In this document: piece by piece, positions 1 through 32,000 of the stretch
How positions within the stretch are numbered: position 1 is the first letter of the stretch
Layout of the letters: each line of letters starts with the position of its first letter
Assembly: GCA_001430755.1 (NCBI GenBank)
Contig: CP013062.1
Location: 1-32,000, forward strand
Source of the DNA: Candidatus Peribacter riflensis
GTDB lineage: Bacteria; Patescibacteriota; Gracilibacteria; Peribacterales; Peribacteraceae
Length of the DNA stretch: 32,000 bases
Reading direction: 5' to 3'
The notes under the pieces: generated by a model
Seen by the model: only the letters and a program-made list of their open reading frames with translations
Told to the model about the DNA's origin: nothing
Database searches by the model: none
Translations under genes and position numbers: made by a program

Positions 1-240
1 TCACGCGGGAGCATTCCACTTGCCCAGCAACGTCTCGTGGAAGCGCGCAATGATCGTTGCCACCCTCTGCAGAATTTTCCTGTCGGGACCCTCTGCCATG
101 TCGGCAATTTTCTCTTTCAGATCGACAGCACTAAAATTCGTGCCTCCACACAGATCACACACTCGTTGGAGGCCTTCGTTGCCCACTTGTGCGGTGAGCT
201 GTGCGATGAGTTCTTCCGATGAAGAGGGGGCTTGCAGCAT
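1..240 (-). CDS. hypothetical small protein (79 aa)
   Basis: Complete ORF (ATG at 240, TGA at 1-3), 52 nt downstream of and co-directional with the HD gene. It has a C-rich CTCCCC leader like other genes here. No family recognised. Confidence 0.4.
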   Translation of the reverse strand: MLQAPSSSEELIAQLTAQVGNEGLQRVCDLCGGTNFSAVDLKEKIADMAEGPDRKILQRVATIIARFHETLLGKWNAPA

Positions 241-292
241 TGCAGGGGAGAAAGGGCAGCATCATACGCATGGGCGCGCAGACTGCAACCGC

Positions 293-886
293 CTACAGCC
301 CGATTTCATGGGCAACGCCTTTCATGGCCTCGAGTGTCAGTCCGATAAAATCGGACAGAGAGATGCCAAGTAATTCCTCGCATTTCCTGATCTGCTCGCG
401 GTTCACCTGCGCCGCGAAGCTCTTCTCTTTAAATTTCTTGAGAACGCTCTTCACCTCCACATCTGCCAGCTTCTTCGACGGTCGCACGAGCGCGACGGCG
501 ATGATGAAGCCCGTGAGCTCATCGGCGCAGTACAGGCACTTGCGCAGCATCGAATCGAGCGGATGCTCGGCTCCGTACTTCTCGGCGTAGTGCGCGCGGA
601 TGTCGGCCAGCAGTTCAGCCGGAGCCTTGATGGGCGCGAGTAATTCCTCAAGTGTCTTGCCGCAGTGTTCCTCTGCATCCTTTGCCAATGTGTCCCAATC
701 CAGGTCATGCAGCATGCCGGCCACCTTCCACGTCTCGCTGTCACCGTCATAGTTCTTTGCCAGCGTCTCCATCACTGCACCCGTGGCAATGAGGTGTGCC
801 TTCGTCTTGTCGGCGTGCGCGGCGAGGAGCCCGTGCGCTTCGGGCAGAAGGTGCCCGTAGGTGGAATGTTGAAGAAGTGTTGTCAT
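293..886 (-). CDS. HD-domain phosphohydrolase (197 aa from ATG 886)
   Basis: H...HDLD motif context (VAGMLHDLDWD) typical of the HD superfamily. The ORF track starts at 964, but that start overlaps the lysK 3' end. ATG at 886 is preceded by CCCTCCC and avoids the overlap. Confidence 0.7.
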   Translation of the reverse strand: MTTLLQHSTYGHLLPEAHGLLAAHADKTKAHLIATGAVMETLAKNYDGDSETWKVAGMLHDLDWDTLAKDAEEHCGKTLEELLAPIKAPAELLADIRAHYAEKYGAEHPLDSMLRKCLYCADELTGFIIAVALVRPSKKLADVEVKSVLKKFKEKSFAAQVNREQIRKCEELLGISLSDFIGLTLEAMKGVAHEIGL

Positions 887-908
887 GGGAGGGCTCATGA
901 ACGTCTTA

Positions 909-943
909 GGAGAGGAAACAAAAGAAATAAAGGAAAGAAAGGA
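909..943 (-). repeat. pyrimidine-rich leader module (copy of 8631-8673)
   Basis: The minus-strand sequence is TCCTTTCTTTCCTTTATTTC/TTTTGTTTCCTCTCC. It matches the rplV-rpsC spacer at 19/20 nt plus 11/11 nt around a 9-nt indel. Confidence 0.8.
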
Positions 944-947
944 TGGC

Positions 948-2549
948 TCAAGAATAGAGCCCAATGCGCTTCAACACTTCCTCCTTCGGCAAGGTCGAGA
1001 GCAGCCAGCCCATCTGCGGGCCGTCATCTCTCTTGAAGAAGAGCTGGTAGAGCGGGGCGAAAATTTCCTTCGGCGGCATGTTCAATTCCGTCTTTACCGC
1101 ATGCAGCACCTTGTGCACTTCCTCGCCTGTCCAGGGGGTCTCTTTCAATTGCCGATGGATCATCGTAAAAGCCTGCTTCTGTGCTGCGGAAAGGGCAGGG
1201 AGCTCCTCGGGGGCAAAGTCTGCGTCCTGAACGAAGGTGAATCGAAACTGGGCGGGCGCGAGGGCTTTCAGCCAGCGTTTCGCGTAATCCGCGCGTTCCT
1301 GAAGGTTCGACTTTTCGGCTTCTGTCAGGGCTGAACCCTTTGCCTTTTCCGCTTCTTCCGGCAGGGCTAAGTGCGGCATTTGCACGATGAAGGCCACGAG
1401 CGTGAAGCGCATGTGCCAGAGATCTGCAGGTTTCTTCGGGAAATCCGTTTGTGTGAGGGTGAACGTGCGGGCGAAGTCAGGTTCCGGTTTTTCCTGCCTG
1501 CCGAAAGCGTAATCCGCCAGACGGTCATGCTCATCGAAGAGCTGCGGAATCGTCACGCCCTCCGGGTCGAAATCGATCGGCTGGTTGGGCTGTTTGCGAA
1601 TCATCAGGAGCTTCAGGATTTTTGGAGGAAGCAGATCTGACACTTCCTTGGCCGAAGCGCCGAGCCCCTTGCTTGCGCTCATCTTCTTGCCGGCGATGTT
1701 GAAGAATTCGTAGGGGATATTGAGCGGCTCGGGGTAGTGGAAAATTTCCTCGCAGATGCGCCGGCCGATATCGCGCGAACCTCCGGCGGCGGAATGATCC
1801 TTACCCGCTCCTTCGATTTTCACGTTCATCACCTTCCACTTGGCCGGCCATTCCACCTTCCACGGAAGCTTGGCATGACCGTCAAACGGGCTCACGGTTC
1901 CGCTGTGGCCGCATCCTTTGGCCCATTTCACCAGATCCGGCTTGCAGGCGTAGGTGACGAGTTTCCCGTCCCAGCCGGTTACCTGCGTCGTTCCGACCTT
2001 GCCGCACTGCTCGCAGATCACCTGGAGCGGATACCAGTCTTCCGGCTTCAGACTCCCGCTCACTGCGCGGTAGATCGTCCGAATCTCAGTTGCGTGATCC
2101 AATGCATCGCGGATGACCTCATTGAACTTCCCTTCCTTATAGAGAGGAGCGAGCGGGTAGTACGTAATCGGAATTTGGAGCCCCTTCACTACTTCCTGCA
2201 GTTCGTTGCCGAAGACCAGCGGGTAATTCGGCGCTTTCTTCGGATCAGGCGAAGGGACCGTGAAGAGCGGCTGGCCCATGTACTGGCGGAATTCCTCGCG
2301 ATTCGTCAGTGTCGCCGGCAGTTCATCCATCGGGTCGAAGTCGTTGAGCTCGAAGAGGAAGTCGCACGCAACCCCTTTTTCCTTCAGAACCTGTGCGAGC
2401 ACGCCATGGATGACGATGCCCCGCAGCGAGCCCACGTGCACGCGGCCCGAAAGCGTCTTCTCATCTCTGAGGATCAGCGGCTTGCCTGCTTTGATTTCCG
2501 CCGCGAAGCGCTGTTCGATCTCCCCGACGATGGAATCGACCCACTGCAT
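948..2549 (-). CDS. lysK: lysyl-tRNA synthetase, class I
   Basis: 533 aa. HIGH-like element (RVHVGSLRG), KMSKS-like KMSASKG, and overall class I LysRS architecture. Confidence 0.9.
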   Translation of the reverse strand: MQWVDSIVGEIEQRFAAEIKAGKPLILRDEKTLSGRVHVGSLRGIVIHGVLAQVLKEKGVACDFLFELNDFDPMDELPATLTNREEFRQYMGQPLFTVPSPDPKKAPNYPLVFGNELQEVVKGLQIPITYYPLAPLYKEGKFNEVIRDALDHATEIRTIYRAVSGSLKPEDWYPLQVICEQCGKVGTTQVTGWDGKLVTYACKPDLVKWAKGCGHSGTVSPFDGHAKLPWKVEWPAKWKVMNVKIEGAGKDHSAAGGSRDIGRRICEEIFHYPEPLNIPYEFFNIAGKKMSASKGLGASAKEVSDLLPPKILKLLMIRKQPNQPIDFDPEGVTIPQLFDEHDRLADYAFGRQEKPEPDFARTFTLTQTDFPKKPADLWHMRFTLVAFIVQMPHLALPEEAEKAKGSALTEAEKSNLQERADYAKRWLKALAPAQFRFTFVQDADFAPEELPALSAAQKQAFTMIHRQLKETPWTGEEVHKVLHAVKTELNMPPKEIFAPLYQLFFKRDDGPQMGWLLSTLPKEEVLKRIGLYS

Positions 2550-2635
2550 GGCTCAAGGATAGCGCGAATGGGTGCGGGATTGAATGCAATACAGGAGCGT
2601 ATTGGACTCTTGAAACAATGAACGGCGATCGCTCT

Positions 2636-4078
2636 CTACCTACAGGCACTCTCACACCAATAATCTTCTTGGGCAGAGGCATGGCACAAGAGGACATATG
2701 TGGTTATAGACACCGGAGAAACTGTAGTGCTGAATTTTCCGCGCTTGATGACACACTCTTGTTGTGCCTCATAAATGCACTCTCGCATCTGTGATATGGC
2801 ATCCTTACCAGCATCCATACAGCTTATGGCTGTCGATGATCCAGTGCAGGATCCCTGATAATTTTTTAGGCCAGAGCATTGCCCTGAAGTGTCACTCCAT
2901 ATGCCGTCGCCATCACCACAGAGGCAGCATGAAGTCTGGGCAACTTTACCATTGGAGTCCTGGCATTTGACGGGAGTACTTTTGCCAGAACAAAACTTTC
3001 CTGATCGACAATTGTCGTACGTTTTTGTTTTGGCAGTTAGATTGTATGTGATGCGAGTCTGGCACTCTGGCCAATTGGATATTGTCTGATTGGCACTGAC
3101 AGTGACCTCTCCTCCAGAGCGGTGTATCCAACGCTGCAGCTCTGCGATCCTCTTGTCTGCCTCAGCTTCATCTGCGAATACGTTGCAGCCGACGTCTTCA
3201 AATGAGGCGCATTCGAATGCACAGGTGCGGATACAGACATCAACTTTTTTAATAAAATTCAAACATCCTTGTCCGTGTCCCATGCGGATTTGGGTGAGGC
3301 CGGTACAGGAATTGATTTTTGGTATTACTGACAATAAATCTTCTTCCGGTACTGTGAATGTGTTTTCCGTAGAACATTGGGTCTGTCCTGCTTGCCAGCT
3401 ATTACAGAACCTTTTAAACATTGGATAACATACTTTTTGATCGGTGAGCCATTCACAATTTGGATCTGTATTACATGCTTTCCAATTATCAGCATAGGCG
3501 CCACACTCCGTGCTCTGTGCATAGAGGCAGAGACAACAATCTCGGCTCGATGAAGATGAAGATGGGGAAGAAGTGGACGGGGGAAGTGGTAGCGACTCCT
3601 CGCTTGTAGACGAAGATTCCTCAGAGCTCGATTGCGTTGCTGAACTCGACTCAGAAGACGATGACGACTCCCACCATGGAATAGATGAGGATGTATCACT
3701 CGATGAGCTCGTGGATTCCCAGTCCCACGGCGAGGTTGCGCTCGATTCCGAAGACGATGTCGTATCTTCCGATGAAGAAGACGGTTCTTGCCACTGGATA
3801 GGCAGCGTGTCACTCGATGACGATGATTCGACCGGCATCCACCATGGAATGGATGAGGATGTATCACTCGATGAGCTCGTGGATTCCCAGTCCCACGGCG
3901 AGGTTGCGCTCGCAGAAGAGAGATACGGTTCCGAGAATGCCGATGACGTTGACGAGGATGACGGATAGACGAAGTAAGGCAGTGCGAGTGCCGATACCGC
4001 AGGCAGATTTCCCGTTTGCAGTAATCCAATGAGGCTAACCGCAAACCCAAGGAGAACGAACCGTGTGAACCGCACCAT
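2636..4078 (-). CDS. secreted or surface protein with signal-anchor, Ser-rich Trp-containing repeats and a Cys-rich C-terminal domain (480 aa)
   Basis: Start taken at ATG 4078 (MVRFTRFVLLGFAVSLIGLL..AVSA hydrophobic N-terminus). There is a poly-Ser linker with a duplicated ATSPWDWESTSSSSDTSSSIPWW unit. The roughly 300-aa C-terminal part has more than 30 Cys, including two CCLC motifs. No family recognised. Confidence 0.7.
   Translation of the reverse strand: MVRFTRFVLLGFAVSLIGLLQTGNLPAVSALALPYFVYPSSSSTSSAFSEPYLSSASATSPWDWESTSSSSDTSSSIPWWMPVESSSSSDTLPIQWQEPSSSSEDTTSSSESSATSPWDWESTSSSSDTSSSIPWWESSSSSESSSATQSSSEESSSTSEESLPLPPSTSSPSSSSSSRDCCLCLYAQSTECGAYADNWKACNTDPNCEWLTDQKVCYPMFKRFCNSWQAGQTQCSTENTFTVPEEDLLSVIPKINSCTGLTQIRMGHGQGCLNFIKKVDVCIRTCAFECASFEDVGCNVFADEAEADKRIAELQRWIHRSGGEVTVSANQTISNWPECQTRITYNLTAKTKTYDNCRSGKFCSGKSTPVKCQDSNGKVAQTSCCLCGDGDGIWSDTSGQCSGLKNYQGSCTGSSTAISCMDAGKDAISQMRECIYEAQQECVIKRGKFSTTVSPVSITTYVLLCHASAQEDYWCESACR
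3671..3912. repeat. in-gene direct duplication, 168-bp period
   Basis: 3671-3744 and 3839-3912 are 73/74 identical (one A/G difference). They encode the duplicated SPWDWES...IPWW unit. Confidence 0.9.
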
Positions 4079-4103
4079 AATTTGTGTGTGGGAGATTAAT
4101 GAT

Positions 4104-4132
4104 ATTATACATCTATTCCACAGTTTTATCAA
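4104..4132 (-). promoter_or_regulatory. sigma70-type promoter for the Cys-rich protein gene
   Basis: The minus strand reads TTGATA (4132-4127), a 17-nt spacer, then TATAAT (4109-4104). It lies in an AT-rich spacer about 26 nt upstream of ATG 4078. Confidence 0.5.
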
Positions 4133-4178
4133 ATCAGTGTTGAGATCAAGAAAACTATTGAGATCACGTAATCCCGCA

Positions 4179-4991
4179 TTATCCGAGAGCAACATCCAGC
4201 GTCATCATCACGGCAAAACCGGCCAGCGCCGCCAGTGTGGCAAGATCGGTGTTGTGCCCCGCCTGCGATTCGGGAATCACTTCTTCCACGACCACAAAGA
4301 TCATGGCTCCTGCCGCAAACGCGAGGGCGAAGGGGAGGAGGGGACGCATGAGCAATACCGCTGCGGCGCCCAGGATTCCCGCCACAGGTTCCACCAGCGC
4401 GGAGCTCTGGCCGATGAAAAAACTGCGCCAACGGGACAGGCCGTTATTGCGCAGGGGCAGCGAGACAGCGGCACCCTCGGGAAAATTCTGCAGCCCGATG
4501 CCGATGGCCAACGCGATGGCGCCGGTGAGCGATGCTCCGCTGATACCGGCTCCCACGGCCCCGAATGCAACACCCACGGCCAGTCCTTCCGGGATGTTGT
4601 GCAGCGTGATGGCCAGCGTCAGGAGAATATTGTGGTGCCAGTTTGTGCGGATTCCCTCCGCTTCCGTCACGGGCGCAAAGAGGTGCAGGTGCGGCAGCAG
4701 GCGATCCATTCCGTAGAGCGCTATTCCCCCGAGGAGGAATCCTGTCAGCGGCGGGAACCAGGGCGCGTAGCCCATTTCGCCCGAGAGCGTGATCGCAGGA
4801 GCGAGCAGAGACCAGAAACTTGCAGCGATCATGACGCCTGCGGCAAAACCGAGTGAGGCTTCCAGAATCCGGCGGTCGATCCCTCTGCAGAAGAAGACCG
4901 ACGCAGCCCCCAGTGCGGTGACGGCCCAGGTGAAGAGCGTGGCGAGGGCCGCCTGCCAGATGGGATGGAGCGCGGTGAACGTCGCAATCAT
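4179..4991 (-). CDS. zupT: ZIP-family divalent metal (zinc) transporter
   Basis: Polytopic membrane protein with a HNIPEGLAVG signature. The hydrophobic N-terminus starts at ATG 4991 (ORF track start is 5030). Confidence 0.85.
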   Translation of the reverse strand: MIATFTALHPIWQAALATLFTWAVTALGAASVFFCRGIDRRILEASLGFAAGVMIAASFWSLLAPAITLSGEMGYAPWFPPLTGFLLGGIALYGMDRLLPHLHLFAPVTEAEGIRTNWHHNILLTLAITLHNIPEGLAVGVAFGAVGAGISGASLTGAIALAIGIGLQNFPEGAAVSLPLRNNGLSRWRSFFIGQSSALVEPVAGILGAAAVLLMRPLLPFALAFAAGAMIFVVVEEVIPESQAGHNTDLATLAALAGFAVMMTLDVALG

Positions 4992-5069
4992 GTGCCTACA
5001 GTGTAGAGGGATCTCTCGTACGCTGGCCAATGCGTGGCTCGCGCAGTGGCAAAATCCTTTCTAAAGTGT

Positions 5070-5097
5070 TTGACCCCGGATCAATTGTCCGTAATAT
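5070..5097 (+). promoter_or_regulatory. candidate promoter of the ribosomal-protein operon
   Basis: TTGACC (5070-5075), a 16-nt spacer, then TAATAT (5092-5097). This predicts a leader of about 100 nt before rplC. Confidence 0.4.
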
Positions 5098-5201
5098 GCC
5101 TCCGCATTCCGATTCATTCTTCGGGGTGAATCGAACAATTTGCGACGTTCCAGACCGTCTTCCCCTTCGGAATAAACGGTCCAGAAGAACCTCCCGCACC
5201 T

Positions 5202-5816
5202 ATGCCTTCCGGTCTCATCGCACGCAAAGTCGGCATGTCCAAAGTCTTCCTCGAGAACGGGGAGGCGGTGCCGGTGACATACCTGCGGGTTCCGACGAAC
5301 ATTGTCGTTCGCACGAAAACCAAAGAGAAAGACGGCTACGATGCCGTTGTTCTGGGGATCGATCCCAAGAACTGGAAGTCGCGCAAAGGCAAGGAGCACG
5401 TGCGGTACGCCGTGCAGAAGGAGTGGGCGGTCGAGTCCCTCGATGGACTCAACCCCGGCACACAGGTGACAGTCGAGTCCGTTCCGGCCGAAAGCCAGGT
5501 CACGATCGTCGGTGTTAGTAAAGGAAAGGGATTTCAGGGAGTGGTGAAGCGATACCACTTCACCCGTGGTCCCATGTCGCACGGATCCCACCACCACCGC
5601 GAACCGGGTTCGTCGGGCATGCGTGAGAAGCCGGGTCGCGTGATTAAGGGCAAGCGCTATCCGGGACACATGGGTTTGGATCAACTGACACTCAAGCACC
5701 GCCCCGTGATGGCGTGTGACGCGAAAAGTGGCGTATTTGCAGTCAAAGGGCCGATTCCTGGCCCTTCTGGTGCTGCCGTGTACGTCACGATTGAATCCGT
5801 TCCCGCGAAGAAATGA
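5202..5816 (+). CDS. rplC: 50S ribosomal protein L3
   Basis: The GLIARKVGMSKVF N-terminus and length are typical of uL3. Confidence 0.95.
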   Translation: MPSGLIARKVGMSKVFLENGEAVPVTYLRVPTNIVVRTKTKEKDGYDAVVLGIDPKNWKSRKGKEHVRYAVQKEWAVESLDGLNPGTQVTVESVPAESQVTIVGVSKGKGFQGVVKRYHFTRGPMSHGSHHHREPGSSGMREKPGRVIKGKRYPGHMGLDQLTLKHRPVMACDAKSGVFAVKGPIPGPSGAAVYVTIESVPAKK

Positions 5817-6574
5817 CGATTGATGTCTACACTGCTACCGGCACGAAGAAGGGGACAGCCGAGCTGTCCGCCGCTCTCTTTGGAGCTCCCATCAATACGG
5901 GGCTCATGCACCAGGCGGTCATGCTGCAGCAGGGCAACCGCCGCGCTTCGATTGCAAACTCGTTGACGCGCAGTGAAATCCGCGGTTCGACGCGCAAGCT
6001 CTTTGCCCAGAAGGGAACGGGACGCGCACGCCGCGGTTCCGTGCGCAGCCCCCTGCTCAAAGGAGGCAACAAGGCGTTCGGTCCGCGCAGCGTGGCCAAC
6101 TTCAGCCGCAACATGCCGCACAGCATGCGCCGTGCCGCTCTGCTGTCGAGCCTCTCGTACCAGGCGAAGCGCGGCGTGATTCTGGGGCTTGAGAATTACC
6201 CCGATGCTGTGAAGACGAAAGAGGCCCATGCACTGCTGAAGAAGCTCCCCGTGGCACTCGGCCGCTCCATTCTCTTCGTTCTGCCAGAGAAACACAGTGG
6301 CCTCTCGCTCTCCGTCCGCAATATTCCGCGCGTGAAGACACTCCTCGTGAATTACCTGAATCCCGAAGATATCCTCGCCGCACATCACGTGATCTTCCTC
6401 ACGGAGGCACTCACCAAGGCGGAGCAGATCTTTACGGCCAAAAAGCAGCGCGTCGCAGAAGAGGCTCCCGCGAAAGTGCAGACAGAGAAGAAGGCAGAAA
6501 AGCCCTCTGTGAAGCCAAAAACTGCCAAGAAAGCCCCTGCCAAGAAAGCAGCAAAATCCTCCAAGCAAGCGTAA
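5813..6574 (+). CDS. rplD: 50S ribosomal protein L4 (Lys/Ala-rich C-terminal tail)
   Basis: uL4 core (GTGRARRGS). ATGA overlap with rplC. C-terminal low-complexity extension of about 45 aa. Confidence 0.95.
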   Translation: MTIDVYTATGTKKGTAELSAALFGAPINTGLMHQAVMLQQGNRRASIANSLTRSEIRGSTRKLFAQKGTGRARRGSVRSPLLKGGNKAFGPRSVANFSRNMPHSMRRAALLSSLSYQAKRGVILGLENYPDAVKTKEAHALLKKLPVALGRSILFVLPEKHSGLSLSVRNIPRVKTLLVNYLNPEDILAAHHVIFLTEALTKAEQIFTAKKQRVAEEAPAKVQTEKKAEKPSVKPKTAKKAPAKKAAKSSKQA

Positions 6575-6883
6575 ATGAATTACTCCCGCGTCATCCTCGG
6601 CCCCGTCGTCACAGAGAAAGCAGAGCGCCTGAAGGCCGCCGACAGACATGGGTACACGCTCTGGGTGGACAAGGCGGCAACCAAGATCGATGTGAAGTCC
6701 GCACTCGAACACTTCTATGACGTCGAAGTCGCCTCGATCCGCGTGATGCGCACCCTGAGCAAGAGCCGGTCCTTCGGGGCGGCCTCGCAGCGCATGGTGA
6801 AGCGTCCGGCGCAGAAGAAGATGCTCGTTACGTTGAAGCCCAAGAGCAAGCCCCTCGATCTCGCTACCTTTAAACACTCCTGA
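6575..6883 (+). CDS. rplW: 50S ribosomal protein L23
   Basis: uL23 pattern (PVVTEKA...KKMLVTL) in conserved operon position. Confidence 0.93.
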   Translation: MNYSRVILGPVVTEKAERLKAADRHGYTLWVDKAATKIDVKSALEHFYDVEVASIRVMRTLSKSRSFGAASQRMVKRPAQKKMLVTLKPKSKPLDLATFKHS

Positions 6884-6885
6884 TC

Positions 6886-7737
6886 ATGCCGATCCGCATC
6901 TGTTCACCAACGACTCCCGGACGACGCCAGATGACGATCGCGGATTTCTCTGGCCTCACGAAGAAGCGGCCCGAAAAACGGCTGACCTTTGGCAAGCAGG
7001 CGATCAACGGCCGCAATAACATCGGCCGCATCACGGTCCGGCACCGCGGAGGCGGCCACAAGCGTCTGTACCGTCTCATCGATTTCAAGCGTATCGACAA
7101 GCACGGCGTGCCCGGAACGGTCGCTTCCATCGAGTACGATCCCAACCGCACGGCACGCATCGCGCTCGTGCATTACATTGACGGTGACAAGCGCTACATC
7201 CTCGCTCCAGAAGGGATGGCAATCGGTGCCCAGGTGGTTTGCGCCGAGCGCACGAAGGTGAAGCTGGGCAATTGCATGCAGATGCAGTACATCCCCATGG
7301 GGTACAAGGTGCACAATGTAGAGATGCAGCGCGGCCGCGGCGGGCAGATTGTCCGTTCGGCCGGCTCCTCGGCAACGCTCATCGGCCTGGATGGCGACTA
7401 TGTGCTCGTCCAGCTGCCCTCGACCGAAGTGCGCAAAGTCCGGAAGGAGTGCTACGCCACGGTCGGTACGGTGAGTAACATCGATCACAACCTCATTTCC
7501 ATCGGCAAGGCCGGCCGCAGCCGCTGGCTCGGTCACCGGCCGCAGGTGCTGGGTAAGTCCATGAATGCTGTGGATCACCCGCATGGAGGAGGAGAAGGCC
7601 ACGCTCCGATCGGGCTCAGGAGCGGACCCAAGACGCCGTGGGGCAAGCCGGCCCGTGGTGTGAAGACCCGCCGCAAGAAGAAGGTCACGAACCGATGGAT
7701 CATCCGCCGCCGCATCAAGAAGCCACGCAAGAAGTAA
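6886..7737 (+). CDS. rplB: 50S ribosomal protein L2
   Basis: uL2 motifs ([17 protein letters not shown]). Confidence 0.97.
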
Positions 7738-7747
7738 TTTATCCCCT

Positions 7748-7783
7748 TAACCCTAACCCTAACCCTAACCCTAACCCTAACCC
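7748..7783 (+). repeat. (TAACCC)x6 perfect hexamer array (complement GGGTTA, telomere-type unit)
   Basis: Six perfect tandem copies fill the rplB-rpsS spacer and end 1 nt before the rpsS ATG. Confidence 0.98.
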
Positions 7784-7784
7784 T

Positions 7785-8129
7785 ATGTCCCGCTCCCTCA
7801 GCAAAGGCCCCTACGTCGATCCGCGCCTTCTCAAAAAGGTGATGGCGATGGTGGGCGCCGGCGAAAAGAAGATCATCAAGACGTGGGCCCGGGATTGCGA
7901 TATTCCGCCGGAGTTCGTGGGATTCACGTTCGCGGTGCACAACGGCAAGGAATTCACGCCCGTGTACGTCACGGAGCAGATGGTGGGGCACAAGCTCGGC
8001 GAATTCTCCTGGACGACGAAGTTCAAGATCCACGGCGGCAAGATGCAAGAGGCACAGACCGCCGCCGCTTCTGCCGCCGCCGCACCGGCCCCTGCTGCTC
8101 CCGCAGCCGGTAAACCCGCTTCCAAATAA
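7785..8129 (+). CDS. rpsS: 30S ribosomal protein S19 (Ala/Pro-rich C-terminal tail)
   Basis: The [12 protein letters not shown] start at ATG 7785 matches uS19. The upstream part of the tracked ORF only translates the hexamer repeat. Confidence 0.93.
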
Positions 8130-8132
8130 CCC

Positions 8133-8630
8133 ATGAGAGCCTACCTCCGCTCCGCACGCATCGCGCCCAAGAAACTAAGCGTCATCGCCCAGATGGTCCG
8201 TGGTCTCACAGTGCCCGAGGCGCAGGAATCTCTGGAGCATACGCACAAGAAGGGTGCGCGCATGATTCTCGCCTTGCTGAAGTCCGCTACCGCGAATGCA
8301 GTACACAACGACAAGCAGCGTCCCGAGGATCTCGTGATCCGCACCATCGTGGTGAACCAGGCGCAGAGCTATCGCCGCGGTGTGCCGATGGCGCGCGGAC
8401 GCATGCGCCCCATCCGAAAGTTCTTGAGCCACATCGAGATCGTCTTAGGAGTTGCCGATGCGGAAGGTGAAGGGGAGAAGATTAAAAGGAAAGAAAAAAG
8501 GAAGAGGAACCAAAAGAATGGCGCAAAAACTTCACAGGAGCAGAAAAAAGCTGTACAAGGAGACGCTCCTTCAAAAAAGAAGACGACAAAGCATGCTGCC
8601 TCCGATTCCAACACCTCAAAAAGCGTGTAA
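8133..8630 (+). CDS. rplV: 50S ribosomal protein L22 (about 55-aa basic C-terminal tail)
   Basis: uL22 core followed by the tail EGEGEKIKRKEKRKRNQKNG... Confidence 0.93.
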   Translation: MRAYLRSARIAPKKLSVIAQMVRGLTVPEAQESLEHTHKKGARMILALLKSATANAVHNDKQRPEDLVIRTIVVNQAQSYRRGVPMARGRMRPIRKFLSHIEIVLGVADAEGEGEKIKRKEKRKRNQKNGAKTSQEQKKAVQGDAPSKKKTTKHAASDSNTSKSV

Positions 8631-8673
8631 TCCTTTCATTCCTTTATTTCCCTTCATTCTTTTGTTTCCTTCC
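8631..8673 (+). repeat. pyrimidine-rich leader module (copy of 909-943 minus)
   Basis: TCCTTTCATTCCTTTATTTC[CCTTCATTC]TTTTGTTTCCTTCC, directly upstream of rpsC. Confidence 0.8.
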
Positions 8674-8678
8674 ATTGC

Positions 8679-9344
8679 ATGGGTCAAAAAGTGAACGCCA
8701 ATGGCTTTCGGATCGGTCTCACGCACTCGTGGCCGAGCAAGTGGTATGCCCGCGGCAAGAAATTCCGCGATGGATTTCTGCAGGATGTGCAGATCCGCCG
8801 CTCGATCATGAAGAAGATGAAAGATGCCGGCATTGCCTTGATCGAGATCGATCGCGGCAAGAAGACCTCCGTCGTCATCCACAGTAGCAAGCCCGGCGTG
8901 ATCATCGGCAAGCAGGGCGCGGCCATCGAGGAACTGCGCAAGCAGCTCGAGAGAGAGTGGGGAGGATCCTTCGAGGTGAACATTCAGGAGATCCGCAATC
9001 CCGATGCCAGTGCCGCTGTCATCGCCGAAACGATTCAGGGCCAGATCGAGCGACGCATGCCCTACCGTCGCGCTGTGAAAATGGCGTTGGAGAAGGCGAT
9101 TACCGCCGGAGCCATCGGAATCAAAGTCACGATTTCGGGCCGCCTGAACGGCGCAGAGATCGCGCGTGCAGAGCTGCATAAGCAGGGGAATATCCCGCTG
9201 CAGACGCTCCGCGCGAATGTTGAGTTCGCCGTGCGGCACGCGGTGACCACGTACGGAACGATCGGTGTGCAGGTGTGGGTGTACCACGGTCTCGTCTTCA
9301 AGAAGGTGCAGCAAATCCATTCCGCATCTCTCCACTCTTCTTAA
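8679..9344 (+). CDS. rpsC: 30S ribosomal protein S3
   Basis: The MGQKVNANGFRIG N-terminus and KH domain pattern match uS3. Confidence 0.96.
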   Translation: MGQKVNANGFRIGLTHSWPSKWYARGKKFRDGFLQDVQIRRSIMKKMKDAGIALIEIDRGKKTSVVIHSSKPGVIIGKQGAAIEELRKQLEREWGGSFEVNIQEIRNPDASAAVIAETIQGQIERRMPYRRAVKMALEKAITAGAIGIKVTISGRLNGAEIARAELHKQGNIPLQTLRANVEFAVRHAVTTYGTIGVQVWVYHGLVFKKVQQIHSASLHSS

Positions 9345-9350
9345 GCCCCC

Positions 9351-9773
9351 ATGCTCGAACCCAAGAAAATCAAACGGCGCAAGCAACACCGCTACCGCGG
9401 AGCATTCGGTGGGAAGGCGACGCGTGGCACATTGCTCTCATTCGGCACCGTGGGGCTCAAGGCCCAGACCGGCGGCGAGCTGACAGCCCGTCAGATCGAG
9501 GCCGCGCGCCGCGCACTCACGCACAGCGTGCAGCGCGGAGGCAAAATCTGGATCCGCGTCTTTCCGCACACACCGGTCTCGCGCAAAGCTGCCGAAGTGC
9601 CGATGGGCTCGGGCAAAGGTTCACTGGAATTCTACGCAACCATTGTGCATCCGGGCACCATGATCTTTGAGATGGGTGGCCTGGAGGAAGCCGTGGCTGT
9701 GGCCGCTCTGCGTCTCGCAGCCTACAAGCTTCCGATTCGGACCAAGATTGTCACTGCTGCTTTCTTCCGCTAA
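9351..9773 (+). CDS. rplP: 50S ribosomal protein L16
   Basis: uL16 pattern (MLEPKKIKRRKQHRYR...). Confidence 0.96.
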   Translation: MLEPKKIKRRKQHRYRGAFGGKATRGTLLSFGTVGLKAQTGGELTARQIEAARRALTHSVQRGGKIWIRVFPHTPVSRKAAEVPMGSGKGSLEFYATIVHPGTMIFEMGGLEEAVAVAALRLAAYKLPIRTKIVTAAFFR

Positions 9774-9776
9774 ATC

Positions 9777-10097
9777 ATGACGAAGACCACGACTGCCGGC
9801 GAGCTCCGCGCGATGCAACTCCCTGATCTCTCGCGAGAGATCAAGGCACAGGTGCTGCTCATCGAGCAGTTGCGCCTCGGCGTGCAACTGAAGAAGGAGA
9901 AAGACACGGCCAAGCTCCGCCGGGAGCGCCGACAGCTTGCGCGCATGAAAACGGAGTGGGCAAGAAAGACCACAGCTCAATTGCAGGGCGTCACAAAGCC
10001 CAGTACAGTTCCCACCTCCGCCAAGGCTTCCGCCTCCGCCCTTCGGGCTACGGCGGACAAGACGGCGGACAGGTCCGCCTCCCAAGCACGCTCATGA
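9777..10097 (+). CDS. rpmC: 50S ribosomal protein L29 (about 40-aa C-terminal tail)
   Basis: uL29 core (ELRAMQLPDLSREI...LR) followed by an Ala/Ser/Thr-rich tail. Stop overlaps the rpsQ start (ATGA). Confidence 0.88.
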   Translation: MTKTTTAGELRAMQLPDLSREIKAQVLLIEQLRLGVQLKKEKDTAKLRRERRQLARMKTEWARKTTAQLQGVTKPSTVPTSAKASASALRATADKTADRSASQARS

Positions 10098-10459
10098 GAA
10101 CGAAAAAAGGTCACATCTCCTCGGCCAAGATGACCGGCACCGTTACGGTGACCGTCCATCGTTCGATCTTCCACCCGCTCTACCAGAAGCGTTTCATGCG
10201 GAGTAAGAAATTCCTGGCGGACATGGGGGAATTCAAAGATCTGGTCGTGGGCGATACCGTGGTCATCACGGAGTGCCGGCCCTTAAGCAAGCGCAAGTGT
10301 TTCCGCGTGACGGAGGTACTCGAGCGCGTGCCGCGTGTGAGCGAACTCAAAGAGGAGGAGGTAATCGAAAAGACCATTCACCGTGAGAAGAAGCATACGG
10401 TTCACGAGAAGAAATCCTCCTCTGTTTCCTCTGCCTCCTCTGCTTCTTCAAAAAAATGA
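10094..10459 (+). CDS. rpsQ: 30S ribosomal protein S17 (C-terminal tail)
   Basis: Internal ATG at 10094 gives [21 protein letters not shown]..., the typical uS17 start. Confidence 0.9.
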
Positions 10460-10824
10460 TCCAGCAGCAATCCATCCTCATGGTGGCGGATAACACGGGG
10501 GCGAAGTCGGCCATGTGCATCAAGGTGCTCGGATCGAGCAAGCGCCGCTATGCGCACATCGGTGACATCATCGTTGTGGCGATCAAGGAGGCGGCCCCGC
10601 GCGGCACGGTCCGCAAGAAGGCTGTCGAACGCGCCGTCATCGTCCGTACGCGGGATTTCATCCGCCGTCCCGATGGTGGGGGAGTGCGCTTCGACGACAA
10701 TGCCTGCGTGATCATTGCCAGTGACGGCCAGCCCAAGGGCACCCGCGTCTTCGGTCCGGTGGCCCGGGAACTGCGCGGTCGCGGCTACAAGAAGATCGTT
10801 TCACTTGCTCCTGACGTTCTATGA
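10456..10824 (+). CDS. rplN: 50S ribosomal protein L14
   Basis: [17 protein letters not shown] is the canonical uL14 N-terminus. Confidence 0.97.
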
Positions 10825-11363
10825 GAATCCATACGGGCGATTCCGTCCTCGTCATCTCCGGCAAAGACAAAGGCAAGACCGGTACGGTCCTGCGCGTTCT
10901 CGACGACCGTCTGGTCGTGAGTGACGTGAACATGCGTACGCGCCATGTCCGCAAGACCGCACAGGGTCCCGGCCAGAGGCTCCGCTACGAGGCGAGCATT
11001 GCCGCGAGCAATGTCATGATCCTCGATCCCAAAACGAAGAAGCCCACGCGTATCGGTGTCCGCACGGACGAGAAAGGCCGCAAGGTGCGCATCGCCAAGG
11101 TCAGCGGTGAGGCGATCGTGGCCGGCAAGGTCACGCCGAAGAAGGGTCCCAAGGCCGCGCCCCTGAAAACGAAAGAGCAGGCGGAGAAGGCTCCGGAGGG
11201 TGAAAAAGTGGCCGGTCCGCAGCGCAAGCCTTTCTGGAAGCGTCTGAGTTTCGGAGCGGAGGCGGTGCAGGAAGGGGAGGAGCCGAAGGGTCAGGTGACC
11301 GACCACAGCGTTCCCGAGCCCACGCGCATTCCCGAATCATTCAGTCACTCACGTGGTTCCTAA
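10821..11363 (+). CDS. rplX: 50S ribosomal protein L24 (about 75-aa C-terminal tail)
   Basis: KOW motif ([16 protein letters not shown]) followed by a long low-complexity tail. Confidence 0.92.
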
Positions 11364-11369
11364 CGACCC

Positions 11370-11951
11370 ATGAAGAAGTATGAATCTCTCCATGATCGGC
11401 TGCGAGGTCCCATCGCCGAAGCCCTGAAGAAGGAGCTGAAGGTCACGAACATCCATGCTTTGCCGCGCATCGAGAAAGTCACAGTGAACGTGGGGATCAA
11501 TCGTTCCAAGATGGATAGCAAAGAGTCCCATGAGTACGTGGCGCAGTGCCTGTCTAAGATCACAGGCCAGAAGGCGGTGCTCACCCATTCGCGCAAAGCG
11601 ATCTCGAACTTCAAGATCCGCGAGGGGCTCGTGGTTGGCGCCGTCGTCACGCTCCACGGGCGGCGGATGGAGGAATTCCTCGACCGGTTCCTGAGCTATA
11701 TTCTGCCGCGCATCCGCGATTTCCGCGGTGTGACGCCGAAGCTGGATGGCCATGGCAACTATGCCATCGGGCTCAAAGATCACTCCATCTTCCCCGAAGT
11801 GCCGGCGCCCGAGGCTAACAAGATCTTCGGTGTGCAGGTGCAGATCACCACGAATGCCAAGGCCGATGAACCTGCGTTCGCGCTCCTGAAGCATATGGGA
11901 GTGCCGTTCCGCCTGGCTCGTGCGGCGAAAACTTCCTCTTCCAAGTCCTAA
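11370..11951 (+). CDS. rplE: 50S ribosomal protein L5
   Basis: uL5 pattern in conserved operon position. Confidence 0.95.
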
Positions 11952-11956
11952 ACCCC

Positions 11957-12181
11957 ATGGCACGCATTGCTCTCGTCAACAAACAGCGCAAGGCTCTCGA
12001 GGAGTTCCTCAAGGCCAAGGCGTCCGGCAAGAAACCCAAGTTCCCCACGCGCGTCTACAACCGCTGCACGCTCTGCGGGCGGCGCCACGGGTATTTGCGC
12101 TTCTTCAAAATCTGCCGTATCTGCTTCCGGGAACTCGCCTGTAATGGTGAAATCCCCGGTATCACCAAATCCTCCTGGTAA
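11957..12181 (+). CDS. rpsN: 30S ribosomal protein S14, zinc-binding (type Z-like)
   Basis: CTLCGRRHG...CRICFRE CxxC pairs and the C-terminal KSSW. Confidence 0.92.
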
Positions 12182-12184
12182 AAC

Positions 12185-12574
12185 ATGGCTACCCTCTCTG
12201 ACCCCATCGGCGATCTTCTCACACGCATCCGGAACGCCCAGGCGGCAGGACGCAAGCAGTGCAGCGCTCCCTGGTCCAAGCTGAAACAGTCGCTCTGCGG
12301 ACTTCTCGTCCGTGAGCAGTGCCTGCAGAGTGCCGAGGTGGCAGGTCAGGCTCCGAAGCAGGAGCTGATCATCACATTCCGCACCGATCGCAGTCCGCTG
12401 TCGCTCAAGCGCGTGAGTACGCCCGGCCGGCGCGTGTACCGTGCCGTTGAAGAGCTGAGGCCCGTCGAGAACGGGTTCGGCATGGCCATCCTCACCACCA
12501 GTGAGGGGCTGCTCACCGACCGCGAAGCGCGCGCAAAGAAGATTGGCGGCGAACTCCTCTGCGAAATCTCCTAA
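12185..12574 (+). CDS. rpsH: 30S ribosomal protein S8
   Basis: DPIGDLLTRIRNA N-terminus. Confidence 0.95.
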   Translation: MATLSDPIGDLLTRIRNAQAAGRKQCSAPWSKLKQSLCGLLVREQCLQSAEVAGQAPKQELIITFRTDRSPLSLKRVSTPGRRVYRAVEELRPVENGFGMAILTTSEGLLTDREARAKKIGGELLCEIS

Positions 12575-12595
12575 CCCTTACCCTTTTACCTTCCC

Positions 12596-13159
12596 ATGTC
12601 CCGTATTGGACGCAAACCAGTGGCGATTCGAAGCGGCGTGACGGTCTCCGTCACGGGATCCACGGTGTCCGTGAAGGGTGTCAAAGGAGAAATGAAGTAC
12701 ACGTTCCTCCCCGAGGTGACGGTGAAGGTGGAGGGCAGCCAGGTGATTGTGGAGCGCAAAGAAGACAGCGACACGGCCAGCGCGCGCCAGGGGCTCACAC
12801 GCCAACTCGTTGAAAACATGGTGTGTGGAGTGAGTGAAGGATACAAGAAGATCCTCGAAGTCATCGGCGTGGGCTACAAGGCGCAGGTGCAGGGCAAGAA
12901 ACTGATCCTCAACCTGGGCTTCTCGCATCCGGTGGAATTCGCGATCCCGGAGGGGATCCAAATCACGCAGGACGAGAAGAACAAGAACCTCCTGACGGTC
13001 CAGGGTATCGACCGGCAGCTCGTCGGCCAGGTGGCTGCCGATATTCGCAGTTACCGCGTACCGGAGCCCTACAAGGGCAAAGGAATCCGCTACAGTACCG
13101 AGACAGTCCGCCGCAAGCCGGGCAAGGCCGCAGTCGGCAAGGGCGCTCCTGCCGCATAG
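12596..13159 (+). CDS. rplF: 50S ribosomal protein L6
   Basis: MSRIGRKPV N-terminus and two-domain length. Confidence 0.95.
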   Translation: MSRIGRKPVAIRSGVTVSVTGSTVSVKGVKGEMKYTFLPEVTVKVEGSQVIVERKEDSDTASARQGLTRQLVENMVCGVSEGYKKILEVIGVGYKAQVQGKKLILNLGFSHPVEFAIPEGIQITQDEKNKNLLTVQGIDRQLVGQVAADIRSYRVPEPYKGKGIRYSTETVRRKPGKAAVGKGAPAA

Positions 13160-13168
13160 CACTCTCCC

Positions 13169-13513
13169 ATGAAGCTCACCAAGATCCATCACCGGCTCAG
13201 CAGAAAGAGGCGCATCCGCGCACGGGTCCGCGGCACGGCTGTCCGTCCACGACTCACCGTGTACCGGTCGCTCCAGCAGGTCACCGTGCAGGTGATCGAT
13301 GACGATGCCGGCAAGACGATCGTCGCCGCTTCCACGCGCGAGGCGAAGGCCAAGCCGACGATAGAGGGCGCAAAGAAGCTCGGCACGCTCATCGCGAAGA
13401 AGGCCAAAGACGCTAAGATCACCTCCATCGTCTTCGACCGCAATGCCTATGCCTATCATGGCATTGTGAAATCTCTGGCAGATGCCGCCCGCGAAGGCGG
13501 ACTTCAATTCTGA
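13169..13513 (+). CDS. rplR: 50S ribosomal protein L18
   Basis: uL18 pattern (RPRLTVYRS...FDRN.Y.YHG). Confidence 0.94.
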
Positions 13514-13546
13514 TTTCTACCCCCTATTCCTCCTCCTCACCCAAGA

Positions 13547-14164
13547 ATGGCCAAATCCTCCCGCCCCGACCGCAAGAAAGGCGACCGCCGCCCCCGCACT
13601 CCCAGTGAGTTCGATGAGGTGACGTTGTCAGTGGATCGTGTGACGCGCGTGGTGGCCGGAGGCCGCCGCATGCGTTTCCGTGCCATCGTGGTGGTGGGCA
13701 ACAAGAAGGGCAAGGTGGGCCTGGGCACCGGCAAGGCTGCCGAGGTGCAGGCGGCGGTGAAGAAGGCCGTCGTGGCCGCCAAGCGCCACATGATCCGGAT
13801 TCCCCTGTATGAAGGATCCATTCCCCATGCAGTGAACGTGAAGTTCAAGGCGGCGAAGATCCGTCTCCTGCCGGCCTCCAAGGGAACGGGCATCATCGCC
13901 GGCGGCGCCGTGCGTGTCATCATGGAACAGGTGGGCGTGCAGGATGTGCTCAGCAAGCGCTTCGGGAGCTCCAATAAGCTCGTGAACGCTCAGGCGGTGA
14001 TGAAAGCGCTCGGAAAACTCAAGTGGAAGGGCGGCATGCCTTCCGAAGACGCACCCGAAAAGAAACCGCTCAAGGAAACCGAAGGTGCCCGGCAGGATGC
14101 CGAGGCGCTGGAGGGGGAGCGGCTGGGGATCACGGAAGTGAGCAAGAAGGACGTCATTCAGTAG
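13547..14164 (+). CDS. rpsE: 30S ribosomal protein S5 (C-terminal tail)
   Basis: uS5 core (VVAGGRRMRFRAIVVVGN). The stop TAG (14162-14164) is the first triplet of the downstream hairpin element. Confidence 0.94.
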   Translation: MAKSSRPDRKKGDRRPRTPSEFDEVTLSVDRVTRVVAGGRRMRFRAIVVVGNKKGKVGLGTGKAAEVQAAVKKAVVAAKRHMIRIPLYEGSIPHAVNVKFKAAKIRLLPASKGTGIIAGGAVRVIMEQVGVQDVLSKRFGSSNKLVNAQAVMKALGKLKWKGGMPSEDAPEKKPLKETEGARQDAEALEGERLGITEVSKKDVIQ

Positions 14165-14281
14165 GGAATGGGGAATCGGGATTTGGACTGAGGATTATTT
14201 CAGAGCTGATTTGAGGGAGTTTCTGTCTACATTCTGCTCTGTGGGTCTTTTCCGAAGTCCGATTCCCTATTCCCGAATCCC
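14162..14281 (+). repeat. GGGAAT/ATTCCC stem-loop element, copy 1
   Basis: 14164-14180 (GGGAATGGGGAATCGGG) pairs with 14258-14274 (TCCGATTCCCTATTCCC): 15 WC plus 2 GU with no mismatch. It is homologous to 24475-24605 and 26316-26411. Confidence 0.85.
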
Positions 14282-14294
14282 GTATACTGGTGAT

Positions 14295-14819
14295 ATGCCT
14301 AAAAAAGCTCTCCTCATCATCGCGCAGAAGGACTATCAGGACCGTGAGTACGAGCGCACGCGCGCCGAACTTGAACGTGGGGGTCTGGAGGTCACCGTTG
14401 CGAGTGGCGAAGGGGGTACGTGTACCGGAAAATTCGGGGGATCCGTCTTGAACACGATTGCGCTTGCACAGGTGAAGATCGCGGATTTCGATTGCATCAT
14501 CTTCATCGGCGGGCCCGGTGCAGAGGCCTACGTGCGTCATCCGGAGGCGCTCCGGCTCGCGCACGAGGCTGTGGCTGCTTCTCTGCCGCTCGGAGCCCTC
14601 TGCATCGCTCCGTTGATCCTGGCGAAGGCCAGAGTGCTCGAAGGCAGGCAGGCGACGGTGTGGGATGACGGCCGGGGCACCCAGGCGGCAATTCTGAAAC
14701 AGGCCGGGGCCGTATACACCGGTGATTCCGTTACGAGAGATGGAATGATCGTCACGGGCAACGGGCCGGAAGCGTCGGAGGAGTTCGGACGGACGCTCGT
14801 AGAGCTGACGAGGACGTGA
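14295..14819 (+). CDS. DJ-1/PfpI family protein
   Basis: Class I glutamine amidotransferase-like fold pattern with a nucleophile elbow (GALCIAP). ATG at 14295 gives MPKKALLIIAQ. Confidence 0.8.
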   Translation: MPKKALLIIAQKDYQDREYERTRAELERGGLEVTVASGEGGTCTGKFGGSVLNTIALAQVKIADFDCIIFIGGPGAEAYVRHPEALRLAHEAVAASLPLGALCIAPLILAKARVLEGRQATVWDDGRGTQAAILKQAGAVYTGDSVTRDGMIVTGNGPEASEEFGRTLVELTRT

Positions 14820-14833
14820 GGGCGAGTAGTTTC

Positions 14834-14985
14834 CTGCCTCACCCCCTAGCCCCCTCTCCATCCCTGCCACGATTCCTTCATGGAGAGGGGGAACACGTAC
14901 TCTTTTTGAAAAGTGCTCATAAACAGAAAGGGTGCGCCCCTCTCCCGTTGGCGTTGGGTGGGTGGGGAGAGTGGGGGTGAGGCAG
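14834..14985. repeat. nested inverted repeat between convergent genes (possible bidirectional terminator) containing a G4 motif
   Basis: The outer pair of 13 perfect bp is 14834-14846 with 14973-14985. The inner pair of 9 perfect bp is 14882-14890 with 14937-14945. GGGTGGGTGGGGAGAGTGGGGG lies at 14956-14977. Confidence 0.75.
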
Positions 14986-14994
14986 ATCCCCGGC

Positions 14995-16122
14995 TCACTC
15001 CAAACTCAGTGATCCAAAGGTCTGCACCCAGACGTCGCCGAAGACACCGATGCCTGTTTCGCGGAAGAGCGGCTGCAGAATCGTCTGGCGGTGCGATGTG
15101 GAGGCCATCCACTGCTTCACGGCAATGGATGCGGTCTGCTGGCCGCGCGCAATATTCTCGCCGAGCGCGAAGCGCGGAGAGCAGTTGCACACAGGAGTGC
15201 GCTTGGTGATGAAATAGTGCTGGGCAGTTTCAGAGCGCTGAGAGAGCAGGCTGCTCAAATCAAAGATCGCCTGACAGGGGCATAACTCCGGCGGGAGGGT
15301 GAGGTACCCCGTATTCCGGATACGGTCGACGTAACTGGCGCCCTCAGGTGTGAAGTGGCCGAAGTATCCCCGCTGGTACATGTCCTTGGCATGCTCCTGG
15401 GCCGCCTGTTCGAGGCGTGGGCTGCGGATGAGAGGCAACAGTTCTGCGGTGGCGCGTTCATGATTGATGAAGGAGATGATCTGGAGCTTTCTCTGCTCCT
15501 TGGTGCTGGGAATCGGCAGGAGGGCGCGGGTGAGGAGCTGGGTGCCGGGCGGTGGGGAAGCGACGGAAGAAGTGCGGATGATCCGGGGGAAAAGGCCGAC
15601 GGGGGTTGTGGTGCGCGGACGCAGGGAAGGGGCGCACAGGAAGAGTGCATACACGGCCTGTGCGGCCTCTCCCAGTGTCATGGATTGTTCCGGATGCAGG
15701 AGTGTTTTCTTTTCCAGGGCAAAGAGGCGGCACTGCTCGACATAACCCGCGAAGGGGGCGTACGGAGCACCTGATGGAATGTCGGTGAAATGGTGTTCCG
15801 GTCCTGCCGGGAGCCTGAAGAACATGACGAGCATCCAGAGGTATTCCCCGCGTGACACGGGCGAATCGGGGCCGATCATTTTGGTCGTAGCATCCACGCG
15901 CAACATTCCGCGCTCCACGGCAGCCGACAGTGCCTTCTCCTGCCAGGAGCCCGTCGGAACATCCACGAAGACCGGACGGGGTCCTGTGGGGTCGGGGATG
16001 GTTTGGCCGCTGGATTGAAAGAGAAAGCGCACAGCCTCCGCCCGTGTGACGAGGGGGGCCTGTGCCTGCGCCGTAGTTGCGAGGGTGCAGAGCGAGAGAA
16101 TGAAGGCGAGAGATCGACGCAT
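14995..16122 (-). CDS. secreted protein with SLH-like repeats and a CAP/SCP (YkwD-like) domain
   Basis: Signal peptide from ATG 16122 (MRRSLAFILSLCTLATTAQAQA). SLH-like motifs (FVDVPTGSWQEKA, FTDIPSG). C-terminal CAP pattern (HAKDM...GYFGH...GENIA...W..S..H..). Confidence 0.7.
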   Translation of the reverse strand: MRRSLAFILSLCTLATTAQAQAPLVTRAEAVRFLFQSSGQTIPDPTGPRPVFVDVPTGSWQEKALSAAVERGMLRVDATTKMIGPDSPVSRGEYLWMLVMFFRLPAGPEHHFTDIPSGAPYAPFAGYVEQCRLFALEKKTLLHPEQSMTLGEAAQAVYALFLCAPSLRPRTTTPVGLFPRIIRTSSVASPPPGTQLLTRALLPIPSTKEQRKLQIISFINHERATAELLPLIRSPRLEQAAQEHAKDMYQRGYFGHFTPEGASYVDRIRNTGYLTLPPELCPCQAIFDLSSLLSQRSETAQHYFITKRTPVCNCSPRFALGENIARGQQTASIAVKQWMASTSHRQTILQPLFRETGIGVFGDVWVQTFGSLSLE

Positions 16123-16263
16123 CGGGCGCTTTGTACCACAGAGAGGGCCATACTCCGCTTGCACTCGCACGGGAAAATGCGCAGAAAACGCGTGTTCCTC
16201 CCTTTACCTTCGGCGGCCGACCCACTACGATGCCCCCCCGTATCCCTACGCAAGGGAAGCGAT

Positions 16264-16704
16264 ATGTTACACATGCTCCGTCCAGCACACGGCTCGACCC
16301 ACAAGCGCAAGCGCGTTGCACGCGGCAGCAGTGCCGGCGGCGGAACGACGGCGGGTCGCGGCACCAAAGGCCAGCAGGCACGTGCCGGTAAGGGCCGCAA
16401 ATTCGGCTTCGAGGGAGGTCAGGTTCCGCTCATCATCCGCCAGCCCAAGCTCCCAGGCTTCAAGCGGCCGATGCACCGCACATTCGAAGTGATCAATATC
16501 GAGGCGCTGGAGGCCAAGCTCCCGGCGGGTGCGTACGATGCCGCTTCGCTTCGCCAGCACGGCCTGCGCACAACGCGCCAGCCGGTGAAAATTCTGGGCC
16601 AGGGGTCCGTCACCAAGAAATTCGATCTCACAGTTCACGCTGTTTCCAAATCCGCTCGGTTGGCACTCACGAAGGCCGGAGGTTCGGTCATGATCGTGCA
16701 GTGA
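16264..16704 (+). CDS. rplO: 50S ribosomal protein L15
   Basis: ATG at 16264 gives MLHMLRPAHGSTHKRKRVARG...GRGTKGQ, typical uL15. This is the only gene here with a purine-rich AAGGGAAG just upstream. Confidence 0.92.
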   Translation: MLHMLRPAHGSTHKRKRVARGSSAGGGTTAGRGTKGQQARAGKGRKFGFEGGQVPLIIRQPKLPGFKRPMHRTFEVINIEALEAKLPAGAYDAASLRQHGLRTTRQPVKILGQGSVTKKFDLTVHAVSKSARLALTKAGGSVMIVQ

Positions 16705-16732
16705 GTGACTGGGCCCATGCGGAATTCATCCC

Positions 16733-18010
16733 ATGTTCACCTACTTACGACAGCTCTGGCACTCCGAGGATCTCCGTCGCCGGATCCTCATGACGCTCTT
16801 TCTGCTGTTCCTCTACCGCGTCGTTGCGCACATCACAATTCCCGGCGCCGATCCCCAGGCGTTGCAGCAATACCTGGGCACCCGTTCCGCCTCCGGGCCC
16901 ATGGGCATCTTCGTCGCGCTCACCGGCGGCTCCATCGATAATTTCTCCGTGGTCCTGCTCGGGCTTTCGCCCTACATCAATGCGTCCATCATCGTGCAGC
17001 TCTGCACAGTGATCTTTCCGAAACTCGAGGCCCTGAGCAAAGAGGGCGCGCACGGTCAGCAGGAGCTCAACCGCTACATGCGCTGGATTTCCTTCCCGCT
17101 CGCATTCATGCAGAGCTACGGCTTTCTGATCCTCCTCAGCCGTGGCGGTTTGAATTTGGTGGATACGTCCTTCCCGTACGTTCTGCTGCCCATGCTCTAC
17201 GTGACGGCGGGGTCGCTCTTCGTGATGTGGCTGGGTGAAATCATCACCGAGAAGGGCATCGGCAATGGCATTTCGCTCATCATCTTCACAGGAATCGTTT
17301 CGGGCATTCCCGCCACCCTGAGCTCTGTGCTGGTGGGGGGTCAGGGCCAGATGGGGATGTTCTTCCTCTTCTCCGCCATCTCGGTGGCGATGCTCATCGC
17401 AGTCGTGCTCTTCACCGATGCCCACAAACTGGTGCCCATCACGTACGCAAATCAGGGGGCCGGACGGGGGGTCGCCGGCGGTATTCCGATTCGCCTGAAC
17501 CAGGCAGGCATGATTCCGATCATCTTCGCGATTTCGCTCATCACCTTCCCGGCGATTCTCGCTCAATTCCTGCAGACGGCGCCGCGCTTCGCCTCCGTCG
17601 TGAGCTTCATCACGCTCTACTTGAGCCCGCAGAACCCGAGTCTCCTCTACCTGCTCGTCTATTTCCTGCTCGTGGTCGCCTTCACCTACTTCTACGTTTC
17701 AGTGACGTTCAAAGTGGATGATCTGGCCGAGCAGATCCAGAAGCGCGGAGGGTTCATCCCGGGCATCCGGCCCGGCCGCCAGACAGCGGAGGTGCTGCAG
17801 CGCACCTCGAGTCGCCTGAACCTGTGGGGCGGCACGTTCCTGGGGCTCATTGCCGTTCTCCCGCTCGCCTTTACCAAGTTTTCCACGATGAGCCGTGCCG
17901 ATCTCATCATTTCCGGTTCCGGTCTCATCATCGTGGTGGGCGTCGTGATGGAATTGATCCGACAAATCAACGCGCAATTGCTCGCTCACGACTACGAAAA
18001 GTTGGTGTAG
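16733..18010 (+). CDS. secY: preprotein translocase subunit SecY
   Basis: 425 aa, 10-TM pattern, in conserved position after rplO. Confidence 0.96.
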   Translation: MFTYLRQLWHSEDLRRRILMTLFLLFLYRVVAHITIPGADPQALQQYLGTRSASGPMGIFVALTGGSIDNFSVVLLGLSPYINASIIVQLCTVIFPKLEALSKEGAHGQQELNRYMRWISFPLAFMQSYGFLILLSRGGLNLVDTSFPYVLLPMLYVTAGSLFVMWLGEIITEKGIGNGISLIIFTGIVSGIPATLSSVLVGGQGQMGMFFLFSAISVAMLIAVVLFTDAHKLVPITYANQGAGRGVAGGIPIRLNQAGMIPIIFAISLITFPAILAQFLQTAPRFASVVSFITLYLSPQNPSLLYLLVYFLLVVAFTYFYVSVTFKVDDLAEQIQKRGGFIPGIRPGRQTAEVLQRTSSRLNLWGGTFLGLIAVLPLAFTKFSTMSRADLIISGSGLIIVVGVVMELIRQINAQLLAHDYEKLV

Positions 18011-18017
18011 GACGATG

Positions 18018-18434
18018 TCAGGTAGGTAAAGTAGGTAAGGTAAGTACGGTAGGGGAACATTTCTGATGCAGTGAGTTCGTTAATTGATGCAGTAGGTACG
18101 AGGTGCGATTTACGTGTGCAAGGAGCTCCTGATATTGCTCTGATGTTAGGTAAAGAAGATCGAGAGAAAGCTCTAGGAAATTATCAACTTCCGCGGCTGA
18201 TGCATATGCTCGTTCGTAATAAATACGTCGATGAGCTGACGAACTCATCCTTGAGCCTTCTGCAATCTGGGCGCCAATTGATGATGATGATGCTCTTCTG
18301 AGCTGGCTTGTCAGACCGAAGCGTTCATGCGATGGGAACGAGGTAGTGACTTTGTATAGAAGAATTGTCAGAGCGTGAGCCTCTTGCCAGACAATGAGCT
18401 TTCTGAATCCTTCTTGAAAGCGTTGGTAGGCCAT
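18018..18434 (-). CDS. four-helix-bundle protein (23S rRNA intervening-sequence protein family, TIGR02436/PF05635-like)
   Basis: Family hallmarks: LIVWQEAHAL, FPSHERFGLTSQLRRAS and AQIAEG. ATG at 18434 gives MAYQRF. The last ~10 codons (TVLTLPTLPT) are read from the repeat arm. Two hand-counted lines are about 42-45% G+C. Confidence 0.88.
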   Translation of the reverse strand: MAYQRFQEGFRKLIVWQEAHALTILLYKVTTSFPSHERFGLTSQLRRASSSSIGAQIAEGSRMSSSAHRRIYYERAYASAAEVDNFLELSLDLLYLTSEQYQELLAHVNRTSYLLHQLTNSLHQKCSPTVLTLPTLPT

Positions 18435-18535
18435 GTGTACGAACGTACACCTCACATACCGTGACGTCAATCATTTGCGCAAATTGCCTACCTTACCTAC
18501 CTTACCTTCAATACTTTCCTTACTACCTTACCTTC
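18021..18535. repeat. inverted (GGTAAG/GGTAGG)n and (CTTACC/CCTACC)n arms enclosing the four-helix-bundle gene
   Basis: 18024-18046 pairs with 18485-18507: 20 WC plus 1 GU out of 23 positions, including 12 consecutive perfect bp (18031-18042 with 18489-18500). Confidence 0.85.
18442..18470 (-). promoter_or_regulatory. candidate promoter of the four-helix-bundle gene (near-leaderless)
   Basis: The minus strand reads TTGACG (18470-18465), a 17-nt spacer, then TACGTT (18447-18442), only 7 nt before ATG 18434. It is embedded among three palindromes. Confidence 0.3.
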
Positions 18536-18537
18536 GC

Positions 18538-19098
18538 ATGGACCTCGTTCTCTTCGGTATCCAAGGCAGTGGCAAAGGCACGCAAGCCAAGCGTCTCTGC
18601 GCGGAGTTCGATTTTGAAATGTTCGAGGCTGGTGGAGAACTGCGCAAGATCGCAGCGGGCGGTTCAAAGCTTGGTGCAACGGTGAAGTCCTACATTGATG
18701 TCGGAAAGCTGGTACCGTTCGAGATCATCATGCAGGTGGTCAAAGAGGCGATTCTCGCGCGCCCGAAGTCGCAGAAGATTCTCTTCGACGGCATTCCGCG
18801 GGATCAGGATCAAATGACGGCATTCGACGCGATTATGGCCGAAGCGGGCAGAGATTTTCGCTGCATCGAGATAGAGCTGAGCGAGGAGGAGGGAGTGCAG
18901 CGCATCCTGGGCAGGGCCCAAGTCGAAGGCCGCAAAGACGATGCCGACGAAACAATCATCCGCCGCCGCATGAAGACGTTCTTCGAGAAGACGAAGCCCG
19001 TGATCGAGCGCTACAAAGCCGCAGGAAAACTGACGGAGGTGGATGGGCGGGGGACGGTGGAGGAGGTGTACGAAGCGATGAGGAAACTTATTAGCTGA
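18538..19098 (+). CDS. adk: adenylate kinase (short form, no zinc lid)
   Basis: ATG at 18538 gives MDLVLFGIQGSGKGTQ (P-loop). Confidence 0.93.
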   Translation: MDLVLFGIQGSGKGTQAKRLCAEFDFEMFEAGGELRKIAAGGSKLGATVKSYIDVGKLVPFEIIMQVVKEAILARPKSQKILFDGIPRDQDQMTAFDAIMAEAGRDFRCIEIELSEEEGVQRILGRAQVEGRKDDADETIIRRRMKTFFEKTKPVIERYKAAGKLTEVDGRGTVEEVYEAMRKLIS

Positions 19099-19099
19099 T

Positions 19100-19218
19100 T
19101 GGCTTGTTGGCTTGTTCGTAGCCAAAACATACCTTTTCGATCATGCACTGAACTCAATCTCAGCAACCGAATAAGCTAACAACCTAACCACCTAACCACC
19201 CAACAACCTAACAAGCTA
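19100..19218 (+). repeat. TTGGCTTG / AACCTAAC-type stem-loop between adk and map
   Basis: 19100-19118 pairs with 19200-19218: 15 WC plus 2 GU plus 2 mismatches. It starts 2 nt after the adk TGA and ends 12 nt before the map ATG. Confidence 0.65.
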
Positions 19219-19230
19219 TACTTCCCTTCG

Positions 19231-19983
19231 ATGCCCCGTTTCCAAATCTTCACAGAAGCAGAGGTCACCTCGGTGCGGAAGGGGGGAAAGATTCTCCATG
19301 ATTGCCTGCAGCACGTCGCCGCGCTGACCGAGCCGGGCGTGACAACGGGCTTTCTCGATTCCATTGCTGAGACCTTTATCCGTGACCACGGGGGGGCCCC
19401 CGGCTTCAAAGGGTATCAGGGCTTTCCGGCCACGCTCTGCACGTCCGTGAACGATGTTTGCGTGCATGGCATCCCGGGGTCGCAGGTGCTGGCCAATGGC
19501 GACATCATTTCGATCGATTGCGGGGTGCTCTTGGACGGGTTCTACACCGATGCCTGCCTGACAGTGGCGGTCGGGCCCATTGTTCCTGCAGCCAAGCTGC
19601 TCATGGAGACCACAGAGGAGGCCCTCAAGCAGGCCATTGCCATCGTGAAGGCGGGTGCGCATGTGGGGGATATTTCCGCTGCGGTGGAGCGCACGGCGCG
19701 TGCGCAGGGATTTGCACCCGTGCGGGCCCTCACGGGGCATGGTGTCGGCAAAACGCTCCATCAGTACCCGGATATTCCCAATGTGGGCACCGCAAAAACG
19801 GGTCCCGTACTCCCGGCGATGACGCTCATTGCCATCGAGCCCATCATTTCTGCCGGGAGCGACGCCATTACCGAAGGAGACGACGGATGGTCGATTTACG
19901 TGAAGGATCATGCACTGGTGGCGCACTACGAACACACCATGCTGGTGCGACCGGAGGGGGCAGAAGTGCTGACGGCCGGGTGA
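19231..19983 (+). CDS. map: methionine aminopeptidase, type I
   Basis: Pita-bread fold motifs ([19 protein letters not shown]) in conserved operon position. Confidence 0.94.
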
Positions 19984-20123
19984 AATGTGCTTATATAACA
20001 TTTTGTATGTTTATCAACACAAATTTCCATCTTCTCGTGAAAATGGCATCCAATTCCTTGCTGGCGCAGAAACGGCTCTGTAGGATGCCTCGGCTTTCGT
20101 TCGTGTATTTTTTCTTGCGCTCT

Positions 20124-20393
20124 GTGTCCAAGCAGGATGTGATTGAACTCGTCGGCGTGGTGGAAGAAACTTTTCCCAACGCCATGTTCCGAGTCCGAAT
20201 CACGAGTGACCAAGCCAAAAACCACGAACTCCTTTGCCACCTCGCTGGGCGCATGCGGGTGCATCGCGTCCGCATCCTTCCCGGTGATCGGGTGAAAGTG
20301 GAAATGACGCCCTACGATCTCAAGAAAGGTCGCATCGTCTACCGCTTCTCTCCGGATCGTCCCCCTGTTGCTCAGGAGGAACCTGCCCGGTGA
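20124..20393 (+). CDS. infA: translation initiation factor IF-1 (short C-terminal tail)
   Basis: GTG at 20124 gives (M)[23 protein letters not shown], aligning with canonical IF-1 N-termini. An in-frame ATG at 20085 is an alternative start. Confidence 0.85.
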
Positions 20394-20414
20394 AGATTCC
20401 CTCATCTCTCTCCC

Positions 20415-20546
20415 ATGAAAGTTCGTGCTTCCGCCAAGCCCATCTGCAAGGATTGTCGCCTGGTCATCCGCCGGAGCGGAAAAGGCAAAATGGTGCGCCG
20501 CATCGTCTGCCGCAAGAATCCGAAGCACAAACAGCGTCAAGGCTAA
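20415..20546 (+). CDS. rpmJ: 50S ribosomal protein L36
   Basis: Not in the ORF track (43 aa). Hand translation: [43 protein letters not shown], stop TAA at 20544-20546. Confidence 0.93.
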
Positions 20547-20561
20547 CGTCTCCCCCCTTCT

Positions 20562-20942
20562 ATGATCCGCGTTTCTGGAGTTGTCCTTCCCGGCAATAAG
20601 CACATCGTCATTGCCCTGACGCACATCAAGGGCATCGGGCGACCGCTGGCGTCGAAGATTCTGGCGGAACTCCGCATCCCCCTCGAAAAGAAAGCCGATG
20701 CTCTCTCCGAAGAGGAGCAGGCCCGCATCCGTTCCCGCGTCGAGCGCGAGACCGTGGAGGGCGAACTCACGCGCAAGATATCGATGGATGTCAAACGTCT
20801 GCAGGATATCGGCACGTGGCGCGGCTACCGTCACCGCAAGAAGCTCCCCGTGCGCGGACAGACCTCGCGCCGCAATGCCCGCACGAAGCGTGGCAAGAAG
20901 AAGACGGGTCTCTCTGGTCGCGTGACGCTCACCAAGACGTAA
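20562..20942 (+). CDS. rpsM: 30S ribosomal protein S13
   Basis: MIRVSGVVLPGNKHIVIALTHIKGIG matches uS13. Confidence 0.96.
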   Translation: MIRVSGVVLPGNKHIVIALTHIKGIGRPLASKILAELRIPLEKKADALSEEEQARIRSRVERETVEGELTRKISMDVKRLQDIGTWRGYRHRKKLPVRGQTSRRNARTKRGKKKTGLSGRVTLTKT

Positions 20943-20959
20943 ACCCCCCTCACTCTGCT

Positions 20960-21487
20960 ATGGCTGATTTGACCCCCCAGACACCGGCTTCCCCCTCCGC
21001 CAAGGCTACGGCGGACAAGTCCGACTCTGCCCCGAAGAAGGCCGAGACGCTCACCGAGAAGCTCGAAGCTTCTGCGGCATCCGCCGAGGGCGCCGATGCC
21101 AAGGCCGGCCCCAAGGTCCGCCGCAAGAAGATCAAGAAGTCCGTGCCGCAGGCGCGCGTCTGTATTCATGCCGGCGAGAACAACACGATCGTGACGTTCA
21201 CGGATTTGCAGGGCAACAAGCTCGGTGGTTGCAGCGCCGGCATGGCCGGTTTCAAGGGCACCCGCAAGTCCACGCCCTACGCGGCGAAAGTGGCGGCCGA
21301 GAAGGCTTCGGAGCTGGTGCAGGGCTACGGCATTCAGTCCGTGACCGTGGAGGTGAAGGGGCTCGGACCCGGACGGGAGCAGTCCATTCGCGGGCTGCAG
21401 AGCGCGGGCCTCAATCTGGATGCCATCGTCGATACGACGCCGATTCCCCACGGCGGGGTGCGCCAGCCCGGACGGCGGCGCGTGTAA
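20960..21487 (+). CDS. rpsK: 30S ribosomal protein S11 (about 45-aa N-terminal extension)
   Basis: uS11 core (ARVCIHAGENNTIVTFTD...TPIPHGG) after an Ala/Ser/Lys-rich extension starting at ATG 20960. Confidence 0.92.
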   Translation: MADLTPQTPASPSAKATADKSDSAPKKAETLTEKLEASAASAEGADAKAGPKVRRKKIKKSVPQARVCIHAGENNTIVTFTDLQGNKLGGCSAGMAGFKGTRKSTPYAAKVAAEKASELVQGYGIQSVTVEVKGLGPGREQSIRGLQSAGLNLDAIVDTTPIPHGGVRQPGRRRV

Positions 21488-21517
21488 TCCCTTCGATTCT
21501 CTCCTCACTTTTTCCTC

Positions 21518-22135
21518 ATGAAGTACACAGGTCCAAAGGCGAAACGATGCCGTCGGCAGGGCTCCAACATCTACGGGGCCGACAAGTATGACAAAATTCT
21601 GCAGCGCAAGCCCTACGGTCCCGGTAAGGGGCCGAAGACGCGCCCGACGCGCCCCTCGGAGTACGCCAAGCAGCTGAAAGAGAAGCAGAAGGCCCGCGAT
21701 ATGTACGGTCTCTCGGAGCGGCAATTCCGCATTCTCTACGCCGAGGCGACCAAGAAGGCGGGGCAGACGGGCGAGACCTTCAAGCAGCTTCTGGAGCGCC
21801 GTCTCGACAACGTCATCTACCGTGCGGGGCTCGCTCTCACGCGCATGCAGGCACGGCAGTTCGTGAGCCATGGGCACTTTCTCATCGACGGAGTGCGCGT
21901 GTCGGTTCCCTCGTACCGCGTGCAACCGGGGGAGGTCATCATCATGCGGGAGCGGAACAAGCGCTCGCCAGTCTACGGACCGATCATCGATGCGCACGAG
22001 AAGTACATGCCGCCCAAGTGGCTGAAGGTGGATCATGGCGCAATGAAAGTCGAGGTCGTCGCCCTTCCTGCGCCCGACGATGCCGAACAGGCCATTGATG
22101 TCCGTCAGGTCGTGGAATTCTACTCTCGTACGTAG
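21518..22135 (+). CDS. rpsD: 30S ribosomal protein S4
   Basis: MKYTGPKAKRCRRQG N-terminus and S4 domain. Confidence 0.96.
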   Translation: MKYTGPKAKRCRRQGSNIYGADKYDKILQRKPYGPGKGPKTRPTRPSEYAKQLKEKQKARDMYGLSERQFRILYAEATKKAGQTGETFKQLLERRLDNVIYRAGLALTRMQARQFVSHGHFLIDGVRVSVPSYRVQPGEVIIMRERNKRSPVYGPIIDAHEKYMPPKWLKVDHGAMKVEVVALPAPDDAEQAIDVRQVVEFYSRT

Positions 22136-22193
22136 TCCGTTTTCTCTCTCGTCCCGCACTGTGCGGGCCACCCATTTCCTTCCTCTCTGTCCC

Positions 22194-23189
22194 ATGCACA
22201 TCATTCAGGAAGAGATTGGTCTCCCCACCTTCAGCGTCACGCCCGTGACGAAAGGGGATGCCACCCACGCCGTCTTCGTGATCGGGCCCCTGCCGCCGGG
22301 GTACGGGATGACTTTGGGCAACGCGCTCCGACGTGCGCTCTTGAGCAGCCTCCCGGGTGCCGCTGTTCTCTCGATGCGCGTCCATGGCGCGCAGCACGAA
22401 TACGCGACGGTCAAAGGGGTACAAGAGACGATTCTGGATATCGGGCTCAACTTAAAGCGCCTCAAGATGCGCAAGCACGGCAAGGATCTGGAGGTCATCA
22501 CACTCCAGGCGAAGGGTCCCAAGGTGGTCACCGCCGAAGATCTGAAGGTCTCTTCGGATATCGAAGTCCTGAACAAGGATCTGCCCATCCTCACTGTCGA
22601 GAAAGGCGGAGCGATCGACATGCAGATCACCGTGGGCAAAGGTGTGGGATACGCGCCGGCTTCCGAACGCAACAAGAAGCAGAACGAGCCGGGGCTCATC
22701 CACATCGATGCCATTTTCAGCCCGGTCGAGAAGGTCCGGTTCACCGTAGAGACGGCCCGCGTGGGTCAGCGTACGGACTTAGAGAAGCTCGTCGTGGATG
22801 TGCAGACGAATGGCTCCCTTTCGGCGGAGGAGGCGGTACAGTTCGCTTCGCAGCTCCTCAAGAGTTACTTCGAATACTTCGGCTCGACCGAGAAGGTGGT
22901 GGAGCCCGAGTTCATCGCCGATTTCTCGCGCGCAGGACCGCAAGTCGGCGAGACGGGCATGGATCTGTCGGTGAAAGAGAGCTACACGCCGATCGAGATT
23001 CTCAATTTCTCGCCGCGCACGCTCAATGCCCTCATTAATGCGGGCGTGGGCTCCATCGAACAACTCACCAAGTGCACGGAAGCGGCTCTCAGTAACTTCC
23101 GCGGATTCGGCGCCAAGGCCCTCGAAGAAGTGAAACAGACCCTGGCCGAGCGCGGGCTCAAACTCTCTGAGGAATCCTTGGACAGCTGA
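22194..23189 (+). CDS. rpoA: DNA-directed RNA polymerase subunit alpha
   Basis: ATG at 22194. The N-terminal dimerisation domain and the C-terminal HhH domain (LNFSPRTLNALINAGV) are both present. Confidence 0.95.
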   Translation: MHIIQEEIGLPTFSVTPVTKGDATHAVFVIGPLPPGYGMTLGNALRRALLSSLPGAAVLSMRVHGAQHEYATVKGVQETILDIGLNLKRLKMRKHGKDLEVITLQAKGPKVVTAEDLKVSSDIEVLNKDLPILTVEKGGAIDMQITVGKGVGYAPASERNKKQNEPGLIHIDAIFSPVEKVRFTVETARVGQRTDLEKLVVDVQTNGSLSAEEAVQFASQLLKSYFEYFGSTEKVVEPEFIADFSRAGPQVGETGMDLSVKESYTPIEILNFSPRTLNALINAGVGSIEQLTKCTEAALSNFRGFGAKALEEVKQTLAERGLKLSEESLDS

Positions 23190-23226
23190 GCCGTTTTTCC
23201 TCTACGCTGCGCACCTCTTTTCCTCC

Positions 23227-23643
23227 ATGCGACATCGTCTCTCTCGTCACCGGCTCGCCCTGAAACCCGCCCACGCGCGGATGTTCAAGCGCAACCTGCT
23301 CACGTCGCTGCTGCTCTACGAATCCGTGCGTACGACCAAGAAGCGCGCGCAGGTGGTGGCCCCGATGGTGGATCATCTGATCGCCGTGGCCAAGTCTTCC
23401 GCTCCGTACAATGCCATTCGTGCGATCAACCGCGTCGTGACGGATAAGAACGCCAGCCGCAAGATCATGGAAGTCTACGTGAAGCGCTTTGCCTCCGTGC
23501 CCTCCGGCTTCACGCGCATGGTGCCTGTGGGTGCCCGCATCGGCGACGGTGCGCCTCTCGTGGATCTGATGTTTGTGGAAGGCATTGCGGTGACCGTTGA
23601 ACCCAAAGCAGCCAAGGTCAAGAAGTCCCCCTCGAAGAAATGA
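23227..23643 (+). CDS. rplQ: 50S ribosomal protein L17
   Basis: MRHRLSRHRLALKPAHARMF matches bL17. Confidence 0.95.
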   Translation: MRHRLSRHRLALKPAHARMFKRNLLTSLLLYESVRTTKKRAQVVAPMVDHLIAVAKSSAPYNAIRAINRVVTDKNASRKIMEVYVKRFASVPSGFTRMVPVGARIGDGAPLVDLMFVEGIAVTVEPKAAKVKKSPSKK

Positions 23644-24065
23644 AGACCTCCACGCCCAAAGCACCGGCTCCACGCTGGCTCCTCATCGATGCGGAGGGCC
23701 AGGTGCTCGGCCGTCTCGCCGCGCGCGTGGCGCTCATGCTGCGCGGCAAGAATAAGGCGCTGTTTTCGCCTCATCAGTTGTGCGGGGATCACGTCGTCGT
23801 CGTGAATGCCGCCAAGCTCACCATGACGCCCGCCAAATTCCGCCGCAAGACGTACTTTACGCACACGGGGTATCTGGGGCATCTGAAGGCGATTCCCCTC
23901 CAGAGAATGTTTGAAGAGCGTCCGGTCGAGCTCATCGAGCAATCCGTGCACGGCATGCTCCCCCGCAACCGTCTGCGCCCGCAAGCGCTCAAGCGCCTGC
24001 ATGTGTTTGCGGGTGCCGATCACACCTTCGAGGCGCAGAAGCCTGTTCTCACTCCCCTCCGGTAA
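23640..24065 (+). CDS. rplM: 50S ribosomal protein L13
   Basis: WLLIDAEGQVLGRLA pattern. ATGA overlap with rplQ. Confidence 0.95.
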   Translation: MKTSTPKAPAPRWLLIDAEGQVLGRLAARVALMLRGKNKALFSPHQLCGDHVVVVNAAKLTMTPAKFRRKTYFTHTGYLGHLKAIPLQRMFEERPVELIEQSVHGMLPRNRLRPQALKRLHVFAGADHTFEAQKPVLTPLR

Positions 24066-24068
24066 TCT

Positions 24069-24479
24069 ATGCAACCCACAGAGAAGAAACGGCAGTACCT
24101 GAGCGGCGTCGGCAAGCGCAAGACCGCCATTGCCCGCGTGAAGGTTTTTGAGGGCGGGTCCGGCGAGGCGATCGTGAACGGTCTCAAGATCAGAGAGTAC
24201 TTCGATACGGCATTCCAGACAGAGAACGCTCTGTCGCCCCTCGTCCTCGCGAACCTCAAAGGGCGCATCGATGTCGAGGCGATCACGCGTGGCGGAGGCA
24301 AGGAAGCACAGTCCGATGCCGTGCGGCACGGCCTGAGCCGCGCTCTCTTGCTCGTCAGCCCCGAATTGCGCGGTGACCTCAAGCGTGCCGGCTACCTGCG
24401 CCGCGATGCACGCATCAAGGAGCGCAAGAAGCCGGGCCTCAAGCGCGCCCGCCGTGCGCCGCAGTGGCAGAAACGATAG
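24069..24479 (+). CDS. rpsI: 30S ribosomal protein S9
   Basis: GVGKRKTAIARV and the C-terminal RRAPQWQKR. The stop TAG (24477-24479) lies inside the hairpin element. Confidence 0.95.
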   Translation: MQPTEKKRQYLSGVGKRKTAIARVKVFEGGSGEAIVNGLKIREYFDTAFQTENALSPLVLANLKGRIDVEAITRGGGKEAQSDAVRHGLSRALLLVSPELRGDLKRAGYLRRDARIKERKKPGLKRARRAPQWQKR

Positions 24480-24605
24480 GGAATAGGGAAGGGATTCGGA
24501 CGTAGGAGTTTTACTGAGGATCTTGTTGAACGAAGAAGCCCGTTCCTGCTTTTCTGGCTCTTCAAAGTACCCCTCTGTCCTATTCCCTATCCCCGAATCC
24601 CCACC
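24475..24605 (+). repeat. GGGAAT/ATTCCC stem-loop element, copy 2
   Basis: 24475-24487 (GATAGGGAATAGG) pairs with 24579-24591 (CCTATTCCCTATC): 13 perfect bp. There is also a second perfect 9-mer pair, 24491-24499 with 24593-24601. Confidence 0.85.
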
Positions 24606-24606
24606 T

Positions 24607-24963
24607 TCACGCGACTCCCAGCTTCACGTAGTACAGGCTCTTGCCATCCTCCGTATCGAGGATGAAGCGGGCGTCGAGTGTGAGCAGCTGCAGGATCGTC
24701 TGGCACATCTTGAGCAGCATCGCCGGTGGCAGCATCACTCCGGCCTCCAGACACGTCGCACACAGGCCTGCGGCGTCTTTGCAGCGCAGGTAGGGCTCTC
24801 CGCGATCCTGGATGACCTCCCGCAGCGAGTTCTGCACCTCCACGACGTAGCGTTCGATGTAGGGCTCCAGTTCCTCCACGGCCAGCTCCTGCACTTCAGG
24901 GATGGCCGCGATGATATCGAGGTCCGAATGGATTGCATGGGCGATGCAGGCATCGAGGGTCAT
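24607..24963 (-). CDS. hypothetical protein (118 aa, acidic)
   Basis: Complete ORF with a CCC-ATG start context and its own candidate promoter. No family recognised. Confidence 0.5.
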   Translation of the reverse strand: MTLDACIAHAIHSDLDIIAAIPEVQELAVEELEPYIERYVVEVQNSLREVIQDRGEPYLRCKDAAGLCATCLEAGVMLPPAMLLKMCQTILQLLTLDARFILDTEDGKSLYYVKLGVA

Positions 24964-24986
24964 GGGTGTTTGTGTGAAATCTCATC

Positions 24987-25019
24987 AGTATAGCAGAGAA
25001 TGTGTCTTCAGTGAAGACA
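24987..25019 (-). promoter_or_regulatory. candidate promoter (TTCACT-17-TATACT) overlapped by a 17-nt palindrome
   Basis: The minus-strand -10 TATACT is at 24992-24987 and the -35 TTCACT at 25015-25010. The palindrome TGTCTTCA-G-TGAAGACA is at 25003-25019. Confidence 0.4.
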
Positions 25020-25083
25020 GGGATGTGAAGAGTACTAGACATCCTCCATTGGGCTCGTTCCATAGGAAAATGAGCCGTGTCCT

Positions 25084-25111
25084 TTGATTTGCGCGGCCCC
25101 GTTTGTATAGT
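25084..25111 (+). promoter_or_regulatory. candidate promoter of tRNA-Thr
   Basis: TTGATT (25084-25089), a 16-nt spacer, then TATAGT (25106-25111), 9 nt before the mature tRNA 5' end. Confidence 0.45.
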
Positions 25112-25120
25112 ACGTCCACC

Positions 25121-25196
25121 GCCGCTGTAGCTCAGCTGGTAGAGCAACGGTATCGTAAACCGTGGGTCACCGGTTCAAATCCGGTCAGCGGCTCCA
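25121..25196 (+). tRNA. tRNA-Thr (anticodon CGT), CCA encoded
   Basis: Hand-folded cloverleaf. Acceptor GCCGCTG/CAGCGGC, D stem GCTC/GAGC, anticodon stem ACGGT/ACCGT with loop ATCGTAA, T stem ACCGG/CCGGT with loop TTCAAAT. Discriminator T followed by CCA. Confidence 0.93.
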
Positions 25197-25238
25197 CTCT
25201 TCTCCGGCGCAGGGCTTTTGTGTATGCTTGCGTGCCCT

Positions 25239-26318
25239 ATGGATCGCCCTACCGCCCTCATCTGGTCCTGGCTCAATGTACTCAACGCAAAGCGTCTTGC
25301 GGCGCTGCTGCAGGTCTACGGAGACATGACCAAGGCGCTCCAGCACATTGATGAGCCCCTTTTGCAGGAGCTGGGCTGCCGGGGGGACACCGTGTTTGCC
25401 GTTCTCAACCGCCTTGAGGAGTGCGATCCGGCAGTCTATGAGCAGGAGCTCAAGAAGCGCAGGCTCTCGTTCCTCACCATCGATGATTCCGAGTATCCGC
25501 GTCACCTGAAAGAGATCGCCGATCCCCCTGTCTTTCTCTACTGGCGCGGCGACCTCACGATTCTGGATCAGCCCTGCATCGCACTCGTGGGCACGCGCGC
25601 AATGAGCGACTACGGCAGGCGTGTGGCAGAGAGTTTCGTGCCGGAGCTGGTACGGGCAGGCCTCGTGACCGTGAGTGGGCTCGCGCTCGGCATCGATGCG
25701 ACGGTTGCACGCGAAACCATCGCGGCGGGCGGCAGGACGGTGGCCGTCCTCGGGCATGGCCTCGGAAAGATCTACCCCAGAGAGAACGCGCGGCTTGCCG
25801 AAGAGATTGTCGAAGCAGGAGGTCTCTACCTCTCAGAGTTCCCGCTGGATGCAGAGCCCGGCAAGTACACCTTTCCCGCCCGCAATCGCATCATTGCCGG
25901 CCTCTCGCTGGGTACGGTCGTTCTGGAGGCTCCGCACGGGAGCGGGGCGCTCATCACGGCGGATCTGGCGCTGGATTACGGCCGTGAGGTCTTCGTCGTG
26001 CCCGGGCCGATTTTCGATCCCAATTACGCCGGCTGCCACCAGATGCTGGGCAAGGGACACGCCAAACTGGTGAGCTCTGCCGCCGATATTCTCCTGGAGC
26101 TGGGGGTGGTTGCCTCCGAAGCCGCCCAGTCATCCTACGATCCGAAGAGTGCGGCCGAAGCAGCCCTGCTCAACGTGCTCACGACAATGCCGCAGACATC
26201 CGATGATCTCATGGAGCGCTCTGGGCTCCCCGCAGGGCAGATCGCCTCCGCTCTCACGATGATGGAGCTTTCTGGGGCGGCGAAGCAGGTGGGCCACGGG
26301 CAGTGGGTGCGGAGGTAG
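25239..26318 (+). CDS. dprA: DNA processing protein DprA/Smf
   Basis: Rossmann-like DprA core (GLALGIDA...VLGHGL..IYP..N..L...I...GG..SEFP...P....FP.RNRIIAGL). Start is ambiguous: ATG 25239 (preceded by CCCT), ATG 25224 or TTG 25218. The stop TAG begins hairpin copy 3. Confidence 0.88.
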   Translation: MDRPTALIWSWLNVLNAKRLAALLQVYGDMTKALQHIDEPLLQELGCRGDTVFAVLNRLEECDPAVYEQELKKRRLSFLTIDDSEYPRHLKEIADPPVFLYWRGDLTILDQPCIALVGTRAMSDYGRRVAESFVPELVRAGLVTVSGLALGIDATVARETIAAGGRTVAVLGHGLGKIYPRENARLAEEIVEAGGLYLSEFPLDAEPGKYTFPARNRIIAGLSLGTVVLEAPHGSGALITADLALDYGREVFVVPGPIFDPNYAGCHQMLGKGHAKLVSSAADILLELGVVASEAAQSSYDPKSAAEAALLNVLTTMPQTSDDLMERSGLPAGQIASALTMMELSGAAKQVGHGQWVRR

Positions 26319-26411
26319 GGATTGGGGTATGGGAGAGACGGCAGAGGCTGCTATTTTTCAATTGACCGATAGGTAATCCCCATTCCCTCATATTCCAATC
26401 CCACATCCCTC
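26316..26411 (+). repeat. GGGATT/AATCCC stem-loop element, copy 3 (diverged)
   Basis: 26318-26337 pairs with 26383-26402: 15 WC plus 4 GU plus 1 mismatch over 20 positions. The left end is TAGGGATTGGGG. Confidence 0.7.
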
Positions 26412-26444
26412 CGTGTACACTCGCCTACAATTTCCCCCCTTTTC

Positions 26445-27284
26445 ATGACAGCTCCTCTCGGGCAGCTCCTCACCAATTCCTGGGGTTCCTTTCGTCGTGC
26501 GCTGATGCCGATCGTCGTCGGCGCGGTCATCTTCGGTCTCATCCTTGGCATCGGCCAATCCTTCGTCGGGCAGCGCGTTATGCAGAAGACGGGATCGGTG
26601 TTCGAGGGGTTGGGTTTCGATCAGCAACAGATGGAAGATCTCCAGCGGCGCATTCAGGCAGGCGACGAAGCGGCCATGAATGAGTTTGCGGAGAAGATGC
26701 AGCAACTGGGCGGAGAACAGGGTGAGGCGGTTTCCGGTGCCGTACTGTCGATGTACAAAGGACTTCTGCCCGTCATCGGAGCCTCCATGCTCATCATGTG
26801 GGTGATTTCACTCATTGCTTCGGCGTATTTCCTGCTCATTGCCCTGAACGAGAAGCTATCCTTTCAGGTGGCTCTGGCACGCACGCCCGGCCTCATCATC
26901 CCGCTCTTCCTGCTGTCGCTCTGGGTGATGATCCGGTCGTTCATCTGGATTCCGGTTCTCGGCATCATCATTGCCATCGTGCTGGGACCGCGATTTGTGC
27001 TCGCCCCCCTGCTCCTCGTGCGTGATCACAAGGGTGTGCTCGAGAGCGCGAGCATGAGTTACGCAAAGACCGATGGCTACTGGGGCAAGATCTTCGGCAA
27101 CGTGATTGCCGCAGCTCTGTGCGCGGTAGTCGCGGCCATGGTGGTTGGCTTCGTCGTCGGCATCCTCGGCATGCGAGTGGCGGCGATCCTCATGCCGATG
27201 ATCAACATGCTGGTGACAGCATTCCTCACGATCTTCGTCGTCCGGCTCAGCCAGACCATCCTGGAGAATCCTGTCCGGGGCTAG
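26445..27284 (+). CDS. hypothetical polytopic membrane protein
   Basis: 279 aa with about 5-6 hydrophobic spans and a charged loop. No confident family. Confidence 0.6.
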   Translation: MTAPLGQLLTNSWGSFRRALMPIVVGAVIFGLILGIGQSFVGQRVMQKTGSVFEGLGFDQQQMEDLQRRIQAGDEAAMNEFAEKMQQLGGEQGEAVSGAVLSMYKGLLPVIGASMLIMWVISLIASAYFLLIALNEKLSFQVALARTPGLIIPLFLLSLWVMIRSFIWIPVLGIIIAIVLGPRFVLAPLLLVRDHKGVLESASMSYAKTDGYWGKIFGNVIAAALCAVVAAMVVGFVVGILGMRVAAILMPMINMLVTAFLTIFVVRLSQTILENPVRG

Positions 27285-27297
27285 AGACGCCTGCCAC

Positions 27298-28011
27298 TCA
27301 CTTGGTACGCACCGCTGCGAGCAGAATCTCGCGGAACGTCGCTGGTGTGAGCGAAGCTCCGCCGACGAGTCCGCCGTCGATATCCGGCTGCTCAAAGAAC
27401 TCCGGGGCATTCTCTGCGGTGAGGGACCCTCCGTAGAGGATGCGCGTCGATGCGCGCCGCGCCTCGGGGATCAGTGACCGGATGAATGTGTGCATGTCCT
27501 GGGCTTGTTCCGGAGTGGGGGTGACGCCCGTGCCGATGGCCCAGACCGGCTCGTAGGCGATGGTCACCACTTCTCTGAGCGGGAGCACGCGCACCTGCCG
27601 TTCCACGACCTGCTTGTGGCGCTTGGTTTTGCGCTCCGCCTCTGTCTCCCCCACGCAGATGACGGGGTGAAGACCGTTTCTGAGCGCAGATTCTGCCTGG
27701 GCAACCACGTCGGAATCCTCCTCGCCATGATCGCGTCGCCGCTCACTGTGCCCGCAGAGCACGAACTGGCATCCTGTCTTTTTGATCATCGTCATGCTGA
27801 CGTCTCCGGTGTGCGCACCCGTGGAATCCGGATGCCCGTACTGGGCTCCCGTGGGTAACCCTGCCTCGATGCAGGCCTTCAAATCGAGGAACGCAGGAAA
27901 GACGATCGTTTCAATGCCGTTCTGCGGCCGGTAGGGGGAATCGGGCCCCCAGGCCTCAATGGGAGCAGGGTTCATTTTCCAGTTAGCCGCAATCAGTGGG
28001 ATGCGTAGCAT
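27298..28011 (-). CDS. tpiA: triosephosphate isomerase
   Basis: IAANWKMN N-terminus, CGHSERR and AYEPVWAIGTG motifs. Confidence 0.95.
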   Translation of the reverse strand: MLRIPLIAANWKMNPAPIEAWGPDSPYRPQNGIETIVFPAFLDLKACIEAGLPTGAQYGHPDSTGAHTGDVSMTMIKKTGCQFVLCGHSERRRDHGEEDSDVVAQAESALRNGLHPVICVGETEAERKTKRHKQVVERQVRVLPLREVVTIAYEPVWAIGTGVTPTPEQAQDMHTFIRSLIPEARRASTRILYGGSLTAENAPEFFEQPDIDGGLVGGASLTPATFREILLAAVRTK

Positions 28012-28026
28012 AGGGGGAGGATAGCA

Positions 28027-28800
28027 CTACTTCTTTGCCAATCCCTCCAGTGCCTTCAGGGCTTCGACGGGGACCATCCACACCGTTGTGTTGGACTGGT
28101 CAGAGCTTAAGTCATTGATGCTCTGCAGGGTGCGCAGGTGCAATGCCCCGGGAGAAGCAGCGAGCATGGCGGCGGCCTTGGCCATATTGGCGGCGGAGGC
28201 TACTTCGCCTTCCGAACTGATGATCACGGCTTGCTTCTCGCGTTCGGCCTCGGCGACTTTGGCGATGGTGCGCTTGAGCGAATCAGGGAGGATGATGTCC
28301 TTGAGTTCCACGGACTGCACGTCGATGCCCCAGGCATCCGACACGCGATCCACCACTTTCTTGATGTTCTCGCTCACCTGCGCCTTCTCGGCGAGGAGCT
28401 GATTCAGTTGCACCTCACCCACGGCGTTGCGCATGGTGGTTTGGGCCAATTGCGAGACGGCATTGAAGAAATCCTCCACCTCGATGACGGCCTTGGCGGC
28501 GTCGTTGACCTTGAAGTAAATGACGGCGTTGATGCGGATGGGGATGTTATCCTTGGTGATGGCCTCCTGGTCCGGTACGTCCACGGCCTTGATGCGCACG
28601 TCCACTTTCGTGAGGCTCTGGAAGATGGGGATGAGCAGGTGCCAGCCCGGGTTCCACATGTGACTGTACTTGCCCATCGTGAACAGGATGCCACGCTCAT
28701 ACTGATCAATTTGCCTGATGCACAAAATAATCAGGATGATGACAACAGCGGCGGCAATGTAATAGTAGATCGGCAGAGAGATGCGGGAATGCAGAAACAC
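28027..28800 (-). CDS. SPFH/band-7 (stomatin/prohibitin-like) membrane protein
   Basis: N-terminal TM segment plus SPFH core (ERGILFTMGKY...VDVRIKAVDVP...). GTG start at 28800. Confidence 0.88.
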   Translation of the reverse strand: MFLHSRISLPIYYYIAAAVVIILIILCIRQIDQYERGILFTMGKYSHMWNPGWHLLIPIFQSLTKVDVRIKAVDVPDQEAITKDNIPIRINAVIYFKVNDAAKAVIEVEDFFNAVSQLAQTTMRNAVGEVQLNQLLAEKAQVSENIKKVVDRVSDAWGIDVQSVELKDIILPDSLKRTIAKVAEAEREKQAVIISSEGEVASAANMAKAAAMLAASPGALHLRTLQSINDLSSDQSNTTVWMVPVEALKALEGLAKK

Positions 28801-28822
28801 GGTACTCTGCTATCATTTCTCC

Positions 28823-29260
28823 ATGCAACTCCCTCCTCGCATCGTCCTTGCAGCCGATCACGCCGGTTTCCCCCTCAAAGAAGCCGTGAAGAAGCATCTG
28901 ATGCAGCAGGGGGTCGATGTGGTGGACGTCGGAACCTTCTCCGAAGAATCGGTGGATTATCCCGCCATCATCCGCAAGGGGTGTGCGGCGGCGCTGGAGC
29001 AGCAGACGTTCGCCATCATCTTCGGCGGGAGCGGCAATGGTGAGGCCATGGCGGCCAACAAGGTCCGCGGCATCCGGGCGGCGCTCGTCTACAGTGACGA
29101 AACCGCCACGCTTGCACGCTCGCACAACGATGCCAATGTGATGAGCCTGGGCGGGAGGCTGACCACGCCCAAAGATGCCCTGCGCTTCGTCGATCTCTTT
29201 CTCCAAACCGATTTTGAGGGCGGGCGGCACCTCAAGCGCGTGCAGGATCTCGAAGCGTAA
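28823..29260 (+). CDS. rpiB: ribose-5-phosphate isomerase B
   Basis: RpiB/LacAB pattern (LAADHAGF.LK..., FGGSGNGEAMAANKVRGIRAAL, ARSHNDANV). Confidence 0.92.
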   Translation: MQLPPRIVLAADHAGFPLKEAVKKHLMQQGVDVVDVGTFSEESVDYPAIIRKGCAAALEQQTFAIIFGGSGNGEAMAANKVRGIRAALVYSDETATLARSHNDANVMSLGGRLTTPKDALRFVDLFLQTDFEGGRHLKRVQDLEA

Positions 29261-29263
29261 GCA

Positions 29264-30190
29264 ATGACGGTCTTCTTCGCGCTCGTCGGCAAACTCCTGC
29301 CGCTCTACCTCTTCATCGCGGCCGGATACGTCCTCGGCGTTTTTCTGCATCTGAAGCGCCGTCCGGTGGCTTTGCTGCTCCTCTATGTCCTCTCGCCCAT
29401 CGTGGTCTTCGAAGGCGGATGGACCGCGCCTTTGAGCCGCGGCACGCTCGCGCTCCCCCTGATTTTCCTCGTGATCTGCAGTGTCCTCTGCGTCATTTTT
29501 TACCTCGCGAGCGGCCTCGTGTGGAAGCGCGGCGACACCATGCGTAACCTCGCCGCATTCGCCTCGGCCAACGGCAATTCCGGTTACTTCGGGATCCCGG
29601 CAGGGTTGGCGCTCTTCGGCCAGCAATCACTCAGCATCATCGTTCTCTGTTCCCTTGGATTTGTCCTCTACGAGTCTTCCACAGGGTTCTTCACCCTTGC
29701 GCGCGGCAATTTCACAGTGCGTGAGAGCCTGCGCAAGGCTGCGGCGCTCCCCATGCTCTACGCATTCGCGCTCGGTATCATTTTCAACATCTGGCACATG
29801 CCCGAACCTGCGATGGTTTCGGTGTTCCTGGGCGATGTGCGCAGCGCCTTCAGTGTCCTCGGCATGCTGCTCATCGGCGTCAGCCTCGCGGGGGAGAAGT
29901 TCTCTGCCATTGATGGGCGGCTCCTTGCGTTCACCACCGTGGCCAAGACAATCATCTGGCCCGCGCTCATGCTCTGCCTGATTGCGCTCGACCGGCAGGT
30001 ATTCCAGGTTTTTTCCGAAGACGTCCACGGGGTCCTGCTCCTCATGGGGATGATTCCGCTCGCGGTGAACACCGTGGTCTACTCCTCGGTGCTCAAAGTG
30101 CACCCCGAGAAGGCAGCGGTGGCGGTGATGGTGAGCACGGTTCTGGCGCTCTTCTTCATTCCGGCGCTCTCTGCCGTGTTTCTGCAGTGA
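29264..30190 (+). CDS. AEC (auxin efflux carrier) family transporter
   Basis: 308 aa, about 10 TM, with two-lobe Mem_trans-like organisation. Confidence 0.7.
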   Translation: MTVFFALVGKLLPLYLFIAAGYVLGVFLHLKRRPVALLLLYVLSPIVVFEGGWTAPLSRGTLALPLIFLVICSVLCVIFYLASGLVWKRGDTMRNLAAFASANGNSGYFGIPAGLALFGQQSLSIIVLCSLGFVLYESSTGFFTLARGNFTVRESLRKAAALPMLYAFALGIIFNIWHMPEPAMVSVFLGDVRSAFSVLGMLLIGVSLAGEKFSAIDGRLLAFTTVAKTIIWPALMLCLIALDRQVFQVFSEDVHGVLLLMGMIPLAVNTVVYSSVLKVHPEKAAVAVMVSTVLALFFIPALSAVFLQ

Positions 30191-30196
30191 TCCTGC

Positions 30197-30213
30197 GCTC
30201 CCCAAGGGGGAGC
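30197..30213 (+). promoter_or_regulatory. small GC hairpin after the AEC gene
   Basis: GCTCCCC-AAG-GGGGAGC (7-bp stem, 3-nt loop), 7 nt after the stop. There is no U tract, so it is not a classical intrinsic terminator. Confidence 0.35.
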
Positions 30214-30233
30214 CCTGCTGCTACCATGACCGC

Positions 30234-30881
30234 ATGGCTCTGTCCGTGCTCATCGCACCATCGATCCTCTCGGCAGACAGGGAGCGTCTTCAGGAGGAGA
30301 TCAAGAGTATTGAGCCGTACGCCGACTGGCTGCAGATCGATGTGATGGACGGGCACTTCGTCCCGAATGTCACTTTTCCGTTCGAGGTGGTGCAGATGAT
30401 CCGCACCTCGCTCCCGCTCGACATCCATCTCATGGTGGAAGATCCGGCTTCCTACGCGCAAAAGTTTTTGCAGTTGCAACCGAAGAACATCACGTTCCAT
30501 GCCGAGGCAGTGCAGGCGACGGATGACAGGCGAGCCCTGATGCAAGCCATTCGTAAGGGCGGTGCTCTGGCCGGAATCGCGATCAATCCTCCGACATCTC
30601 TGGGTGCCATCGCCGATGTGCTGGGCGAAGTGGATCTGCTACTCGTCATGTCGGTGAACCCGGGCTTCGGCGGACAGGCGTTCATCCCGTCTGTCCTCGA
30701 AAAAGTGGAAGAGGCGCGCCGGCGGTTTCCTCAGCTCATGATCCAGATGGATGGTGGCATCGATGAGCGTACAGCCCCGCAGTGCATCCGTGCCGGCGCC
30801 AACAATCTGGTGGCCGGGAGCTTCATCTTCCGCGCTTCAGACCGCGCAAAAGCTATTACTTCTCTCCGCACCGCACTATGA
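30234..30881 (+). CDS. rpe: ribulose-phosphate 3-epimerase
   Basis: IAPSILSAD...DVMDGHFVPN motifs. Confidence 0.95.
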   Translation: MALSVLIAPSILSADRERLQEEIKSIEPYADWLQIDVMDGHFVPNVTFPFEVVQMIRTSLPLDIHLMVEDPASYAQKFLQLQPKNITFHAEAVQATDDRRALMQAIRKGGALAGIAINPPTSLGAIADVLGEVDLLLVMSVNPGFGGQAFIPSVLEKVEEARRRFPQLMIQMDGGIDERTAPQCIRAGANNLVAGSFIFRASDRAKAITSLRTAL

Positions 30882-31363
30882 GCACACGCTCTGCTTCCCT
30901 CGTATTTTTCTGCCTTTTTGCCCTGGCCGGATGCAGCGCCACGATCACTCCGCCGGAGGAGGGAGCGGGGACTGTTCGCCTTGTCGGTCCGGCCGATGTT
31001 AGCGTGCCGGTGGCCGTTGAATTCGCACGCACGCCTGAGGAACACCAGCGGGGCCTGCAGGGCCGTACGTCGCTCGTCTACGGCAATGGCATGCTCTTCC
31101 TCTTCGAGGATAGCGCCGTGCGTTCGTTCTGGATGAAAGACACGCTGCTTCCCCTGGATATTGCCTTCTTCGATGCAGAGGGGCGGTTCGTTTCGCAGGC
31201 ATCCATGGTCCCGTGTCCTCCGGAAGAGGGGGCGGCCTGCCCGTCGACGCTCTCCACCGGTCCCGCACAGTTCGCTCTCGAGGTGCCTGCAGGCTTTCTG
31301 AAGGCTGCCGGAGTGGAGGAGGGCTGGAACCTGGTGCTCGGGCCGTGGGCCGCATCTGAGTAA
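30878..31363 (+). CDS. DUF192-domain lipoprotein
   Basis: Lipobox LAGC after ATG 30878 (ATGA overlap with rpe). DUF192 pattern (RGLQGR...GMLFLF....FWMKDTLLPLDIAFFD). Confidence 0.85.
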   Translation: MSTRSASLVFFCLFALAGCSATITPPEEGAGTVRLVGPADVSVPVAVEFARTPEEHQRGLQGRTSLVYGNGMLFLFEDSAVRSFWMKDTLLPLDIAFFDAEGRFVSQASMVPCPPEEGAACPSTLSTGPAQFALEVPAGFLKAAGVEEGWNLVLGPWAASE

Positions 31364-31366
31364 CCC

Positions 31367-32000
31367 ATGCATGCTGATGCATCTTCGTCCGCAGGCCTGC
31401 GCAGAGTGATTGAAATCGTGCTGGCCGTGATGACGGCTGCGGCGGCGCTCCAGGTGTTTTTGGCACTCCAGCATGCACCCCTGGTCTTTGACGAGGTCTT
31501 CCACTTTGAGCGCATCGAGGGGCTTCTGCGCGGCACCATGCGGCTTCAGGATTGGGGCGTGATGCTGCCGGGGTACCACCTATTCATTGCAGGAATGCTT
31601 CGCCTGAGCGGGTTTGCGTCCGTTCCCGCGGCACGCTTCGTGACGTTCCTCGTGAGCGTGGCCTGCTGCGCCGCCGCTTTTTCGGTGGCCTTCTCACTCG
31701 ACCGGAAATCCGCCCTCCTGCGCACGCTGCAGGTGGCCACCCTGCCCATTCTGCTGCCGTTCTTCCCACTGCTCTACACCGACACGCTGTCGCTCTGCAT
31801 CCTCCTCTTCGCCACCTTCGCCGCACTCAGGGGATGGGCCCTGCTCTCGGGTGTGCTGCTGCTCGCGGCCGTGGGTGTGCGCCAGAACAACGTGCTCTGG
31901 GTGCCGCTCCTCTTTGCTATTGTGCTCGGACGCGAGACGACATGGCAGATCGTTCCGACGGAACTTTCTGAATGGCTGCACGAGTCGGCAGCACGACTGC
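31367..32000 (+). CDS. polytopic membrane glycosyltransferase, ALG10/DIE2-like (GT-C), 5' partial at window end
   Basis: Not in the ORF track because it runs off the window. Hand translation from ATG 31367 is open to 32000 (211 codons). Motifs are collinear with ALG10: FDEVFHF, W..MLPGYHL, RFVTFLVSV, LLYTD, VRQNNVLW. Confidence 0.7.
   Translation, partial: MHADASSSAGLRRVIEIVLAVMTAAAALQVFLALQHAPLVFDEVFHFERIEGLLRGTMRLQDWGVMLPGYHLFIAGMLRLSGFASVPAARFVTFLVSVACCAAAFSVAFSLDRKSALLRTLQVATLPILLPFFPLLYTDTLSLCILLFATFAALRGWALLSGVLLLAAVGVRQNNVLWVPLLFAIVLGRETTWQIVPTELSEWLHESAARL

Follow-up and report, generated by a model that had tools for sequence, protein, structure and literature searches.

G-poor, pyrimidine-rich leaders and probable Shine-Dalgarno-independent translation initiation in Candidatus Peribacter riflensis

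Background

How are start codons recognised when they are preceded, not by Shine-Dalgarno (SD) sites, but by C-rich sequence in which G is scarce? This question is raised by a stretch of 32,000 nucleotides (the window; contig CP013062.1, positions 1 to 32,000) of Candidatus Peribacter riflensis, an uncultured groundwater bacterium of the CPR (Peregrinibacteria) with a 59% G+C genome. SecY and uS3 of the window match Ca. P. riflensis proteins of the 1,248,181-bp genome with full identity. The original prediction held the motif to be undescribed, which is right for the C/U-rich leader signature, of which we found no description in the literature, and wrong for the scarcity of SD sites and the change from CCUCC to CUUCC in the rRNA, both already published.

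Of the 1.25-Mb genome, some 50 kb were considered, together with relatives; one highly expressed gene array dominates the window. Gene calls were those of the collection, checked by ORF integrity and by homology to relatives, and 48 starts were compared with a background of internal ATGs.

Results and discussion

Composition of the leaders

The C/U-rich, G-poor signal at the starts of the window is real. At positions -20 to -1, G makes up 12.7% at starts and 31% before internal ATGs (Mann-Whitney p~1e-18), and pyrimidines at -16 to -9 reach 74% against 50%; at -40 to -21 the composition is almost at background again (G 23%), and the whole coding strand, with G 0.297 and C 0.302, is free of G/C skew. 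Almost every start codon is ATG, and a pyrimidine occupies -1 in 80%. For positions -3 to -1, where an earlier tally gave C 79/147 and G 14/147, our recount over the 48 starts yields a closely similar 77/144 and 13/144, or 75 and 14 with the corrected rplO start (see below). CCC abuts the ATG at 11 of the 12 starts first claimed (rplV, rplP, rplE, rpsN, rplF, rplR, secY, rpmJ, rpoA, the 24963 ORF and the ALG10-type glycosyltransferase), and the HD gene counts only if ATG 886 is chosen over 898. Of the 48 starts, 21 have CCTCC, CTCCC, CCCTC or TCCTC in the preceding 24 nt, where the rate before 370 internal ATGs predicts 6.4 (p=2e-7), in agreement with the at least 18 genes proposed to carry them within about 22 nt.

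Every pyrimidine pentamer is nevertheless enriched 3-12 fold in leaders and none dominates: the leaders are C-rich as predicted, but a specific CCUCC-like motif is not upheld. The signal is compositional: between about -20 and codon 8, G is avoided and pyrimidines are preferred. Leader C (38.6%) equals what arithmetic expects of the background minus G (37.5%); A falls below that expectation (20.8% vs 25.7%) and T rises above it (27.9% vs 24.1%). The pyrimidine tract peaks at -18 to -9, the position where an SD would lie, with a second peak at -3 to -1. GGAG and GAGG are found at -20 to -4 before 0/48 starts (3.6 and 1.8 expected), and the sole SD-like element of the window is, as originally stated, that of rplO. 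The individual leaders are given in Table 1; 6/8 tandem repeats of the window sit in leaders.

Table 1. Coordinates of leaders and other start-associated elements in the window
Feature	Coordinates	Strand	Description
weak-HD-domain gene (293-898) leader	899..947	-	T/C-rich (TTGTTTCCT)n repeat, G 4/49 nt
lysS (class I) TATCCT	2556..2561	-	last T at -7, ATG 2549; probable leaderless
ZIP transporter gene TACACT	5000..5005	-	last T at -9, ATG 4991
ribosomal-protein/secY/adk/map/infA/rpoA array (rplC to rpsI)	5202..24479	+	31 starts, strongest G-poor C/U-rich leaders
rpsS leader	7738..7784	+	47 nt, zero G; (TAACCC)6.3 = CCCTAA repeats, adjoins ATG
rpsC leader	8631..8678	+	(TCCTTTCAT)n repeat, G 2/48 nt
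rplN leader, within rpsQ 3' end	10418..10455	+	(TCCTCTGCT)n repeat encodes Ser-rich tail
rplF leader	12575..12595	+	CCCTTACCCTTTTACCTTCCC, zero G
rpsE leader	13514..13546	+	TTTCTACCCCCTATTCCTCCTCCTCACCCAAGA, 1 G
DJ-1/PfpI gene TATACT	14283..14288	+	last T at -7, ATG 14295; probable leaderless
rplO SD-like element	16252..16266	+	AAGGGAAG (16252-16259), CGAT, ATG 16264
adk leader	18487..18537	+	(CCTACCTTA)5 repeat, G 1/51 nt
map upstream region	19164..19230	+	(CAACCTAA)7 repeat, then -10-like TATACT (19217-19222), end 9 nt before ATG
rpmJ leader	20394..20414	+	AGATTCCCTCATCTCTCTCCC; rpmJ 20415-20546 missed by collection gene finder
rpsM leader	20547..20561	+	CGTCTCCCCCCTTCT
rpsK leader	20943..20959	+	ACCCCCCTCACTCTGCT
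rpsD leader	21488..21517	+	TCCCTTCGATTCTCTCCTCACTTTTTCCTC, 1 G
rpoA leader	22136..22193	+	final 24 nt CCCATTTCCTTCCTCTCTGTCCC pyrimidine-rich
rplQ leader	23190..23226	+	3' end CACCTCTTTTCCTCC
UPF0259 gene, upstream region	26416..26444	+	-10-like TACACT and G-poor ~17-22 nt leader CGCCTACAATTTCCCCCCTTTTC
tpiA TATCCT, TGC before it	28018..28023	-	last T at -7, ATG 28011; probable leaderless-mRNA promoter
rpiB TATCAT (TGCTATCAT)	28811..28816	+	last T at -7, ATG 28823; probable leaderless
rpe TACCAT (TGCTACCAT)	30222..30227	+	last T at -7, ATG 30234; probable leaderless

Gene class, mRNA structure and conservation

The leader signal is strongest in ribosomal-protein genes: G at -20 to -1 is 10.3% in the translation-gene array (pyrimidines 69% over its 31 starts, all ATG as called), compared with 18.8% for the remaining genes (p=0.0009); a strain-variable island has 31%. 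Predicted mRNA structure drops to a deep trough over the G-poor pyrimidine zone, and this trough spans -30 to +30. At starts, 40-nt windows have a mean MFE of -3.9 kcal/mol, compared with -9.0 for internal ATGs (p=2e-18), and the unpaired probability is 0.55 compared with 0.39. Third positions of codons 2-8 hold 17.5% G, vs 34-37% further on. Leaders embedded in upstream genes are as G-poor as the others (14.6%) and force Ser/Pro-rich C-terminal tails on the upstream proteins.

The comparison with related genomes suggested along with the original prediction shows that two relatives (SecY 89% and 76% identical) keep leaders with G 13.5-13.8% and C 37-40%, although the leader sequences themselves are unrelated; for one genome, CG1_02_54_53 (L068), both the leaders and a variant-tail 16S are available. 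A weight matrix of the relatives' upstream 25 nt separates the 47 ATG starts of the window from 1,024 other ATGs with an AUC of 0.90, the rpoA start having the highest score, and a plain G count on the same sets gives 0.91. SD-less related CPR lineages (50-55% G+C) have A/U-rich leaders, not C/U-rich ones, and the preference of the P. riflensis family for pyrimidines over A is not explained by structure avoidance alone. In a contrast set of 9 distant loci with SD, G reaches 42-47% at -14 to -8.

The 16S tail

The published 16S tail of Ca. Peribacter riflensis GCA_001430885.1, GAACACTTCCTTA (Amin et al. 2018 S4 Table; PMC10783764 S4 Table), carries CUUCC in place of the anti-SD core CCUCC. This type of tail (GAACA[C/T]TTCCTT), which aligns with the 3' terminus of the bacterial SSU model, is present in 57 Peribacteria-type 16S genes and almost invariant across the 57 species, while 3 low-G+C Peregrinibacteria have GAACATTCCCTT. 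P. riflensis is classed as "SD-scarce", with 7% SD genes (PMC10783764 Table 4), and Amin et al. 2018, using the Tompa method, found no SD, no motif complementary to the tail, and TACACT as the most enriched upstream motif (Z 20.5). SD-independent initiation and an altered 16S tail had been posed as alternatives; given the published tail, the low share of SD genes and the lack of SD-like motifs before the starts, both hold, and only their status as alternatives falls.

The leaders, as first remarked, resemble the anti-SD and do not complement it, and this is true of the variant tail as well: its complements are not enriched at -20 to -4 (GGAAG 1/48, in rplO; GAAGG 0/48; AAGGA 0/48; at or below expectation), and AGGAAGTG occurs only within lysS, at a frequency no higher than chance. 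Behind the tail, ACCAGGGAA follows in 54/60 Peribacteria/Peregrinibacteria-type 16S loci, ACCAGAGGAA in 3 and ATAGGGG/GTAGGGG in 3, and the sequence beyond this AGGGAA-type trailer varies among the 60 loci. No hexamer of the 16S and 40 nt of trailer finds complementary leaders more often than composition-preserving shuffles allow: the best reaches 8/65, and 8 is also the 95th percentile of the maxima over shuffles. As the shuffles retain composition, broad, non-specific C:G pairing with rRNA may still occur. Because CUUCC remains a perfect partner for GGAAG, and pairs with GGAGG at the cost of one G-U wobble, and because the tail is nearly invariant, it may retain a residual function, for example at rplO, whose GGAAG is the single exact complement of the variant core found before a start in the window.

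Leaderless candidates

A TAnnnT motif ends exactly at -7 in 6/65 genes, with about 0.3 expected, and TAnACT-type upstream motifs are also tabulated by Amin et al. 2018 (Table 3); the TACACT of the UPF0259 gene is kept in L068. From their sequence, promoter-proximal genes would often lack a leader or carry one of about 17-25 nt, and some of the C-rich DNA before them is probably the promoter discriminator of leaderless mRNAs and not mRNA leader.

Proposed mechanism and alternative explanations

We consider it likely that initiation here is SD-independent, on unstructured G-poor leaders, probably with S1 and translational coupling, and with leaderless first genes. SD pairing would have been abandoned for almost all P. 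riflensis genes, the 16S tail having CUUCC, and a start would be marked by some 40-45 nt, running from about -20 to codon 8, that admit little G and favour pyrimidines. This would leave the ribosome a landing site free of stable folds even at a genomic G+C of 59%. In operons, where stops and starts mostly overlap or lie <=50 nt apart, 30S subunits or terminating ribosomes may load onto the single-stranded C/U-rich stretch. S1, which binds stretches rich in pyrimidines ahead of start sites (PMC3296737) and whose gene is annotated in the genome (486 aa; PMC4736985 supplement), would probably assist, and the AUG would be chosen through accessibility and codon-anticodon pairing.

If starts had been mis-called and the true ones had ordinary SD sites, the pattern would be an artefact of annotation, and the calls do contain errors: rplO starts at 16264, where relatives share the N-terminus MLH.L[RK]P, and not at 16273, infA probably starts at GTG 20124 and not at ATG 20043, rpmJ was uncalled, and the relatives' gene calls include several wrong starts. 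We give this explanation next to no credence, as homology with relatives recovers 30/30 starts of the ribosomal-protein array, N-termini are conserved and the corrected starts have G-poor leaders too, rplO excepted. The in-frame alternative starts with SD-like motifs considered in 10 genes were rejected, for they would truncate or oddly extend conserved N-termini; the shift to ordinary SD motifs that might have undone the original prediction is thus not seen, and the observation stands. Very unlikely, in our opinion, is a neutral by-product of drift after SD loss, in which C would come from genome composition, Ser/Pro tails and slippage-prone repeats with no selection on initiation. Such drift agrees with a C content equal to background after G removal, with the repeats lying in leaders and with the upstream coding sequence that many leaders overlap, but it would bring G back to about 30% and not remove it; moreover, the depletion is local, graded with expected expression, extends to synonymous sites of codons 2-8, is equal in intergenic and coding-embedded leaders, is kept in relatives despite turnover of leader sequence, and predicts starts.

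A co-evolved SD of GGAAG type, pairing with the CUUCC tail, is hardly credible: the counts of tail complements refute it for the bulk of genes, and Amin et al. report no tail-complementary motif. It draws on the conservation of the tail across the class and on rplO, where the element lies 4 nt before the corrected start and L068 has AGGAAA at the matching place, yet in the relative L069 a TTGACC-17-TACAAT promoter precedes rplO, 8 nt from its ATG, and such an element is absent. Positive RNA-RNA recruitment, in which C/U tracts would pair with G-rich exposed 16S segments, or with AGGGAA 3' of the annotated end if the mature rRNA is longer, appears unlikely to us. Barendt et al. 2012 proposed pairing with G-rich 16S segments for their selected C-rich, G-poor sites (PMC3310771); the tract peaks at the SD position, the trailer is conserved in 54/60 loci with variable sequence beyond, and the family favours pyrimidines where SD-less relatives favour A, which structure avoidance alone does not predict. 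Against this, no 16S or trailer hexamer exceeds the shuffles, with AGGGAA outside the top sites, no pyrimidine k-mer dominates, a plain G count separates starts as well as the position-specific matrix, and a small hairpin between trailer and tail, as in the pre-rRNA of other bacteria, accounts better for the trailer.

Comparison with known systems

As in Bacteroidia and Flavobacteriia, P. riflensis has hardly any SD motifs across its genome, a deficit of G ahead of its starts and weak structure around them, and an SD-like element is kept by one or very few genes, rpsU in those groups and possibly rplO here. Leaders of Bacteroidia and Flavobacteriia are reportedly A-rich, with A at -3, -6 and -12 to -15. 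By contrast, those of P. riflensis have 8-32% A and 42-57% C at -16 to -6. Flavobacteriia that lack CCUCC in the 16S tail (GAACATCTCATTT) share the GAUCA-to-GAACA change with P. riflensis (Amin 2018 S4 Table). The Bacteroidia tail is sequestered by bS21/bS18/bS6, as outlined in PMC9976891 and PMC13000453, and bS21 is often missing from Peregrinibacteria (PMC9297842). Unlike Bacteroidia with this bS21 sequestration, P. riflensis has only a weak 72-aa bS21 candidate.

Actinobacteria and Deinococcus have leaderless initiation in which a -10 box immediately precedes the start codon. P. riflensis resembles such systems in its almost exclusive use of ATG and in the 6 or more genes whose TAnnnT ends at -7. 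It differs in that only promoter-proximal genes are concerned; the operon-internal genes, the majority of the window, carry C/U-rich spacers and cannot be leaderless.

To our knowledge, where an SD-less structure trough exists, A/U-rich sequence makes it, whereas P. riflensis, with 59% G+C and a mutated anti-SD, removes G and keeps C in essentially all genes. A local lack of mRNA structure permits SD-less initiation, as outlined by Scharff et al. 2011 (PMC3121790), and a predicted folding-energy trough centred on the start codon is common to the SD-less genes described there and to P. riflensis.

Using a reconstituted system with E. coli ribosomes, Barendt et al. 2012 (PMC3310771) selected C-rich non-SD sites that function in vitro and that, like the leaders of P. 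riflensis, are C-rich and G-poor over 18 nt before the AUG, with no dominant motif and a Kozak-like CC. These sites are artificial and inefficient in living E. coli, many with >=50% C and no positional preference (PMC3310771), whereas the P. riflensis pattern is natural and family-wide, with C at about 40%, much U, and peaks at -18 to -9 and -3 to -1; the rRNA pairing proposed for them has no specific support in P. riflensis leaders.

Pyrimidine- or U-rich single-stranded S1 enhancer sites upstream of E. coli starts (Boni et al. 1991, as cited in PMC3296737) resemble the P. riflensis leaders in offering a pyrimidine-rich single strand adjoining the start, and a bS1 gene is present. The E. coli sites lie ahead of an SD and assist it, whereas in P. 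riflensis, with no SD, the tract itself occupies the SD position, where S1 is predicted to bind.

Gene set and start codons

In the window, which has 59% G+C, an S10-spc-alpha ribosomal-protein array that lacks rpmD precedes a set of housekeeping genes. The SecY and uS3 encoded there are identical to proteins of Ca. P. riflensis (ALM09425.1 and others; genome of 1,248,181 bp), which belongs to the Peregrinibacteria of the Candidate Phyla Radiation (CPR) and was assembled from Rifle aquifer metagenomes (PMC4736985). Using two overlapping contigs that equal the window base for base over 12.5 and 11.8 kb, we enlarged the sample to about 50 kb and 65 genes, and the leader analysis covers these ~50 kb of one genome together with two close relatives. 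The called start is ATG in 62 of the 65 genes, and homology with the relatives reproduced the array starts in 30 cases out of 30. Automatic gene calls were wrong in several cases, here and in the relatives. The true start of rplO is ATG 16264, not 16273, as judged from its MLH.L[RK]P N-terminus, which both relatives conserve; that of infA is probably GTG 20124 ((M)SKQD..., as in both relatives), not ATG 20043; a TGTAGGAT box lies about 30-35 nt upstream of this GTG and is kept in the window and in both relatives (L068 and L069).

Upstream of rplC, rpsJ is missing and a divergent ZIP transporter gene is found instead. Between rpsE and rplO (14165-16263), the usual place of rpmD (uL30), a DJ-1/PfpI gene is found together with an opposite-strand gene for a CAP/SLH-domain secreted protein; absence of uL30 is a known CPR trait. 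The 527 nt between secY and adk (18011-18537) have no called gene and a lower G+C content, and their 3' end is a (CCTACCTTA)n repeat.

Composition of the leaders

The original prediction held that start codons in the window follow G-depleted, C-rich, CCUCC-like leaders, and its tallies proved accurate and far beyond chance when 48 window starts were set against 370 internal ATGs. At positions -3 to -1, C accounts for 77 of 144 bases and G for 13 (75 and 14 after the correction of rplO); CCC directly precedes ATG at 11 starts, a twelfth hinging on the choice of ATG in the weak-HD-domain (HD) gene; and a CCTCC-like pentamer lies within 24 nt upstream at 21 starts, with 6.4 expected from the internal ATGs (p=2e-7). 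Over -20 to -1, G falls to 12.7%, compared with 31% at internal ATGs (p~1e-18), with a minimum of 2-8% at -16 to -9 and at -2 and -1, while positions -40 to -21 are nearly at background and no G/C skew is seen over the entire coding strand.

The other bases at -20 to -1 are C (38.6%), A (20.8%) and T (27.9%). If the missing G were spread proportionally over them, C 37.5%, A 25.7% and T 24.1% would be expected, and the C richness is thus background minus G, plus a shift from A to U. Single leaders reach 50% C, and U contributes as much as C. All pyrimidine pentamers are enriched, 3-12 fold, none being dominant, with peaks at start positions -18 to -13 and beside the ATG. The leader signal is compositional: counting G over 20 nt tells true ATG starts apart from 1,024 other ATGs with an AUC of 0.91, a weight matrix trained on the relatives giving 0.90.

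Selection, conservation and repeats

Predicted folding energies, which are thermodynamic only, average -3.9 kcal/mol in 40-nt windows at starts versus -9.0 at internal ATGs (p=2e-18); the trough spans -30 to +30, and the unpaired probability is 0.55, compared with 0.39 at internal ATGs. The depletion continues into the genes, third-position G being 17.5% in codons 2-8 versus 34-37% further in. Leaders lying within upstream genes are as G-poor as intergenic ones, and the upstream proteins receive Ser/Pro/Ala-rich tails from the embedded leaders. In the relatives, whose SecY is 89% and 76% identical and whose G+C is 56% and 61%, leader G is 13.5-13.8% and C 37-40% with unrelated leader sequences, so that the comparison with related genomes proposed in the original prediction finds the composition kept despite sequence turnover. 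This evidence points to G avoidance that is selected and concerns initiation.

Between 6400 and 13160, rplD, rpsS, rpsC, rpsQ, rplX and rplE have 3' ends encoding Ser/Pro/Ala/Lys-rich C-termini, and the codons of these ribosomal-protein tails double as pyrimidine-rich leader for the gene that follows. C-terminal extensions have been noted for ribosomal proteins of CPR, and they may be shaped by the leader constraint.

Leader G is graded, from 10.3% in the translation-gene array through 18.8% in other genes to a background value of 31% in an island to the left of the window that varies between strains. This island (14300-21600 of the left-flanking locus L002, ~1.8-9 kb from window position 1) holds small hypothetical genes and a Ser/Thr kinase gene, and is absent or different in L003, the second left-flanking locus. 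One of its leaders is a textbook Shine-Dalgarno (SD) site (GAAAGGAGGTGAGAACC-ATG, 41-aa ORF), which, together with the background G, points to recent import from a source that uses SD sites. Neither a called gene nor an Rfam match lies in 1.5 kb of the island (L002 15050-16613).

The window has eight tandem repeats, six of which consist of short G-poor units (periods 6, 8 and 9) directly upstream of start codons (see table), among them CCCTAA, the vertebrate telomere C-strand unit. One relative (L069) has other repeats, (GCAATAC)n, upstream of rpsS, rpsN and rplF, and slippage may be the route by which repeat leaders originate and vary.

Coordinates of leader repeats and start-proximal TAnnnT boxes (window positions, except where a locus is named)
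Feature	Position	Strand	Remark
HD gene leader repeat	913-943	minus	
rpsS leader repeat	7748-7785		(CCCTAA)6
rpsC leader repeat	8631-8676		
rplN leader repeat	10418-10446		
adk leader repeat	18487-18533		(CCTACCTTA)n
map leader repeat	19164-19218		
lysS TAnnnT box	2556-2561	minus	ends 7 nt before ATG
DJ-1 TAnnnT box	14283-14288	plus	ends 7 nt before ATG
tpiA TAnnnT box	28018-28023	minus	ends 7 nt before ATG
rpiB TAnnnT box	28811-28816	plus	ends 7 nt before ATG
rpe TAnnnT box	30222-30227	plus	ends 7 nt before ATG
SAICAR synthase gene TAnnnT box	L005 13742-13747	minus	ends 7 nt before ATG

The 16S rRNA 3' end

An altered 16S tail had been offered as an alternative, and the answer already stands in published tables. 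In Amin et al. 2018 (PMC6107228, S4 Table), Ca. P. riflensis GCA_001430885.1 is entered without an anti-SD, its tail being GAACACTTCCTTA versus the canonical GATCACCTCCTTA; the same tail appears in a 2024 survey (PMC10783764, S4 Table), in which the organism is "SD-scarce, lacking a conserved CCUCC" with 7% of its genes able to pair (Table 4). Rfam found no 16S gene in the 10 kb to the left of the window and only a tRNA-Thr in the window itself, and the published gene table of Ca. P. riflensis has no rRNA rows; the tail of the window's own genome is accordingly taken from the two published tables and from the 16S genes of 57 relatives. These came from a scan of one genome per GTDB species with the pattern GTCGTAACAAGGTA-N18-26-GAACAYTYCCTT, which yielded 60 loci, with few exceptions labelled Peribacteria or Peregrinibacteria, bearing the tails GAACACTTCCTT (40 loci), GAACATTTCCTT (17) and GAACATTCCCTT (3, low G+C). 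Fifty-seven Peribacteria-type 16S genes carry GAACA[C/T]TTCCTT at their 3' end, among them that of CG1_02_54_53, one of the two relatives whose leaders were analysed, and at the four loci checked the tail match forms the final 48 nt of a full bacterial SSU rRNA match. As the variant core recurs in the scanned loci, CUUCC in place of CCUCC is a class trait and not a sequencing error. Contigs with Peribacteria-type tails in MAGs labelled Kiritimatiellales, Fimbriimonadaceae and Gracilibacteria (L034, L050 and L040) are probably mis-binned.

The tail substitutions GAUCA to GAACA and CCUCC to CUUCC are mutually complementary, and as a pair they add one base pair to a fold-back GGAA/UUCC stem that stacks on helix 45 (4 bp, up from 3). 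The trailer that follows is ACCAGGGAA in 54 of the 60 loci, ACCAGAGGAA in three and ATAGGGG or GTAGGGG in the last three (tail ...TTCCCTT), with a predicted trailer:tail hairpin of -3.7 to -6.5 kcal/mol. We found no tRNA genes in the 60 loci and, by Rfam, no 23S downstream of 16S within the four loci searched; 16S appears to be unlinked from tRNA-Ile/Ala and 23S in this class.

Absence of Shine-Dalgarno sites, old or variant

GGAG or GAGG occurs at -20 to -4 in none of the 48 window starts and AGGA in one, and a purine-rich GGAGG-like motif 5-13 nt upstream was not found for most of them. Ordinary SD sites might have been hidden by mis-called starts, and some genes do have alternative in-frame starts with SD-like motifs; these would cut conserved N-termini, and homology recovers 30 of 30 array starts. 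The absence of SD sites asserted in the original prediction therefore stands. A variant SD pairing with the changed tail fares no better, as complements of that tail, whole (TAAGGAAGTGTTC) or partial, do not exceed expectation in the 48 window leaders (at SD spacing, GGAAG once, before rplO, and GAAGG and AAGGA never) and full anti-tail matches are at chance level. The lack of complementarity to the anti-SD claimed for the leaders thus extends to the variant tail. Two matches that drew attention, AGGAAGTG present three times in lysS, where it arises from Glu-Glu-Val codons, and a 10-nt anti-tail match in front of an alternative TTG start for the HD gene, were rejected as chance occurrences. 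Pairing with another part of the rRNA was considered as well: no hexamer of a complete Peribacteria 16S with 40 nt of trailer, the conserved trailer AGGGAA included, is complementary to more leaders than to composition-preserving shuffles, a test that by keeping composition is blind to leader:rRNA pairing at the level of composition.

The rplO case is the sole one in the window, with AAGGGAAG 4 nt upstream of ATG 16264, its GGAAG matching CUUCC exactly. One relative has AGGAAA at the same place, and the other has no such motif, with a TTGACC-17-TACAAT promoter 8 nt from the ATG. The GGAAG may be a residual or regulatory SD, or chance. A small hairpin is possible between CCCT and AGGG around it (16252-16275).

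Leaderless and short-leadered first genes

A -10-like TAnnnT, often TGnTAnnnT, ends exactly at -7 in 6 of the 65 genes (see table), with about 0.3 expected, and in the ZIP transporter gene and map it ends at -9. The fixed spacing of 6-8 nt between -10 box and start that marks leaderless genes is therefore found in a subset of genes only, and the position of the boxes suggests that the lysS, DJ-1, tpiA, rpiB, rpe and SAICAR synthase mRNAs are leaderless. If so, the C-rich bases before the ATG of those genes would be promoter discriminator DNA and not leader. Over the whole window neither TACACT nor TGNTAYANT is enriched, and significance was reached only for the position of TAnnnT relative to starts; TAnnnT at -7 fits the TACACT that is reported to rank first among the enriched upstream motifs of this organism (Z 20.5) and that lacks complementarity to the tail (PMC6107228, S4 Table). 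Other first genes (UPF0259 and the 24963 ORF) combine a conserved -10 box with a G-poor leader of ~17-22 nt.

Leaders in other lineages

A SecY alignment search of metagenomes gave a distant set of 80 loci (37-48% identity), in which starts were anchored by homology. Nine of these loci have classical SD sites, with G at 42-47% over -14 to -8, and in 32 others (SecY identity 39-45%) SD is essentially absent and leaders are A/U-rich (A 40-57%, C ~12%), even at 50-55% G+C; Peribacteraceae leaders, in contrast, have C 42-57% at -16 to -6 and A 8-32% at -16 to -1. G avoidance is common to many SD-less CPR lineages and the pyrimidine flavour is particular to Peribacteraceae. At position -1, the A/U-rich group (314 starts, ...AT-ATG) has 69% U and Peribacteraceae C 55% plus U 25%, compared with 49% pyrimidine in SD users. 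The U(-1) of the SD-less relatives may be due to a pairing that extends to initiator tRNA nucleotide 37; a search of 65 Peribacteria loci gave no tRNA-Met.

Initiation on G-poor leaders

SD-independent initiation on an unstructured landing zone made by the exclusion of G is the best-supported reading, in line with what the original prediction had proposed, given the absence of SD sites and the modelled folding trough at starts. G alone among the bases pairs with C as well as with U, and its exclusion would keep the landing zone unstructured. In operon genes the G-poor zone would be combined with tight coupling, 23 of 49 same-strand junctions being shorter than 20 nt, many with ATGA overlaps, and first genes would be leaderless or short-leadered. 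S1 is a plausible helper; a bS1 gene (486 aa) is annotated in the published Ca. P. riflensis gene table. E. coli bS21 is needed to expose the anti-SD. S1 binds pyrimidine-rich regions near start sites (PMC3296737), and bS21 is frequently missing in Peregrinibacteria (PMC9297842); from this we infer a possible role of S1 and a relevance of bS21.

A further reading, which we regard as unlikely, is that Peribacteraceae evolved a positive pyrimidine-tract ribosome-binding signal, a third start-site code beside SD and A-rich/leaderless, in which a C/U tract at about -18 to -6 is captured by S1 or G-rich rRNA and the pyrimidine at -1 extends the codon-anticodon helix to initiator tRNA nucleotide 37. 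The finding would gain much interest if the tract were such a recruitment signal.

Searches of the literature on SD, anti-SD and leaderless initiation in Peribacteria, Peregrinibacteria, Patescibacteria and CPR returned no account of C/U-rich leaders. The view that the motif was undescribed holds in this respect, for the G-poor C/U-rich signature, its extent into coding regions, its conservation in Peribacteraceae and its contrast with A/U-rich relatives, but not for the loss of SD sites and the CUUCC tail, which are already known for Ca. P. riflensis. To our knowledge, work on SD-less start selection has been confined almost entirely to A/U-rich systems (Bacteroidia, cyanobacteria, plastids). 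Here a G+C-rich lineage gets there by deleting G, not by raising A/U, and "unstructured" and "A-rich", confounded elsewhere, are thereby separated. The G count in 20 nt (AUC 0.9) is useful for gene calling in CPR metagenomes, and sampling is rich enough (>100 SecY clusters, 57 variant-tail 16S genes) for the order of SD loss, anti-SD mutation, bS21 loss and change of leader composition to be reconstructed phylogenetically.

Comparison with known systems

Bacteroidia have A-rich leaders (A at -3, -6 and -12 to -15) and an anti-SD that is sequestered or mutated, whereas Peribacteraceae leaders are not A-rich; of the Bacteroidia-type sequestration partners bS21, bS18 and bS6, the last two are annotated in Ca. 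P. riflensis and bS21 weakly. The "local absence of structure" model (PMC3121790) has a minimum of predicted folding stability at the start codon, as is also seen in the window. E. coli ribosomes in a reconstituted system selected C-rich non-SD sites (Barendt 2012, PMC3310771), for which the natural parallels given are phages, plants, a microsporidian and vertebrates, with no bacterial genome. The leader-16S complementarity proposed in that study has no counterpart here at the level of hexamers, none of which exceeds shuffles. In composition, the sites selected in vitro are C-rich (often at least 9 of 18), G-poor and devoid of SD, and the window has C 38.6% and G 12.7% at -20 to -1. Peribacter leaders offer natural test sequences for the use of C-rich sites by ribosomes in vitro, and, if the pyrimidine tract were a positive signal, Peribacteraceae would represent in nature what E. 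coli ribosomes pick out in vitro.

What the first reader, a model, noticed from the sequence alone, without database searches (positions are those of the whole stretch)
14162..14281. Family of stem-loop elements that begin on the stop codon TAG (after rpsE, rpsI and dprA)
Seen: three elements (14162-14281, 24475-24605, 26316-26411) start with the upstream gene's stop codon embedded in a conserved left end, TAGGGAAT / TAGGGAAT / TAGGGATT. The left end is built of GGGAAT/GGGATT units. Each element ends in the complementary (G/T)ATTCCC and GAATCCC units. The right arms of copies 1 and 2 are 23/25 identical (GTCCGATTCCCTATTCCCGAATCCC versus GTCCTATTCCCTATCCCCGAATCCC). Both interiors share ACTGAGGAT. 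Copy 1 folds as 14164-14180 with 14258-14274 (15 WC plus 2 GU, no mismatch) around a 77-nt interior with its own CAGAGC/GCTCTG pair. Fragments of the C-rich arm also occur alone upstream of rpsE (CCCTATTCC, about 13522-13530) and rpmJ (ATTCCCTCAT at 20397-20406, identical to 26382-26391). Inference: this is a dispersed structured element (REP/MITE-like DNA, or an RNA processing, stabilising or coupling signal) that I cannot assign to any described family. The left arms also carry three GGG runs, so an RNA G-quadruplex is an alternative fold.
Basis: partly seen in the sequence, partly recalled or inferred. Interest (0 to 1): 0.7.

Follow-up and report, generated by a model that had tools for sequence, protein, structure and literature searches.

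The report
Heptamer-repeat hairpins after stop codons
Three intergenic hairpins in a Candidatus Peribacter riflensis ribosomal-protein region are inverted pairs of GGGAAT-type 7-base tandem repeats, a repeat class already described in Xanthomonas and cyanobacteria whose function is still unknown; they sit where the upstream gene's transcript should end.

Summary
Three elements start on the TAG stop codons of rpsE, rpsI and dprA. Each has a G-rich GGGAWT-heptamer arm, a variable loop and a complementary C-rich arm. Copy 1 is a strong hairpin (-61.5 kcal/mol, z -4.8). Copies 2 and 3 fold weakly.

They match the GGGAATC-type heptameric simple-sequence repeats of Xanthomonas and Nostoc (Rehm et al. 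2015). Those repeats often occur as convergent inverted pairs and lie next to, or overlap, stop codons.

In Peribacteraceae they are one flavour of a wider pattern. Many enlarged spacers carry a repeat hairpin with its own unit. At the same orthologous sites the unit differs between species while the architecture stays.

- The arms of copy 2 are more conserved than synonymous sites; its loop is at chance.
- The G-rich arm comes first in nearly all cases.
- TAG stop codons are enriched at these hairpins.

Most likely role (inferred, not shown): a REP-like RNA hairpin marking the 3' end of the upstream cistron. A G-quadruplex or a MITE is unlikely. Verdict: a new member of a known kind, of moderate interest.

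The parts
14162..14187 (+). Copy 1: rpsE stop codon TAG plus the G-rich left arm (GGGAATG GGGAATC GGGATTT GGA)
   Evidence: (I24)
14201..14251 (+). Copy 1 loop: inner stem CAGAGC...GCTCTG followed by TCTTTT (terminator-like; read by eye, as the loop is too long for the scanner)
14251..14281 (+). Copy 1 C-rich right arm (TCCGAAGTCC GATTCCC TATTCCC GAATCCC). A TATACT box follows at 14283-14288 and the DJ-1/PfpI ATG is at 14295
24477..24501 (+). Copy 2: rpsI stop codon TAG plus the G-rich left arm (TAGGGAATAGGGAAGGGATTCGGAC)
24528..24555 (+). Copy 2 loop: small hairpin plus T-run (GAACGAAGAAGCCCGTTC CTGCTTTTCT), terminator-like
24577..24606 (+). Copy 2 C-rich right arm. It abuts the stop codon (24607-24609) of the convergent gene orf118, so on the - strand it reads as a G-rich arm directly after that stop
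26316..26339 (+). Copy 3: dprA stop codon TAG plus a degenerate G-rich left arm (GGGATTG GGGTATG GGAGAGA)
26340..26362 (+). Copy 3 loop: small hairpin plus T-run (GGCAGAGGCTGCT ATTTTTCAAT), terminator-like
26373..26412 (+). Copy 3 C-rich right arm (TAATCCC CATTCCC TCATATTCC AATCCC ACATCCC TCC)
26413..26429 (+). Promoter-like GTGTACACTCGCCTACA, conserved in six Peribacteraceae genomes downstream of whichever hairpin occupies this spacer
18017..18053 (+). Sister hairpin in the secY-adk spacer, left arm (unit GGTAGGTAA). It overlaps the 3' end of the IVP gene
   Evidence: (I1)
18487..18533 (+). Sister hairpin in the secY-adk spacer, right arm ((CCTACCTTA)n, free of G), ending 4 nt before the adk ATG
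19091..19118 (+). Sister hairpin in the adk-map spacer, left arm (unit TTGGCTTG), overlapping the adk stop codon TGA
19164..19218 (+). Sister hairpin in the adk-map spacer, right arm ((CAACCTAA)n), ending in a TATACT box 9 nt before the map ATG
7748..7785 (+). Unpaired G-free array (TAACCC)6 that fills the rplB-rpsS spacer up to the ATG
8631..8676 (+). G-poor array (TCCTTTCAT)5 from the rplV stop to the rpsC ATG. It is partly complementary to the purine-rich 3' coding end of rplV (8460-8520)

Best explanation
WHAT IT IS (well supported). Each element is an inverted ('convergent') pair of short tandem arrays of a 7-base unit. A G-rich (GGGAWTN)3 array starts on the stop codon of the upstream gene. 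A variable loop of 60-80 nt follows, then the complementary C-rich (NAWTCCC)3 array. This is the GGGAATC-type heptameric simple-sequence repeat (SSR) class described in Xanthomonas and Nostoc. Here it occurs in the Candidate Phyla Radiation (CPR) bacterium Ca. Peribacter riflensis. In Peribacteraceae it is one flavour of a general pattern. Spacers at sub-operon boundaries carry repeat hairpins whose unit differs from spacer to spacer and from species to species. The layout stays the same: the G-rich, C-poor arm lies at the stop codon and the C-rich, G-poor arm lies downstream.

HOW IT WORKS (inferred, not shown). The arrays are transcribed with the upstream gene and the two arms pair in the RNA. 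This gives a long stem whose base is the stop codon. The stem acts like a REP/BIME element. It marks and protects the 3' end of the upstream cistron against 3'-to-5' decay. Together with the small hairpin plus U-run found in each of the three loops, it also damps read-through into the next transcription unit. Because the stem starts on the stop codon, a terminating ribosome must open its base. The arms are kept complementary by selection for pairing, by template switching or conversion between the two arrays, or by both. Slippage changes the unit number and the unit sequence.
For: Anatomy.

Folding: copy 1 gives -61.5 kcal/mol, z -4.8. The orthologue of copy 2 in another species gives -57 kcal/mol, z -3.7.

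Class identity:
- The published description gives the same unit, the same convergent pairs and the same position at or overlapping stop codons. It also reports transcripts starting or stopping at the repeats more often than in controls (PMC4692102).
- The same architecture appears in Xanthomonadales, Acidobacteria and Planctomycetes loci.

Position:
- In 14 of 17 Peribacteraceae SSR hairpins the left arm starts between -8 and +18 nt of the stop codon. The right arm ends 1-61 nt before the next start.
- At the dprA site the hairpin lies between the stop codon and a promoter-like box conserved in six genomes.
- At the rpsI site, genomes without an SSR hairpin have an ordinary stop-adjacent hairpin plus a stem and T-run terminator (L219, L220).

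Recurrence at orthologous sites with different units:
- rpsE-DJ1: hairpins in 3 of 5 genomes, 3 different units.
- rpsI: 3 of 6 genomes, 2 units.
- dprA: 5 of 6 genomes, 4 units.

Constraint: between two species the arms of copy 2 are 79-86% identical. Third codon positions of the flanking genes are 62-66% identical, and the loop is 49% identical, which is chance level.

Polarity: 13 of 13 co-directional and 4 of 5 convergent SSR hairpins are G-first. In other phyla the ratio is 16 G-first to 1 C-first.

Loops: loops 2 and 3 hold a scanner-detected hairpin plus T-run. Loop 1 holds one found by eye.
Against: - No expression data for this organism were available, so the RNA-level role is inference.
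- Copies 2 and 3 fold no better than shuffled sequence on the + strand (z -1.1 and -1.6).
- The arms are only about 80% complementary.
- Mismatches show no excess of G-U over A-C on the sense strand (15 against 17). An RNA-specific constraint is therefore not demonstrated, and DNA-level concerted evolution could explain the conserved arms.
- The outer stems lack a 3' U-tract, so they are not canonical terminators.
- Terminator-like hits in the region are not more frequent than in shuffles (15 against 12.2).
- Some close relatives have no hairpin at the same site: L123 and L125 at rpsE, L218 at dprA, L222 at rpsI.
- Rehm et al. could not find a regulatory role in Xanthomonas.
Confidence: 0.55

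Rival explanations
1. Non-adaptive by-product. Heptamer arrays arise by replication slippage from the C-rich sequence that precedes start codons. An inverted copy arises by intramolecular template switching. The pair then persists because short spacers tolerate it. Polarity and stop-codon abutment only reflect which sequences are tolerated next to start and stop codons.
For: - The unit sequence and unit number turn over between close relatives, and some relatives lack the hairpin.
- Arm complementarity is only about 80%, with no wobble bias.
- Copies 2 and 3 fold weakly.
- Unpaired G-free arrays before start codons are the commoner form: 29 against 14 stop-adjacent arrays.
- No regulatory role was found in Xanthomonas.
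Against: - The arms of copy 2 are conserved above the synonymous rate while the loop is at chance.
- Hairpins recur at the same three sites with unrelated units.
- G-first polarity also holds between convergent genes, where no start codon constrains the sequence (4 of 5).
- G-first outnumbers C-first 16 to 1 in other phyla.
- In Xanthomonas the repeats sit much closer to the upstream stop (28 nt) than to the next ORF (160 nt).
Confidence: 0.25
2. Translational coupling or insulation device. The G-rich arm masks the G-poor leader of the next gene. The downstream cistron is then translated only when a ribosome terminating on the stop codon melts the stem, or only from the downstream gene's own promoter.
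For: - The lineage almost lacks Shine-Dalgarno sites (7% of starts) and has G-depleted leaders.
- Several right arms end 1-14 nt before the ATG: secY-adk, L126 rpmJ-rpsM, L124 rpsE-DJ1 and copy 1.
- The stem base coincides with the stop codon.
Against: - About half of the right arms end 30-61 nt before the start codon, which leaves the leader free.
- At dprA a conserved promoter-like box lies between the hairpin and the gene.
- Copy 2 and three other hairpins lie between convergent genes, with no downstream start codon.
Confidence: 0.12
3. MITE- or REPIN-like mobile element. The arms are terminal inverted repeats of a non-autonomous transposable element that has spread to three sites.
For: - The arms of copies 1 and 2 are near-identical, including the non-repeat inner bases GGAC/GTCC, and the loops share a 9-mer.
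- Presence or absence varies among relatives.
- The same unit families turn up at non-orthologous sites in different genomes.
- Loops can hold inserted genes: a four-helix-bundle protein gene here and a transposase remnant in L123.
Against: - There is no consistent target-site duplication. A GTA...GTA flank is seen at copy 1 only (read).
- The interiors are not homologous.
- The arms are degenerate tandem arrays rather than defined termini, and individual arms are not REP-like palindromes.
- Only 3 copies occur in about 48 kb, with none in the 16 kb of flanks.
- No RAYT or transposase was seen among the annotated genes of the sampled P. riflensis sequence.
- Copy 2 has persisted at its orthologous site across species.
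Confidence: 0.06
4. G-quadruplex element. The G-rich arm folds into an RNA or DNA G4 that stalls polymerase or ribosomes. The C-rich arm is incidental.
For: (GGGAATC)3GGG forms a K+-dependent G4 in vitro with a half-melting temperature of 50 C. Xanthomonas arrays also prefer four units.
Against: - The sense-strand arms of copies 1-3 have only three G3 runs each.
- A complementary arm 60-90 nt away offers a duplex worth -40 to -60 kcal/mol.
- Sister hairpins with identical layout use units without G runs: ATGTAAAAT, AGCTGTT, TTGGCTTG and GAGTATT.
Confidence: 0.03

Closest known systems
GGGAATC / (GGGANTN)n heptameric G-rich simple-sequence repeats of Xanthomonas, and GGGGA(C/T)T of Nostoc (Rehm et al. 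2015, PMC4692102)
   Same: - Same 7-nt period and the same GGGAAT core.
- Intergenic location.
- Frequent convergent inverted pairs able to form stem-loops.
[quoted passage not shown]
- C-rich strand just upstream of ORFs.
- Repeat length varies between relatives while the type (single or paired) is kept.
   Different: - Only three units per arm, where Xanthomonas prefers four.
- Copies 2 and 3 lack an exact GGGAATC unit.
- The host is a CPR bacterium with a 1.25-Mb genome that rarely uses Shine-Dalgarno sequences.
- In this clade the GGGAAT unit is one of many interchangeable units.
Cyanobacterial STRR short tandemly repeated heptamers (Mazel et al. 1990; from my own knowledge, not checked here)
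   Same: Heptamer tandem arrays in intergenic DNA of unknown function. Many cyanobacterial loci matched the pattern scan.
   Different: The published STRR units differ, and they are mostly described as single arrays. Rehm et al. found few inverted pairs in Nostoc.
REP/BIME elements and REPIN doublets (E. coli, Pseudomonas)
   Same: Works alike:
- Transcribed intergenic inverted repeats placed after stop codons or between convergent genes.
- They form stem-loops and are known to stabilise the upstream mRNA.
- From my own knowledge, when a REP lies within about 15 nt of a stop codon it interferes with the terminating ribosome.
   Different: Not a member:
- The arms are tandem simple repeats, not a defined imperfect palindrome of 20-35 nt with a GTAG head.
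- Copy number is low.
- No RAYT was seen.
- The sequence differs at every site.
Intrinsic (Rho-independent) terminators
   Same: The position directly after a stop codon and before the next promoter or a convergent gene. Relatives have ordinary terminators at the same site. The loops carry small hairpins plus T-runs.
   Different: The outer SSR stem has a 60-430-nt loop and no 3' U-tract.
MITEs
   Same: Short elements with inverted ends, and presence or absence varies among relatives.
   Different: No target-site duplication, no conserved interior, and the ends are degenerate tandem arrays.

Membership tests
GGGAATC-type heptameric G-rich SSR (Rehm et al. 2015) | Tandem array of at least 2 units and at least 14 bp of (GGGANTN)n, containing at least one exact GGGAATC | tested here: met
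   Copy 1 left arm reads GGGAATG GGGAATC GGGATTT, with an exact GGGAATC at 14171-14177. Copies 2 and 3 meet only the heterogeneous (GGGANTN)n form and have no exact GGGAATC on either strand.
GGGAATC-type heptameric G-rich SSR (Rehm et al. 2015) | [quoted passage not shown] | tested here: met
   All three left arms begin on the TAG stop codon. The - strand reading of copy 2 begins 0 nt after the orf118 stop codon.
GGGAATC-type heptameric G-rich SSR (Rehm et al. 2015) | Occurrence as convergent inverted pairs (one array on each strand, close together) | tested here: met
   The GGGAWT hits cluster on the + strand and then on the - strand at 14164-14183 / 14262-14281 and at 24479-24496 / 24582-24601. 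The cluster test gives 2 observed against 0 in 300 simulations.
GGGAATC-type heptameric G-rich SSR (Rehm et al. 2015) | Four or more G3 tracts, giving G-quadruplex capacity (the preferred form, 42-56% of arrays) | tested here: not met
   Each sense-strand arm has three G3+ runs. Only the - strand arm of copy 2 has four, and one of its loops is 11 nt.
GGGAATC-type heptameric G-rich SSR (Rehm et al. 2015) | Many copies dispersed over the genome (about 185 in Xanthomonas) | tested here: inconclusive
   There are 3 copies in about 48 kb sampled and none in the 16 kb flanking the window. The rest of the 1.25-Mb genome could not be read.
REP / REPIN | Each unit is a conserved imperfect palindrome of 20-35 nt with a GTAG head, present in many copies, with a RAYT transposase in the genome | tested here: not met
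   The arms are tandem heptamers with no internal palindrome. GTAG precedes copies 1 and 3 only, because the preceding codon ends in G. No RAYT was seen among the annotated genes of the sampled loci.
MITE | Terminal inverted repeats, a target-site duplication and a conserved interior among copies | tested here: not met
   There is no consistent flanking duplication (read). The interiors are unalignable, and the orthologous loops are 49% identical, which is chance.
Intrinsic terminator | GC-rich stem with a short loop, followed directly by a U-tract | tested here: not met
   The outer stems are followed by GTATACT, CACCTTCA and CGTGTAC, not by a T-run. Only the small inner hairpins are followed by T-runs.
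Any Rfam family | A covariance-model match | tested here: not met
   The gathering-threshold scan of the window found only a tRNA. E-value scans of the three sites found nothing credible.

The most novel reading that the evidence does not exclude
Peribacteraceae have lost the anti-Shine-Dalgarno core. In this reading, G-free tandem-repeat arrays serve as the ribosome landing sites. Their G-rich inverted partners, anchored on the preceding stop codon (even converting TAA to TAG), form evolvable hairpins. These hairpins set how much expression passes from one cistron to the next. Possible routes are termination-dependent unmasking or shunting across the stem, or hiding an otherwise exposed C-rich Rho-loading site. 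Slippage in unit number would then act as a heritable rheostat. This would give a function to the whole cross-phylum class of G-first heptamer-repeat hairpins.
Probability: 0.15. Interest if true: 0.7.

Novelty: new member of a known kind. Interest (0 to 1): 0.4.

Why it matters
Heptameric G-rich repeats next to stop codons were catalogued in 2015 without a function. This window extends the class to a CPR bacterium with a very small genome.

The clade offers a useful natural comparison. At the same three gene junctions, related species carry hairpins built from unrelated repeat units, ordinary terminator hairpins, or nothing.

Several regularities give concrete, testable constraints on any functional model:
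- The arms are conserved while the loops are at chance.
- The G-rich arm almost always comes first, here and in other phyla.
- The stop codon appears to be drawn into the array as TAG.
- The element is tied tightly to the stop codon and only loosely to the next start codon.

The practical value is modest. Such arrays are length-variable markers. They can also mislead gene callers: the four-helix-bundle protein gene inside one of the hairpins is absent from the public gene calls.

Tried and rejected
1. Genome-wide pattern scan with GGGAWTNGGGRWTNGGGAWT on genome contigs. It was useful for showing the class is widespread but useless for a census in this genome.

2. Metagenome scan with GGGAWTNGGACN{55,85}GTCCNAWTCCC. 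It returned 91 loci. Most are unrelated palindromes, one is a true orthologue of copy 2 (L182), and a few are SSR hairpins from other taxa.

3. Only four GGGAAT-type copies exist, two of them orthologous. Tandem-repeat arms also pair in several registers, so pair counts would be arbitrary.

4. Wobble test for RNA-level against DNA-level constraint. It gave 15 G-U against 17 A-C, which is inconclusive and depends on register.

5. Target-site duplication search by eye: negative.

6. Promoter and terminator consensus scan: totals are not above shuffles. Only the placement inside the three loops is suggestive.

7. Polymorphism among P. riflensis assemblies: L001 and L002 are identical to the window, so there is no information.

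8. A -35 box inside the right arms: no consistent match.

9. Rfam: nothing.

10. The Peribacter genome paper mentions no intergenic repeats or hairpins.
Full report
SOURCE AND GENES

The window is 59.1% G+C. It is identical to contigs of Candidatus Peribacter riflensis (Peregrinibacteria, Candidate Phyla Radiation, CPR). Its S5 protein is 100% identical to a protein named for that organism, found on a 1,248,181-bp contig.

The window holds the S10-spc-alpha ribosomal-protein cluster. Pfam confirms the following genes:
- rpsE at 13547-14164.
- A DJ-1/PfpI gene at 14295-14819.
- A CAP/SLH gene on the - strand at 14995-16170.
- rplO and secY.
- rpsI at 24069-24479.
- dprA at 25218-26318.

- Left ends: they read TAGGGAAT, TAGGGAAT and TAGGGATT.
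- Units: GGGAWT hexamers cluster on the + strand and then on the - strand at the three sites.
- Right arms: those of copies 1 and 2 are 23/25 identical. Both interiors hold ACTGAGGAT.
- Copy 1 fold: 14164-14180 pairs with 14258-14274 as 15 Watson-Crick plus 2 G-U pairs. The repeat finder extends the arms to 24 nt at 83% complementarity. RNAfold gives -61.5 kcal/mol and z = -4.8.
- Chance: a strict cluster test finds 2 such hairpins against none in 300 Markov simulations.
- Copy 2: it is weaker, z -1.1 on the + strand and -2.3 on the - strand.
- Copy 3: it is also weak, z -1.6, and its inverted-repeat score is matched by 16 of 200 shuffles.
- Interiors: they do not align.
- Rfam: no family matches.

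THE ELEMENTS ARE NOT ALONE IN THE WINDOW

Other spacers have the same layout with different repeat units.
- secY-adk: a (GGTAGGTAA)n arm at 18017-18053 faces a (CCTACCTTA)n arm at 18487-18533.
- adk-map: a (TTGGCTTG)n arm overlaps the stop codon and faces a (CAACCTAA)n arm. The inverted-repeat scores are beaten by 0 of 200 half-shuffles.
- Unpaired arrays: several spacers hold only a G-free array that runs up to the start codon. One example is (TAACCC)6 before rpsS.

In 269 Peribacteraceae gene starts, G falls to 6-11% at positions -13 to -10, against 28.5% for the sequences overall. SD-like tetramers occur in 7% of starts, and C-rich tetramers occur in 56%. This agrees with a published survey. 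It lists Ca. P. riflensis among organisms that lack the CCUCC anti-SD core and have about 7% SD-bearing mRNAs (PMC10783764).

A DESCRIBED CLASS EXISTS

Several of those loci show the same layout, (GGGATTN)n ... (NAATCCC)n.

Rehm et al. 2015 (PMC4692102) described GGGAATC / (GGGANTN)n repeats in Xanthomonas. Their findings:
- About 185 arrays per genome.
- 70-75 cases per genome of two repeat sites close together in convergent orientation, able to form stem-loops.
- 89-93% of arrays are intergenic.
- The mean distance is 28 nt to the upstream ORF and 160 nt to the next ORF.
- The C-rich strand lies just before ORFs.
- Repeat length varies between species while the single or paired type is kept.
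- Transcripts start or stop at the repeats more often than in controls.
- No function was established.

The three elements fit this class. The exceptions are that they have three rather than four units, and that only copy 1 has an exact GGGAATC.

COMPARISON WITH RELATIVES

I fetched the same region from seven other Peribacteraceae genomes (S5 81-88% identical, S9 74-82% identical).

rpsE-DJ1 spacer:
- P. riflensis has the GGGAAT hairpin.
- L124 has a hairpin of GAGTATT/GAATATT units (z 7.7).
- L126 has one of GGCGATTT units (z 5.1).
- L123 and L125 have none.

rpsI-orf118 spacer:
- P. riflensis and L221 (the same species as L182) have the GGGAAT hairpin.
- L218 has an AGCTGTT-unit hairpin.
- L219 and L220 have an ordinary stop-adjacent hairpin, with a compensatory C-G to U-A change between them. 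A stem plus T-run terminator follows it.
- L222 has none.

dprA-orf279 spacer:
- Five of six genomes have a repeat hairpin, built from four different units.
- In all six, the spacer ends with a conserved promoter-like GTGTACACTCGCCTACA and a C-rich leader.

The architecture therefore recurs at terminator-type positions while the sequence is replaced.

CONSTRAINT ON THE ARMS

Between P. riflensis and L221, the arms of copy 2 are 86% (left) and 79% (right) identical. Third codon positions of the flanking rpsI and orf118 genes are 62% and 66% identical. The loop is 49% identical after gapped alignment, which is chance level. The arms are therefore kept, either by selection or by concerted evolution. 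The loop is free to vary.

REGULARITIES

108 spacers of 60-700 nt were tested, and 23 have significant inverted repeats.

- Polarity: all 13 repeat hairpins between co-directional genes have a G>C 5' arm and a 3' arm in which C equals or exceeds G (C>G in 12 of 13). Four of five between convergent genes are also G-first. A G-first pair reads G-first on both strands. This is therefore a type of element, not an orientation relative to the gene. In the 120 loci from other phyla, G-first pairs outnumber C-first pairs 16 to 1.
- Stop and start distances: the left arm starts -8 to +18 nt from the stop codon in 14 of 17 hairpins. The right arm ends 1-61 nt before the next start codon. The element belongs to the upstream gene's 3' end.
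- Stop codon: TAG is the adjacent stop codon in 11 of 17 hairpins, against 52 of 269 stop codons overall. Within a given site, genomes with a hairpin mostly have TAG and genomes without one mostly have TAA. The stop codon looks like the first unit of the array, with its synonymous third base recruited. These counts are not corrected for phylogeny.
- Array positions: of 68 intergenic arrays of period 5-12, 29 end within 15 nt of a start codon, and 21 of those are completely G-free. Fourteen abut a stop codon, with 25% G and 10% C.

MECHANISM

Shown:
- The elements are inverted heptamer arrays.
- Copy 1 and several sister elements can form long stems.
- They lie at stop codons, upstream of promoter-like boxes or next to convergent genes.
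- Their arms are conserved and their loops are not.

Inferred: they act in the RNA as REP-like 3' stem-loops that delimit and protect the upstream cistron and damp read-through. The small hairpin plus U-run in each of the three loops may help (for copies 2 and 3; by eye for copy 1). A terminating ribosome has to open the stem base.

I put about 0.85 on the class assignment and about 0.35 on this mechanism.

Against an RNA-specific role:
- There is no excess of G-U over A-C mismatches (15 against 17).
- Copies 2 and 3 fold weakly.
- The outer stems have no 3' U-tract.
- Some relatives have no hairpin at the same site.

RIVALS

- Neutral by-product of slippage plus template switching. It explains the turnover and the imperfect pairing. 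It does not explain the arm conservation, the recurrence at the same sites, or the G-first rule between convergent genes.
- Translational masking of the next leader. It fits the hairpins whose right arm touches the ATG. It does not fit those followed by a promoter or by a convergent gene.
- A MITE or REPIN. It is disfavoured by the lack of target-site duplications, of conserved interiors and of a transposase, and by low copy number (3 in about 48 kb, none in 16 kb of flanks).
- A G-quadruplex. It is disfavoured because each arm has three G runs, a complementary arm is close by, and sister hairpins use units without G runs.

VERDICT

The finding is a real feature and a new member of a known kind. 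It is of moderate interest because the function of the class is unresolved, and this clade offers a clean comparative handle on it.

Noticed in passing
window 18018-18470 (- strand): This is a 150-aa ORF with a clear match to the 23S rRNA-intervening-sequence / four-helix-bundle protein family (PF05635 E 5e-29; TIGR02436 E 8e-25). It sits antisense inside the loop of the secY-adk repeat hairpin, and its last codons are encoded by the left arm. It is absent from the public gene calls for these contigs. The setting recalls rRNA intervening sequences, which are stem-loops that can carry this gene.
   Followed up: partly
whole window; e.g. 13514-13546, 20398-20414, 22168-22193: Start codons are preceded by G-depleted, C/T-rich sequence that abuts the ATG, with no Shine-Dalgarno motif. 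SD-like motifs occur in 19 of 269 starts across Peribacteraceae loci. This matches the published listing of P. riflensis as SD-scarce and lacking CCUCC. The use of G-free tandem arrays as leaders was not mentioned in the papers I consulted.
   Followed up: partly
window 7748-7785: A telomere-like (TAACCC)6 array with 0 G in 38 nt fills the rplB-rpsS spacer up to the ATG. Relatives have (TCCCTAA)n or (CACTTTC)n at the same place.
   Followed up: partly
window 14834-14985; L125 11068-11191; L222 16682-16745: This is a different hairpin family with the opposite polarity (C-rich arm first): CTGCCTCACCCCC...CCCCCTCTCC / GGAGAGGGGG...GGGGGTGAGGCAG. It folds at z -5.05. It lies between DJ-1 and the convergent CAP gene, with inner stems followed by T-runs on both strands. 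Similar sequence occurs at non-orthologous sites in two other genomes.
   Followed up: partly
window 26413-26429, 14283-14288, 19217-19222, 25106-25111: Promoter-like boxes lie very close to gene starts.
- GTGTACACTCGCCTACA before orf279 is conserved in six genomes.
- TATACT lies 6-9 nt before the ATG of DJ-1 and of map.
- TATAGT lies 9 nt before the tRNA.
These suggest short-leader or leaderless transcripts.
   Followed up: no
window 22153-22167 and the orthologous rpsD-rpoA spacers: A small hairpin about 18 nt after the rpsD stop codon is kept in five of the seven genomes compared, with different stem sequences (CCCGCAC..GTGCGGG, CCCGTAC..GTACGGG, CCCCGCA..TGCGGGG). A conserved leader CACCCAYTTCCTTCCTTCC follows it before rpoA. 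It is probably an intra-operon attenuator or processing site.
   Followed up: no
L123 16419-17639: In a relative, the loop of the adk-map repeat hairpin holds a 252-aa ORF on the - strand with weak integrase-core and HTH matches (rve E 9e-4). It looks like an insertion-sequence remnant. In L125 the DJ1-CAP hairpin loop holds a 64-aa ORF. Hairpin loops seem to be insertion sites.
   Followed up: partly
window 3671-3744 and 3839-3912: A 74-nt direct repeat, 99% identical and spaced 168 nt apart, lies inside the 480-aa gene of unknown function on the - strand (2636-4078).
   Followed up: no
window 9777-10097: The ORF in the uL29 position matches Ribosomal_L29 only weakly (E 0.025, below the Pfam cut-off). 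This may explain reports that some Peregrinibacteria lack uL29.
   Followed up: no
window 24607-24963 (- strand): orf118 has no family match in Pfam or NCBIfam. Even so, it is 96% identical at codon positions 1 and 2 between two species whose S9 proteins are 79% identical. It is a strongly constrained unknown protein.
   Followed up: no
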